Shown: piece after piece, positions 1-43,757 of the stretch
Numbering within the stretch: position 1 is the stretch's first letter
How the letters are laid out: each line of letters opens with the position of its first letter
Source: an uncultured Candidatus Saccharibacteria bacterium
GTDB taxonomy: Bacteria > Patescibacteriota > Minisyncoccia > Minisyncoccales > Staskawiczbacteraceae
Assembly: GCA_964567205.1 (NCBI GenBank)
Contig: CAZMKW010000003.1
Coordinates: forward strand, 1 to 43,757
Length of the DNA: 43,757 bases
Direction: 5' to 3'
Notes under the pieces: model-generated
What the model was told of the DNA's origin: nothing
What the model saw: only the letters and a program-made list of their open reading frames with translations
Database searches by the model: none
Made by a program: the position numbers and the translations under genes

Positions 1-98
1 GCGATATGTCTGAAAAAGAAAAGTTGATAAAAATAGTAACAAACCTTCTAACTTTATAAAAAATAATTAGGTTTGTAGGCCCAAATAAAAATAGAGCC

Positions 99-151
99 AT
101 TAAACGTGACTCAAACGGCTCGTACTAGGCTTTTCCTAGTACGGGCCGTTT
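99..151 (+). repeat. REP-like long hairpin, copy 1 of 3
   Basis: aaacggctcgtactagg-ctttt-cctagtacgggccgttt, preceded by attaaacgtgactc; related copies at 4480-4535 and 42099-42142. Confidence 0.8.
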
Positions 152-238
152 TGTTTATTTTTTAATCGAGGCGCCCTCCCAAAGCTTTTGCATTGTGGCG
201 GGCAGAGTTTTTTGGTAGGGAAGTGGTAGGCTAAGCTG

Positions 239-267
239 TTGACACACCATTATAATTGTGCTATAAT
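239..267 (+). promoter_or_regulatory. Consensus sigma70 promoter
   Basis: TTGACA(239-244)-17 nt-TATAAT(262-267) with extended -10 TG. Confidence 0.85.
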
Positions 268-369
268 TAATATAGTCAGGATGAAGATATTTCCTTATCC
301 CCTTACAACAAAAAACTCCGCAAAAGCGGACGGCAAGGCATGCCGAAACTCTAACGAAAGGAGAATGCC

Positions 370-1077
370 ATGAAAGTTCTGGTTTTTGATGACAACGAGT
401 TGCACAGGAAGGCTGCGGAAATGCTCCTCAAGGGGCACGACGTCAAGGTGGCAGCGACGTACGACGAGGCACAAGAGGCGCTCGCTTCGCACGTGAACGA
501 GGCCAGGGCGAAACTGTTTCTGAAAGAGGCCGGCTATCCCTTCAACTTCGATGCGTGGGGCGCCGACGTCACCGACGAGGCCCGGAAGAAGTACTTCGAG
601 GCCTCAAAGATCGCGTACAAAGCGGCCACTATCCACCCCGATTTCGAGGTGGTAATGACCGACCTTATGGTGCCGGCGTCCCGCAAGACGCAGGGTCCCA
701 AGGGAATGCAGTTCGTGGGGCAAGAGATGCCGCTCGGCGCCATCATCGCGCTTCTCGCTTTGACGAAGGGTGTGAAGATGGTGGCGGTGGTTACTGACGC
801 CAATCACCATGACCACCCGGCCAGCGCGGCATTCGACGCTTTCGGGCGGAACAGGATGGCGCCCATCAGTAATGGCGTCAAGATACTCTGTACCAACAGC
901 GCCATGACTTCGGCGGCCGCGGAGACTTTCAAAAAAATCCCCTACGAGTTTTTCAACACCGTCGAGGGCAAGGCCAAGTATCCGCAGCAACCGGACTATT
1001 CCCACAAGGGGACAGTCCACGTGAAGGACTGGAGTGTCGTTCTCGACGCGCTCCTCGGCAATATCGAGATCGACTAA
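370..1077 (+). CDS. Atypical receiver (CheY-like) domain protein with insertions, GC-rich orphan
   Basis: N-term KVLVFDDNELHR and VVMTDLMVP resemble REC beta1/beta3 motifs; AAGGAG RBS; GC-rich codon usage. Confidence 0.65.
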   Translation: MKVLVFDDNELHRKAAEMLLKGHDVKVAATYDEAQEALASHVNEARAKLFLKEAGYPFNFDAWGADVTDEARKKYFEASKIAYKAATIHPDFEVVMTDLMVPASRKTQGPKGMQFVGQEMPLGAIIALLALTKGVKMVAVVTDANHHDHPASAAFDAFGRNRMAPISNGVKILCTNSAMTSAAAETFKKIPYEFFNTVEGKAKYPQQPDYSHKGTVHVKDWSVVLDALLGNIEID

Positions 1078-1150
1078 CAGGGCCAAGATGTTGGCCATCA
1101 AATGAGTATCGGGCAAAAGCTCGAAAAATCAGGCGATAAAAAAACATCAC

Positions 1151-1182
1151 GAGACCTTCAGATAAAAGCGAAGGTCTCTTTT
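1151..1182 (+). terminator. Intrinsic terminator
   Basis: gagaccttc/gaaggtctc stem followed by tttt. Confidence 0.7.
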
Positions 1183-1255
1183 AATACAAAAATTGATTAA
1201 TTTTTAGCCCAGAGATAACTTCAACGGGTTTTTTATTGCTTGACGGGGAATGACG

Positions 1256-1284
1256 TTGACACAGTTAAAATTTAGTTGTAAATT
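1256..1284 (+). promoter_or_regulatory. sigma70 promoter
   Basis: TTGACA-17 nt-TAAATT upstream of the 1333 ORF. Confidence 0.6.
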
Positions 1285-1332
1285 ATATTATCGTGTAGTT
1301 TTGTTCGGAAGAACCTTCACAAGGAGCACGCC

Positions 1333-2223
1333 ATGAAACGGAATATCATTGCTGGATTGTTGGTTGGCGGGGCTGTTGGGTCGCTCGTTGCGTTCCTGAT
1401 AGCTCCAACGTTTTTCATGCTTGGGTTGCTGGCGGGAATGGCCGCGGGATTTTTGTCCGGGTACTGTGCCCACAACGCTTCGGGCATCATCGGCGCCATG
1501 CCGAAAGCAAGGGAAATGGTTTCCCCTGAATCTGCCCGACTCACTTCGCACCTTAATAAGGTATCCGGCGCATTCGGCTGGATTTGGAGGGGGCTCAAGG
1601 AACGTTATGTTCCAATCAGCATGTTGGTTATCCTTATTGTAACGGTCGAAGCTTTCGTAATGATTATTTTCTTGCACGACATTTATGGCGGCAACCGAAC
1701 GTACAATACCAGTGATTGGATTTTCGTTCATACGCTTGGCGCCATACCGATTGCCGTCGTAATGTTTTTTTTCTTCTTTTTCATACCCCTTGCTACAATG
1801 TACCACTTTGGCAGGGGGTACGCCGCTTGGCTACCAGCCGATGGTCGAAGGGCTCTCTCGTATAAAGACGGCAAGCTATTGAAGCCGAACCTCCGAAATA
1901 CTCTGTTTTTGTGCTTATTGGGTTGGCCGTGCTTGATCATTAGCATAATAAAGTGGGTTGCCATCATAATCTACTCAATGCTGGTTCTGGCCGGAAAATT
2001 CGTCTGGTATCTTTTCAAGCTAATCCATTCCAAGGAGGGCGTTCTCTGTGGAGTTGATAGCGCAGTGGGAACGTTTGTTACATTCCTTCTGTTTCAAGGC
2101 AACGCAAAATCAGTAACGGAACTTGCAGCTGTTACTGCTTGCGGAGCCATAATCAGTTTGGCGCTTGGAGTTATTGATTACGAAATAGTTTCCAAACGCG
2201 TGCTGAAACTTCGTCCGGCCTAA
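1333..2223 (+). CDS. Hypothetical multi-pass membrane protein (orphan)
   Basis: 296 aa, several hydrophobic segments, AAGGAG RBS at 1321. Confidence 0.75.
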   Translation: MKRNIIAGLLVGGAVGSLVAFLIAPTFFMLGLLAGMAAGFLSGYCAHNASGIIGAMPKAREMVSPESARLTSHLNKVSGAFGWIWRGLKERYVPISMLVILIVTVEAFVMIIFLHDIYGGNRTYNTSDWIFVHTLGAIPIAVVMFFFFFFIPLATMYHFGRGYAAWLPADGRRALSYKDGKLLKPNLRNTLFLCLLGWPCLIISIIKWVAIIIYSMLVLAGKFVWYLFKLIHSKEGVLCGVDSAVGTFVTFLLFQGNAKSVTELAAVTACGAIISLALGVIDYEIVSKRVLKLRPA

Positions 2224-2250
2224 GCCTCACGAACGAGGCAGACAAACCAA

Positions 2251-2284
2251 AGCGCCTGCGACATAAAGTCGGGGCGCTCTTTTA
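2251..2284 (+). terminator. Intrinsic terminator
   Basis: agcgcc..cgac/gtcg..ggcgct stem followed by T tract. Confidence 0.65.
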
Positions 2285-2308
2285 TTGCATGATAAAACGG
2301 GGGATTGC

Positions 2309-2353
2309 TTGACGGGGGAATTCTAAAATAGTATACTAATATATATTAGTATA
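2309..2353 (+). promoter_or_regulatory. arsR promoter with overlapping palindromic operator
   Basis: TTGACG-17-TATACT; near-perfect inverted repeat tatactaat-atat-attagtata (2332-2353) over the -10. Confidence 0.7.
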
Positions 2354-2360
2354 GATATAT

Positions 2361-2636
2361 ATGGAAAAGGAAATAAAAAAAATGAATGAGTTTTTGAAAA
2401 TAATTGCCGATAAGAATCGGTTGAAGATTTTGGTTTTTTTGAAAGATTCACCTAAGTGTGTGTGTCAGATTTTTCCGTTTTTAAAAATATCGCAAAAGCT
2501 CGCTTCGCATCATTTGAGTCAATTAAAAAAGCTTGGTTTGGTAAATCAAGAACGCGACGGCAATTTTAATTTTTACAGTTTGAATAAAAAAATTATTAAA
2601 AGTTATATTAAAAATTTAAACTCTTTAATTAAATGA
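2361..2636 (+). CDS. arsR: ArsR/SmtB family transcriptional repressor
   Basis: DKNRLKIL...CVCQI...SQKLASHHLSQLKKLGLV winged HTH. Confidence 0.9.
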   Translation: MEKEIKKMNEFLKIIADKNRLKILVFLKDSPKCVCQIFPFLKISQKLASHHLSQLKKLGLVNQERDGNFNFYSLNKKIIKSYIKNLNSLIK

Positions 2637-2884
2637 ATACAACAATACAGGTTTTGGGGTCAGGATGCCCCACGTGCAAAAAGTTATATGAGTTAACAAA
2701 GGAGGCGGTGGCCGAGCTTGGTCTTGGCGTGGAAGTAGAATATATTACCGATGTGCAAAAGATTGTGCAGATGGGCGTGATGCAGACCCCGGTGGTGGCT
2801 ATAAACGGGAAGCCCGTTGTTGCGGGGTTTGTGCCCGACAAGGAAGAGATTAAAAAAATTATTGAAAAGAGCGTTGTCGAATAA
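2633..2884 (+). CDS. Small thioredoxin-like redox-active disulfide protein (MTH895-type)
   Basis: IQVLGSGCPTC...GVMQTPVVAING; ATGA overlap with arsR. Confidence 0.9.
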   Translation: MNTTIQVLGSGCPTCKKLYELTKEAVAELGLGVEVEYITDVQKIVQMGVMQTPVVAINGKPVVAGFVPDKEEIKKIIEKSVVE

Positions 2885-2887
2885 CAA

Positions 2888-3853
2888 ATGAGTATTTTTT
2901 ACCCTATTCAAATATTGGCAGACTGGATTGCGTATGGCGTGCTTAGTATGGACCGCGGAACGGCGTTAGCTGGGACCGTTGATTTTTTCATTTTTGATAC
3001 AGTAAAGATATTTATTCTTTTAGCGGTTATTATATTTGCTGTTTCTATTGCGCGCACATATATGCCTCCTGAAAAGATAAGGAGGTTGTTGTCGCGCAAG
3101 AATAAATATGTGGGCAACGTATTGGCCTCACTTTTAGGAATTATTACACCTTTTTGCTCTTGCTCGGCAATTCCTTTGTTTTTGGGGTTTGTGCAGGCGG
3201 GAGTACCGTTGGGGGCTACGTTTTCTTTTTTGGTTGCTTCGCCCATGATAAACGAGGTGGCCTTGGTTTTGCTTTTGGGGCTATTTGGCTGGAAGATAGC
3301 GCTTATATATATAGTAAGCGGATTGGTTATTGCTGTTCTTTCGGGGATTATTATAGGAGAGATGAATGTTAAAGATTTGGTTGAGCCGTTTGTTTTTGAA
3401 AATATGGCAAAAGGGGATCAGGAGATTTTAAAAATGACGGGAGCTGAAAGGACAAGTTATGCTAAGGGTTATACATGGGATATTTTAAAAAGGGTTTGGC
3501 TTTATGTTGTAATAGGCGTTGGCGTTGGAGCCTGGATACACGGATATGTGCCCGCCGACTTTTTGGCGCAATACGCGGGGTCGGGTAAATGGTATGCTGT
3601 GCCTTTGGCTGTGTTAATTGGTATTCCATTGTACTCAAACGCCGCCGGGGTTATACCACTGGTAAGCGCGCTAACAGAAAAAGGCGTTGCTATGGGAACA
3701 ACTTTGGCTTTTATGATGTCGGTTACAGCTTTGTCTTTGCCCGAGTTTATGATTTTAAAAAAGGTAATGAAGACCCGCCTTATTTTAATTTTTGCAGGCA
3801 TTGTTGGCGTGGGCATTGTGCTTACAGGCCTTTTATTCAACTGGATTTTATAA
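2888..3853 (+). CDS. ArsP/DUF318 family permease
   Basis: TPFCSCSAIP, GIPLYSN and TALSLPE motifs; arsR operon context. Confidence 0.88.
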   Translation: MSIFYPIQILADWIAYGVLSMDRGTALAGTVDFFIFDTVKIFILLAVIIFAVSIARTYMPPEKIRRLLSRKNKYVGNVLASLLGIITPFCSCSAIPLFLGFVQAGVPLGATFSFLVASPMINEVALVLLLGLFGWKIALIYIVSGLVIAVLSGIIIGEMNVKDLVEPFVFENMAKGDQEILKMTGAERTSYAKGYTWDILKRVWLYVVIGVGVGAWIHGYVPADFLAQYAGSGKWYAVPLAVLIGIPLYSNAAGVIPLVSALTEKGVAMGTTLAFMMSVTALSLPEFMILKKVMKTRLILIFAGIVGVGIVLTGLLFNWIL

Positions 3854-3939
3854 CAACTCTGGCATTTTAGTTTTTATGTATACTTAGGTATGGCTTTGTG
3901 ATAGGATTAAGGCGCATCATTAATTAATTATAAAAACTT

Positions 3940-4458
3940 ATGAATAAAATAATTTTAGTGTTAGTTATAGCTTTGGTTTTAATGGTTGTTGTAGTGGGAT
4001 ATCTTTTGTCGACGGGAAGTTATAGTCCTCCCATTAATAACCAAACTCAAGGAACTCCTAGCGGGCAGCAGGTGCCGTCCGGCAAAGTACTTAATTTAAG
4101 TGGTCGGGGTTTAACAAATATTCCTTCGTATGTTTTTAATCAAACAAGTTTAGAGGAGTTAAACGTTTCAAATAATTTTTTAACGGGAGCAATACAGTCT
4201 CAGATAGGGCAATTAAAGAATTTAAAAATTCTTAACGCAAGCAACAACCAAATGACGGGCGTTCCCGCAGAAGTGGGGCAGTTGCAAAATCTTAGGGTTT
4301 TAGATTTATCTAACAATAAGCTCACCGGCTTGCCTAACGAATTGGGAAACCTGAAGAATTTGGAAACACTTAATTTATCCAGAAATCAATATTCGCAACA
4401 GGATTTAGATGTTATCTTAAAGGGCTTACCGGCTAACGTAAACGTTATTACAAACTAG
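3940..4458 (+). CDS. Membrane-anchored leucine-rich repeat protein
   Basis: N-terminal TM, then LxxLxLSxNxL repeats. Confidence 0.9.
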   Translation: MNKIILVLVIALVLMVVVVGYLLSTGSYSPPINNQTQGTPSGQQVPSGKVLNLSGRGLTNIPSYVFNQTSLEELNVSNNFLTGAIQSQIGQLKNLKILNASNNQMTGVPAEVGQLQNLRVLDLSNNKLTGLPNELGNLKNLETLNLSRNQYSQQDLDVILKGLPANVNVITN

Positions 4459-4479
4459 CAATATTTAATCATCGCGCAA

Positions 4480-4535
4480 ATTAAACGCGACCCAAACGCC
4501 CCGTACTAGGCAAAGCCTAGTACGGGGCGTTTAAT
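4480..4535 (+). repeat. REP-like long hairpin, copy 2 (may act as terminator)
   Basis: aaacgccccgtactaggc-aaa-gcctagtacggggcgttt, perfect 18-bp stem. Confidence 0.8.
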
Positions 4536-4573
4536 TGTCTTTTAATAAATGTATTTTTTTGGTAGAATCCAAA

Positions 4574-4611
4574 TATATCGCTACGCTACGTAAACTTATA
4601 TCGCTACGCTA
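4574..4611 (+). repeat. 15-bp direct repeat in the rhodanese leader
   Basis: tatatcgctacgcta at 4574-4588 and 4597-4611. Confidence 0.75.
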
Positions 4612-4620
4612 ACTAACTCT

Positions 4621-4923
4621 ATGGAAAATGAAATAAATTTAGAAGAAATAATAACTCATGGCGCACTTATAGTTGATGTGCGCACGGCCGGAGAATATAA
4701 AAATGGACACATTGATGGTTCTTTAAATATTCCGTTAAATAAGATTGAAGACGCAATGTCTTGGTTGATAAAAGACGTGCCCGTGGTTGTTGTTTGTGAG
4801 TCGGGGAGCAGAAGCGCAGTTGCTGAAAAAATATTAAAGGCCAACGGATACGAAGAAGTTTATAACGGCGGAAGCTGGGACAGTTTAGGAAATATAAAAG
4901 CAGGAGGTTGTCCAATTAAATAA
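4621..4923 (+). CDS. Rhodanese-like protein
   Basis: IVDVRTAGEY..GHIDGSLNIP and CESGSRS active-site loop. Confidence 0.92.
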   Translation: MENEINLEEIITHGALIVDVRTAGEYKNGHIDGSLNIPLNKIEDAMSWLIKDVPVVVVCESGSRSAVAEKILKANGYEEVYNGGSWDSLGNIKAGGCPIK

Positions 4924-4963
4924 AAATTATTTTAAACACGCCCATAACAAGCGGGCGGTTTTT

Positions 4964-4992
4964 TTGACAATTTTAATATTTTAGTGTATAGT
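4964..4992 (+). promoter_or_regulatory. sigma70 promoter, probably leaderless transcript
   Basis: TTGACA-17-TATAGT; ATG 8 nt after the -10. Confidence 0.7.
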
Positions 4993-5000
4993 CAATATAT

Positions 5001-6299
5001 ATGAATAATCACATAGAAACACCCGTAAAGAATGACCCGCCTGCGCAGGCGGGAACAGAGATAACTTTTGGCGGTCTTGGCATAGCTCCAAAACTTCTTG
5101 ATGCAATCTCAAAATTAGGATTTAAAATTCCAACCTCAATACAGCACAAGGCAATTCCTTCAGCCATTGAGGGTAAAGATGTTATTGGCATAGCCCAGAC
5201 GGGTACCGGTAAAACCTTAGCTTTTGGTATACCTTTGATTCAGCAGATTTTGAAGTCCGGTAATCCTTCGACCGGTTCAGGACGAGCGGGCAAGGGATTA
5301 ATTGTATTGCCGACGCGAGAATTAGCCCTGCAAGTAGATGAAACTATACAAAAAATAGGAAGAGGGTTTGGTATAAAAACAGCAGTTTTAATTGGAGGAG
5401 CTTCTATGTATAACCAAGTGCACTCGATAAGAAGAAACCCGCACATTATAATCGGAACCCCGGGAAGAATTATTGACCATATTGAAAGACGGACCTTAAG
5501 TTTGCATGACGTTACGATTTTAGTTTTAGATGAAGCCGATAGAATGTTTGATATGGGGTTTGCTCCGCAGATTAAAAAAATATTACAAGTGGTTCCCAAA
5601 GAAAGACAAACAATGCTTTTTTCAGCGACAATGCCCGACGGTATCGCAAAAATTGCTAGCTCTCATATGAAGCTTCCTGTTAGAGTAGAAATAGCTAAAT
5701 CCGGAACCACTGCTGAAAATATTGAGCACGAACTTTTTATTGTTGGAAAAGACCAGAAACTTCCGTTATTAAAAAAGCTTCTTGGAGATTATAAAGGAAG
5801 CGTTTTAATTTTTTTAAGGCTAAAGCACAATGCAAGAAAAATTTGTAGCGATTTGCATAACATTGGAATTTCTTCCGCTGAAATACACTCAAACAGATCT
5901 TTGGGGCAAAGAAAAGAGGCGTTGGAAGGATTTAAGCTTGGCAGATATAGGGTACTTGTGGCAACAGATATCGCTTCCCGTGGAATAGACGTAAAAGGCA
6001 TTGAGCTTGTGGTTAATTTCGATCTTCCTGAAAATCCGGAAGATTATGTCCATCGTATTGGAAGAACAGGAAGGGCGGGGATGTCGGGTAAGGCGATATC
6101 TTTGGTTTTACCGGACCAAGGGTCTAAAGTTAGGGAGATTGAAAGACTGACTAGGCTTTATTTGCCCATCTCAAAATTACCGGATTTGCCGGCAAGTCCA
6201 ATTCAGAAGACCAACACCCTCGATGCTTTTAATAAAGATAATTACTCTCAACGTAGAAGGCCTTCAGGCCGTTTTAACCATGGCAGAAGAAGATATTAA
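5001..6299 (+). CDS. DEAD-box RNA helicase (RhlE-like)
   Basis: AQTGTGKT, PTRELA, DEAD, SAT and HRIGRTGR motifs. Confidence 0.97.
   Translation: MNNHIETPVKNDPPAQAGTEITFGGLGIAPKLLDAISKLGFKIPTSIQHKAIPSAIEGKDVIGIAQTGTGKTLAFGIPLIQQILKSGNPSTGSGRAGKGLIVLPTRELALQVDETIQKIGRGFGIKTAVLIGGASMYNQVHSIRRNPHIIIGTPGRIIDHIERRTLSLHDVTILVLDEADRMFDMGFAPQIKKILQVVPKERQTMLFSATMPDGIAKIASSHMKLPVRVEIAKSGTTAENIEHELFIVGKDQKLPLLKKLLGDYKGSVLIFLRLKHNARKICSDLHNIGISSAEIHSNRSLGQRKEALEGFKLGRYRVLVATDIASRGIDVKGIELVVNFDLPENPEDYVHRIGRTGRAGMSGKAISLVLPDQGSKVREIERLTRLYLPISKLPDLPASPIQKTNTLDAFNKDNYSQRRRPSGRFNHGRRRY
5036..5053. repeat. Perfect 18-bp GC palindrome inside CDS
   Basis: cccgcctgcgcaggcggg, encodes PPAQAG. Confidence 0.7.
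5264..5287 (+). repeat. In-frame mini-insertion, PSTGSG-type
   Basis: tccttcgaccggttcaggacgagc; related to 6801-6824. Confidence 0.55.
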
Positions 6300-7608
6300 A
6301 TTTTCCGCCAAGGGCGGACTATCCTCCGGCTGGGATGTTGTCGTTGTAGGCGCTGGTCCTGCGGGAATTATGGCGGCGGGTACGGCAGCAAGGTCCGGGC
6401 TGAAAGTTGCCTTGATAGAAAAAAATGCGGAGCTTGCTAAAAAGTTGCTTCTGACCGGCAACGGAAGATGTAATTTAAGTAATGCAGAATTTTCCTCCAA
6501 AGGCGGACCAGCCTCTGGTTGGAATTTGCGAGAACTCGTGAAAAATTATAATAACGGGGAATTTTTATTTCACGCTTTTTCTGTTTTTGGACCGGAAAAA
6601 ACAATTAAATTTTTTGAAGAGTTGGGATTGAAAACTAAAATTGAAGGCAAGAAAGTTTTTCCAAAAAGCGACAACGCCAAGGAAGTGTTAGAAGCCCTAA
6701 AAAAATATTTAACAAAAAATAAAGTCAATCTGTTTTTTAATTCAAAAGTTAAAGAAATTGTTTGCACCGGTAAAAAAATCAAAAAAATAATTTTAAGCGA
6801 CCTTTCAACGAGTTCGGGGCAGGCTAGAGAAATAGTTGCAAAAAAATATATTCTTTGTGCCGGGGGGAAATCTTATTCTGCAACCGGCTCTGACGGTTCA
6901 GGCTACGATTTAGTAAAAAAATTGGGGCACACCATTGTTAAACCTAAACCCGCTTTGTGTCCGATAATGGTAAAAGAAGACTGGGTCAAAAACTTACAGG
7001 GAACAAGCTTAGATGATGTGGAAATCAGTGTATTTCAAAACGGAAAAAAAGTGGCTCACGAATACGGAGAAATTTTGTTCACGCATTTTGGCCTAAGCGG
7101 GCCTGCTATTTTGAATATCAGCGGGAAGGTGGGGGATTTGTTAGAAAGGGGAGAAGTAAAAATGTATTTTGATTTATTCCCCCTGCTTAACCACGAGGAA
7201 CTTTTAAAAGGGTTTGAAGATGTTTTAAAACAAAATGCTAACAAAACGGTTAAAAATATACTCTCCACATTTGTGCCGGAAAAGTTGGCTGAAATTTTAG
7301 CAGATATCATAAAAGTAGATAAAAATAAAATAGCCAACAATCTGTCAAAAGTTGAGAGGGCAGTTATTGTTAAAATTTTTAAAAATATTGAGATAGCCCC
7401 GGAAAGTGTTTTAGATTTTGATGTCGCTAAGGTTACGAGAGGAGGAATATCTTTAAAAGAAATAGATCATAAAACAATGAAATCTGAATTGATCAGTAAT
7501 TTATTTTTTGCAGGTGAAATTATTGATGTAGACGGCGCTACAGGAGGATTTAATTTGCAGGAGTGTTGGAGCACCGGGTATTTAGCGGGCAAGAGTGTCA
7601 CACTTTAA
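6280..7608 (+). CDS. HI0933/YhiN (BaiN-like) NAD(P)/FAD-dependent flavoprotein
   Basis: GAGPAG, TGNGRCN, LFTHFGLSGP, GEIIDVDGATGGFN; start taken at ATG 6280. Confidence 0.93.
   Translation: MAEEDIKFSAKGGLSSGWDVVVVGAGPAGIMAAGTAARSGLKVALIEKNAELAKKLLLTGNGRCNLSNAEFSSKGGPASGWNLRELVKNYNNGEFLFHAFSVFGPEKTIKFFEELGLKTKIEGKKVFPKSDNAKEVLEALKKYLTKNKVNLFFNSKVKEIVCTGKKIKKIILSDLSTSSGQAREIVAKKYILCAGGKSYSATGSDGSGYDLVKKLGHTIVKPKPALCPIMVKEDWVKNLQGTSLDDVEISVFQNGKKVAHEYGEILFTHFGLSGPAILNISGKVGDLLERGEVKMYFDLFPLLNHEELLKGFEDVLKQNANKTVKNILSTFVPEKLAEILADIIKVDKNKIANNLSKVERAVIVKIFKNIEIAPESVLDFDVAKVTRGGISLKEIDHKTMKSELISNLFFAGEIIDVDGATGGFNLQECWSTGYLAGKSVTL
6304..6333 (+). mobile_element. 30-nt in-frame double-hairpin element, copy 1
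   Basis: TCCGCC AAG GGCGGA CTATCC TCC GGCTGG = SAKGGLSSGW between TTT and GAT. Confidence 0.8.
6493..6522 (+). mobile_element. 30-nt in-frame double-hairpin element, copy 2
   Basis: TCCTCC AAA GGCGGA CCAGCC TCT GGTTGG = SSKGGPASGW between TTT and AAT. Confidence 0.8.
6801..6824 (+). repeat. In-frame mini-insertion, STSSGQ-type
   Basis: cctttcaacgagttcggggcaggc = LSTSSGQA; 15/24 identical to 5264-5287, differences mostly transitions. Confidence 0.55.
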
Positions 7609-7722
7609 TTAGAGAATACAGAGACGGTGCCACATTTTTCTGCTAAGGGACAAATTCGCCCTGGTGGAAATTGAGATGGTTTTCTGATAGAATTATAAAT
7701 TATTATTAAAAATAATAAAGGT

Positions 7723-8457
7723 ATGGTTTTGTTAAATATTTTAATAGCTTGTTTTTTAATAAGTCTCTGCGTTTGGGTGGCTGTCCTATTTTTGTTTTTT
7801 AAGAAAGAAACGCTTTCTAAAATAACAATGTTCTTAGTTTCTCTTTCTGCAGGAGCTTTGATTGGCGGTGCTTTTTTGCATTTATTGCCAGAAGCTTCTG
7901 AAAAAATGGAGCCAGAGAGGTTATTCTTCTTTGTGTTATCCGCTTTTGTCGGTTTCTTTTTGATAGAAAAGTTATTTCACTGGCGACATTGTCATAAAGA
8001 AAATTGTGAAGTTCATTCATTAGGTTATATGAATTTAGTCGGAGACTCTCTGCATAATTTTATAGATGGACTAGTAATCGCTAGCGTCTTTTTGGTAGAT
8101 TCTAAATTAGGAGTGATAACAACGCTTGCTATAGCCTTGCATGAAATACCTCAAGAGATTGGTGATTTCGGAGTTCTTATACACGCAGGATTTAATAAAA
8201 CAAAAGCATTGGTATGGAATTATTTAGTTGCAACCACAGTTATTTTAGGTGGAGTTGCAGGATACCTCGCCGCTTTTTACATTGATGGCGCGATGGCGTA
8301 TCTCTTACCAATAGCCGCCGGCGGATTTATTTATATTGCCGCTTCTGATTTGATGCCGGAAATAAGAAAAGAAAGTGATGTCAAAAAATCAATTATATCT
8401 TTTGGTATATTTTTGGTGGGAATTGTTATAATGTTTGCTGTAAAGTTTTTGGAATAG
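7723..8457 (+). CDS. ZIP family metal transporter
   Basis: HWRHCH loop, DSLHNFIDG, ALHEIPQEIGDF. Confidence 0.95.
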   Translation: MVLLNILIACFLISLCVWVAVLFLFFKKETLSKITMFLVSLSAGALIGGAFLHLLPEASEKMEPERLFFFVLSAFVGFFLIEKLFHWRHCHKENCEVHSLGYMNLVGDSLHNFIDGLVIASVFLVDSKLGVITTLAIALHEIPQEIGDFGVLIHAGFNKTKALVWNYLVATTVILGGVAGYLAAFYIDGAMAYLLPIAAGGFIYIAASDLMPEIRKESDVKKSIISFGIFLVGIVIMFAVKFLE

Positions 8458-8490
8458 CAGATCGTTTATTGCACGTTCCAGTATTGTATT

Positions 8491-8519
8491 AAAAAAGAGG
8501 GAACCGCACCCTCTTTTTT
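8491..8519. terminator. Intrinsic terminator
   Basis: aaaaaagaggg-aaccgca-ccctctttttt. Confidence 0.75.
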
Positions 8520-8528
8520 GTTTGCTTG

Positions 8529-8559
8529 TTGACGTGAGATAGTTATGGGTATATACTCA
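8529..8559 (+). promoter_or_regulatory. sigma70 promoter with near-palindrome over the -10
   Basis: TTGACG-17-TATACT; tgggtat/atactca at 8546-8559. Confidence 0.6.
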
Positions 8560-8624
8560 ATATAGAGGAGTAAATTAAAAGAAAGGTCGTTTCTCTAATA
8601 TTAAAAAAAATAAAATATAAAAAT

Positions 8625-8876
8625 ATGCCAAAATTAGATGGAACAGGTCCTTCGGGACAAGGTCCTAAAACTGGCAGAGGAATGGGTAATTGCGGTGGAG
8701 GTAGAGGAATGGGATGGGGCAGAGGATATGGATGCGGTTGTGGGGGCGGATTGTTTGGTAGGATGTTTTACACAAAGGAAGAAAGGGACGAATTATTGAA
8801 AGATAGAGCAACAATGCTAGAGGAGGAATTAAAAGCAGTTAAGGAAGAATTAGCTGAAAAAAAGGATAAGAAATAA
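8625..8876 (+). CDS. DUF5320-like Gly-rich protein
   Basis: MPKLDGTGPSGQGPKTGRGMGNC signature plus C-terminal coiled coil. Confidence 0.85.
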   Translation: MPKLDGTGPSGQGPKTGRGMGNCGGGRGMGWGRGYGCGCGGGLFGRMFYTKEERDELLKDRATMLEEELKAVKEELAEKKDKK

Positions 8877-8975
8877 AGAAACCGACTGGCCTCTTGAATA
8901 AAAGGGGCTAGTTGGTTCTATGGTTTGAATAAGATAATAGCAAGCTATAAAATAAAAAAAGTTAACACTGTGATT

Positions 8976-9926
8976 ATGAAAAAGAATTTATTTATCTTTG
9001 TTATAGTTATTATTTTAATCTTCATTATTGGCTTATGGTTTATAAATTTTAAGTTTTTTAAACAAAATGAAATTTTTGGATTAGATGAAGAAGTTAATGG
9101 AATTATGATTCTTATCGAATCTACGGATAAACCAGCTGGATTATCTAATATGGCGAATGAAATGAAAAAAAGAAACATTTACGGCCTTTTGATGGTCACT
9201 CCAGAGTTTGCTCAAGCAAATTGCGATGAAATAAAAAATACTCTTGATATTGGTAATATAGAGATTGTTGCATCTAATGTTGGCGCACCATTTTGGGACG
9301 TGCCATACGATGAGCAGAAAACAAGAATTATTAAAATGTTGGACGGAATTGAGTTGTGTACTGGTATAAGACCAAGAATTATTTCATCTCGATATATGGC
9401 CTCCGATATGAATACTGTAAAAGTCGCAGAAGATTTGGGGATACCCTATATAACCGCCAGGGGAACAACCGGAGATAAGGCTACCGTTTATCAGCCAGAA
9501 GGCTATAATGTAAAGATTTTATCTGTTTCGAATATTCCACTTGTACCCTTTAAATATGGAAGTCTTTGTGATTATTCTTTTTATGAAAGATCCGGCACCC
9601 CAAACGACATGAAAGAAGAACTAATGAGAGCAATAGAACCATTAACACCTAAAGAGAAAACCTGGCTTGGTCAATATTCTAAAGTAACTCCAGTGTCACA
9701 TACTTATATAGGAGGGTCTTTAAAGCAATGGAACGACATGTGGATTGACTTCTGGGATAGTGCTAATATTAAATGGGTGGATTTAGATGATTTTATGGTA
9801 AAAGTGGATTGGACAATTCCACTGTGGCAAATTCCTACAAACAAGAATAATCCTTATACAGAAGAAAAAATCAGACCACTGATTCCCTACGAAGAAGAAG
9901 CAAAAATAAATAATATTTGTGAATAA
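8976..9926 (+). CDS. Membrane-anchored protein, possible polysaccharide deacetylase-like fold
   Basis: N-terminal TM (MKKNLFIF...); EIVAS...YDEQK..I..CTGIRP pattern recalls NodB family, but canonical metal ligands are not evident. Confidence 0.55.
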   Translation: MKKNLFIFVIVIILIFIIGLWFINFKFFKQNEIFGLDEEVNGIMILIESTDKPAGLSNMANEMKKRNIYGLLMVTPEFAQANCDEIKNTLDIGNIEIVASNVGAPFWDVPYDEQKTRIIKMLDGIELCTGIRPRIISSRYMASDMNTVKVAEDLGIPYITARGTTGDKATVYQPEGYNVKILSVSNIPLVPFKYGSLCDYSFYERSGTPNDMKEELMRAIEPLTPKEKTWLGQYSKVTPVSHTYIGGSLKQWNDMWIDFWDSANIKWVDLDDFMVKVDWTIPLWQIPTNKNNPYTEEKIRPLIPYEEEAKINNICE

Positions 9927-9986
9927 TAAAATTGAATCAAAAAAGCCATCTCTGAAAAGTATTTACGCAAAAAAATCAGAAATAAG

Positions 9987-10997
9987 ATGAAGGAAAAAAT
10001 ATCTATAATTTCAATATTAGCCAATGTGGTTTTAGCTGGGGGGAAAATTAGCATTGGTGTATTTTCAGGTTCTGCAGCTATTTTAGCGGAAGGGATTCAT
10101 TCCTTTATGGATATTTTCTCTTCAGTTGTTGGTTATATCGGAATTAAAATATCTACAAAACCAGAGGACCAAAAACATCCTTATGGTCATTATAAATTTG
10201 AGGTCTTGGCTGGAGTGATTATTACTTTGATTCTTTTGGTAACGGGAATAGGGATAATATGGGGAGCCTATAATAATTTTCTAAATCCGGAAAAGATAGA
10301 AGTTGGCTATTTAGCTTTTGGGATAATGATATTCTCGGCGGCTGTAAATGAAGTAATGGCTCGCCTAAAAATTTATTTCGGGAAAAAGGAAAACTCTATC
10401 GCACTGTTGTCTGACGGACTTCATTCGAGGGTTGATGTTTTTGCTTCCTTGGTAGTTTTTGTTGGATTAGCTCTAACGAAATACTGGATCTTTATCGATT
10501 CGGGCCTGGCACTTTTAATTGGGCTTTATATTGTTAAAGAGTCTTTTTCTTTGGGTAAAGAGGCAGTTAATTCCTTGTTGGATGTTTCGGCGGGTCCGGA
10601 GATTGAAGAAGAAATAAAAAAAATTATTATAGCTCGAGGTATCGAGGTAGGCGTAGTAAGAACTCAGAAAAAAGGATCTGCTGTTACAGCAAATTTAGAG
10701 GTGAAAATCCCAAGCAATTTAAAAGTAGAAGAAGCAACAAAAATTTCTGAAGATTTAAGAAAAGAATTAATGGAAAAAATTAAAAGTCTTTCTTATGTTG
10801 CTATTCAAATAAAAAGTCATAATGTTGAAACCGGATTTTATAAGCCCGTATTTGGCAAGGGATTCGGCTGGCAGAGGCAAGGACCGGGAGGTTATTGCGT
10901 TTGTCCGAAATGCGATTATAAGGCAGAGCATAGGGTGGGCACGCCATGTTCATCTCTTCGATGTCCAAAATGCAATATTAATTTAGAAAGAAAATAA
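9987..10997 (+). CDS. Cation diffusion facilitator with C-terminal Cys-rich tail
   Basis: [19 protein letters not shown]; tail CVCPKC..H..C..CPKC. Confidence 0.93.
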
Positions 10998-10998
10998 C

Positions 10999-11541
10999 AT
11001 GGTTCCCAAAAATATTTTTTTAACTAAAGGCGTCGGAGTTCATAAAGATAGATTGGCAAGTTTTGAGTTATCACTAAGAGACGCTGGAATCGAAAAATGC
11101 AATTTAGTTTGCGTGTCATCAATTTTCCCCCCGAATTGTAAAATGGTTTCGAAAGGCGACGGTGTCAAGTTACTAAATCCTGGGGAAATAACCTATTGTG
11201 TTATGGCTAGAAACGAAAGCAATGAGCCAAACAGATTAATTTCAGCGTCCATTGGGTTGGCTATACCTAAAGACGGAGATCAATACGGCTATCTTTCTGA
11301 ACATCATGCTTTTGGAGAAAAGGGAGAAAGGGCTGGAGAGTATGCGGAAGATCTGGCGGCGACAATGCTAGCAACCACCCTTGGAATTGATTTTAATCCT
11401 GATACGGCATGGCAAGAAAGAGAGCAAGCTTATAAATCATCAGGACATATTTTTAAGACAGCCAATATTACTCAATCATCAGAAGGTGACAAGACGGGTC
11501 TTTGGACTACTGTGATTGCGGTAGCTGTTTTTATTGAATAA
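10999..11541 (+). CDS. pdaD: Pyruvoyl-dependent arginine decarboxylase
   Basis: [25 protein letters not shown] (Ser-Ser cleavage site), GYLSEHH. Confidence 0.9.
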
Positions 11542-11545
11542 TAAC

Positions 11546-11821
11546 ATGACAAGACCAAGACTTTGTAGGAGAATAGGATTTAATCCAAGCGTTACGTATT
11601 TTAAACCTCAAGGAGTGCCAATGAGATTTTTGGAGGTGGTTGATTTAACTGCAGAAGAGTTAGAAGCCCTGAGACTAAGAAATATAAATGATTTGGAGCA
11701 AGGGGAAGCTGCCAAAAAAATGAATACATCACAGAGCACTTTTCAAAGAATTTTGTCTTCGGCCTATAAAAAGGTGAGCGAAGCTTTGATAGAAGGAAAA
11801 GCAATAAAAATAGTTAAATAG
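11546..11821 (+). CDS. DUF134 family putative DNA-binding protein
   Basis: RPRLCRRI..YFKPQGVP..EELEALRL..AAKKMNTSQSTFQRIL. Confidence 0.9.
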   Translation: MTRPRLCRRIGFNPSVTYFKPQGVPMRFLEVVDLTAEELEALRLRNINDLEQGEAAKKMNTSQSTFQRILSSAYKKVSEALIEGKAIKIVK

Positions 11822-11911
11822 TTTTTTATTTTTTGCCTCAGCTAATTTTTTTATTTTGCCCTACGGGTATTTTTTTGCTACAATACACAAATATTTAAAC
11901 AACGTTATCAC

Positions 11912-12832
11912 ATGATTAAAATATATCAAAAAAGAATAGTAGATTCCGAAATAAAAGAGGTGGGAGAATTTAGACCCGGATCTTGGATATGCGCGCAAAA
12001 AGCCAGCGAAGAAGAGGTCGCTGTTTTAGAAAGGGATTTTAAATTGGATTCAAATATATTAAAAGATGCCCTAGATCCTTTTGAAGCTCCTCGCGTGGAA
12101 ACCGAAGGCGGGATAGTGTACATATTTACGAGGGTGGCTCAAAAATTGGAGGAGAGAATTATCACAGTTCCCTTATTAATAGTCATCGGTCCGGATTTTG
12201 TTTTAACGCTTTCAAAAGATGAGAACCAAATTCTTAATAAATTTATGGATAACGGTTTAAAATTTACAACAACGCAGAAGACTCAGTTACTTTTGATAAT
12301 TTTTTCTGAAATAATGAAAAGCTACAACAGTTTTTTAACTTCGATAAGCAGGAACGTGAGAGAGGCAAGCGGAAAAGTTGGAAAGATAAATGAGAAAGTT
12401 ATTATGAATTTTGTCGGATTTGAAGAGGAGTTAAATGATTTTCTTTCGGCCCTCACTCATACAAGTCCTGTTTTACAGAACATATTAGGAGGAAAACTTA
12501 TAAAGCTTTATCAGCAGGATGGTGAGTTGATGGAAGACTTAATTCTAAGCGCAAATCAGTTGATAAGTTTGTGTCAGTCTACACTTAAAAATATTGTTAA
12601 TATTAGAGAGGCCTATTCCACAATAGTTACGAACGATCTTAACAGAGTCATCAAGCTATTTACATCCCTTACGGTTATACTCACAATTCCAACAATTATT
12701 GCCAGCATGTATGGTATGAACGTGGGGCTTCCTTTGGCGGGAAACCCGGGAGCTTTTTGGATAATATCTTTGGCGATAGTTGTTATCGTTTCGGGTGTTT
12801 TATATGTATTCAGCAGGAATAGATGGCTGTAA
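11912..12832 (+). CDS. corA: CorA family Mg2+ transporter
   Basis: YGMN motif between two C-terminal TMs. Confidence 0.92.
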   Translation: MIKIYQKRIVDSEIKEVGEFRPGSWICAQKASEEEVAVLERDFKLDSNILKDALDPFEAPRVETEGGIVYIFTRVAQKLEERIITVPLLIVIGPDFVLTLSKDENQILNKFMDNGLKFTTTQKTQLLLIIFSEIMKSYNSFLTSISRNVREASGKVGKINEKVIMNFVGFEEELNDFLSALTHTSPVLQNILGGKLIKLYQQDGELMEDLILSANQLISLCQSTLKNIVNIREAYSTIVTNDLNRVIKLFTSLTVILTIPTIIASMYGMNVGLPLAGNPGAFWIISLAIVVIVSGVLYVFSRNRWL

Positions 12833-12854
12833 TTTGTAAGGTTGAGTAAAAAAG

Positions 12855-12885
12855 AAAAACCACCTTTTAACGGAGGCGGTTTTTT
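12855..12885 (+). terminator. Intrinsic terminator
   Basis: aaaaaccacctt/gaggcggttttt hairpin after corA. Confidence 0.6.
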
Positions 12886-12902
12886 GGTAGAATTGAGGAA
12901 AG

Positions 12903-15587
12903 ATGCAAAATCAATGGTACACAAAATCAATTGCAGGGGTTTTTGAAGATATAAGGTCTAGTGAGGGGGGATTGAGTAGTAGAGACGCGACGTTGCGACT
13001 TAAAGAATACGGATTGAATAAATTGCCGGAAGCTAAACCAGACGGGATTTTTTATATTTTTTTACATCAATTTCAAAGTTCTCTTATTTATATACTTTTG
13101 CTTGCAGGAGCTATTGTTTTTGCTATGGGAGAGTTTGTTGACGGATTTATTATTTTGTTCGTGCTTGTTTTTAATGCGGTTGTTGGGACTATCCAAGAAG
13201 GAAAGGCACAAAATACTTTATTGGCTCTTAAAAAATATACAGAAACCAAGACTATTGTCGTACGCGATGACCTAGAATTTATTATTGCGGATACGGACGT
13301 TGTGCCAGGAGATATAATTGTTTTGCAAGAAGGGGAAAAAGTCCCCGCTGACGCGCGCGTGATTTTATCGAACAATTTAAAAGCAGACGAATCGACCTTA
13401 TCTGGAGAATCTGTGCCGGTAAATAAAATTGTTGAACCGATAGAGAGAGAATATTTGCCTACACCAGAGCAAAAAAATATTATTTTTAAAGGAACAAACA
13501 TATTGTCTGGCAGTGGGCGAGCTGTTGTTGTCGCAACGGGTGTTAATACTGAGATAGGTAAGATAGCAAAAGCAATGACGGCTATAGACGCAGAAGTTCC
13601 CTTGAAAAAGAATGTCCGTTATTTGTCTGGAATTATTGTTGTAGTAACAATAATTTTAAATATTGTTTTGTTTGTTGCGGGACTTTTATCCGGCAAAAAT
13701 ATAAGAGAAATGTTTGTTATGTTGGTTTCTCTTTCTGTCTCTATTATTCCGGAGGGCCTGCCGGTTGTGCTTACACTAATTTTAGCAACGGGTGTATGGA
13801 GAATGAGCAAGCGAAACGCTTTGGTTAAAAAACTTCAGGCGGTTGAGGCGCTAGGGCAGGCGGAAGTAATTGCAGTTGATAAAACGGGAACCATTACAAA
13901 AAACGAAATGGTGGTCCAAAAAGTGTTTGTAGATAATAGAACTTTTGAGATCGGCGGAATAGGATACGAGCCAAAGGGTGACGTTAAAATGAACGGGGAT
14001 CAGGTTGATCCGCTAAACCATCAGGAGTTAATTTTTATGGCAAAAAACGCCGCATTATGCGCGGAAGCTATGGTATTTTTTTCAAAAAAAGAAAAAAAGT
14101 GGATAACAAGGGGCGATCCCACAGAGGCCGCGTTGCTGGTGATGGCTCAGAAGATAGGCTTTCATAAAAACATTTTAGAACGAGAGTCGCCGTCTATGGC
14201 AGAATTTCCTTTTGATTATCATCTTAAGTATAGGGCTTCGTTGCGTAAAACGGAAAATAGGAAGTTTTTAATAGTCGCCGGTGCGCCGGAGAGCATATTG
14301 GCAATATCAAACAAAATTTGGAAAAACGAGAAGAATCAGCCGTTATCTGAATCTGAGAAAAATAAATTAACAGGAATTTTTGAAAAAATGTCAGAAGACG
14401 GACTTAGGGCTGTAGCGTTGGGAATAGACAATAATCCAGATAAAGATGTTTCGGCAGAAAAAATAGAGAAAATTACATTTGTCGGATTTTTAGGTATGAA
14501 AGACGCGCTGAGACCAGAAGTTCCGGACGCAATGGCTCGCGCATTGAAAGCGGGAGTGCGCATAGTTATGATTACTGGCGACCATAGGATTACAGCAAAA
14601 GCTATCGCCACGGAAGCTGGTATTTATAAAGAGGGAGATGAAATTGTTACGGGAGAAGAGCTAGATAAAATGAGCGACGAATATCTTGCCGGAAAAATTA
14701 AAAAAGTTTCTGTTTTTGCCCGGGTTTCTCCGGAACACAAATTAAGAATAATTAAAGCGTTCAAAATAGCTAAAAAAATTATTGCGATGACAGGGGACGG
14801 AGTAAACGACGCGCCCTCGCTTGTTATGGCTGATCTCGGCGTGGCTATGGGTCAGATAGGCACAGAGGTCGCCAAAGAAGCATCGGATATTATTCTTTTA
14901 GACGATAATTTTGGAACTATTATCTCTGTTATAGAGGAAGGAAGAAGCATTTATAAAACCATAAAAAAGGTTATTCTTTATCTTTTTTCTACCAGCATTG
15001 GAGAGGTTTCAGTTATAGCTGGAGCGCTTTTTTTGGGATATCCTTTGCCTATTTTACCTGCGCAAATTATTTGGCTTAATTTTGTGACGGACGGTTTTCT
15101 TGATGTGTCTTTGGCGATGGAGCCAAGTGAAAATAACTTGCTTTCTGATAAGTTTAAAAAACCCAACAAATATTTAGTAGATTTTTTAATGGCGCAAAGG
15201 ATGTTTTTTATGGCTCTACCGATGATGATAGGAACCCTATTTGTCTTTAAAATATTTTTAGGCTCAGATCTGATAAAAGCTCAAACAATGGCGCTTTGTG
15301 TTTTGGCGGCAATCCAATGGTTCAATGCCTGGAATTGTAAGTCAGAAGATAAATCAATTTTTAAAACAAACCCTCTGTCGAATAAATTTTTGGTTGGCGC
15401 CACGGCTATTGTTATATCACTGCAATTATTAGCAGTTTATAATCCTTTTTTACAAAAAATATTACACACGGTTCCCCTTAAAGGAAAAGACTGGTTGTTA
15501 ATTATTACAGTGGCCCTTTCTGTGGTTGTTGTAGAAGAAGTTAGAAAATTAATTTATAGGTTATGGAAAAAACATTTTGTTGGCTAA
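12903..15587 (+). CDS. P-type cation-transporting ATPase (type II, Ca2+-like)
   Basis: SGES, IPEGLP, DKTGT, MITGD, TGDGVND. Confidence 0.96.
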   Translation: MQNQWYTKSIAGVFEDIRSSEGGLSSRDATLRLKEYGLNKLPEAKPDGIFYIFLHQFQSSLIYILLLAGAIVFAMGEFVDGFIILFVLVFNAVVGTIQEGKAQNTLLALKKYTETKTIVVRDDLEFIIADTDVVPGDIIVLQEGEKVPADARVILSNNLKADESTLSGESVPVNKIVEPIEREYLPTPEQKNIIFKGTNILSGSGRAVVVATGVNTEIGKIAKAMTAIDAEVPLKKNVRYLSGIIVVVTIILNIVLFVAGLLSGKNIREMFVMLVSLSVSIIPEGLPVVLTLILATGVWRMSKRNALVKKLQAVEALGQAEVIAVDKTGTITKNEMVVQKVFVDNRTFEIGGIGYEPKGDVKMNGDQVDPLNHQELIFMAKNAALCAEAMVFFSKKEKKWITRGDPTEAALLVMAQKIGFHKNILERESPSMAEFPFDYHLKYRASLRKTENRKFLIVAGAPESILAISNKIWKNEKNQPLSESEKNKLTGIFEKMSEDGLRAVALGIDNNPDKDVSAEKIEKITFVGFLGMKDALRPEVPDAMARALKAGVRIVMITGDHRITAKAIATEAGIYKEGDEIVTGEELDKMSDEYLAGKIKKVSVFARVSPEHKLRIIKAFKIAKKIIAMTGDGVNDAPSLVMADLGVAMGQIGTEVAKEASDIILLDDNFGTIISVIEEGRSIYKTIKKVILYLFSTSIGEVSVIAGALFLGYPLPILPAQIIWLNFVTDGFLDVSLAMEPSENNLLSDKFKKPNKYLVDFLMAQRMFFMALPMMIGTLFVFKIFLGSDLIKAQTMALCVLAAIQWFNAWNCKSEDKSIFKTNPLSNKFLVGATAIVISLQLLAVYNPFLQKILHTVPLKGKDWLLIITVALSVVVVEEVRKLIYRLWKKHFVG

Positions 15588-15677
15588 TCGGGGTCCGACG
15601 CGTAGATTTTTTACACAGCGCACATTTTATAATTATCTGATATAATAATTAAATATTCATAATTTATTCAATAAAAT

Positions 15678-16652
15678 ATGTTTAATATAGTTACGTATTT
15701 ATTTTTAGCATTGGGATTTGTTCTTCTTATAAAGGGCGCAGATTTTTTAGTAGACGGAGCTTCGTCAATCGCTAAAAGATTTGGTATTTCAGCCTTAGTA
15801 ATCGGGCTCACAATTGTTGCCTTTGGAACTTCAGCTCCCGAGCTGGTAGTTAATATTTTTGCCAGCTTGCAGGGCAATACAGATATTGCCATAGGTAATA
15901 TTCTAGGAAGCAACATAGCTAATATTCTGCTTATTCTAGGTGTTTCGGCGACTATTTTTCCTTTGGCGGTAAAAAAGGGGACCACCTGGAAAGAAATTCC
16001 GTTGAGCTTGTTGGCAATCATAGTTCTCGCCCTTTTAGTTAACGACCAATTTATAGATGGTAGTTTACCTTCTGGGCTTACCAGAATTGACGGATTTGTG
16101 CTTCTTTCTTTCTTTATTGTTTTTTTATATTATACTTTTGGCATAAGCAAGGCATCTGGTGACGAGAACCAGACGGATATTAGTGAAAAATCTTTATTAG
16201 TGTCGATCTGCATGATATTGGGAGGACTTTTTGGCCTTACACTAGGCGGAAAATTGATTGTAGACTCTGCCGTTACTATAGCGTCAAGTCTTGGCGTAAG
16301 CCAGGCGGTGATAGGACTTACTGTTGTGGCGATTGGAACGTCTCTTCCGGAGCTAGCGACCTCAGCAATCGCTGCCTACAGAAGGCATCCCGACATTGCG
16401 GTTGGAAACATAGTTGGTTCCAATATTTTTAATATTTTTTGGATATTAGGAATAAGCGCCGTAATCAATCCGTTGCCATTTTCTCCTGTGCTGATGAGAG
16501 ATATGGCCGTTGTAATTGGAGCAACCTCTTTACTTTTTATCTTTATGTTTGTTGGTAAAAAACACATACTTGAAAGATGGCAGGGTGTTTTATTTATCGT
16601 GGCTTATCTTATTTATATTATTTTTATCGTTGCCCAAGAGATTATAAAATAG
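15678..16652 (+). CDS. Ca2+/Na+ antiporter (CaCA, YrbG-like)
   Basis: Two alpha repeats: GTSAPE..GSNIAN and GTSLPE..GSNIFN. Confidence 0.95.
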   Translation: MFNIVTYLFLALGFVLLIKGADFLVDGASSIAKRFGISALVIGLTIVAFGTSAPELVVNIFASLQGNTDIAIGNILGSNIANILLILGVSATIFPLAVKKGTTWKEIPLSLLAIIVLALLVNDQFIDGSLPSGLTRIDGFVLLSFFIVFLYYTFGISKASGDENQTDISEKSLLVSICMILGGLFGLTLGGKLIVDSAVTIASSLGVSQAVIGLTVVAIGTSLPELATSAIAAYRRHPDIAVGNIVGSNIFNIFWILGISAVINPLPFSPVLMRDMAVVIGATSLLFIFMFVGKKHILERWQGVLFIVAYLIYIIFIVAQEIIK

Positions 16653-16760
16653 CATTATTGCGCTAAATTTATTGGAGTTTTCGATGAAAGTTTAAAAAAA
16701 TATTAATCTAGGACAGTATTCCTACGGCCGTGAAAATTTGTCCTTTTCGGCTTTTTTATT

Positions 16761-16804
16761 AAAACAAAAGCCGTCTCTAAATTACAAGAGACGGCTTTTG
16801 TTTT
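16761..16804. terminator. Bidirectional terminator
   Basis: aaaacaaaagccgtctc/gagacggcttttgtttt between convergent genes. Confidence 0.85.
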
Positions 16805-16806
16805 TG

Positions 16807-17943
16807 TTATATGGCGTTACTTAAAACGGAAACTAATTCGGCGAATATTTTATGAGTGCCGTAGGATTCTTTTATCTGATTTTTAACATCTTCGGCTACC
16901 TCTCCTCCTATTACATCTTCTATTTTTTTATACACCGATTTTACAGAATCGAAGTTTATAATCCAGTCGTGGAGCCCTAGTTTTTTAAAGGTTTCAGAAA
17001 CTCCCATATTATGGTTAATTATTGCGGGGGTTCCTGAGGCCACGGCTTCCTTGGCTACGTTTCCATAAGTCTCAAAATGCGAAGGACTGATCACTACCCC
17101 CATTTTTTGATAAAACGCGACTAACTTTTTGTTGCTTCTGGAGCTATAAAACGTAACCAATTTTGACATCCTTTTATAATTTTTATTTTTGGAATCAAGG
17201 TCGGTTATAATATTAATGGTAAATTTATTACCATTTTTTTGGTTGTACTTTGCTAGTTTTTCACAGAATTGGACATTTTTTATTCTGGTCCACCTGCTTA
17301 CAATACCAATGTTTTGTTTGGTTTTTTTGTTTTTTCCGGCGACAAAATATTCAGGCACAGGATTTGGGATTATGGCAGACTTATATATTTTATGGCCAAA
17401 AACTTCTTTTTCGACAACATTTTTTGTCATATCAGAAGGAAAAATGTAAAAAGTGTTATCGTTATCAAAACATTTTTCCATGTCCAAGAATATTTTTTTG
17501 GCTTTTTTGTTCCAACTTGCAGTTTCTTTTGCTAACACTCCATGATAATGCAGTACAACTGGAACACCCTCTTTTTGGGCTGCCAAAAGCAGGCACCATG
17601 GCAAAAAATAGGTTCCATTAACGAGAATCAAGTCCGGTTTCTCTTCTTTTATTGCTCTTTGGTAGGCACTAATAACCTTGCTATATCTTTTTTCAACGTA
17701 ACTTAGTCCTTTTGCCTTCTTTATAACTTTTGCAATATTGGGAACATTTAAGGATGCGGATATGGTGGAGTTTTTTATATCCATCTTTTTCTTAAAAGTG
17801 TTTTTACCTCTTTTATTTATTATGTTTACGGCTGTAATACTTAGATCACCAGCTCCGCTTTTTTTTATGAAGTCCATAAAAGACAAAACCACCTGAGCTA
17901 TGCCAGCTGTCTGGGCAAATCTTATGTTTGTTAAAATTTTCAT
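16807..17943 (-). CDS. GT-B family 4-like glycosyltransferase
   Basis: SPSHFETYGNVAKEAVASGTP (EX7E motif); ATG at 17943. Confidence 0.88.
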   Translation of the reverse strand: MKILTNIRFAQTAGIAQVVLSFMDFIKKSGAGDLSITAVNIINKRGKNTFKKKMDIKNSTISASLNVPNIAKVIKKAKGLSYVEKRYSKVISAYQRAIKEEKPDLILVNGTYFLPWCLLLAAQKEGVPVVLHYHGVLAKETASWNKKAKKIFLDMEKCFDNDNTFYIFPSDMTKNVVEKEVFGHKIYKSAIIPNPVPEYFVAGKNKKTKQNIGIVSRWTRIKNVQFCEKLAKYNQKNGNKFTINIITDLDSKNKNYKRMSKLVTFYSSRSNKKLVAFYQKMGVVISPSHFETYGNVAKEAVASGTPAIINHNMGVSETFKKLGLHDWIINFDSVKSVYKKIEDVIGGEVAEDVKNQIKESYGTHKIFAELVSVLSNAI

Positions 17944-18024
17944 TTTTGTTTTTTTAGGTCTTAATAATAAAAAACTCAAAACATGCTGTGTTTGAGCGCC
18001 ATCTCTTTACATTATTATGTCTTT

Positions 18025-18052
18025 ATTGTATCACTTTATAACTGTTTGTCAA
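18025..18052 (-). promoter_or_regulatory. sigma70 promoter for the glycosyltransferase
   Basis: TTGACA-16-TACAAT on the minus strand. Confidence 0.6.
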
Positions 18053-18154
18053 GTCTTTTTAGCCTATTTTGTACTTTGCTCCCCAAAATTTCATTAATAA
18101 CCACTACTAGCCCTGTCCTTTAAATTGGGCCAATTTTATGGTAATATGCTTGTA

Positions 18155-18751
18155 ATGATATTAAAACAAATTTTCGACTTTATATTACCACAAAAAAAGT
18201 TTAACAGGGGATTAAGAATTTTGATTACAGTAAATACCGCAATGGTTTTCATCATAGGATTGTTTGCGCCCTTTTATGCTGTGTTTGTGCAAAAATTAGG
18301 AGGTAATATCGCTTTCGCCGGTTTTTCTTGGGCGGTATTTTCTATTGTAGCGGGTGTTTTAACCTTGTTATTCGGGAAATGGCAGTTAAGAGTAAAGGAA
18401 CAGGAGCTTCTGGTGGCCTTAGGATATTTGATCCGTGGATTGGTTTTTTTAAGTTATGCCTTTATGGGCAGTATTACTCAGTTAATTTTTACCCAGGTTC
18501 TTTGGGGCGTGGGAGCTGCTCTTGGCTCACCGGCCTTTGATGCAGTATATAGCGCACATACAAGCAAAGAAGATTCTATAGTCCAGTGGGGAGAGTGGGA
18601 GGGGATTGCGTCTATAGCGGTGGGATTGGCGGCGATTATCGGAGGAATTTTAATTCAGGAAGTTGGTTATATGTATGTCTTTTTAGGAATGGCTGTTTTA
18701 TCTTTTGGTCTCGGAATTTATATTTGGAAGCTTCCGCGTGAAGTTTTATAA
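18155..18751 (+). CDS. Half-size (about 6 TM) MFS-like membrane protein
   Basis: MFS-like helices (GLFAPFYAVF, GVGAALGSPAFDA); start 7 nt after TGGTAATAT. Confidence 0.75.
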   Translation: MILKQIFDFILPQKKFNRGLRILITVNTAMVFIIGLFAPFYAVFVQKLGGNIAFAGFSWAVFSIVAGVLTLLFGKWQLRVKEQELLVALGYLIRGLVFLSYAFMGSITQLIFTQVLWGVGAALGSPAFDAVYSAHTSKEDSIVQWGEWEGIASIAVGLAAIIGGILIQEVGYMYVFLGMAVLSFGLGIYIWKLPREVL

Positions 18752-18780
18752 AAATATATTTTTTAATCTAACTTAAAAAA

Positions 18781-21003
18781 ATGAATCAATTTTGGACAAT
18801 CGTTGTCGGGATATTGGTTTTAACAAGCGTCATAGTGTTTGGTTTTACCTTTTTTCAGGTGAGCGAGCAAAGGGCGTCTTTGGTTTCAGATTTAGAATAT
18901 AGAACTCAGATTCTGTCAGAAAGTTTTAAGGAATCTATAGAGCCAGCATACATTAATAATTCTCAAGAATCTTTACAAAAAACTTTAAATAAATTTACCG
19001 ACAAGCAAAGATTGTTGGGAATAGTTGTATACGACAGCAAAGGGGGTGCGGTAGCTTCTTCTATTGATTTATCAGATGAGGTGATAAAAAGCGCTAAGCC
19101 CGCCCATGCCATGGATTCTGATAGTGCCTCGGGGAGTTTTGTATCTGTAGAAAAAAACAAGATTTATGAATTCGTCGATCCTTTACATCAGGATAGTGCA
19201 GTAATTGGATCGATTATGATTGTGCAAAATGCCGGTTATATAGATACTGCAATTAATCAGACTTGGGCAACTGTTCTCTTGCGATTTTTCATCCAGACAT
19301 TAATTTTAATAATCGCCATAATCTTTATCCTAAGATGGCTAGTTTTTAAGCCGATTCTAAAGATGATTAAATCGATAAAAATGATTCGGGCTGGCAAACC
19401 AGATCAAGAACTAGATACTATTGAGAACCATTCTTTTTTTCGTCCGTTGGCCGAAGAAATATCTAAAATTTCTGCCAGTTTATTGAAAGCCAGGTCGGCC
19501 GCCAGCGAAGAGGCAAGGTTAAGAATGGAGAAATTGGATACCCCCTGGACAGCGGACAGATTAAAAGAATTTGTTAAAAGTTACCTCAAAGACAGAAAAA
19601 TTTTTGCGGTTTCTAATCGAGAACCATATGTACACAATAAAACAAAGAATGGAATAGAGTGTTCTATCCCGGCTAGTGGCATGGTTACTGCTATTGAACC
19701 AGTTATGGCATCTTGTGGCGGAGTTTGGTTGGCGCAGGCAACGGGTGACGCAGATAAAAAAACTGCTGATGCTGATGGAAAATTACAGGTTCCTCCCGAC
19801 GATCCAAAATATACTTTGAAGAGAATTTGGCTTTCGGAGAAAGAGCAGAGGGGTTTTTATGTCGGTTTCTCAAACGAAGCTTTGTGGCCGTTATGTCATA
19901 ATGTGCACAACCGCCCCATTTTTAGAAAGGAGGACTGGCAGGAATATCGTAGAGTAAACGGAAAATTCGCTCAAAACCTGTTACGTGAGATAGATGGCAT
20001 AGAAAAACCTTTGATATTAGTACAGGATTTTCACTTTGCGTTGTTGCCCCAGATGATAAAAAAAAGTAGACCAGATGCCAAAATAGGATTATTTTGGCAC
20101 GTTCCATGGCCAAGCCCCGAGGTTTTTAATATTTGCCCATGGCACAAAGAGATACTGGAAGGAATGCTTGGAGCGGATATTATCGGATTTCACACACAAC
20201 AATACTGCAACAATTTTATGGGGACGGTTGGAAAAGGCATGGAGTCAATGGTAGACCTGGAACAGTTTTCAATTACTTTAAAGAGTCACTTGACCTATAT
20301 AAGACCATTTCCCATTAGTGTTGAATTTACCTCGAAAGAGGAAGAAAAATTAGATGTAAAAAGGCGCGAAGATTTACTGGGTCAATTTGGAATAAAAAGC
20401 GAACACGTCGGCTTAGGAGTAGACAGACTAGATTATACTAAAGGTATTTTAGAACGCTTTAAGGGTCTCGAATTTTTCTTTAATTCTTTCCCTGCGTATA
20501 AAGAAAAATTTACATTTTTGCAGATTGCGCCCCCAAGCAGAGAGGGAGTTGAAAAATACAGAGAATTTAATGAGGAGCTAACGGCAGAAGCAGAAAGGAT
20601 TAATGAAGAGTTATCACAAAATGACTGGAAGCCGATTGTCTTAATAAAAAAACATTTTACTCACGAAGATTTATCTTTATTATATCGTCGGGCCAACCTT
20701 TGTCTGGTCACGCCTTTGCATGACGGCATGAATTTAGTATCTAAAGAATTTGTTGCCGCAAGAAATGATGAGTCTGGCGTTCTTATTTTAAGCCAATTTG
20801 CCGGGGCTTCAAGAGAGCTTAAGGGGGCTATTATAATTAATCCCTATTCGGCCGAACAAACTTCTTCGGCAATATATGAGGCTCTTAATATGTCTTTATC
20901 TCAGCAACACCAACGTATGAAAAAAATGCGTGAAGCGGTAAAAAATTATAATGTATACAGGTGGTCTGCGGAATTTATGAGAGCTGTCGCAAGCCTAGAT
21001 TAA
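18781..21003 (+). CDS. otsA: Trehalose-6-phosphate synthase with N-terminal TM-sensor-TM-HAMP-like module
   Basis: VSNREP, LWPLCH, QDFHF, FWHVPWP, VDRLDYTKG, DGMNLVSKEF; about 265 extra N-terminal residues with two TMs. Confidence 0.93.
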   Translation: MNQFWTIVVGILVLTSVIVFGFTFFQVSEQRASLVSDLEYRTQILSESFKESIEPAYINNSQESLQKTLNKFTDKQRLLGIVVYDSKGGAVASSIDLSDEVIKSAKPAHAMDSDSASGSFVSVEKNKIYEFVDPLHQDSAVIGSIMIVQNAGYIDTAINQTWATVLLRFFIQTLILIIAIIFILRWLVFKPILKMIKSIKMIRAGKPDQELDTIENHSFFRPLAEEISKISASLLKARSAASEEARLRMEKLDTPWTADRLKEFVKSYLKDRKIFAVSNREPYVHNKTKNGIECSIPASGMVTAIEPVMASCGGVWLAQATGDADKKTADADGKLQVPPDDPKYTLKRIWLSEKEQRGFYVGFSNEALWPLCHNVHNRPIFRKEDWQEYRRVNGKFAQNLLREIDGIEKPLILVQDFHFALLPQMIKKSRPDAKIGLFWHVPWPSPEVFNICPWHKEILEGMLGADIIGFHTQQYCNNFMGTVGKGMESMVDLEQFSITLKSHLTYIRPFPISVEFTSKEEEKLDVKRREDLLGQFGIKSEHVGLGVDRLDYTKGILERFKGLEFFFNSFPAYKEKFTFLQIAPPSREGVEKYREFNEELTAEAERINEELSQNDWKPIVLIKKHFTHEDLSLLYRRANLCLVTPLHDGMNLVSKEFVAARNDESGVLILSQFAGASRELKGAIIINPYSAEQTSSAIYEALNMSLSQQHQRMKKMREAVKNYNVYRWSAEFMRAVASLD

Positions 21004-21004
21004 T

Positions 21005-21802
21005 ATGAAATATTTTTTTGATTTTTCTCAGGAAATAATAAAAAGAATACAGGGCGCAAAAGATTGCGCCCTGATGTTTGATTTTGACGGAACGCTGTCT
21101 AAAATTGCTAAAACGCCAAGAGAAGCCTTTTTGGAAAAATCGACGAAAGATTTGATAAAAAAACTAAATAAAAATTTTTGTGTCGCTGTGGTTAGCGGCC
21201 GCGACCTTTCTAGTGTTAAGTCTATGATTGGCTTGCCTGGTTTAATTTACGCGGGCAACCATGGTCTCGAATGGCAGATAGGGAAAAAATCCGAAAACTT
21301 ACATATTGATAAAAAATTTCAGGAGGATTTAGCGCAAATAAAAAATATATTTAAGAGTGTGGCTGTAAATTATCCGGGAATTTCTATCGAAGACAAATTA
21401 TCTAATTTATCAATCCATTACCGCTTACTTAGTGAAAAGGCTTGTGGGGATTTTTTAAAAAAAATTAAAGAAAATATTTTGGCAGTTAATAAAGAAGGAT
21501 TTTTTTCTGTGACGAAGGGTAAAAAGGTTATAGAAATACGTCCAAAGGTTGCTTGGGACAAGGGGGCTTTTGCAAAATTTTTGTTACAGAGGATAAAAGT
21601 TAAAAACAGACATTCATGTTTGGCATTTTATATTGGGGACGATAAAACCGACGAGGACGCTTTTGTGGCGCTGTCCGACGGAATAACTATCCGTATCGGT
21701 AAGAATAAAAAAAGCGCGGCAAAATATTATATAAAAAATCAAAAACAGATAGATAAGTTGTTGTTGTGGCTTCTTAAAAACATTAGCAAGGACTCCAATT
21801 AA
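21005..21802 (+). CDS. otsB: Trehalose-6-phosphate phosphatase
   Basis: DFDGTL, SGR, GNHGLE, EIRP..DKG, GDDKTDEDAF. Confidence 0.95.
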   Translation: MKYFFDFSQEIIKRIQGAKDCALMFDFDGTLSKIAKTPREAFLEKSTKDLIKKLNKNFCVAVVSGRDLSSVKSMIGLPGLIYAGNHGLEWQIGKKSENLHIDKKFQEDLAQIKNIFKSVAVNYPGISIEDKLSNLSIHYRLLSEKACGDFLKKIKENILAVNKEGFFSVTKGKKVIEIRPKVAWDKGAFAKFLLQRIKVKNRHSCLAFYIGDDKTDEDAFVALSDGITIRIGKNKKSAAKYYIKNQKQIDKLLLWLLKNISKDSN

Positions 21803-21824
21803 TAATTTTTTTATCAAGTAGCGC

Positions 21825-21857
21825 AAAAAACCAGAGACTTGAATCTTTGGTTTTTTT
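21825..21857 (+). terminator. Intrinsic terminator
   Basis: aaaaaaccagaga/tctttggttttttt. Confidence 0.7.
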
Positions 21858-21959
21858 GTAAAACGGTGGATAAATAAATTATTGACTGCTTTGTTTTTTT
21901 GATATCATAAAAAAATATTGTTCTGAGGAAGGCACCGTCCTTTGACAAGGAGAGAGTAT

Positions 21960-22274
21960 ATGGGAACTCACATAGAAACCGGGATCCTGTTAAATTGTTT
22001 TTTATCTCTCGACAACATAGATGATTTGTCGCGCGTTGTTTTTGACGGAGTGCTAAGGTCTTGGAAGGTTGTCATTATTTTTGAAAGGGGGGGCAAGATT
22101 GAGGGGAATATTGCAATTTCGAAAGAACTTACGTCCAATATGACAATTGTCGACTCGGAAGTTTTTTTCAGATTACTCCGCGAAGCTCTATGTTACGTAG
22201 TCGCAACGCGTCCACGAACAAGGGTAATCGTTAAAGAGCTGGAGTTAAAAAAAAACGAGGTTCGGAGCAGGTGA
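21960..22274 (+). CDS. Hypothetical protein (orphan cassette)
   Basis: AAGGAG RBS before ATG 21960; own terminator. Confidence 0.6.
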   Translation: MGTHIETGILLNCFLSLDNIDDLSRVVFDGVLRSWKVVIIFERGGKIEGNIAISKELTSNMTIVDSEVFFRLLREALCYVVATRPRTRVIVKELELKKNEVRSR

Positions 22275-22285
22275 TGTCTCGTTTA

Positions 22286-22315
22286 GTCCCGTGTCGGCTG
22301 GCACGGGATTTTTTT
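22286..22315 (+). terminator. Intrinsic terminator
   Basis: gtcccgtgtc/ggcacgggat followed by T tract. Confidence 0.8.
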
Positions 22316-22377
22316 GTTATTAAAAACAATCGCCAAACCGACGATTCTTTGGTAATATAGAACAATAAGTTTAAAAT

Positions 22378-23286
22378 ATGATATATTCTTGGTTAATAGT
22401 AATAATTTTAGCTTATCTATTTTTTGCATTTTCTTCTTTTGGGGATAAGCTAGTTTTAGCTGGCAGGCCCAAGCCGAAATCTTATATTTTTTATGTGGGA
22501 GCGTTCGGCCTGTTCGTGGTTTTATTTATACCGTTTATAAAGTTTGGGCTTCCAACTGGCGCCGGATTAACTTGGATTATTTTAGACGCGCTTGTGCGTA
22601 TAGCTGGTCTTTACGCAATGTACGAGGCGCTAGAAAGATTTGATGTTTCAAAGGTTATGGTAACAATCGGCGCTACCCAGCCTATATTTATTTTTGCTTT
22701 AACGTGGCTTTTTGGAAAAGGAGCTATAATGCCGGCATCAGATATTTTGGCATTTTTGATTTTATTTTTAGCCTGCATTATTGTTTCGGTTGAAAAAACA
22801 CCTAAAATTACGGGGGACTATTTAAAGATTACGCTTTTTTCATCTATAATGTTTTCTTTAGATTATGTTTTTACTAAAATGGTTTTTTTGAACCAGCCAT
22901 TTTTGCAGGGAGTCATTTGGACGGGAATATTTATTTTTATTTTTGTTTCTATTCTTCTCTTTTCAAAATCTTCCAGAAAGGAAATTTTTGCAAAGAGTAT
23001 GGTTTTAGATAAGGGAGTACAGGCAAAATTTATATTGGCTCAAGCTTGCGGAGGTGCGGCTAATTTTTTACAAAGCTTCGCCATATTCTTAGTGCCAGTG
23101 GTATTTTTACCAATAGTTAATTCTCTAAGGGGAATCCAGTACGCCTTTCTTTTTATTATTACTTTGTTTATCTCCATTTTCTTCCCCAAAGTTTTAAAAG
23201 AAGGTCTATCAAAGAGAATAATTTTACAGAAAGTAATTTCCATAATTCTTATAGTAATCGGTTTGGCGATATTAGTTATTTATTAA
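22378..23286 (+). CDS. DMT/EamA-like membrane protein
   Basis: About 10 TM in two similar halves. Confidence 0.75.
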   Translation: MIYSWLIVIILAYLFFAFSSFGDKLVLAGRPKPKSYIFYVGAFGLFVVLFIPFIKFGLPTGAGLTWIILDALVRIAGLYAMYEALERFDVSKVMVTIGATQPIFIFALTWLFGKGAIMPASDILAFLILFLACIIVSVEKTPKITGDYLKITLFSSIMFSLDYVFTKMVFLNQPFLQGVIWTGIFIFIFVSILLFSKSSRKEIFAKSMVLDKGVQAKFILAQACGGAANFLQSFAIFLVPVVFLPIVNSLRGIQYAFLFIITLFISIFFPKVLKEGLSKRIILQKVISIILIVIGLAILVIY

Positions 23287-23301
23287 TTTAAAATACGTGG
23301 A

Positions 23302-23340
23302 ACAAAACAAAAACACGGCTAGGCCGTGTTTTTGTTTTGT
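23302..23340. terminator. Bidirectional terminator
   Basis: acaaaacaaaaacacggc-tag-gccgtgtttttgttttgt. Confidence 0.88.
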
Positions 23341-23350
23341 CTTATAACTA

Positions 23351-23608
23351 TTAAGACAGGTGCTTTGAGACTAATTTTGTCATCTCGAACATGTCTACTA
23401 CTGCCTTTCCGCCAAAAACTACTTTTAACTTGGCATCGGCGATTATATTTCTTTTTGCTTTTGGGTCCTGCAAGTTATTCTTTTTAATATACGCCCAAAG
23501 TTTTTTTACTACTTCAGATCTTGGCATCGGGCCCTTTCCTACTACTGCTTCTAAATCAGCAGTGAGTTTTAACGGCTTCATGAAAGCCGAATTTGCTTTT
23601 CCTGGCAT
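23351..23608 (-). CDS. Stand-alone SWIB/MDM2 domain protein
   Basis: PMPRSEVVKKLWAYIKKNNLQDP..KRNIIADAKLK..DMFEMTKLVSKHL. Confidence 0.93.
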   Translation of the reverse strand: MPGKANSAFMKPLKLTADLEAVVGKGPMPRSEVVKKLWAYIKKNNLQDPKAKRNIIADAKLKVVFGGKAVVDMFEMTKLVSKHLS

Positions 23609-23788
23609 TATAAATAACTATTCGATTAGTATATTTTCTGTTTCGTTCAGTCCATTGCAATGGGGACTGGACTATTTCGAAAAGATTACCGACCAACTAG
23701 TTTTTAATTAATAATAGTGCCTATACTGTAATGATGGCACATATTCTCCTCTCGCGCAACTGTTTTTTATATTTTTTGCCTTGCAAGT

Positions 23789-23821
23789 AAAAAAAGAGCG
23801 CCTTTATGTGGGCGCTTTTTT
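23789..23821. terminator. Terminator overlapping the orphan stop codon
   Basis: aaaaaaagagcgcct/gggcgctttttt. Confidence 0.7.
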
Positions 23822-24142
23822 ATTGTTAGCGAAAATGGGTTTTGGCATTTGCACTTTGTGCCTCTTCTTGAAGAGGAAGGTGCAATCGCGGAACTTACCT
23901 CCGTCCTTTTTGCACCAGATTGTCATCTTAATGTGTAGGGAATCTTTGCTGTTCCAAAGCCTTCTTACGTCTTCTTCTGGGCAACGCCAAAAGTTGTGTT
24001 TTTTTCCATCGGCGCAAATTACGCCCATGCAGAGGCTATGGGCATCGTCTACTTCTTCGCCCAATTCTCGTGCGATTACCGCATTCGCATGGGAAACATC
24101 ACCGAGTGGTTCTATACCCCAGACATATTCTGATTTGGCCAT
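23804..24142 (-). CDS. Hypothetical protein (orphan cassette)
   Basis: AAGGAGG RBS; TTGACT-16-TATTAT promoter at 24217-24190. Confidence 0.7.
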   Translation of the reverse strand: MAKSEYVWGIEPLGDVSHANAVIARELGEEVDDAHSLCMGVICADGKKHNFWRCPEEDVRRLWNSKDSLHIKMTIWCKKDGGKFRDCTFLFKKRHKVQMPKPIFANNKKAPT

Positions 24143-24298
24143 GATTAGCCTCCTTATTCAGCTGGAAATGTTCAGTCAGTCCAGTACTTATAATATACTT
24201 TTTCGGCTAAAAGTCAACAATTTCCCTCTAAATTTATTCACTTTTAGCTCTTGCGTTGTACTTTATTTTGCGGTAAAATAGAAGAATATAAGCTATAT

Positions 24299-25447
24299 AT
24301 GAAGAGAGAAAATATTATAATAGAAGACAAAAAAGAGCAGGAGCTGGTTGGGGAATTACAGACTCGCACAGATATTAAGGCAGAAAGGATTAAGAGGTTA
24401 TTGGCGCTCCCAGATTTAACAAAAAAGGAAAACTCTCCCGTTAAGCTTTTAGTTGACCAGATAATAGAGTTACCAAGATTCAAAGATTTTTACTTAATTG
24501 ATTTTCCAAGAATTGTTGCTGTAGCTGATAATTTTGATGTTTTAAATACTCCGAAAGATCATCCATCAAGAAGAGAGTCTGATACATATTATATTACAGA
24601 AAAAGACATACTGCGCACGCAAACCACAACAATGTGGCCATATTGTTTGCGCGATGAAAATGTACTGGAGGTCCTTGAAAAAGATGGAGAATTCGGAGCA
24701 TTATCTACTGGTATCGTTTTTAGAAAAGATGAAATTGACAGAAAGCATTTTCCGGCATTTCACCAGATAGATGGCTTATATATTTGTAAAAAAGATAAGA
24801 AAGTAATAACTCAAAGAGATTTAGAACTTGTAGAAGAGGATATTGTAAAAACCCTTTTTGGAAAAGATATTGAGTTTAGGTTTTTGGTGGATTCTTTTCC
24901 GTTTACAGACCCCTCGGTTCAAATTGAAGTGAAATTCAATAATGATTGGTTGGAAATTGTTGGTTCGGGATTAGTGCATTCACAATGCTTAAGAAATTTT
25001 GGTATTGACCCAGAGATTTATAACGGTTGGGCGTTTGGATTTGGAATAGAAAGATTAGCCATGATAAAGATGGGGATCACCGACATAAGAATTTTATGGT
25101 CAGACGACCCGCGAATTACAAGCCAATTTAAAGATATAAACAGCAAATATAAAGAAGTCAGTAGATATCCTGAAATTTCAAGAGATATTTCTTTTGTGAT
25201 TGATAAAAGCATAAATTTAAATAATTATTACGAAATTGTACGCGACTTTGCAGAAAACCTAATCGAAGAAGTAAAACTTTTAGACAGCTACGAAGACGAC
25301 GCGAAATTCGGTAAAGACAAAAAAAGTTATACATTTAGAATTACATATTGCTCGCCGGAAAGGACTCTAACCAATGAAGAGATAAATAAAATCCAAGAAG
25401 AGATTAGAGAAGAAACAGTCAAGGAATTAAACGCCGTATTAAGATAA
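24299..25447 (+). CDS. pheS: Single-chain phenylalanyl-tRNA synthetase: alpha catalytic domain fused to the ferredoxin-fold anticodon-binding domain
   Basis: DHPSRRESDTYY, LRTQT, FRKDEIDRKHFPAFHQIDG, FPFTDPS, GWAFGFGIERLAM, then YPEISRDISF...ERTLTNEEIN. Confidence 0.92.
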   Translation: MKRENIIIEDKKEQELVGELQTRTDIKAERIKRLLALPDLTKKENSPVKLLVDQIIELPRFKDFYLIDFPRIVAVADNFDVLNTPKDHPSRRESDTYYITEKDILRTQTTTMWPYCLRDENVLEVLEKDGEFGALSTGIVFRKDEIDRKHFPAFHQIDGLYICKKDKKVITQRDLELVEEDIVKTLFGKDIEFRFLVDSFPFTDPSVQIEVKFNNDWLEIVGSGLVHSQCLRNFGIDPEIYNGWAFGFGIERLAMIKMGITDIRILWSDDPRITSQFKDINSKYKEVSRYPEISRDISFVIDKSINLNNYYEIVRDFAENLIEEVKLLDSYEDDAKFGKDKKSYTFRITYCSPERTLTNEEINKIQEEIREETVKELNAVLR

Positions 25448-25471
25448 TTAAAATTTTAATTATTAACAACG

Positions 25472-27694
25472 ATGAAGCTAAATATAAAATCGAAAGACGA
25501 AGAGCCCGAGAAACCCGCCAAAATTTCTGCTCCGCATAAAATTCAGGCGGACAAGAAGCCGGAAATAAAAAAGGAAACCCCTAAAAAAGAGAAACCGGTT
25601 TCGGCTGAAAAAAAACCTGCGGCACCGAAGAAGGAGGCGAAAGTAAAGCCAGTTAAATCAGAAAAAAATAAACCGGCTGAAATTGAAAAGAAAGTTGAAA
25701 AAACTGAAGAAAAACCGTCTACGTCGCCGACCGAAGAAGTAAAAAAGTCTGTAGCAGAACAGATAGCAGCCAAAAAAGGCAAAGCAAGAAAAGAGGGAGA
25801 ATATACCGCCAAAGATATCTATGTTCTAAAAGGGTTAGAGCCGGTTAGATTAAGGCCAGGAATGTATATAGGATCTACCGGGGTTGATGGTTTGCATCAC
25901 TTGATTTGGGAGGTTGTTGATAACTGTTTAGATGAAGCGATGGCAGGTTACGCTAAAAATATTGAGGTTGTTTTATTGCCAAATAATAGGGTAAAAATTT
26001 CTGATGACGGTAGGGGAATACCAGTTGAAAAACATCCGGATACGGGAAAATCAACCTTGGAAACGGTTTTAACAACATTGCACGCAGGAGGAAAATTTGG
26101 CGGGGAAGCGTATAAAGTTTCCGGAGGTTTGCATGGAGTTGGTATTTCTGTTGTGTGTGCACTTTCTACTTATATGATGTCTCAAGTTGAAAGAGACGGC
26201 GGAGTTTACCAGCAGGAATATTTTAGAGGGGCTCCAAAGACTGCGGTCAAAAAGATTGGAGAATCAAAAAAAACCGGAACCACACAAACGTTTGACGCAG
26301 ACCCGGAAATATTTTCGGAAATAAAATACGATCCCAAAAGAATTTTAAAACACTTGCGCCAACAGGCTTATTTAACAAAAGGGGTTAAGCTTACATTTAG
26401 AGATGAAAGAACAAAAGGGGAAGAGAGCAGTTATACTTTTTATTTTGAAGGAGGAGTGGGCTCTTATGTAAAATATTTGGTTGAGAGTAATACTCCGCGT
26501 CACCCAAATATTTTTTCTATTAGCACGGAGAAAGATAAGATTTGGGTTGAAGCGGCTTTTCAGTATACGCAAGAAATGGAATGTACAGAAGAATCTTTTG
26601 CAAATAATATTTATACGGTTGAAGGCGGAACGCATGTCTCCGGTTTTAGAACCGCCCTCACAAGGTCTTTGAATGATTATGCAAGGCGCGAAGGAATTCT
26701 TAAAGAGAAAGATGAAAATTTCTCTGGAGATGATGTAAGAGAGGGATTAACCGCCGTAATTTCTGTTAAAATTCGTACTCCGCAGTTTGAGGGTCAGACA
26801 AAAGCAAAGCTGGGAAATCCGGAAGCTAAAAATGCCGTTGAGTCTGCGGTTGCAGAAGGTTTGTCTGATTATTTGGAAAGGAACCCCTCTGATGCAAAAT
26901 CTATTATCGAAAATTGTCTTTTGGCCACCAAAGCAAGATTGGCTGCAAAAGCTGCTCGTCAGACAGTTTTAAGAAAGGGCGCACTGGAGGGCTTAGCTTT
27001 GCCTGGAAAATTAGCAGATTGTCTTTCTAGAAAACCGGAAGAGTCAGAGATATATATCGTTGAGGGAGATTCGGCTGGAGGCTCGTCAAAGCAAGCGAGA
27101 GATAGGAGATTTCAGGCGATATTGCCATTAAGAGGAAAGATTTTAAACGTAGAAAGAGCAAGACTGGATAAAATGTTAGCCTCAAAAGAAATTAAGGCTT
27201 TAATTATCGCCATGGGAACTGGCATTGGAGAAGATTTTGATATTGAAAAACTAAGGTATCATAGAATTGTAATTATGACTGATGCTGACGTTGACGGAGC
27301 TCATATTAGGACTTTACTTTTAACATTTTTTTACAGACACTTTAAACCAGTTGTTGATGCCGGCCATATTTATATCGCTCAGCCACCATTGTATAAAGTT
27401 TCTTTTGGGAAAAATACGCAATATGCGTACTCGGACGGTCAGAGAGATAAAATTGTAAAAGAAATGGGCAAAGGGGGAGTTTCAATACAAAGGTATAAGG
27501 GTTTGGGAGAAATGAATCCTGACCAGCTTTGGGAAACAACAATGAATCCGGAAAATAGAACCTTGTTGCAGGTTGCGGTTGAAGAGGCTCACGAAGCTGA
27601 TAAAACTTTGGATATACTTATGGGTGAACAAGTGGAGCCGAGAAAGAAGTTTATACAGACCCACGCCAAAGCTGCTAAAAACTTGGATATATAA
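25472..27694 (+). CDS. gyrB: DNA gyrase subunit B with Lys/Glu/Pro-rich N-terminal extension
   Basis: RPGMYIG, EVVDN, DDGRGIP, VEGDSAGG, PLRGKILN, MTDADVDG, QRYKGLGEMN. Confidence 0.95.
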   Translation: MKLNIKSKDEEPEKPAKISAPHKIQADKKPEIKKETPKKEKPVSAEKKPAAPKKEAKVKPVKSEKNKPAEIEKKVEKTEEKPSTSPTEEVKKSVAEQIAAKKGKARKEGEYTAKDIYVLKGLEPVRLRPGMYIGSTGVDGLHHLIWEVVDNCLDEAMAGYAKNIEVVLLPNNRVKISDDGRGIPVEKHPDTGKSTLETVLTTLHAGGKFGGEAYKVSGGLHGVGISVVCALSTYMMSQVERDGGVYQQEYFRGAPKTAVKKIGESKKTGTTQTFDADPEIFSEIKYDPKRILKHLRQQAYLTKGVKLTFRDERTKGEESSYTFYFEGGVGSYVKYLVESNTPRHPNIFSISTEKDKIWVEAAFQYTQEMECTEESFANNIYTVEGGTHVSGFRTALTRSLNDYARREGILKEKDENFSGDDVREGLTAVISVKIRTPQFEGQTKAKLGNPEAKNAVESAVAEGLSDYLERNPSDAKSIIENCLLATKARLAAKAARQTVLRKGALEGLALPGKLADCLSRKPEESEIYIVEGDSAGGSSKQARDRRFQAILPLRGKILNVERARLDKMLASKEIKALIIAMGTGIGEDFDIEKLRYHRIVIMTDADVDGAHIRTLLLTFFYRHFKPVVDAGHIYIAQPPLYKVSFGKNTQYAYSDGQRDKIVKEMGKGGVSIQRYKGLGEMNPDQLWETTMNPENRTLLQVAVEEAHEADKTLDILMGEQVEPRKKFIQTHAKAAKNLDI

Positions 27695-27699
27695 AAATT

Positions 27700-27954
27700 A
27701 TGCTAGATCAATTAAAAAAAATTGCGGAGCTAAAAAAACTCCAAGATAGTTTCAAAAAAGAAAAAATAACTATTGAAAAAAGGGAGGTTTCGGTTGAGAT
27801 GAATGGTAATTTCGAAGTAGAGAATATAAAATTAAACCCAGAATTGAGCGCAAATGACCAACAGGAAGTTTTAAAACAATGTTTGAACGAAGCCAGAGAA
27901 GATATTCAGAAAAAGATGGCCAAGATGTTAATGGCATCGGGGATTAGTTTTTAG
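27700..27954 (+). CDS. YbaB/EbfC family nucleoid-associated protein
   Basis: Helix, VSVEMNGNFEVENIKLNP, then CLNEA..IQKKM; size fits. Confidence 0.8.
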   Translation: MLDQLKKIAELKKLQDSFKKEKITIEKREVSVEMNGNFEVENIKLNPELSANDQQEVLKQCLNEAREDIQKKMAKMLMASGISF

Positions 27955-27998
27955 AACCAGTTTTTAAGAGCCCGCTAATAGCGGACTCTTAATTTATA

Positions 27999-28027
27999 TT
28001 GACAACGGTTTTTATATGTGATATGAT
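27999..28027 (+). promoter_or_regulatory. sigma70 promoter
   Basis: TTGACA-17-TATGAT with extended TG. Confidence 0.8.
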
Positions 28028-28082
28028 TAAATTATAGTGTTGTTCTTTTTACTCCTACTCTTTTCGCAGAAAGGATTCTGAA

Positions 28083-28310
28083 ATGAGTATAGTACTCACA
28101 TCGAAGGAGGCAGTTCGGATTGAATCGGTTTGCGGAAAACAGATCCGCGAACTGATGGCAGGATTGGTCTCGCAAAATGCCATAAATGTCATCAACGGCG
28201 GTGAGTTAGCTGGGGTGGCATTTACAACCGGGGTAGATCTGGATCACGCCCGGGCTCTTGCCTGGAGGGTGGTCCGTGAGCAGGAAGCTGCTCAGCCGGT
28301 CTCCGACTAG
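28083..28310 (+). CDS. Hypothetical protein (GC-richer orphan cassette)
   Basis: GAAAGGA RBS, own promoter and terminator. Confidence 0.7.
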   Translation: MSIVLTSKEAVRIESVCGKQIRELMAGLVSQNAINVINGGELAGVAFTTGVDLDHARALAWRVVREQEAAQPVSD

Positions 28311-28334
28311 TATTGGACGTGGCGGCTTGTCGTG

Positions 28335-28367
28335 GGCCCTGTGCATGCATCGCACAGGGCCTTTTTT
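28335..28367 (+). terminator. Intrinsic terminator
   Basis: ggccctgtgc/gcacagggcc followed by tttttt. Confidence 0.85.
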
Positions 28368-28469
28368 ATGTTATAATTAGATAGACTTGACTTATCAATT
28401 GGGTTCGGCTATTATATGTATATAGATGGCCGCGAGGCCATTTTAAAAACCAAGGAAAACTAAAAGACT

Positions 28470-28670
28470 ATGACAATCACACAAAAAATAAACATATTTT
28501 TTAAAGAAGTCTGGGTTGAGCTAAAAAGAGTGAGCTGGCTTTCCCGCAAAGATATTATAAAATACACGCTTATTGTGTTGGGTTTTACTATTGCGGCAGC
28601 CGCATTTTTGGGGGGGTTGGATTATATATTTACTGAAATAATTAAAAAGCTCGTGCTTCACAGCATTTAA
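28470..28670 (+). CDS. secE: Preprotein translocase subunit SecE
   Basis: FFKEVWVELKRVSW plus single TM; precedes nusG. Confidence 0.95.
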   Translation: MTITQKINIFFKEVWVELKRVSWLSRKDIIKYTLIVLGFTIAAAAFLGGLDYIFTEIIKKLVLHSI

Positions 28671-28681
28671 TTTAAAAAATC

Positions 28682-29230
28682 ATGCCAAAACAAGTTATAG
28701 AACAAGAAAAAAATTGGTACGTTATTCATACTTATTCCGGGTATGAAGATGCTGTTGCAAAAAACCTTAAACAAAGGATTGAGAGTTTGAGCATGGAAGA
28801 CAAGATTTTTGATGTTATAGTTCCGAAAGAGAAAAAGATAAAAATTAAAAACGGAAAAAGAAAAACAGTTGAGGAAAAAATTTATCCGGGATATGTTTTG
28901 GTACAAATGGTGGTTACCGACGAATCGTGGTATGTAGTTAGGAATACTCCAAGGGTAACAGGATTTTTGGGAGCTGGCACTACGCCGATTCCGGTTTCTG
29001 TTTCCGACATGGCTGATTTAATGAAAAGAATGGAGATGGGTGAGCCTGAATTTACAATCGATTTTGAAGTAGGGGCCTCAGTTAAAGTTATTGACGGACC
29101 GTTTAAGGGATTCGAAGGCAAAGTATCAGATATTGATAAAGAAAGAGGAAAGATAAAAGTCTTAGTTAACATGTTTGGCAGAGACACGCCAGTAGAATTA
29201 GACTCGCTTCAGATAAAAAAGGTAGAATAA
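28682..29230 (+). CDS. nusG: Transcription factor NusG
   Basis: WYVIHTYSGYE, YPGYVLV, KOW (GPFKGFEG). Confidence 0.98.
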   Translation: MPKQVIEQEKNWYVIHTYSGYEDAVAKNLKQRIESLSMEDKIFDVIVPKEKKIKIKNGKRKTVEEKIYPGYVLVQMVVTDESWYVVRNTPRVTGFLGAGTTPIPVSVSDMADLMKRMEMGEPEFTIDFEVGASVKVIDGPFKGFEGKVSDIDKERGKIKVLVNMFGRDTPVELDSLQIKKVE

Positions 29231-29297
29231 TTAAAACGAGTGATAGTTGCAGAAACTATATTTATATTTTATCTGCTAACTTGTAGCTCAAAATAAA

Positions 29298-29723
29298 ATG
29301 GCAAAAGAATTAAAGGCAGTCGTAAAAATACAGATTCCAGCCGGTAAAGCAACGCCAGCGCCTCCAATAGGGCCTGCGTTAGCTCAGCATGGATTAAATA
29401 TTGCAGAGTTTTGCCAAAAGTTTAACGCGGCAACCCAAGCAATGGCAGGATTTACGATACCCGCGGAGGTTACAATTTATAAAGACAGGTCTTACACCTT
29501 TAAATTAAAAACACCCTTGGCATCCGAGCTTATCAGAAAAGCGATTGGCATCGAAAAGGGAAGTGGAGTTCCAAATAAAACTAAAGTCGGCAAGATAACA
29601 AAAGCCCAACTGAAGGAAATCGCCATAAAGAAAATGCCCGACTTAAACACCACAGACATTGAGCAGGCGATAAAAATAATCGCCGGCACAGCAAAGAATA
29701 TGGGAGTAGAAGTTATAAATTAA
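29298..29723 (+). CDS. rplK: 50S ribosomal protein L11
   Basis: [30 protein letters not shown]. Confidence 0.98.
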
Positions 29724-29737
29724 GAAACAAAGTCTAA

Positions 29738-29768
29738 AAAAATCAAGCGTGAAAATCGCTTGATTTTT
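29738..29768 (+). terminator. Terminator directly after rplK
   Basis: aaaaatcaagcg/cgcttgattttt. Confidence 0.8.
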
Positions 29769-29822
29769 GTTTTGGCAAAGTGGTAGAATAATGGATACTA
29801 AAATTATTAATATATTTGTAAT

Positions 29823-30467
29823 ATGGAGAACCAAAAATATATACGTCCGTCATGGGACGAATACTTTTTAAACTTATTAGAACCAATAGGTAGCAGAGGA
29901 AGTTGTGATAGGGGAAGAAGCGGAGCCGTTATTGTTAGCCCTGGGCATACAATAGTCGCAACAGGATACGTTGGAGCGGCTCCAGGTCAACCGCATTGTG
30001 ATGAGGTGGGGCACATGATGAACACTGTAATACACGAAGACGGAACTCAATCTCAGCATTGTGTGAGAACATTGCATGCAGAAGAAAATGCAATTTTGCA
30101 GTGCGCTAAAGACGGAATAAGCGTTCAGGGAACAACAATATATTGCAAGATGGTGCCTTGCTATAACTGCGCCATGAGAATCGTTAGGGTGGGCGTTAAA
30201 AGAGTAGTTGCAATGAAGAGATATCATGCAGATCAAAAATCCATAAAACTTTTTAGAGACGCAGAAGTTAATTTAGTTATTATGGATAACACCATTGAGC
30301 CGTATGAAAATCAAGGAGGAAAAATTGAAAACGTAAAAGAAAACGAAAAATTGGACGATGAAGTAAGCTATGCGAACAGCGACCTGCAAGAATTTAAAAG
30401 TTTAAAGGAAATTTTAATGGAGGAGGGAAAGATAGAAGAGCTCCCTCAGGAATTTGAACAATCTTAA
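29823..30467 (+). CDS. dCMP deaminase (ComEB-like) with acidic C-terminal tail
   Basis: RPSWDEYF, HAEENA, PCYNC. Confidence 0.92.
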   Translation: MENQKYIRPSWDEYFLNLLEPIGSRGSCDRGRSGAVIVSPGHTIVATGYVGAAPGQPHCDEVGHMMNTVIHEDGTQSQHCVRTLHAEENAILQCAKDGISVQGTTIYCKMVPCYNCAMRIVRVGVKRVVAMKRYHADQKSIKLFRDAEVNLVIMDNTIEPYENQGGKIENVKENEKLDDEVSYANSDLQEFKSLKEILMEEGKIEELPQEFEQS

Positions 30468-30469
30468 AT

Positions 30470-31075
30470 ATGGCAGACAAAAACGACGAACAAATTTTAG
30501 TTGTTAAGTCAGATATAATTTTTGAAAAGGGTAAGTGGCAGGGTTTGAAAACCGACAATCTGGATTATTATATTGATTTAATAAAAAAGAATTGCGAATT
30601 TAAAAGAAGAGGGGATGTGGAAAATGACTCTTCCTTTCAACAGGTAATTCCTTATATGCTTTTTTCCAGTGGAGGTAAATTTTTCGCTTACAAATATCTG
30701 GCTAGCGCCGGGGAGCAAAGGTTGGTAAACAATAATTATCAGCTTGGAATTGGAGGGCACATAAATAAAGACGATATAAAAGATGGCAAAGATGTTTTAG
30801 AAGAAGGAGCCAGGAGAGAATGGGAAGAAGAGGTTAATTTTAAGGGTAATTTTTTGCAAAAGAAATTGGTTGGAATTGCAAAAGACGAAACAACGTCCGT
30901 AGAAGAAGTGCATATCGGATTGGTTTACCATTTTATCGGCGACAGCTCGGAAATTACAATAAAGGAAACAGATAAGATGGAGGGGAAATTATTTGATTTG
31001 AAAGATATTGGAGCAAGCTTAAGCCACAGCCCATGGATGCAAATAGTTTATAACGAGTATTTGTCTAAATTATGA
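30470..31075 (+). CDS. NUDIX/MutT-like phosphoesterase
   Basis: QQVIPY, GIGGHIN, GARREWEEEV. Confidence 0.85.
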   Translation: MADKNDEQILVVKSDIIFEKGKWQGLKTDNLDYYIDLIKKNCEFKRRGDVENDSSFQQVIPYMLFSSGGKFFAYKYLASAGEQRLVNNNYQLGIGGHINKDDIKDGKDVLEEGARREWEEEVNFKGNFLQKKLVGIAKDETTSVEEVHIGLVYHFIGDSSEITIKETDKMEGKLFDLKDIGASLSHSPWMQIVYNEYLSKL

Positions 31076-31695
31076 AGTTTAAAAATATTATTTTTGATTG
31101 GTCCGGGGTGATAAAAGATGCTTTGAATGCCCATGTATGGGTGGTGAACGAAATGATGGAGAGATTGGGGAAAAAGAAATTATCTTTTAATGAATTGAAG
31201 GAAAATTGGGAACAGCCATATTTGAATTTTTGGAGGAAATATTGTCCGGAGTTGACATTGGCTGAGGAGCAAAAAATTTATTATGAAGTTATTGGGAGCA
31301 AAGATTGCCCGAAATCGGATTCTTGCCTTGGAGTCATAGATTTTATTAAAAAATTAAATATAAAAAAGGTCCGCATGTCAGTGGTAAGTTCTGATCCCAC
31401 CGAAAGGCTTCTGCAAGAAATAAAAGGGTTTGGTTTGGAAAATATTTTTGATGAGGTAATTACTAACGCGCACGATAAATCCGAAGGAGTGAATGAGTTG
31501 ATTAAAAAATATGATTTCAATCCTGAAGAAACGGTTTTTATCGGCGATAGCAACCACGAAGTTGAAGTTGGAAAAGAGGCGGGAATAAAAACAATTGCTG
31601 TAACGTGGGGGTTTTGCACTGAAGAAAAACTAAAATCAACTGATCCTGATTATTTGGTGCATAATATTAAAGAATTAGAAGAAATTTTATTATGA
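31072..31695 (+). CDS. HAD family hydrolase
   Basis: IIFDWSGVI, FIGDSNHE, AVTWG. Confidence 0.88.
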   Translation: MKFKNIIFDWSGVIKDALNAHVWVVNEMMERLGKKKLSFNELKENWEQPYLNFWRKYCPELTLAEEQKIYYEVIGSKDCPKSDSCLGVIDFIKKLNIKKVRMSVVSSDPTERLLQEIKGFGLENIFDEVITNAHDKSEGVNELIKKYDFNPEETVFIGDSNHEVEVGKEAGIKTIAVTWGFCTEEKLKSTDPDYLVHNIKELEEILL

Positions 31696-33890
31696 AAACG
31701 GGTAAATTTTTCGTTTTTGAGGGCATAGACGGATGTGGGAAGTCAACGCAAACAAAATTACTGGCTGAATATTATAAACAGAAAGGTTTTGAAGTTGAGA
31801 AGATTGACTTCCCTCAACATGGGGAGAGGTCGTCAGCTATGGTTGATGATTACTTAAATGGGAAATATGGAACATCGGAAGAGGTTGGGCCTAAAATTGC
31901 TTCTGTTTTTTATGCGACCGATAGATATGACGCAAGCCTAAAAATAAAAAAGTGGCTTGATGAGGGAAAGATTGTAATATCGGATAGATATTTGGTTTCT
32001 AATATCGGGCACCAGGGAGGGAAGATCAAAGATAAGGAAGAATGGAAGAAGTATGTAAACTGGCTTTATGATTTAGAGTACGGAATTTTTAAAATTCCCA
32101 AACCGGATTTTACGTTTATATTAAAAACTTCCGTTGAATCCTCGATGAAGCTTTCAAATAGTATAACCGATGGGGAAAAACAGCAAAGAAGGATCAGTTA
32201 TTTAGGCGACGATAAAAAACAGGATATCCACGAAAAAAATAACAGCCATTTGGAAAATGCTTTAAACTCCTATTTGATGGCAGCTAAGGAATTCCCAAAT
32301 GATTTTGAAGTCATAGAGTGCTTGGAGAAAGAAGAATTATTATCAGCAGAAACTATAAATAATAGGATTATTAAAATAATTGAAGAAAACAATAAACACA
32401 TGCCAGCAGAAAGAAGAATTTATACGTTGCCAAATAATTTAATGCCGGAGGTAAAAGCGGTGACTTTTGCTAAGTGCTCAAGGTCCGCTGAGCCTTTTGA
32501 TAAAATTGCCGCCGAACTAACAGACGAAAAATCAGCGGAGTTTCATGAAAAATGGGTAGTGGGGTTTGGGCACTCGTCTATTGCCGAACACGCCGTAATC
32601 TCGCTGGCAGTTGAAAATGTTTCCAATATAGCCACAAAAGTTATAGAAGATTGTAGGCTTGCTTCATTTACTGAAAAATCTTCCAGATATCAGATTTTTA
32701 ATAAAGATAAGTTATATATGCCAGAGAATGTGATGAACTCTGAGTTGAGAGAAATTTATCTGGACGCGGTTAATTCTTTAATGGACGCTTATGAAGAAAT
32801 GACCGCGCCCATGATGGATTTTGTTAGGCAAAAATATCCGAGACCTGATGATCAAGACGAAAAGTTGTACAATATGGTTTCTAAGGCAAGAGCTTGCGAT
32901 AATTTAAGATATTTGTTGCCTACGGCTGTTTTGACAAACCTGGGCATGACAATAAACACGAGAGAGTTAGAGCACCTTATAAAAAAGTTATTGTCGCATC
33001 CGCTAAAAGAAATGCAGGATATTGGAGCTGAGATGAAAGAAAAGGCAATGGAGGCTGTCCCTACTCTGTTAAAATTTGCTAATAAAAACAATTATATAAT
33101 TGAAACTAAAAAACAGTTAAAAAATATTGCCGATTGGGAATTGGGTAGGCAGGCGGGAAATAATCAGGCGGTTACAATTGTAGATTACGATACCGACGCA
33201 ATAAATAAGCTCATCGCCGGGATACTTTATCCGTATTCTGATTTATCTTACGAAGAAATCGCCAAAAAAGTGAGTAATATTTCAGATGAGAAAAAAGAAA
33301 AAATAATTGATGAAACGCTGAAAAGAAGAGAGAAGTTTGACCAACCGTTAAGGGAGTTAGAGCATATTTATTATACATTCGATATTTTATTGGATTACGG
33401 AGCATTCCGAGATGTACAGCGTCATAGAATGTGTACGCAATCTAACCAGCCCGTAACAGTTGTACACGGATATGACTTGCCCCCGGAAATTAGGGAGATG
33501 GGATTTTCTGCCCAAGGCGGACCAGCCTCGGGCTGGGAGGAAAAGTTTAAGGCAGTGGTAGAAAAGTCAGTTGAGGCTTATAATAGAATATATGAGAAGT
33601 TTCCGGAAGAGGCGCAGTATGTTGTGCCCCTGTGTTTTAGAAAAAGAGTGTTGATAACTTGGAATTTAAGAGAGTTGCATCATTTTATTTCTTTAAGATC
33701 CGGTAAAAAAGGGCACGCTTCTTACAGAAGAATCGCCCAGCAGTGCTGGAGGGAATTAAATAAAGTTCAGCCCTTGCTTGCAAAATATATAAGAGTTGAT
33801 ATGGACGAAATGAATGTTTCCTGGGCGGCCTCACTAGAAAACAAAGATTTTTATTATAATCCATACGAAGCCAGACAGAACAAAAAATAA
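31692..33890 (+). CDS. tmk-thyX: Thymidylate kinase fused to a ThyX-like flavin-dependent thymidylate synthase
   Basis: EGIDGCGKST and SDRY (Tmk); GHSSIAEHA, SFTEKSSRY, QRHRMCTQS, NLRELHHFISLR (tandem ThyX-like domains). Confidence 0.88.
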   Translation: MKTGKFFVFEGIDGCGKSTQTKLLAEYYKQKGFEVEKIDFPQHGERSSAMVDDYLNGKYGTSEEVGPKIASVFYATDRYDASLKIKKWLDEGKIVISDRYLVSNIGHQGGKIKDKEEWKKYVNWLYDLEYGIFKIPKPDFTFILKTSVESSMKLSNSITDGEKQQRRISYLGDDKKQDIHEKNNSHLENALNSYLMAAKEFPNDFEVIECLEKEELLSAETINNRIIKIIEENNKHMPAERRIYTLPNNLMPEVKAVTFAKCSRSAEPFDKIAAELTDEKSAEFHEKWVVGFGHSSIAEHAVISLAVENVSNIATKVIEDCRLASFTEKSSRYQIFNKDKLYMPENVMNSELREIYLDAVNSLMDAYEEMTAPMMDFVRQKYPRPDDQDEKLYNMVSKARACDNLRYLLPTAVLTNLGMTINTRELEHLIKKLLSHPLKEMQDIGAEMKEKAMEAVPTLLKFANKNNYIIETKKQLKNIADWELGRQAGNNQAVTIVDYDTDAINKLIAGILYPYSDLSYEEIAKKVSNISDEKKEKIIDETLKRREKFDQPLRELEHIYYTFDILLDYGAFRDVQRHRMCTQSNQPVTVVHGYDLPPEIREMGFSAQGGPASGWEEKFKAVVEKSVEAYNRIYEKFPEEAQYVVPLCFRKRVLITWNLRELHHFISLRSGKKGHASYRRIAQQCWRELNKVQPLLAKYIRVDMDEMNVSWAASLENKDFYYNPYEARQNKK
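33507..33536 (+). mobile_element. 30-nt in-frame double-hairpin element, copy 3
   Basis: TCTGCC CAA GGCGGA CCAGCC TCG GGCTGG = SAQGGPASGW between TTT and GAG. Confidence 0.82.
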
Positions 33891-33894
33891 ATTT

Positions 33895-35349
33895 ATGAGT
33901 TATAAGCCCACAATAGGATTAGAAATACATGCTGAGCTTAAGACGCAAAGCAAAATGTTTTGTTCGTGTAAAAATGATCCGGATGAGCGACGGCCCAATT
34001 ATAATATTTGTCCTATTTGTACTGCGCAACCGGGAAGTTTGCCAGTAGCCAACGAGGAAGCGGTAAAAAAAGTTATAAAAACTGGGTTGGCTTTAAGTTG
34101 TAAAATTGCCGAAGATTCAAAATTTGATAGAAAAAATTATTTTTATCCGGATTTGCCTAAAGGATACCAAATTTCCCAATATGACCAACCATTATGTGAG
34201 GGTGGGTATTTAGAGATTGGTGGGCGAAAGATAGGAATAACCAGAATTCACTTAGAGGAAGACACGGGGAGTTTAATGCATCCAGAAGGAGCCGATTACT
34301 CGCTTATTAACCTAAATAGAGCGGGGGTGCCTCTAATGGAGTTGGTCACAGAACCAGAGATAACATCAGGGAGAGAGGCTCGTGAGTTTGCACAGGAGTT
34401 GCAGTTAATTTTTAAATATTTAGGAGTTTCAGATGCTGACATGGAGAAGGGGCTAATGAGAGTTGAGGTGAATATAAGTATAAGTAAGAATGATAAATTG
34501 GGGACCAAGGTTGAAATTAAAAACCTTAATTCATTTAAGGTAGTAGAGAAGGCGGTTGATTTTGAGATTGCCCGCCAGGAAGAAGTTTTAAAATCGGGAG
34601 AAAAAGTTGTGCAGGAAACGCGCGGTTGGCACGATAAAAAAGAAATTACATTTTCGCAAAGAGAAAAAGAAGAGGCGCATGACTACAGGTATTTTTCTGA
34701 GCCGGACTTGCCTCCAATGCATTTTGATAAAGAATATATTATTAAAATAAAAACAACTATGCCAGAGTTACCAGAGCAAAAAAGAGAAAGACTTAAAAAA
34801 GAATTCGGCCTAGAAGGGGCCGACGTAGAATTTTTTATTACTAATAAAGACCTGAGCGAATATTATGAGAAAGTTGTTTCCGAATTTGAGGAGTGGACTC
34901 CTGAGAATGAGGAAGGCCAATCACATAAAAAGGTTTCGAAATTAATTGCCAACTATTTAATTTCAAACATACAAGGATTGTTGCAGGGAAAAGAGTTTGT
35001 AGAGAAAGAATTCAAAATTACTCCGGAAAATTTTGCAGAATTCATAAAGATGATTTATAAAAATGAAATTTCCAGTAAAGTTGCTAAAATGGTTCTACTG
35101 GAAATGTTTAATACGGGAGGCGATCCGTCAGATATTGTTGATGGAAATAATTGGAGACAAACGTCAGACGATGGCGAGTTAGAAAAAATAATAAAGGAAA
35201 TTATTTTAAACAATCCAAAGGCCGTGGAAGACTTTAAGGCGGGCAAGAAAAATGCTGTCCAATTTCTGTCTGGTCAGGTTATGGCTAAAACCCGCGGAAC
35301 GTCTAACCCCGAGAAGGTGCAAGAACTGCTAAAGAAGAATCTAGGGTAA
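33895..35349 (+). CDS. gatB: Asp/Glu-tRNA amidotransferase subunit B
   Basis: IGLEIHAEL, FDRKNYFYPDLPKGYQISQ, EIKNLNSF, DYRYF. Confidence 0.98.
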   Translation: MSYKPTIGLEIHAELKTQSKMFCSCKNDPDERRPNYNICPICTAQPGSLPVANEEAVKKVIKTGLALSCKIAEDSKFDRKNYFYPDLPKGYQISQYDQPLCEGGYLEIGGRKIGITRIHLEEDTGSLMHPEGADYSLINLNRAGVPLMELVTEPEITSGREAREFAQELQLIFKYLGVSDADMEKGLMRVEVNISISKNDKLGTKVEIKNLNSFKVVEKAVDFEIARQEEVLKSGEKVVQETRGWHDKKEITFSQREKEEAHDYRYFSEPDLPPMHFDKEYIIKIKTTMPELPEQKRERLKKEFGLEGADVEFFITNKDLSEYYEKVVSEFEEWTPENEEGQSHKKVSKLIANYLISNIQGLLQGKEFVEKEFKITPENFAEFIKMIYKNEISSKVAKMVLLEMFNTGGDPSDIVDGNNWRQTSDDGELEKIIKEIILNNPKAVEDFKAGKKNAVQFLSGQVMAKTRGTSNPEKVQELLKKNLG

Positions 35350-35360
35350 TATAAATTTGC

Positions 35361-35402
35361 AAAAAAAGAGGCTCGCAGAGTAGGACGCTCCGCGAGCCTT
35401 TT
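35361..35402. terminator. Bidirectional terminator
   Basis: aggctcgc/gcgagcct with A and T tracts. Confidence 0.75.
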
Positions 35403-35405
35403 GTT

Positions 35406-35624
35406 TTATCGAAACCGTTGTTCTTGTTCGCGGTATTTGCGATGGAAAAGAATTGAAGGGCGGTTCCATACGCGGATAACCCACGCCAAGCCGAGTATGA
35501 GCAAGCCCACCAGGAAAAGGATGTTTGCCCCTGCGATATAGCTTATGACAATTAGGGAGATGCTTGTCGCAAGCAAAAAAATGGCGACCCAGTACATTAG
35601 ACACGAGAAAGTCTTCTTTTTCAT
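35406..35624 (-). CDS. Small 2-TM hypothetical protein (orphan cassette)
   Basis: GAAAGGGA RBS before ATG 35624; TTGACA at 35714-35709. Confidence 0.65.
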   Translation of the reverse strand: MKKKTFSCLMYWVAIFLLATSISLIVISYIAGANILFLVGLLILGLAWVIRVWNRPSILFHRKYREQEQRFR

Positions 35625-35702
35625 TGGAGTCCCTTTCGTTAATATGTCAAAAAGCAAAATCGGATGCGCTTACGTTGTTTATCCTATTTAACTCTAATAT
35701 TG

Positions 35703-36629
35703 TTATTTTGTCAACAAAAATTTCTGGCACCATTTTTGGCTTTCACTGTAGTTTTGTACCCATAAAATGCGATTATCTCTCTTAAACCAGGTCATTTGTC
35801 TTTTGGCGTAGTGTTCTGATTCTATTTGAATATTATCTGACATTTTTTGGTAGGAGATCTTATTCTGTATATATTGTGCGACAAAGCGATATTCTAATCC
35901 AAACTCTTCAAGGCGTTTCCATGACACGCCAGATTTGTGAAGTTTTTTAACTTCATTTATCATCGCGTTGTTTTTTAGTCTTTTTATTAGCCGTTTATGT
36001 ATTAAATTTTTTAATTCGTTTCGCGGTTTTTCAACACCTATTTGTAAAATATCCCAGCCTTTGGCTGGTCCGTCTCCGGCGGAAAATTGTTTAGAAGGTA
36101 CTGGTTTACCGGTTTTTAGGACTATCTCCAGTGCACGTACTAGTCTTCTGGGGTTTTGGTTATCGATAGCCTTAGCACGTTCTGGATCTAATTTTTTCAA
36201 TTTATCAAATAGTTGTTCTAGTGTTAATTTCTCAAGTTTCTTTCTTAGGTTCCAATCCGGTTTTACTTCGGGAATAATAATACCATCAACAATTGATTGT
36301 ATATAAAAACCTGTTCCGCCAACCAGGAATGGAATGCGGTCTTTTTTTTGTATATTTCTAATGGTTTTTAACGCCAGTTTTTGGTATTGCGCCACAGAAA
36401 ATCTTTTTCTCGGATTAGCCACATCCAGCAAATGATGGGGAATTCCTGCCATTTCTTTTTTTGTAACCTTGCCTGACCCGATATCCATTCCTTTATAAAC
36501 CTGTCTTGAGTCAGCCGAAACCACCTCGCCGTTAAATTTCTTGGCTAACTTAATAGACAGTCCGGTTTTTCCGGAAGAAGTTGGACCCAAAATTACAATT
36601 AATTTATTATTTTTCCCACTAGCGACCAT
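35703..36629 (-). CDS. miaA: tRNA dimethylallyltransferase
   Basis: GPTSSGKT, SADSRQVY, VGGTGFY, YAKRQMTWF. Confidence 0.97.
   Translation of the reverse strand: MVASGKNNKLIVILGPTSSGKTGLSIKLAKKFNGEVVSADSRQVYKGMDIGSGKVTKKEMAGIPHHLLDVANPRKRFSVAQYQKLALKTIRNIQKKDRIPFLVGGTGFYIQSIVDGIIIPEVKPDWNLRKKLEKLTLEQLFDKLKKLDPERAKAIDNQNPRRLVRALEIVLKTGKPVPSKQFSAGDGPAKGWDILQIGVEKPRNELKNLIHKRLIKRLKNNAMINEVKKLHKSGVSWKRLEEFGLEYRFVAQYIQNKISYQKMSDNIQIESEHYAKRQMTWFKRDNRILWVQNYSESQKWCQKFLLTK
36054..36083 (-). mobile_element. 30-nt in-frame double-hairpin element, copy 4
   Basis: Minus strand TCCGCC GGA GACGGA CCAGCC AAA GGCTGG = SAGDGPAKGW between TTT and GAT. Confidence 0.82.
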
Positions 36630-37873
36630 GGTAATGCTTTTGTTATTTTTACTTTAATAAATTTTCCGAGTAAATTTTGATCTAATTTTAGGCGGACGGT
36701 TTTGTAGTGTTTGTTTTTTCCTATCCAAGCACCTTTATCTTTTCCATCTATTAAAATGGTATTTATTTTTCCAATATATTTTTTATTATTTTCCAGCGCG
36801 GTTTGCCTTAAGATATCATTTAAAACTTTTTCTCTGCGTTTTTTCTCAATAATAGAAATGTCGTCCTTTAGCTTTCCGGCGGCGGTGCCAGCCCTTGGAG
36901 AGTATTTGTTTATATAAGCCATGTCATATTCTATATCGTGAAAAAGCTTTACGGTATTCTCAAATTGTTTTTCTGTTTCTCCGGGAAACCCAACTATTAT
37001 GTCTGTAGACAAGCAAATACTGGGAATTTTCTTTCTTAATTTTTTAATTTTATTTTTGTATTCTGCAACCGTATAACGACGATTCATCGATTTTAAAATT
37101 TTATCGTCACCAGATTGGATTGGAAGATTTAAGTACGGGGTTACCTTTTTGCAACCTGCCATAGCGTCTATGACCTTGTCATTGAAATCTTTTGGGTGAG
37201 AAGAGGTGAAGCGTATCCAAAAATTACCGGGAACATCGTTTATCATTTTCAGTAGTTTTGGAAAAGTAGTTTTTTTGTCCTTATAGCTGTTAACGTTTTG
37301 GCCAAGCAACCAAATTTCCCTTGCCCCGCGAAGTCTCGACGAAGTGGGGTTTGTCAGCCTTTTTATCTCTTGTACGATATCTTGCGCGGGTCTCGAGATT
37401 TCGCGACCTCTGGCGTATGGGACAACGCAGTACGCGCAGAAATTATTGCAGCCCGTCATTATGGGCACACTGGCTGAAAATTTTGATGAATATTTTGGAG
37501 TAATATCTAAATAATTTTTATCGTTTTTAAAACTATTTTTTTTCTTTAATATTGCCGGTATTTTTTTTATGTCTCTTATATCTACAACATAATCAAAATC
37601 TTCGACAAAAAATTTTCGGTCTTTTTTTAAGACGCATCCGGTTAAAACAGTTTTTAGCGCCGGTTTTTTCTTTTTTATTTCTTCAAATTTTTGAGCAAGT
37701 CCACGTATCCGGTCGACAGCAGATTGCCTTATCGAGCACATTACAACAACAATTAAATCCGCTTGGCTGGCGTTAGATGTTTTTTTATATTTTGCAGACT
37801 CTAAAACAGCGGAAACTCTTTCTGAGTCGCTTATGTTCATTTGGCATCCGTAAACAATAATATGGTATTTCAT
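36599..37873 (-). CDS. miaB: tRNA-2-methylthio-N6-dimethylallyladenosine synthase
   Basis: GCQMN, CNNFCAYC radical SAM motif, LLGQNVNSY, TDIIVGFPGE, TRAM; adjacent to miaA. Confidence 0.95.
   Translation of the reverse strand: MKYHIIVYGCQMNISDSERVSAVLESAKYKKTSNASQADLIVVVMCSIRQSAVDRIRGLAQKFEEIKKKKPALKTVLTGCVLKKDRKFFVEDFDYVVDIRDIKKIPAILKKKNSFKNDKNYLDITPKYSSKFSASVPIMTGCNNFCAYCVVPYARGREISRPAQDIVQEIKRLTNPTSSRLRGAREIWLLGQNVNSYKDKKTTFPKLLKMINDVPGNFWIRFTSSHPKDFNDKVIDAMAGCKKVTPYLNLPIQSGDDKILKSMNRRYTVAEYKNKIKKLRKKIPSICLSTDIIVGFPGETEKQFENTVKLFHDIEYDMAYINKYSPRAGTAAGKLKDDISIIEKKRREKVLNDILRQTALENNKKYIGKINTILIDGKDKGAWIGKNKHYKTVRLKLDQNLLGKFIKVKITKALPWSLVGKIIN
37323..37350 (-). repeat. GC-rich quasi-palindromic in-frame insertion in miaB
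   Basis: accccacttcgtcgagacttcgcggggc = PTSSRLRG. Confidence 0.55.
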
Positions 37874-37959
37874 CTTGGTAATAATACAACTAAAAAACTG
37901 CCTTTTCAACTTTTCACTCATGTAAAATGGGTAAAGAGTCAAGCAGTTTTTTACAGATT

Positions 37960-38212
37960 TTAGCGGATTTCTTCTTTTTTATCTTTTACAGCCCACTATG
38001 TATTTTCTATATGAAGGGTGCAAGCTCATTTACAATTCACAGACAGCGGTGTGGTGGTTTTGTTGTACTAGTTAGCGGATTTCCTCTTTTTTATCTTTTA
38101 CAGCCCACTATGTATTTTCTATATGAAGGGTGCAAGCTCATTTACAATTCACAGACAGCGGTGTGGTGGTTTTGTTGTACTAGTTAGCGGATTTCTTCTT
38201 TTTTATCTTTTA
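37960..38212. repeat. 112-bp tandem repeat: DR29-U83-DR29-U83-DR29
   Basis: 29-bp DR at 37960, 38072 and 38184 (the last is the 3' end of the 547-aa gene); identical 83-bp units. Confidence 0.95.
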
Positions 38213-39827
38213 GGAAAAATCTCCAGTTTTCGAGGAATTCAATAAATATCGCAAAAGGTACATCGATTAAGGCATTAAAGAAGGCGGCTATGGCATTATA
38301 TCGTTTCCATTTATTAGACAACCATCGTCCTGTAGCGGCAACGGGCAAGGAGAACATGTCAACTAAGAATCCCAGAAATCCTTCTTTTCTTTCTTTGACG
38401 GTTAACTCTTGCGCCTTTTTTCTAACCGCTATTCCTGCAAAAGTAACTAAGGCAACAAACATTACGTTTAAGAAAATAGAGGTTACCGGGAAATTAGCTT
38501 CCATAAAAATCCAAATTATAAAACCAAAAGAGACAACTGCTCCCGCAAAGTAGGTTAAACCGATTATGGTATTGATTGCCAAGCCTCTTTTCCTTGAGGG
38601 TTTTATTGTGTAGGTATCTATTTTTTGGGACTTGTATACGATTTTCATCGATTCCATCACCACAACCCCCAGATTGTCTTTCGGCGGAGGCTTTACGGTT
38701 AGTATAAATAGAAGCATTAAAAATGTTGGACCCAAAATATCAACTAATACAGTAAGAACAGGAGATGTGCTGAAAGACCCATAAATCCATGTGGCTATCG
38801 GCCATTCTAGTACGGCGATTGAAAGGGCGTTGCCGAGTAGAACGGAGAGAGTAGTGTACATGGCTGCGCGATAAAGTCTTTTTTTCAACGTAGACAGCCT
38901 TTTTTTATAAGCGCCCCTGACCATGCTTTCAAGGTTTTCAGCTTTAGAAATTTTTTCTAAAACTTCGGCAGGGTTTTCTTCTGTTAATATATCTCCTAAT
39001 AAAATATAGGGGGTATCGTATTTTTCGCAGATAGTGTAAAATTTTCCTGCTAACGGATGAGATAAGCTTTTTTCAATATCATCCCATATTTGATATATGT
39101 TTTTAGCAATTTCCGCCAGAAATTCCGAAGATGCAGTACTCCATTGAGGGTATCTGTATTTTAAAAGATTATAAATAATAATTGGATGGTCTAATTTAAA
39201 AAGAGCTTGTTGCACAGCAATATAAATCTGGGTATTTATTTCTTTTTTCTTATCATCGTTATTTATGGCTATGGGGGATTTGTTAACAACAGAAATTCTC
39301 TCCTTCATTAACTCGAACATGTAATTTATCAGAGATGTTTCTCTTATTGCCAAGCAGAGAGTTTCTTCTATCTCACACGCGGCAATTTCCAGTAGCCAAT
39401 TATAAAGTTGTAGTTCTTCGCGTTTGTTTTTTGTTGGCGGTTTATTCTTTAGAATAAAAATATATTTATTAAGCACTTTTTGTACGTCGCCGATTTTAGA
39501 CTCAGGGATAAAGTCGTTAGGGAAGTGTCCGCCACGGATTAATTCTAAAACCAGGTGTTCGGCGATCTGTGTTTCCGCAGAAAAATTATTTATTTGCCAC
39601 TCCAAGAACCTTCTCTTCAACTTCCTTATAATCATTGCTCTTCGCATTAAATGCTCTTCTTTCCAATCAATAACTATTCTTATCTTTTCGTAAAAAGAAG
39701 CAATATTAGAGGCAACTTCGTCGACATGAATAGTAGCGGTCCCTTGCTTGGGCTGATCTTGTTGGTGCGCAAGATTGTATTTCGATATTAATTTTTTTGT
39801 TGCTTCGGAAAGTTCTTGTGTTGGCAT
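38184..39827 (-). CDS. Hypothetical membrane protein (soluble helical N-terminus, about 4 TM at the C-terminus)
   Basis: 547-aa ORF with host-like composition, 9 bp downstream of thrS. Confidence 0.8.
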   Translation of the reverse strand: MPTQELSEATKKLISKYNLAHQQDQPKQGTATIHVDEVASNIASFYEKIRIVIDWKEEHLMRRAMIIRKLKRRFLEWQINNFSAETQIAEHLVLELIRGGHFPNDFIPESKIGDVQKVLNKYIFILKNKPPTKNKREELQLYNWLLEIAACEIEETLCLAIRETSLINYMFELMKERISVVNKSPIAINNDDKKKEINTQIYIAVQQALFKLDHPIIIYNLLKYRYPQWSTASSEFLAEIAKNIYQIWDDIEKSLSHPLAGKFYTICEKYDTPYILLGDILTEENPAEVLEKISKAENLESMVRGAYKKRLSTLKKRLYRAAMYTTLSVLLGNALSIAVLEWPIATWIYGSFSTSPVLTVLVDILGPTFLMLLFILTVKPPPKDNLGVVVMESMKIVYKSQKIDTYTIKPSRKRGLAINTIIGLTYFAGAVVSFGFIIWIFMEANFPVTSIFLNVMFVALVTFAGIAVRKKAQELTVKERKEGFLGFLVDMFSLPVAATGRWLSNKWKRYNAIAAFFNALIDVPFAIFIEFLENWRFFLKDKKEEIR

Positions 39828-39836
39828 ATTTTTATT

Positions 39837-41564
39837 CTACTTTTTATTTTTGATTTCTTCTTTTATTTTACCAATAAATTGATCCAATTGCATTTGTCCA
39901 AGGTCGCCTTTTGATCTTTGTCTTACGGCCACTGCATTTACGGAAATTTCTTTATCTCCCACAATCAAAAGATAGGGGATTTTTTGCATTTCAGCTTCGC
40001 GTATTTTTTTACCAAGGGTTCCTTCTTTCATCACTTGAACCCTGACATTATTTTCTATCAGTTGATTTTTAACTTTTTCTGCATAATCAAGATGATTTTC
40101 TCCAATTGGCAAGACAACGGCTTGTATCGGCGCCAACCACAAAGGAAATGCGCCGGCAAAATGTTCTATGGCTAAAGCTAAAAATCTTTCGTAAGATCCC
40201 AGTATTGCGCGATGAACCATCACAGGACTTTTTTCAGAGCCGTCCTTGTCTGTATATGTTAAATTAAATCTTTTTGGAGTCGCAAAATCAATCTGCACCG
40301 TTGGTATTTGAATTTCTTTTCCGATAGCATCTCTAAACATGAAATCCAGTTTCGGCCCGTATAGGGCAGCTTCTCCCGGGCATTTTTTGGCGTTTAAACC
40401 CATTTCGTTTGAAACCTCCTGCAGAATTTTTTCGCACAAATCCCAGTCCTTCTTTTCACCGATGTATTGGCTGAAATCCTTTCCTCTCGTTGATAAAGAA
40501 ACCCAGTGGTTGCCCCAAAGGCCCATTGAAGTATAAAAATCTTTTATTATATTCACCAAAGTTTTTATTTCGTCTTTTACCTGCTCACGTGTGCAGAATG
40601 TATGGCCATCTTCTACGGTGATTGCATAAACCCTGTTAAGTCCGCCAACTTCGCCCGGTTTTTCGGCTCGGTATTGCTTGTCAGATTCCATATATCTTAT
40701 CGGCAAATCGCGATATGACCTTGGTTTTGAGGCGTATATTTGTGTATGGTGCGGACATTGTACTGGCTTTAAAACAAATTTGTGTCCCTTTGGCGAAGAA
40801 ACTCGGAATAGTTCGTCGTTGAATTTTTTTGCGTGGCCCGAAGTTTCAAAAAGATCTATTTTTGCTAAAGAAGGAGCAGAAACTTTTTCAAAGCCGTAAT
40901 TCCTGCAAATTCTTTCAACTTCTTTTTGTAGTTCTTCTTTAATCGCAACGCCCTTTGCGGTGTAAAGGGGGAGTCCGGGGCCAACAAGATCAGAAAAACA
41001 GAATAGATCTAATTCTTTTCCAAGCTTTCTGTGGTCGCGTTTTTCAGCTTCCTCTAACATTTTTAAATAATCTTGCAGTTCTTTTTCTGTTTCAAAAGCT
41101 AAGCCGTAAATGCGGGTTAGCATTTTATTTTTTTCATCTCCTTTCCAATAGGCTCCTGCAACCTTTGTCAGCTTAAAAGTATTCGGCAAAATTTCTTTTG
41201 TAGATTTTATATGTGGCCCTTTGCACAAATCTACAAACTCGCCGGTTTGGAAAATAGAAACCGTGTCTCCGGGCAAATCTTTTATAAGTTCTAATTTATA
41301 TGGCTGAACGGCAAACAGTTTTTTGGCAACTCTTTTTGTAATATTCTTTTTCTCAAATTTTAGTTTTTGCGAAATCAGCTCTTTCATTTTTGCTTCAATT
41401 TCTACTAAATCTTTTTCCTCAAGTGGTTTTTGCAATTGAAAATCGTAATAAAACCCGTTATCAATTGCGGGTCCCATTCCTAATTTTGTTTTAGGATATA
41501 ACTCTAAAATCGCGCCAGCTAAAATATGCGCTAAAGAATGTCTAATTTTTTCAATATTTTCCAT
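39837..41564 (-). CDS. thrS: Threonyl-tRNA synthetase (no N-terminal TGS domain)
   Basis: RHSLAH, DLCKGPH, RDHRKLG, KPVQCPHH, YGPKLD, HRAILGS. Confidence 0.98.
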   Translation of the reverse strand: MENIEKIRHSLAHILAGAILELYPKTKLGMGPAIDNGFYYDFQLQKPLEEKDLVEIEAKMKELISQKLKFEKKNITKRVAKKLFAVQPYKLELIKDLPGDTVSIFQTGEFVDLCKGPHIKSTKEILPNTFKLTKVAGAYWKGDEKNKMLTRIYGLAFETEKELQDYLKMLEEAEKRDHRKLGKELDLFCFSDLVGPGLPLYTAKGVAIKEELQKEVERICRNYGFEKVSAPSLAKIDLFETSGHAKKFNDELFRVSSPKGHKFVLKPVQCPHHTQIYASKPRSYRDLPIRYMESDKQYRAEKPGEVGGLNRVYAITVEDGHTFCTREQVKDEIKTLVNIIKDFYTSMGLWGNHWVSLSTRGKDFSQYIGEKKDWDLCEKILQEVSNEMGLNAKKCPGEAALYGPKLDFMFRDAIGKEIQIPTVQIDFATPKRFNLTYTDKDGSEKSPVMVHRAILGSYERFLALAIEHFAGAFPLWLAPIQAVVLPIGENHLDYAEKVKNQLIENNVRVQVMKEGTLGKKIREAEMQKIPYLLIVGDKEISVNAVAVRQRSKGDLGQMQLDQFIGKIKEEIKNKK

Positions 41565-41726
41565 AGTTATTATTGGTGTTTATATATTTGATAATTCTAT
41601 CATCTTTGGCCTTCAGGGTAAATAGAGAGGATCTTGTTGACAAATAACGTAAAATATATAATTATTATAACAGTGTGCGATGGAACGTCCTTCGCTGTTC
41701 GAATTTTTTTGTAGAGGAGAAGCGCT

Positions 41727-42035
41727 ATGGCCAACAACATACCAAAAATGGCCGGCAAGTTCCAGGCGTGGAAGTTTGTTGTAAATGTGGCACCAGAAAA
41801 TCTGGAGGCCACACTAAGGCACTGTGTGGACATGGGGCTCGAACCAAACAGGAAGGTTTGTGCCGCTCCAGGTGGCCTTATCACTTTTACCTGCCTTTGC
41901 CCGCGCAACGCCGACACTGGTGTTTTTGGGCAGACGTTCCAGGCATTCAAGAGGCAAATGGAGGATTGTGGTGCAACGGTGAGTGCATCCAGCACATCGG
42001 CTTGCCTAATTTGCCCATTGCCCGGCGAAGAATAA
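41727..42035 (+). CDS. Cys-rich hypothetical protein (orphan cassette)
   Basis: GAGGAG RBS, TTGACA at 41637, terminator at 42060. Confidence 0.7.
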   Translation: MANNIPKMAGKFQAWKFVVNVAPENLEATLRHCVDMGLEPNRKVCAAPGGLITFTCLCPRNADTGVFGQTFQAFKRQMEDCGATVSASSTSACLICPLPGEE

Positions 42036-42059
42036 TCCTACAAAGAATCCATATTCATA

Positions 42060-42092
42060 CCCGACAAGTCGAAAGATTTGTCGGGCTTTTTT
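42060..42092 (+). terminator. Intrinsic terminator
   Basis: cccgacaagtc-gaaa-gatttgtcggg followed by T tract. Confidence 0.85.
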
Positions 42093-42098
42093 GCATAA

Positions 42099-42142
42099 AT
42101 TAAACGGCTCATACTAGGCAGAGTCTAGCATGAGCCGTTTGG
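42099..42142 (-). repeat. REP-like long hairpin, copy 3 (inverted)
   Basis: aaacggctcatactaggc-aga-gtctagcatgagccgttt just past the dnaE stop. Confidence 0.75.
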
Positions 42143-42153
42143 CAAGATTAGGG

Positions 42154-43757
42154 TTATATTTCAGATGGTCTTAGTATCTCTTGCGCGTCATCGGCGACAA
42201 TTTTTATTTCTCCGTTGCGGTCGTCAACACGGCCGGCAACAAAAATAATTTTATTTTCTTGCAGGGCGCGAGGGTTTCTTTCCAAAAGATTTGGGAAAAT
42301 TACGACTTCCATTTTTCCCGACAAATCTTCCAGCTTCATAAACAGCATCGGCTTTCCGCTTTTTGTGATAATTTTTTTAATAGAAGAAACCAATCCTCCC
42401 AAAATTACTTTTTTATCCACAAAACTAACGTCGATTTTAGAAATAGGAGTTGTGCGCGTTTCAAAAAGTTTTTTAAATCCGTTTAAGGGGTGCGAGCTTA
42501 CGTAAAGGCCCAAAAGTTCTTTTTCCCATCCAAGTTTTTCAAAATCTGTTGCGGGCGTGGCGGGCTCTAATTTTATAGTGTGGTTTATTTCAACTTTTGT
42601 ATTTGCAAAAAGTCCTATTTGATTTGCGTTTTCGTTCTTGTTATTTTCTCTTGCGATTTCAAGCATTCTTTCTAAGTTTTGCAAAAGCTTATTTCTTTCA
42701 TCAAACTGGTCAAAAGCGCCGGCTTTTATTAAAGCCTCCATTGATTTTTTATTAAGGTCTTTGGATTTTACGCGGTAAATGAAATCTCCGATTGATTGAA
42801 ATTCTCCTCCTATTTTTCTTTCTTCAACAATTGCGTCAATTATATTTATTCCCACATTTTTAATCGCCAGTAATCCAAACCTTATCTGATTTTTCTCCGG
42901 AACAACGGTAAAGTTTTTTAAAGATTCATTTATGTTCGGAGCCAAAACTTCGACACTCATTTTTTTGCACTCATCAATCAAGAATGCAATTCTCTCAACG
43001 TCTGCTCTTTCTGAAGTTAGAACAGACGCCATGAATTCAACGGGGTAGTGGGCTTTTAAATAAGCTGTTTGATAGGCGATTGTGGCGTAAGCTGCCGAAT
43101 GGGATTTGTTGAAACCATATTGTGCAAATGGCAGAATCCATTGCCAAAGTTCTTCGGCGACTTTTTTTGAGGCTCCGTTTTCGATTGCTCCGTTTATAAA
43201 CTTTGTTTCCTGCGCGTCCAAAAGATCTTTAATTTTTTTACCAACAGCCTTTCTTAAAACGTCAGCTTCTCCCAAAGTAAAGCCGCAAACTTCTTGCGCG
43301 ATTTTCATCAATTGTTCTTGGTAAACGCAAATTCCGTAAGTGTCTTTTAAAATAGGTTCAAGTTTTGGATGCAAATATTCTATTGTTTGGTTGCCTTGTT
43401 TTCTTTCAATATAGTCGGGGATAAATTGCATTGGGCCCGGGCGGTATAAGGCAACCATGGCGGTGATGTCGTCGAACTTGCTGGGCCTTAACTCTTTTAA
43501 ATATCTTTTCATTCCGTCCGATTCCAACTGGAATACGCTAGTGGTCAGGGCTTGCTGTAAAAGTTCAAAAGTTTTTTCATCGTCATCGGGAATTTTATCC
43601 AAATCAATTTTTAATTGATTGTGCAAAACATATATTCTGGCCAAGGTGTCTTCTATTATAGTAAGGTTTTTTAATCCCAAGAAATCCATTTTTAAAAGTC
43701 CTAAATCTTCAATGCTATGTCCTTCAAATTGTGTAATAACTGCGGTTTCGCTGTCTT
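42154..43757 (-). CDS. dnaE: DNA polymerase III alpha subunit, 5' part outside the window
   Basis: LGLLKMDFLGL, VFQLES, ALYRPGP, YQEQ, YGFNKSH, EKELLGLYVSSHPL; frame open to the window end. Confidence 0.98.
   Translation of the reverse strand, partial: DSETAVITQFEGHSIEDLGLLKMDFLGLKNLTIIEDTLARIYVLHNQLKIDLDKIPDDDEKTFELLQQALTTSVFQLESDGMKRYLKELRPSKFDDITAMVALYRPGPMQFIPDYIERKQGNQTIEYLHPKLEPILKDTYGICVYQEQLMKIAQEVCGFTLGEADVLRKAVGKKIKDLLDAQETKFINGAIENGASKKVAEELWQWILPFAQYGFNKSHSAAYATIAYQTAYLKAHYPVEFMASVLTSERADVERIAFLIDECKKMSVEVLAPNINESLKNFTVVPEKNQIRFGLLAIKNVGINIIDAIVEERKIGGEFQSIGDFIYRVKSKDLNKKSMEALIKAGAFDQFDERNKLLQNLERMLEIARENNKNENANQIGLFANTKVEINHTIKLEPATPATDFEKLGWEKELLGLYVSSHPLNGFKKLFETRTTPISKIDVSFVDKKVILGGLVSSIKKIITKSGKPMLFMKLEDLSGKMEVVIFPNLLERNPRALQENKIIFVAGRVDDRNGEIKIVADDAQEILRPSEI

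Follow-up and report, generated by a model that had tools for sequence, protein, structure and literature searches.

A 30-nt double-hairpin element inserted in frame in housekeeping genes of Candidatus Staskawiczbacteria and shared across phyla

A GC-rich element of exactly 30 nt, composed of two abutting hairpins with 6-bp stems and 3-nt loops, is present in about 16 copies in a 0.56 Mb (559 kb) genome of the Candidatus Staskawiczbacteria, four of which occur within three genes of the stretch of DNA analyzed here (the window; 43,757 nt). These copies probably belong to a family of REP/MITE-like miniature mobile elements that has been filtered by selection to the reading frame encoding a Ser/Ala/Gly/Pro loop. 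In the proposed mechanism, the element would be mobilized in trans and inserted precisely between TT(T) and RA(A) with no target duplication; copies arriving at a codon boundary within a surface loop or terminus would be translated and tolerated, and the same permissive sites would be occupied repeatedly, with the inserts subsequently decaying by point mutation. Because the element constitutes a ten-codon translatable unit in the gene-dense, AT-rich Patescibacteria, most surviving copies would be in-frame inserts in housekeeping genes. No published description of the element was found.

Results

Copies in the window

A scan of the window using the IUPAC pattern proposed in an earlier note on this DNA (≤3 mismatches) returned exactly four matches, compared to none in 100 dinucleotide-preserving shuffles. 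The positions, the shared frame, the preceding TTT, and the lack of target duplication described in that note were confirmed. Two copies occur in a gene for an HI0933-like FAD flavoprotein (Pfam; 6280..7608, plus strand; start inferred from homolog N-termini, 6223 in the ORF list). Copy 1 (6304..6333, plus strand) is located between Phe (TTT) and Asp (GAT), directly before the first Rossmann strand, and has a decayed second hairpin (CTATCC/GGCTGG), while copy 2 (6493..6522, plus strand) is located between Phe (TTT) and Asn (AAT) with one mismatch in each stem. Copy 3 (33507..33536, plus strand), which differs by one base from the common ‘master’ sequence, interrupts the ThyX portion of a thymidylate kinase-ThyX (Tmk-ThyX) fusion gene (Pfam; 31692..33890, plus strand), with Phe (TTT) before it and Glu (GAG) after it. 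Copy 4 (36054..36083, minus strand), with one mismatch in the first stem, separates Phe (TTT) and Asp (GAT) in miaA (IPP transferase, Pfam; 35703..36629, minus strand), which lies within a minus-strand gene block at the end of an otherwise mostly plus-strand contig.

All four copies are on the sense strand and in the frame of the host ORF (S-A/S-x-G/D-G-P/L-A/S-x-G-W), and none has a flanking direct repeat. In the AF2 model of the HI0933-like protein (mean pLDDT, 89.7), pLDDT is <50 only at the two inserts, corresponding to residues 1–14 (copy 1) and residues 72–80 (copy 2, in a coil).

Architecture and covariation

The first hairpin is TCCGCC-N3-GGCGGA and the second is CCAGCC-, TCCGCC-, CCCGCC-, or TCAGCC-N3 followed by its own complement, such that sense frame 0 reads Ser-Ala-x-Gly-Gly-(Pro/Ser)-Ala-x-Gly-(Trp/Gly). 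Across the 94 aligned copies, the sequence starts with TCCG... and finishes with ...CTGG or ...CGGA, and 97.4% of cells are paired. Columns 16/30 (CG 34, UA 26) and 18/28 (CG 34, AU 26) covary at four positions that were unconstrained in the search pattern, with a score that was reached in 0 of 500 shuffles.

The proposal that loops differ while stems are largely kept held overall, but three of the four window copies possess at least one stem mismatch and only the ThyX copy forms the full double hairpin in its ssDNA minimum-energy structure. Folding of the window copies as ssDNA is modest (-6.4 to -9.2 kcal/mol; z, -1.5 to -3.2).

Filled and empty sites among homologs

Exact 10-residue indels were observed among homologs at all four window sites, bearing out the prediction that deletion of the 30 nt leaves natural-looking protein sequence. 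Empty TTT|RA sites occur among these homologs, in support of the proposed non-autonomous element that inserts recurrently beside a short preferred flank. Among homologs of the HI0933-like protein, 7 of 118 have an insert at site 1 and 4 of 120 have one at site 2, where the other 116 show an exact 10-residue gap (NAEF|NLREL); both sites are empty in the nearest homolog (78% identity), and the site 2 insert of one homolog (P0019) is of the TCCGCC x2 subtype. Only 1 of 120 homologs has an insert at the ThyX site, and the 119 without it include homologs with 92%, 90%, and 88% identity over the searched region (residues 430–732). The MiaA site is filled in the source genome only; 24 other genomes of the genus have a MiaA match, none with the insert, and contigs from three independent runs span this insert unchanged. 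No empty/filled polymorphism was detected in four lake-metagenome runs, for which the use of contigs only cannot show absence.

Fitch parsimony required seven changes for the seven filled tips at HI0933 site 1 and four changes for the four at site 2, equal to shuffled labels. As the filled tips are scattered over the tree, the same sites have been struck repeatedly and independently. The reverse comparison identified an exact 10-residue gap in the source genome, with flanking residues kept, at 9 of 54 alignable sites filled in relatives (alignment at one of these sites, L117, is poor). Within the window, gatB (GatB by Pfam) has an empty TTT|GAT target (34723..34728, plus strand), and the ortholog in a genome of the same genus (G010, L124:216) has a TCCGCC x2 copy at exactly this position.

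Copy number and distribution

TCCGCC is the most common perfect 6-3-6 hairpin stem in the source genome (16 of 351). Host genes in this genome, all of which have the element in frame, include those for LeuRS, RpoA, L10, S1, KsgA, MAP, Dus, UvrA, holB, MiaA, and ThyX. The lineage distribution is patchy, with the element present in 14 of 24 genomes of the genus (copy numbers range from 0 to about 40), in 1 of 16 other families of the order, and in 59 of 401 genomes sampled across the phylum, where the reversed control pattern had no matches. It was also recovered from MAGs labelled as other phyla, with the same 30-nt sequence occurring in unrelated phyla and in viral contigs. A tandem form, copy-TGTT-copy, occurs in lake metagenomes.

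Flank preference

Within the genus, 94 of 105 copies are in frame 0 of ORFs ≥120 aa (about 90% intragenic). The flanks of these 94 coding copies are strongly biased (position -2, T in 87; position +1, R in 93; position +2, A in 87), and TTT directly precedes 53 of the 94 compared to a codon background of 4.2%. Canonically oriented non-coding copies keep the TTN|RAA flanks and likewise lack target duplication, which places the flank preference at the level of DNA rather than of the encoded protein. The 5-position flank pattern is kept across phyla, with base-exact junctions at many independent sites.

A native peptide module under selection (F-S-A-x-G-G-P-A-x-G-W; a linker, tag, or modification site), for which the nucleotide repeat would be secondary, could account for the constant frame, the location of inserts in loops or at termini, and the hydrophobic residue before (87/94) and charged or polar residue after (87/94) the insert. 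This explanation is nonetheless highly improbable: nucleotide identity extends to synonymous positions across phyla and across species whose host proteins are 50–70% identical, compensatory substitutions in the stem maintain pairing at the cost of a different peptide (S..G to P..W or P..G), the insert is absent from most orthologs, and the same flanks accompany copies in non-coding sequence, within tRNA fragments, and in different reading frames.

Frame and strand bias

All oriented copies within genes of the genus are sense; frame 0 has 60 of them on the sense strand and none on the antisense strand. The TTT|RA sites available in source-genome ORFs number 1316 in sense frame 0, 1377 in sense frame 2, and 1010/313/1235 in antisense, so that the frame and strand bias is unexplained by target availability. 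The antisense frame-0 peptide (P-A-x-G-W-S-A-x-G-G) looks no worse than the sense peptide, which makes selection alone, our candidate for the frame filter, an uneasy explanation of the strand bias. Examined in 16–20-kb contexts, 16 of 16 oriented copies are sense relative to their own gene, including three in locally minority-oriented genes; an orientation that tracks the gene even against its neighbors speaks, if tentatively, against a mechanism of the IS200/IS605 type governed by the replication strand alone. The observation that every copy is sense, in the same frame, and after TTT applies to the window and nearly so to the genus, but does not extend to other lineages, where copies in other frames and in antisense occur inside long ORFs.

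Translation of the insert

Judged from the sequences, the insert is most likely translated and neither excised nor bypassed, since frame-0 stops are frequent in non-coding copies of the genus (8 of 11) and never occur in coding copies (0 of 94). The stop-bearing variants (a TGA end and a TAG loop) are common in non-coding copies and in other genomes. No recognizable gene is split by any of the 11 non-coding copies. Host proteins with the element have full-length Pfam matches.

The earlier note had raised the possibility of an element that is excised or bypassed at the RNA level. In such a case the 30 nt would be cut from the mRNA as a mini-intron or skipped by the ribosome, leaving proteins without the 10 residues. 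The exclusively sense orientation of in-gene copies (60 of 60 in frame 0) is what transcription-dependent removal would predict, as is an orientation that follows the gene even where that gene is locally in the minority, and the hairpins would also form in RNA. Removal would, however, free both the frame and the stops, contrary to the 94 of 105 copies in frame 0 and the lack of stops in coding copies; stop-bearing copies split no gene in the genus or in other genomes; and decayed copies with broken stems persist within intact genes. The flanking codons, TTT compared to GAN or AAN, are also not a matched take-off/landing pair as in programmed bypass, and nothing in the window reached an Rfam gathering score. 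Removal or bypass of the RNA is consequently very unlikely.

Search for a mobilizer

As suggested from the window alone, which lacks a mobilizer gene, the only match to PF01797 (Y1 HUH) in the source genome occurs elsewhere, on contig C36 (a RAYT-like gene, G000:C36:3054-3776). RAYT-like genes are abundant in the genus and have their own flanking and internal palindromes. The element was adjacent to a Y1 gene at 0 of 25 loci (source C36 and L133–L156); about 15 of the 25 have flanking palindromes and the rest have none, and these palindromes are locus-specific and distinct from the element. The likeness to REP/RAYT and IS200/IS605 systems that had been put forward therefore remains an analogy.

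Across the genomes sampled from the phylum, PF01797 was detected in 42 of 58 element-bearing genomes compared to 147 of 342 element-free genomes (odds ratio = 3.5, p = 5e-5), in a test that ignores kinship and general repeat load. Within the genus the association was not significant (8 of 14 element-bearing compared to 4 of 10 element-free, p = 0.68). No Y1 match was detected in G015 (nine copies, 97% complete) or in G397 and G423 (98% complete), despite about 5–6 sites in each of the latter two (6–8 pattern matches per strand). TnpB was detected in 0 of 5 genomes tested, and several element-rich genomes have no Y1, TnpB, or consistent RT. An ssDNA HUH/Y1 (RAYT-like) enzyme may be the most plausible mobilizer, an assignment that we regard as tentative.

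An alternative is that no dedicated transposase exists and that host replication or repair generates the copies, through template switching or strand slippage where palindromes occur, incorporation of hairpin oligonucleotides into breaks, or conversion of one copy by another, with the T-rich and A-rich flanks marking where such events fall in an AT-rich genome. Consistent with this, the element has no linked mobilizer and the candidate enzymes were not detected in several element-rich genomes; intrastrand correction can keep palindromes perfect without selection, and the element also occurs in the tandem form. Base-exact junctions at many independent sites, a flank pattern shared across phyla, and an identical 30 nt in unrelated phyla and viral contigs are more easily explained by a sequence-specific enzyme, and the phylum-level Y1 association also stands against host repair, making this alternative improbable.

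Discussion

If the element is mobile and translated as proposed, selfish DNA could persist through translatability in genomes with almost no intergenic space, providing a steady supply of 10-residue loop insertions to essential proteins of the Candidate Phyla Radiation. Such insertions would account for the odd Gly/Ser/Ala-rich indels that upset alignments, orthology calls, and structure predictions, and the presence or absence of the element could be used as a strain marker. An enzyme responsible for base-exact, duplication-free insertion of 30 nt at a short motif in several phyla would be worth finding, and, should a RAYT-like Y1 act in trans, the system would offer a tractable case of REP mobilization, which has so far been poorly demonstrated.

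A more far-reaching joint reading, speculative and on balance doubtful, would place the element in a class of very small, site-specific mobile DNA that has so far gone undescribed. The 30-nt pair of hairpins would move as ssDNA and cross phyla, perhaps on phages, with its length and sequence shaped for a harmless, flexible in-gene loop. Insertion would favor TT|RA steps, among them the T-loop of tRNA-like hairpins, and the near-absolute sense bias in the Staskawiczbacteria would arise because transcribed genes receive the element in their non-template strand, not through selection.

Several known systems share features with the element. Rickettsia palindromic elements (RPEs), known only from Rickettsia, are selfish palindromic repeats of about 100–150 bp. 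They occur in frame within unrelated genes of a reduced genome, often essential ones, and are translated as additional peptide. The element resembles RPEs in its in-frame location in unrelated ORFs with probable read-through, but is several-fold shorter, has a defined TTN|RA junction, and occurs in Patescibacteria and many other phyla. IS200/IS605 elements and their miniature derivatives have imperfect hairpins in a subterminal position, next to guide and cleavage sequences, and an orientation set by the replication strand; a Y1 TnpA would be expected wherever such copies are active. Hairpin-defined ends, insertion 3′ of a short T-rich sequence, lack of target duplication, clean empty sites, and a strong strand bias are held in common with these elements, whereas the hairpins of the 30-nt element are perfect, terminal, and abutting, with no spare bases for guide sequences, TnpB was not detected in the five genomes tested, and orientation appears to track the gene and not the presumed replication direction.

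With REP/BIME sequences and their RAYTs, the element shares short (20–40 bp), GC-rich, multi-copy palindromes that are often dimers and patchy between species. A few REPs have been reported from within ORFs, and one REP end bears a conserved tetranucleotide, GTAG or CGTC (PMC3733652). Neither tag occurs in the 94-copy alignment, the two hairpins abut directly, the copies are mostly in genes where REPs are predominantly extragenic, and the REPtron arrangement of a RAYT gene between the same repeats was not found at the 25 Y1 loci. The GC clusters of yeast mitochondria are mobile GC-rich hairpins of ~30–60 nt in an AT-rich genome, with conserved stems and variable loops (PMC4478555). The element shares each of these properties, and differs from the GC clusters in its duplication-free insertion and mostly intragenic location.

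Copies of the element in the window and its genome

The pattern described in the earlier note matched the window at exactly four places, and at none in 100 shuffles. Two copies lie in the gene for an HI0933-like flavoprotein (6304–6333 and 6493–6522, both + strand; sites 1 and 2), one in a Tmk-ThyX fusion (33507–33536, + strand) and one in MiaA (36054–36083, − strand). As that note had stated, all four occur in the host frame after a TTT codon and before GAT, AAT, GAG or GAT, and flanking duplication was absent at each of them. Judging by the names of its close homologs, the genome holding the window belongs to Candidatus Staskawiczbacteria (Patescibacteria). This genome (559 kb, 38% GC, 44 contigs, the window being contig C3) has TCCGCC as its most frequent perfect 6-3-6 hairpin stem (16 of 351) and contains ~16 double-hairpin loci of two main subtypes: an oriented subtype (TCCGCC-N3-GGCGGA, then CCAGCC-N3-GGCTGG) and a quasi-palindromic subtype (TCCGCC-N3-GGCGGA twice). 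Fifteen of these loci are in frame 0 of long ORFs, including a half-decayed copy that was left out of the pattern counts (G000:C15:7861), and one is intergenic. Phe was directly upstream of 13 of the 15 coding copies. The other host genes are housekeeping in nature, including LeuRS, DNA polymerase III delta', an S51 peptidase, FemAB, methionine aminopeptidase, ribosomal proteins S1 and L10, KsgA, Dus, RpoA, and UvrA. Single genes can hold several separate in-frame copies in G010, a copy-rich relative from the same genus, with three in the gene at L127 (G010:C23:301–1797) and two at L109 (G010:C3:1–5000), where a reverse-transcriptase gene is directly upstream of the host gene.

Stem pairing was retained in 97.4% of stem cells over 94 copies (64 distinct, among the matches listed). 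In the second hairpin, two pairs at positions that the search pattern had left free switch together (C-G 34 vs. U-A 26 and C-G 34 vs. A-U 26), and none of 500 shuffles reached the observed covariation score. Pairing is preserved at the expense of the peptide (S..G, P..W, P..G). The window copies are themselves worn, with stem mismatches in three of four and modest ssDNA folding energies.

Filled and empty sites

Alignment to orthologs, suggested in the earlier note, revealed exact 10-residue indels with empty sites for both the HI0933-like protein and ThyX. Site 2 of the flavoprotein corresponds to an exact 10-residue gap (NAEF|NLREL) in 116 of 120 homologs, and site 1 carries the insert in 7 of the 118 homologs that have the N-terminus (the other two were dropped from the tree). 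Both sites are empty in the nearest homolog (78% identity), and in one homolog site 2 holds the other subtype. On a midpoint-rooted FastTree phylogeny without support values, constructed with the insert columns removed, each filled tip was isolated, such that seven tips required seven changes and four tips required four, equal to shuffled labels. These sites reflect either independent repeat hits or many clean losses, and because both options imply it, the element would be mobile with base-exact precision. The ThyX insert was present in only 1 of 120 proteins, the window's own, with homologs at 92%, 90%, and 88% identity reading uninterrupted through ...AGF|E..., and the MiaA copy was absent from every other genome of the genus examined.

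The reverse comparison, of host ORFs from 80 loci around element copies in 14 relatives against the window genome (20 further genus-scan matches were outside the fetched loci), identified nine sites, among the matches listed, as exact 10-residue gaps with both flanking residues retained, one of which was poorly aligned. The window genome has a copy at the same position at five sites, and 26 of the 80 coding copies of the relatives had no alignable ortholog spanning the site. In the window gatB, an empty TTT|GAT occurs at 34725|34726, the position filled in G010. Elsewhere in gatB (34987–35022), five extra residues (VEKEF) create a KEF-VE-KEF repeat at the point where the element follows ...(D/E)F in G010 and G013, another relative; orthologs of MiaA have a loop five residues longer than that of the window, insert excluded. 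Near insertion sites, loop length seems unstable. Other GC-rich palindromic families occur in frame within the MiaA of two relatives (L026 in G009; L051 and L046 in G002), and one of these palindromes (peptide ...GGVIPGGVRPGSDPGLTP...) occupies the same loop as the window copy. As other families are also found in MiaA, several palindrome families appear to colonise coding loops in the genus.

The sequencing runs found to hold this DNA numbered 13, all of them DNA metagenomes of lake water. Using contigs from four of these (X1, X4, X8, and X12) placed on positions 33000–37000 of the window, no joint was found that skips 30 nt and no indel at either copy; rare variants drop out of such contigs, which are silent on empty alleles. 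The miaA copy was spanned unchanged by contigs from X1, X4, and X8. Contigs break at the ThyX copy (33504–33537), where the summed depth is ~10x that of the flanks and the loose ends carry many, mixed flanks, which would be other insertion sites in the community. The element thus appears abundant across the lake community, given this depth and the many different flanks. A tandem form (copy-TGTT-copy) occurs in contigs from all four metagenomes.

Flanking sequence, frame, and strand

Among the matches listed, 94 of 105 copies in the genus fell within ORFs of 120 aa or more, in frame 0. These coding copies share a clear flank preference, one of the properties on which the earlier note had staked its proposal, with T at −2 (n = 87), a purine at +1 (n = 93), and A at +2 (n = 87); TTT precedes 53 of the 94 (codon background, 4.2%) and in 87 the insert is followed by a codon for E, K, D, or N. 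The other 11 listed copies were non-coding-looking or in other frames, and most had TTN|RAA flanks after canonical orientation. The same flanks are kept by non-coding copies in other lineages and viral contigs, so the preference belongs to the DNA itself, and since empty sites show that the flanks pre-exist insertion, they are a feature of the target rather than of the inserted unit.

The supply of target sites accounts for neither the frame nor the strand of the copies: in the ORFs of the window genome, TTT|RA is found at 1316 positions in sense frame 0, at 1377 in sense frame 2, and at 1010, 313, and 1235 on the antisense strand. All 60 of the frame-0 genus copies in which the second stem is unlike the first, most of them clearly oriented, were sense (among the matches listed). 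Host-gene GC skew was a poor proxy for replication strand, weakly separating majority- from minority-oriented genes (0.167 ± 0.081 vs. 0.083 ± 0.086), and local gene-orientation contexts were substituted; in contexts of 16–20 kb, 16 of 16 oriented copies were sense to their own gene, three of them in genes opposing their neighbours. The miaA copy here may be of this kind, sense although its gene opposes its neighbours. The rule of sense strand and same frame, put forward in the earlier note, describes the window copies but does not extend to other lineages, where low-GC loci had 18 copies in sense frame 0 and another 13 that, inside ORFs of 200 aa or longer, were antisense or out of that frame. 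Cases like these 13 number two to four in the genus. The frame-0 peptide is rich in Ser, Ala, Gly, and Pro, and the remaining frames are Pro- or Arg-rich; we read the frame of the copies as the outcome of filtering by selection.

Apart from what the consensus itself gives, the flanks of coding copies were no more complementary than those of the control, and a subset of the non-coding copies of other phyla had a flank stem of at least 5 bp (11% vs. 3% in the control). In other lineages, at loci of three genomes (G226, L166–L171; G105, L158–L161; G178, L172–L175) and in Moanabacter (L209, L213, L232, and L262), the 30-nt unit is inside longer repeated flanks, sometimes with an outer stem, and what moves there may be a larger unit built around the hairpin pair.

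Fate of the inserts in the gene product

Excision or bypass at the RNA level had been entertained in the earlier note. Among the matches listed, a frame-0 stop occurs in no coding copy vs. 8 of 11 non-coding genus copies (a TGA end or TAG loop), and none of these stop-bearing copies interrupts a gene. TGA-ended variants are also common in other phylum genomes, within non-coding DNA. The codons on either side of the insert differ from one another. No Rfam family reached its gathering score within the window, and around the tRNA-fragment copies the only Rfam matches were the tRNAs. These observations speak against removal from RNA, and judging from sequence the inserts in genes are most likely translated. 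In an AlphaFold2 model of the flavoprotein (70 aligned homologs; mean pLDDT 89.7), pLDDT was <50 only at residues 1–14 and 72–80, which correspond to the two inserts; each of them is modelled as coil.

Distribution

Within the genus, the element was found in 14 of 24 genomes (0 to ~40 copies), with an identical master sequence in several species. Across the phylum sample it was present in 59 of 401 genomes (56 of 320 genera), with no matches to a reversed control. An exact-stem scan of a species-representative genome collection returned at least 119 stretches, and the 80 loci analysed (L202–L281), among the matches listed, included many Patescibacteria lineages and labels from other phyla. Among the latter are long contigs (647 kb at most) labelled as Planctomycetota, Omnitrophota, Candidatus Moanabacter, Kiritimatiellia, Lentisphaerales, Bdellovibrionales, and Gammaproteobacteria. 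Some short contigs with such labels may represent mis-binning; chance does not account for the matches (~0.004 expected for 24 fixed bases, an estimate). A further 14 stretches with the element were on viral contigs.

Candidate mobilisers

The window genome has a single PF01797 (Y1 HUH) match (C36:3054–3776), a RAYT-like protein of ~240 aa that has both HUH and Tyr motifs. Its gene (region C36:2996–3804) is flanked on both sides by inverted copies of GCGGAAG-N5-CTTCCGC, a palindrome different from the 30-nt element, with a third copy in frame within the CDS. In relatives, homologs of this gene are arranged likewise, with palindrome copies both flanking and inside, the palindrome differing from one homolog to the next. 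Of 26 genus genomes, 14 have RAYT-like genes; every such gene is accompanied by a palindrome family of its own, never by the 30-nt element. Co-occurrence with an HUH/RAYT enzyme, as anticipated in the earlier note, was evident across the phylum sample, with Y1 in 42 of 58 element-bearing vs. 147 of 342 other genomes (odds ratio 3.5, p = 5e-5, kin not being independent), but at the genus level, where no such gene is flanked by the element, the proportions were 8 of 14 element-bearing vs. 4 of 10 element-free genomes. A Y1 enzyme acting in trans is our leading guess for the mobiliser. Reverse transcriptase (PF00078), raised as the other candidate, was indeed found in 9 of 14 element-bearing genus genomes, but also in 5 of 10 element-free ones (p = 0.68), and was rejected for lack of association. 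PF07282 (TnpB-type) was absent from the five genomes tested.

Comparison with known elements

The element resembles Rickettsia palindromic elements (RPEs) as an in-frame selfish palindrome, and is similar in form to REPs and to the GC clusters of yeast mitochondria, but departs from all three in their defining features (tag sequence, RAYT linkage, extragenic location, target duplication, and size). REPs inside ORFs are listed in additional files of PMC3733652. In-frame palindromic elements in Patescibacteria/CPR are not reported in the main texts of the literature searched, and having found no account of the 30-nt element there, we consider it apparently undescribed.

Copies in tRNA fragments

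In several phyla, the element was repeatedly found between T55 and C56 of the tRNA T-loop (GGTT|CRA), at L092:601–630, L093:601–630, and L120:601–630, and also at L242, L256, L259, L277, and L279. The T-loop hit always belongs to a duplicated 3' fragment (T-arm and acceptor strand) and not to the working tRNA itself. The fragment is positioned ~20–250 nt downstream of an intact gene for tRNA-Leu, -Pro, or -Glu; it could be the remnant of an integrase att site that the element uses as a harmless target, or could itself result from the insertion.

Follow-up and report, generated by a model that had tools for sequence, protein, structure and literature searches.

A single-chain phenylalanyl-tRNA synthetase gene in the pheS-pheT place of a tiny-genome lake bacterium of the Patescibacteria

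The window, by which we mean the whole stretch of 43,757 nucleotides analysed here, comes from a lake bacterium of the Patescibacteria with a tiny genome (G000; 559,325 bases in 44 contigs, 85.9% complete). At positions 24299-25447 it carries a gene that is most probably the organism's sole phenylalanyl-tRNA synthetase (PheRS), an editing-free, single-chain enzyme that was acquired laterally and has displaced pheS and pheT (pheST) in place. We propose the following mode of action. The class II core, which is of the PheS type, would activate Phe and then transfer it to tRNA-Phe, while the FDX-ACB domain at the C-terminus, a homologue of the beta-subunit domain B8, would read the GAA anticodon. 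By analogy with human mitochondrial PheRS, the resting enzyme may be closed, its anticodon domain packed against the core, and may swing open for tRNA. Because there is no beta subunit, the B3/B4 post-transfer editing site is missing, as it is in the mitochondrial enzyme, and the enzyme would be expected not to proofread. The gene itself belongs to a bacterial branch of the fused family that has probably spread laterally among Patescibacteria, displacing pheS-pheT in place upstream of gyrB.

The features of the locus, in window coordinates, are:

24299..25447, + strand: single-chain phenylalanyl-tRNA synthetase gene; open ORF of 382 codons plus stop, from the translation
24299..24415, + strand: short N-terminal helical segment (residues 1-39) that replaces the PheS coiled coil; from the model helices and the start of the TIGR00468 alignment
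24416..25129, + strand: class II catalytic core of the PheS type (residues 40-277); PF01409 tRNA-synt_2d, E 9e-58, 196 bits
25130..25159, + strand: linker (residues 278-287) joining the core to the anticodon-binding domain; falls between the two Pfam envelopes and is colinear with the human mitochondrial enzyme
25160..25444, + strand: FDX-ACB (PheT B8-like) anticodon-binding domain (residues 288-382); PF03147, E 2.9e-26, 92.2 bits
25472..27694, + strand: gyrB, conserved on the downstream side and a marker of the pheST slot; matches to Pfam DNA_gyraseB, Toprim and HATPase_c
23351..23608, - strand: SWIB-domain gene, an upstream neighbour conserved within the genus; PF02201, E 8e-30, also upstream in the same-genus loci L005-L009 and L013
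23804..24142, - strand: ORF of 112 aa, family unknown, divergent from the PheRS gene; no Pfam match

A first-pass annotation made from the letters alone had described a 382-aa ORF with PheS motifs, lacking the N-terminal coiled coil and followed by gyrB rather than pheT, and these descriptions hold. The frame at 24299-25447 (+) is open and its translation contains every string quoted by that annotation; gyrB begins at 25472, leaving a gap of 25 bases after the PheRS gene. The match to TIGR00468 starts only at model position 45, and in the AlphaFold2 model two short helices (residues 11-22 and 26-36) precede the core, with no long PheS coiled coil. At the other end, the FDX-ACB assignment is borne out by the HMM search (92.2 bits against a Pfam cut-off of 31.1 bits), and the domain aligns to positions 692-798 of TIGR00472.

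In two further lake-water DNA runs, contigs span the gene and the gyrB junction with 0 differences (X3 record 12, 24038-25495; X2 record 6, 24641-26154), both bridging into gyrB. Since these runs agree, the single-chain-gyrB arrangement does not stem from faulty assembly of a single sample. No RNA run was among the 14 public runs containing the locus. Homologues of the divergent 112-aa ORF (33-44% identity) occupy the same position in L010-L013, L035, L036, L038, L045, L050 and L076. GyrB itself has, before its ATPase domain, an N-terminal extension of >100 residues rich in Lys, Pro and Glu (window 25472-25880), and the Pfam HATPase_c match starts at residue 139.

The window protein lies below the curated cut-offs of all three NCBIfam models of PheRS type. 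Thus, it scores 257.3 bits (cut-off 300) on NF051887, the PheS-related mystery ligase SrmL, which is the top NCBIfam match by E-value; 249.1 bits (cut-off 258.35) on TIGR00469, pheS_mito; and 185.0 bits (cut-off 237.45) on TIGR00468, pheS. True SrmL members score 359-447 bits on NF051887. On TIGR00469, the clade representatives P0122, P0124, P0125 and P0129 are also below the cut-off, and P0121 is just above it at 264.3. The solved structure that matches best in sequence is that of human mitochondrial PheRS (188 bits), with which the order of core, linker and C-terminal domain is colinear; the best bacterial PheS, the alpha subunit, reaches 146 bits.

The predicted fold points the same way. 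The AlphaFold2 model (pLDDT 94.2, pTM 0.90; input alignment of 40 rows) finds its best Foldseek match in 3cmq, the closed human mitochondrial PheRS (TMq 0.78, rmsd 3.2 A, 388 columns), and the top matches 3cmq, 5mg* and 8p8x all give TMq 0.77-0.78 (rmsd 3.2-3.3 A, 388 columns). With bacterial alpha chains, only the core superposes (TMq about 0.55), where the fold alignment with the E. coli alpha chain gives 36% identity. The label "mitochondrial-type" given by the first-pass annotation is therefore apt for the architecture, the fold and the best solved relative, but the protein falls short of the TIGR00469 cut-off and stands outside the organellar clade (see below).

We next consider whether this is the only PheRS of its genome. 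In G000, the TIGR00472 profile for pheT matches only the FDX-ACB tail of the single-chain gene itself, and no second pheS was found, the other PF01409 match being one of only 24.9 bits in a 500-aa frame on C10. Neither a B3_4 editing domain nor a D-Tyr deacylase, which would edit in trans, was found in G000; at 86% completeness both negatives are weak, and for the former the result accords with the earlier proposal of a streamlined enzyme without an editing domain. Because absence from one 86%-complete genome proves little, the argument rests on relatives. Within the genus, the single-chain gene (62-92% identity), or a fragment of it at a contig end, is present in 23 of 24 relatives, and pheT is above the cut-off in none of the 24.

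The same holds further out. An even draw from the order (151 genomes, 80 families) contained 17 carriers of the single-chain gene, with pheT in none of them. The 134 non-carriers comprise 123 with pheT above the cut-off, seven with a long match below it, one with a contig-end tail and three with nothing; the completeness of these last three genomes, which have neither form, is 90, 59 and 90%. In a draw from the phylum, a full-length homologue (44-62% identity) occurs in 25 of 401 genomes, spread over several classes, and pheT was found in none of five carriers from other families and classes, each 98-100% complete. Indeed, several of the pheT-free carriers of the order, the genus and the other classes are 98-100% complete in 4-10 contigs. 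The single-chain gene and pheST are mutually exclusive in all genomes searched.

One copy deserves separate mention. In the one-contig genome G055 of the order, which yielded no pheT, the match to the single-chain gene (C1:371360-372380; L091) is split over two frames that overlap and runs through many stop codons. The copy is either a frameshifted gene or a product of assembly errors.

The two forms also share a genomic slot. In canonical relatives, pheS-pheT lies directly upstream of gyrB (L014-L017, L074). In carriers, the single-chain gene stands in the place of pheST, often followed, as in the window, by gyrB, (ybaB), secE and nusG; many other carriers in the wider collection have no gyrB within 4 kb. 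The swap is seen most directly in genus g24, where two genomes of different species, G045 and G161, have five upstream genes (43-84% identity) and gyrB (70%) in common. Between these, G161 has pheS-pheT, and G045 has an OMP decarboxylase gene, an ORF of unknown family and the single-chain gene, whose product is 34% identical to the PheS of G161. No mobile-element genes were seen at the swap site of G045, where the two extra ORFs are those just named. The copy in G169 is on an 8-kb contig without the gyrB context.

Some further observations concern PheT and tRNA-binding ORFs around these loci. The canonical PheT of the order (L014-L017 and the sampled order genomes) matches its model at positions 1-40 and again from about position 156 onward; since the match skips from position 40 to about 156, this PheT is without the B2 domain, in agreement with the part of a published account in which many CPR PheRS-beta subunits lack B2 (PMC5370408). 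In two carriers of other classes, a PheT-B2-like stub ORF lies directly upstream of the single-chain gene (G527:C1:284505-284855 and G189:C1:517943-518296). These stubs, of 144-154 aa, match PheT positions 41-152, the B2 tRNA-binding domain, with E about 1e-31. No such stub adjoins the single-chain gene in the window. G000 does encode a separate tRNA_bind (PF01588) protein, about 120-140 aa long (C11:4565-4876; L092:1489-1911, -). It was considered as a remnant of pheT and rejected, as in G000 it has no match to the pheT model at E 0.001. Similar small ORFs occur in pheST-carrying relatives, and the free tRNA_bind ORF is thus not specific to carriers.

These ORFs bear on the alternative that survives best, although we regard it as improbable: that the protein is a PheRS, but not one that works as a lone monomer; it would either dimerise with itself by its class II motif 1 face or depend on a tRNA-binding protein in trans. 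The free tRNA_bind ORF on C11 and the stubs that precede the gene in G527 and G189 would both suit such a partner. Set against this are the free ORF falling short of E 0.001 with the pheT model in G000, the occurrence of similar small ORFs in relatives with canonical pheST, and the reported monomeric state of the organellar homologue. A complex prediction with two copies of the single-chain PheRS scored 0.00 and counts neither for nor against a homodimer. We favor a single-chain enzyme that would probably act as a monomer.

Several lines of evidence indicate that the gene is kept for PheRS function. First, none of 40 fused proteins departs from R142, D144, D147, H150 and R252, residues of motifs 2 and 3. 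Second, F200, P201, F/Y202, G222 and A245 are found throughout 17 clade rows (the window protein and 16 others), as well as in 10 rows of canonical PheS and 51 of organellar type. The stretches F200-P201-F202 and G243-W-A245-F-G247 of the window protein are the same as in the 10 canonical PheS rows, and we take these FPF and GxAFG motifs to be the Phe pocket of PheS. In SrmL the pocket is different: five rows have, in window numbering, H200, Y202, E222, Y95, P154 and R267, as opposed to F200, G222, D95, F154 and W267 in 17 of 17 clade rows, the window included. W267 and Y97 are common to the window protein and the organellar enzymes, against canonical PheS, and residue 158 is Asp in the window protein and Glu in eight of 10 canonical PheS. 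Third, comparison with the 92%-identical orthologue in G012 gives a dN/dS of 0.054 at a dS of 0.90, and the gene is under purifying selection.

The tRNA side appears ordinary. G000 has one tRNA-Phe(GAA), at C15:165-239, with A73 and an encoded CCA. Its D-arm, anticodon loop and A73 are common to 14 single-chain genomes of the same genus and five pheST genomes (G026, G027, G028, G033 and G040), and no change of tRNA-Phe identity tied to the enzyme swap was seen between these two sets.

The origin of the gene was approached by a maximum-likelihood tree of 53 rows and 335 columns under LG+C20+F+G4, from which 30 of the 83 rows of the first alignment were left out as near-duplicates or, in three cases, as truncated organellar-type rows; supports are given as UFBoot/SH-aLRT. 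Canonical PheS falls on one side of a branch (100/100), with all fused forms together in one clade apart from it. Within the fused forms, the organellar and giant-virus proteins make up one clade (100/97) with the Patescibacteria sequences outside. The latter group with P0125, P0129 and SrmL (99/98), and this assemblage is sister to the organellar and giant-virus clade. The affinity with organellar enzymes put forward in the first-pass annotation is supported insofar as the fused forms stand together apart from PheS; the position is next to, not within, the organellar clade.

This topology argues against recent acquisition of the gene from a eukaryote or giant virus, in which case a host-associated bacterium would have captured an organellar-type PheRS. 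We consider this unlikely. Its appeal lies in the closest solved structure being human mitochondrial PheRS, in the short forms of similar length that giant viruses possess (Tupanvirus, 356 aa) and in the TIGR00469 cut-off being missed by only 9 bits. Yet the organellar and viral clade excludes the Patescibacteria sequences, which sit instead with SrmL and two bacterial-type representatives, and the clade is deep in Patescibacteria, with 44-62% identity across classes.

Still less probable is a fusion in place, in which a deletion inside the local pheS-pheT operon would have joined the PheS core to B8, making the likeness to mitochondrial enzymes convergent. The gene is indeed exactly at the pheS-pheT position of its relatives, upstream of gyrB, and some carriers of other classes keep a PheT-B2-like stub ORF beside it. 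Both domains are, however, nearer to organellar-type proteins than to those of the order: for the core, identities are 40-45% to organellar-type proteins against 29-34% to the order's PheS, and for the C-terminal (ACB) domain, 37-45% to organellar and giant-virus domains against 27-38% to B8 of the order's PheT. The grouping of all fused forms in one clade apart from canonical PheS also counts against it. Joining the Patescibacteria clade with the order's own PheS was rejected by the AU test (p-AU 0.00026, log-likelihood difference 131.9), for a group that was chosen after the tree had been seen. Finally, the swap partners of g24 are 34% identical, to be compared with 43-84% for the flanking genes.

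Least probable of all is that the protein is a paralogue akin to SrmL, acting on a different substrate, and that incomplete assemblies lack the real pheST: although NF051887 is its top NCBIfam match by E-value and SrmL its closest bacterial relative in the tree, the NF051887 score stays below the cut-off of 300 bits, the clade pocket (F200, F/Y202, G222, D95, F154, W267) is like that of true PheRS and unlike that of SrmL, pheT was found in none of the 17 order carriers, 24 genus genomes and five other carriers, and the gene occupies the pheST slot.

Judged by sequence comparison, the single-chain gene thus appears to be no remnant of the local pheST, but one that has spread laterally and now occupies the slot of pheST. 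A quick gene tree within the order, in which several supports are under 95, shows copies from eight other GTDB families nested among those of family f1, and two copies from genus g21 in different starred groups. The pattern is consistent with lateral spread, although errors of binning may contribute: the family codes refer to GTDB bins made from metagenomes, and mis-binned contigs could mimic some of the patchiness.

As to SrmL, its representatives (P0177, P0210, P0250, P0261 and P0269) branch from within the bacterial single-chain PheRS clade, beside P0125 and P0129, two representatives of about 450 aa; the grouping of this pair with SrmL has support of 95/88, and SrmL is on a long stem of 1.28 substitutions per site. 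The long stem and the replaced pocket residues suggest that SrmL may be a former PheRS given a new substrate. In the same collection, P0162 (872 aa) combines an AlaRS-like N-terminal part (residues 115-415) with a full PheRS of the pheS_mito type (residues 460-871), and may be either a gene-model fusion or a real one.

A broader reading, which we put forward tentatively and think possible but not probable, is that the fusion of the PheS core with B8 was a bacterial invention, that the resulting bacterial lineage of single-chain PheRS survives in the housekeeping enzymes of Patescibacteria and in SrmL, their neofunctionalised offshoot, and that monomeric PheRS in mitochondria, plastids and giant viruses goes back to a bacterial gene of this kind. 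Organellar monomeric PheRS may then not be an early-eukaryotic assembly of alpha and beta parts. If this were true, the compact gene could still displace pheS-pheT today, and proofreading-free decoding of Phe would be a recurrent, viable state in free bacterial lineages.

It is useful to place the enzyme among the known systems. Organellar monomeric PheRS (human FARS2, yeast MSF1; "PheRS-M"; TIGR00469; 3CMQ closed, 3TUP with tRNA) has the same chain of core, linker and FDX-ACB, colinear with the window protein; the whole-chain fold is that of the closed form, and neither enzyme has a beta subunit or an editing domain. In contrast to the organellar enzymes, the window protein is encoded on a bacterial chromosome and would have a housekeeping role there, is 382 aa long against 405-415 aa in the crystal constructs, belongs to the sister clade with a TIGR00469 score below the cut-off, and would serve a normal bacterial-type tRNA-Phe. 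The "PheRS-M" architecture, as set out in an entry of AARS Online (PMC11580382), is that of the window protein. Giant-virus PheRS (Tupanvirus soda lake, 356 aa) is likewise a single chain of the same two domains and of similar length, but the viral forms pass TIGR00469 and fall inside the organellar-type clade, neither of which is true of the window protein. That giant-virus PheRS groups with organellar PheRS is stated in a section of an earlier report (PMC11304981), and the family tree here agrees.

SrmL (NF051887), known mainly from Actinomycetota and Pseudomonadota, is also a bacterial fusion of core and FDX-ACB and the nearest bacterial kin. It differs in its replaced pocket (H200, E222, Y95, P154, R267), whereas in the window protein the pocket of PheRS is retained and no pheST lies alongside. 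Canonical (alpha-beta)2 PheRS (PheS, TIGR00468; PheT, TIGR00472), the form of most relatives in the order, has a homologous core, a homologous B8 and the same slot upstream of gyrB; unlike it, the window protein is without the N-terminal coiled coil and without beta domains B1 to B7, which include the B3/B4 editing site.

Passages in reviews distinguish three PheRS forms and assign the monomeric, editing-free one to organelles (PMC3275996; AARS Online, PMC11580382). Here, the form so assigned is most probably the only PheRS of a bacterial lineage, being present in 17 of 151 genomes of the order and 25 of 401 of the phylum. A literature search outside subscription journals found no paper describing a housekeeping single-chain PheRS of bacteria; passages of PMC6744442 name the alpha and beta PheRS only as a clustering example. 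The clade provides a bacterial sister group with which the origin of mitochondrial PheRS could be rooted, and it would place the unexplained SrmL ligases as derivatives of real PheRS. In addition, natural in-place swaps between proofreading and presumably non-proofreading PheRS in close relatives offer a comparative system for the worth of Tyr and m-Tyr editing. There is also a consequence for annotation. All seven named clade members are called "hypothetical protein" at NCBI, and automated surveys may therefore score carriers as lacking PheRS; the JGI name is "phenylalanyl-tRNA synthetase alpha chain".

Elsewhere in the window, no Rfam family matches at any position. The GC content is 0.49 over positions 1-2000, compared with 0.35-0.40 in the rest of the window. 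At 18781-21802, a trehalose-6-phosphate synthase gene, whose product of 740 aa has an N-terminal extension of about 270 residues, adjoins one for trehalose phosphatase, in a genome of 0.56 Mb.
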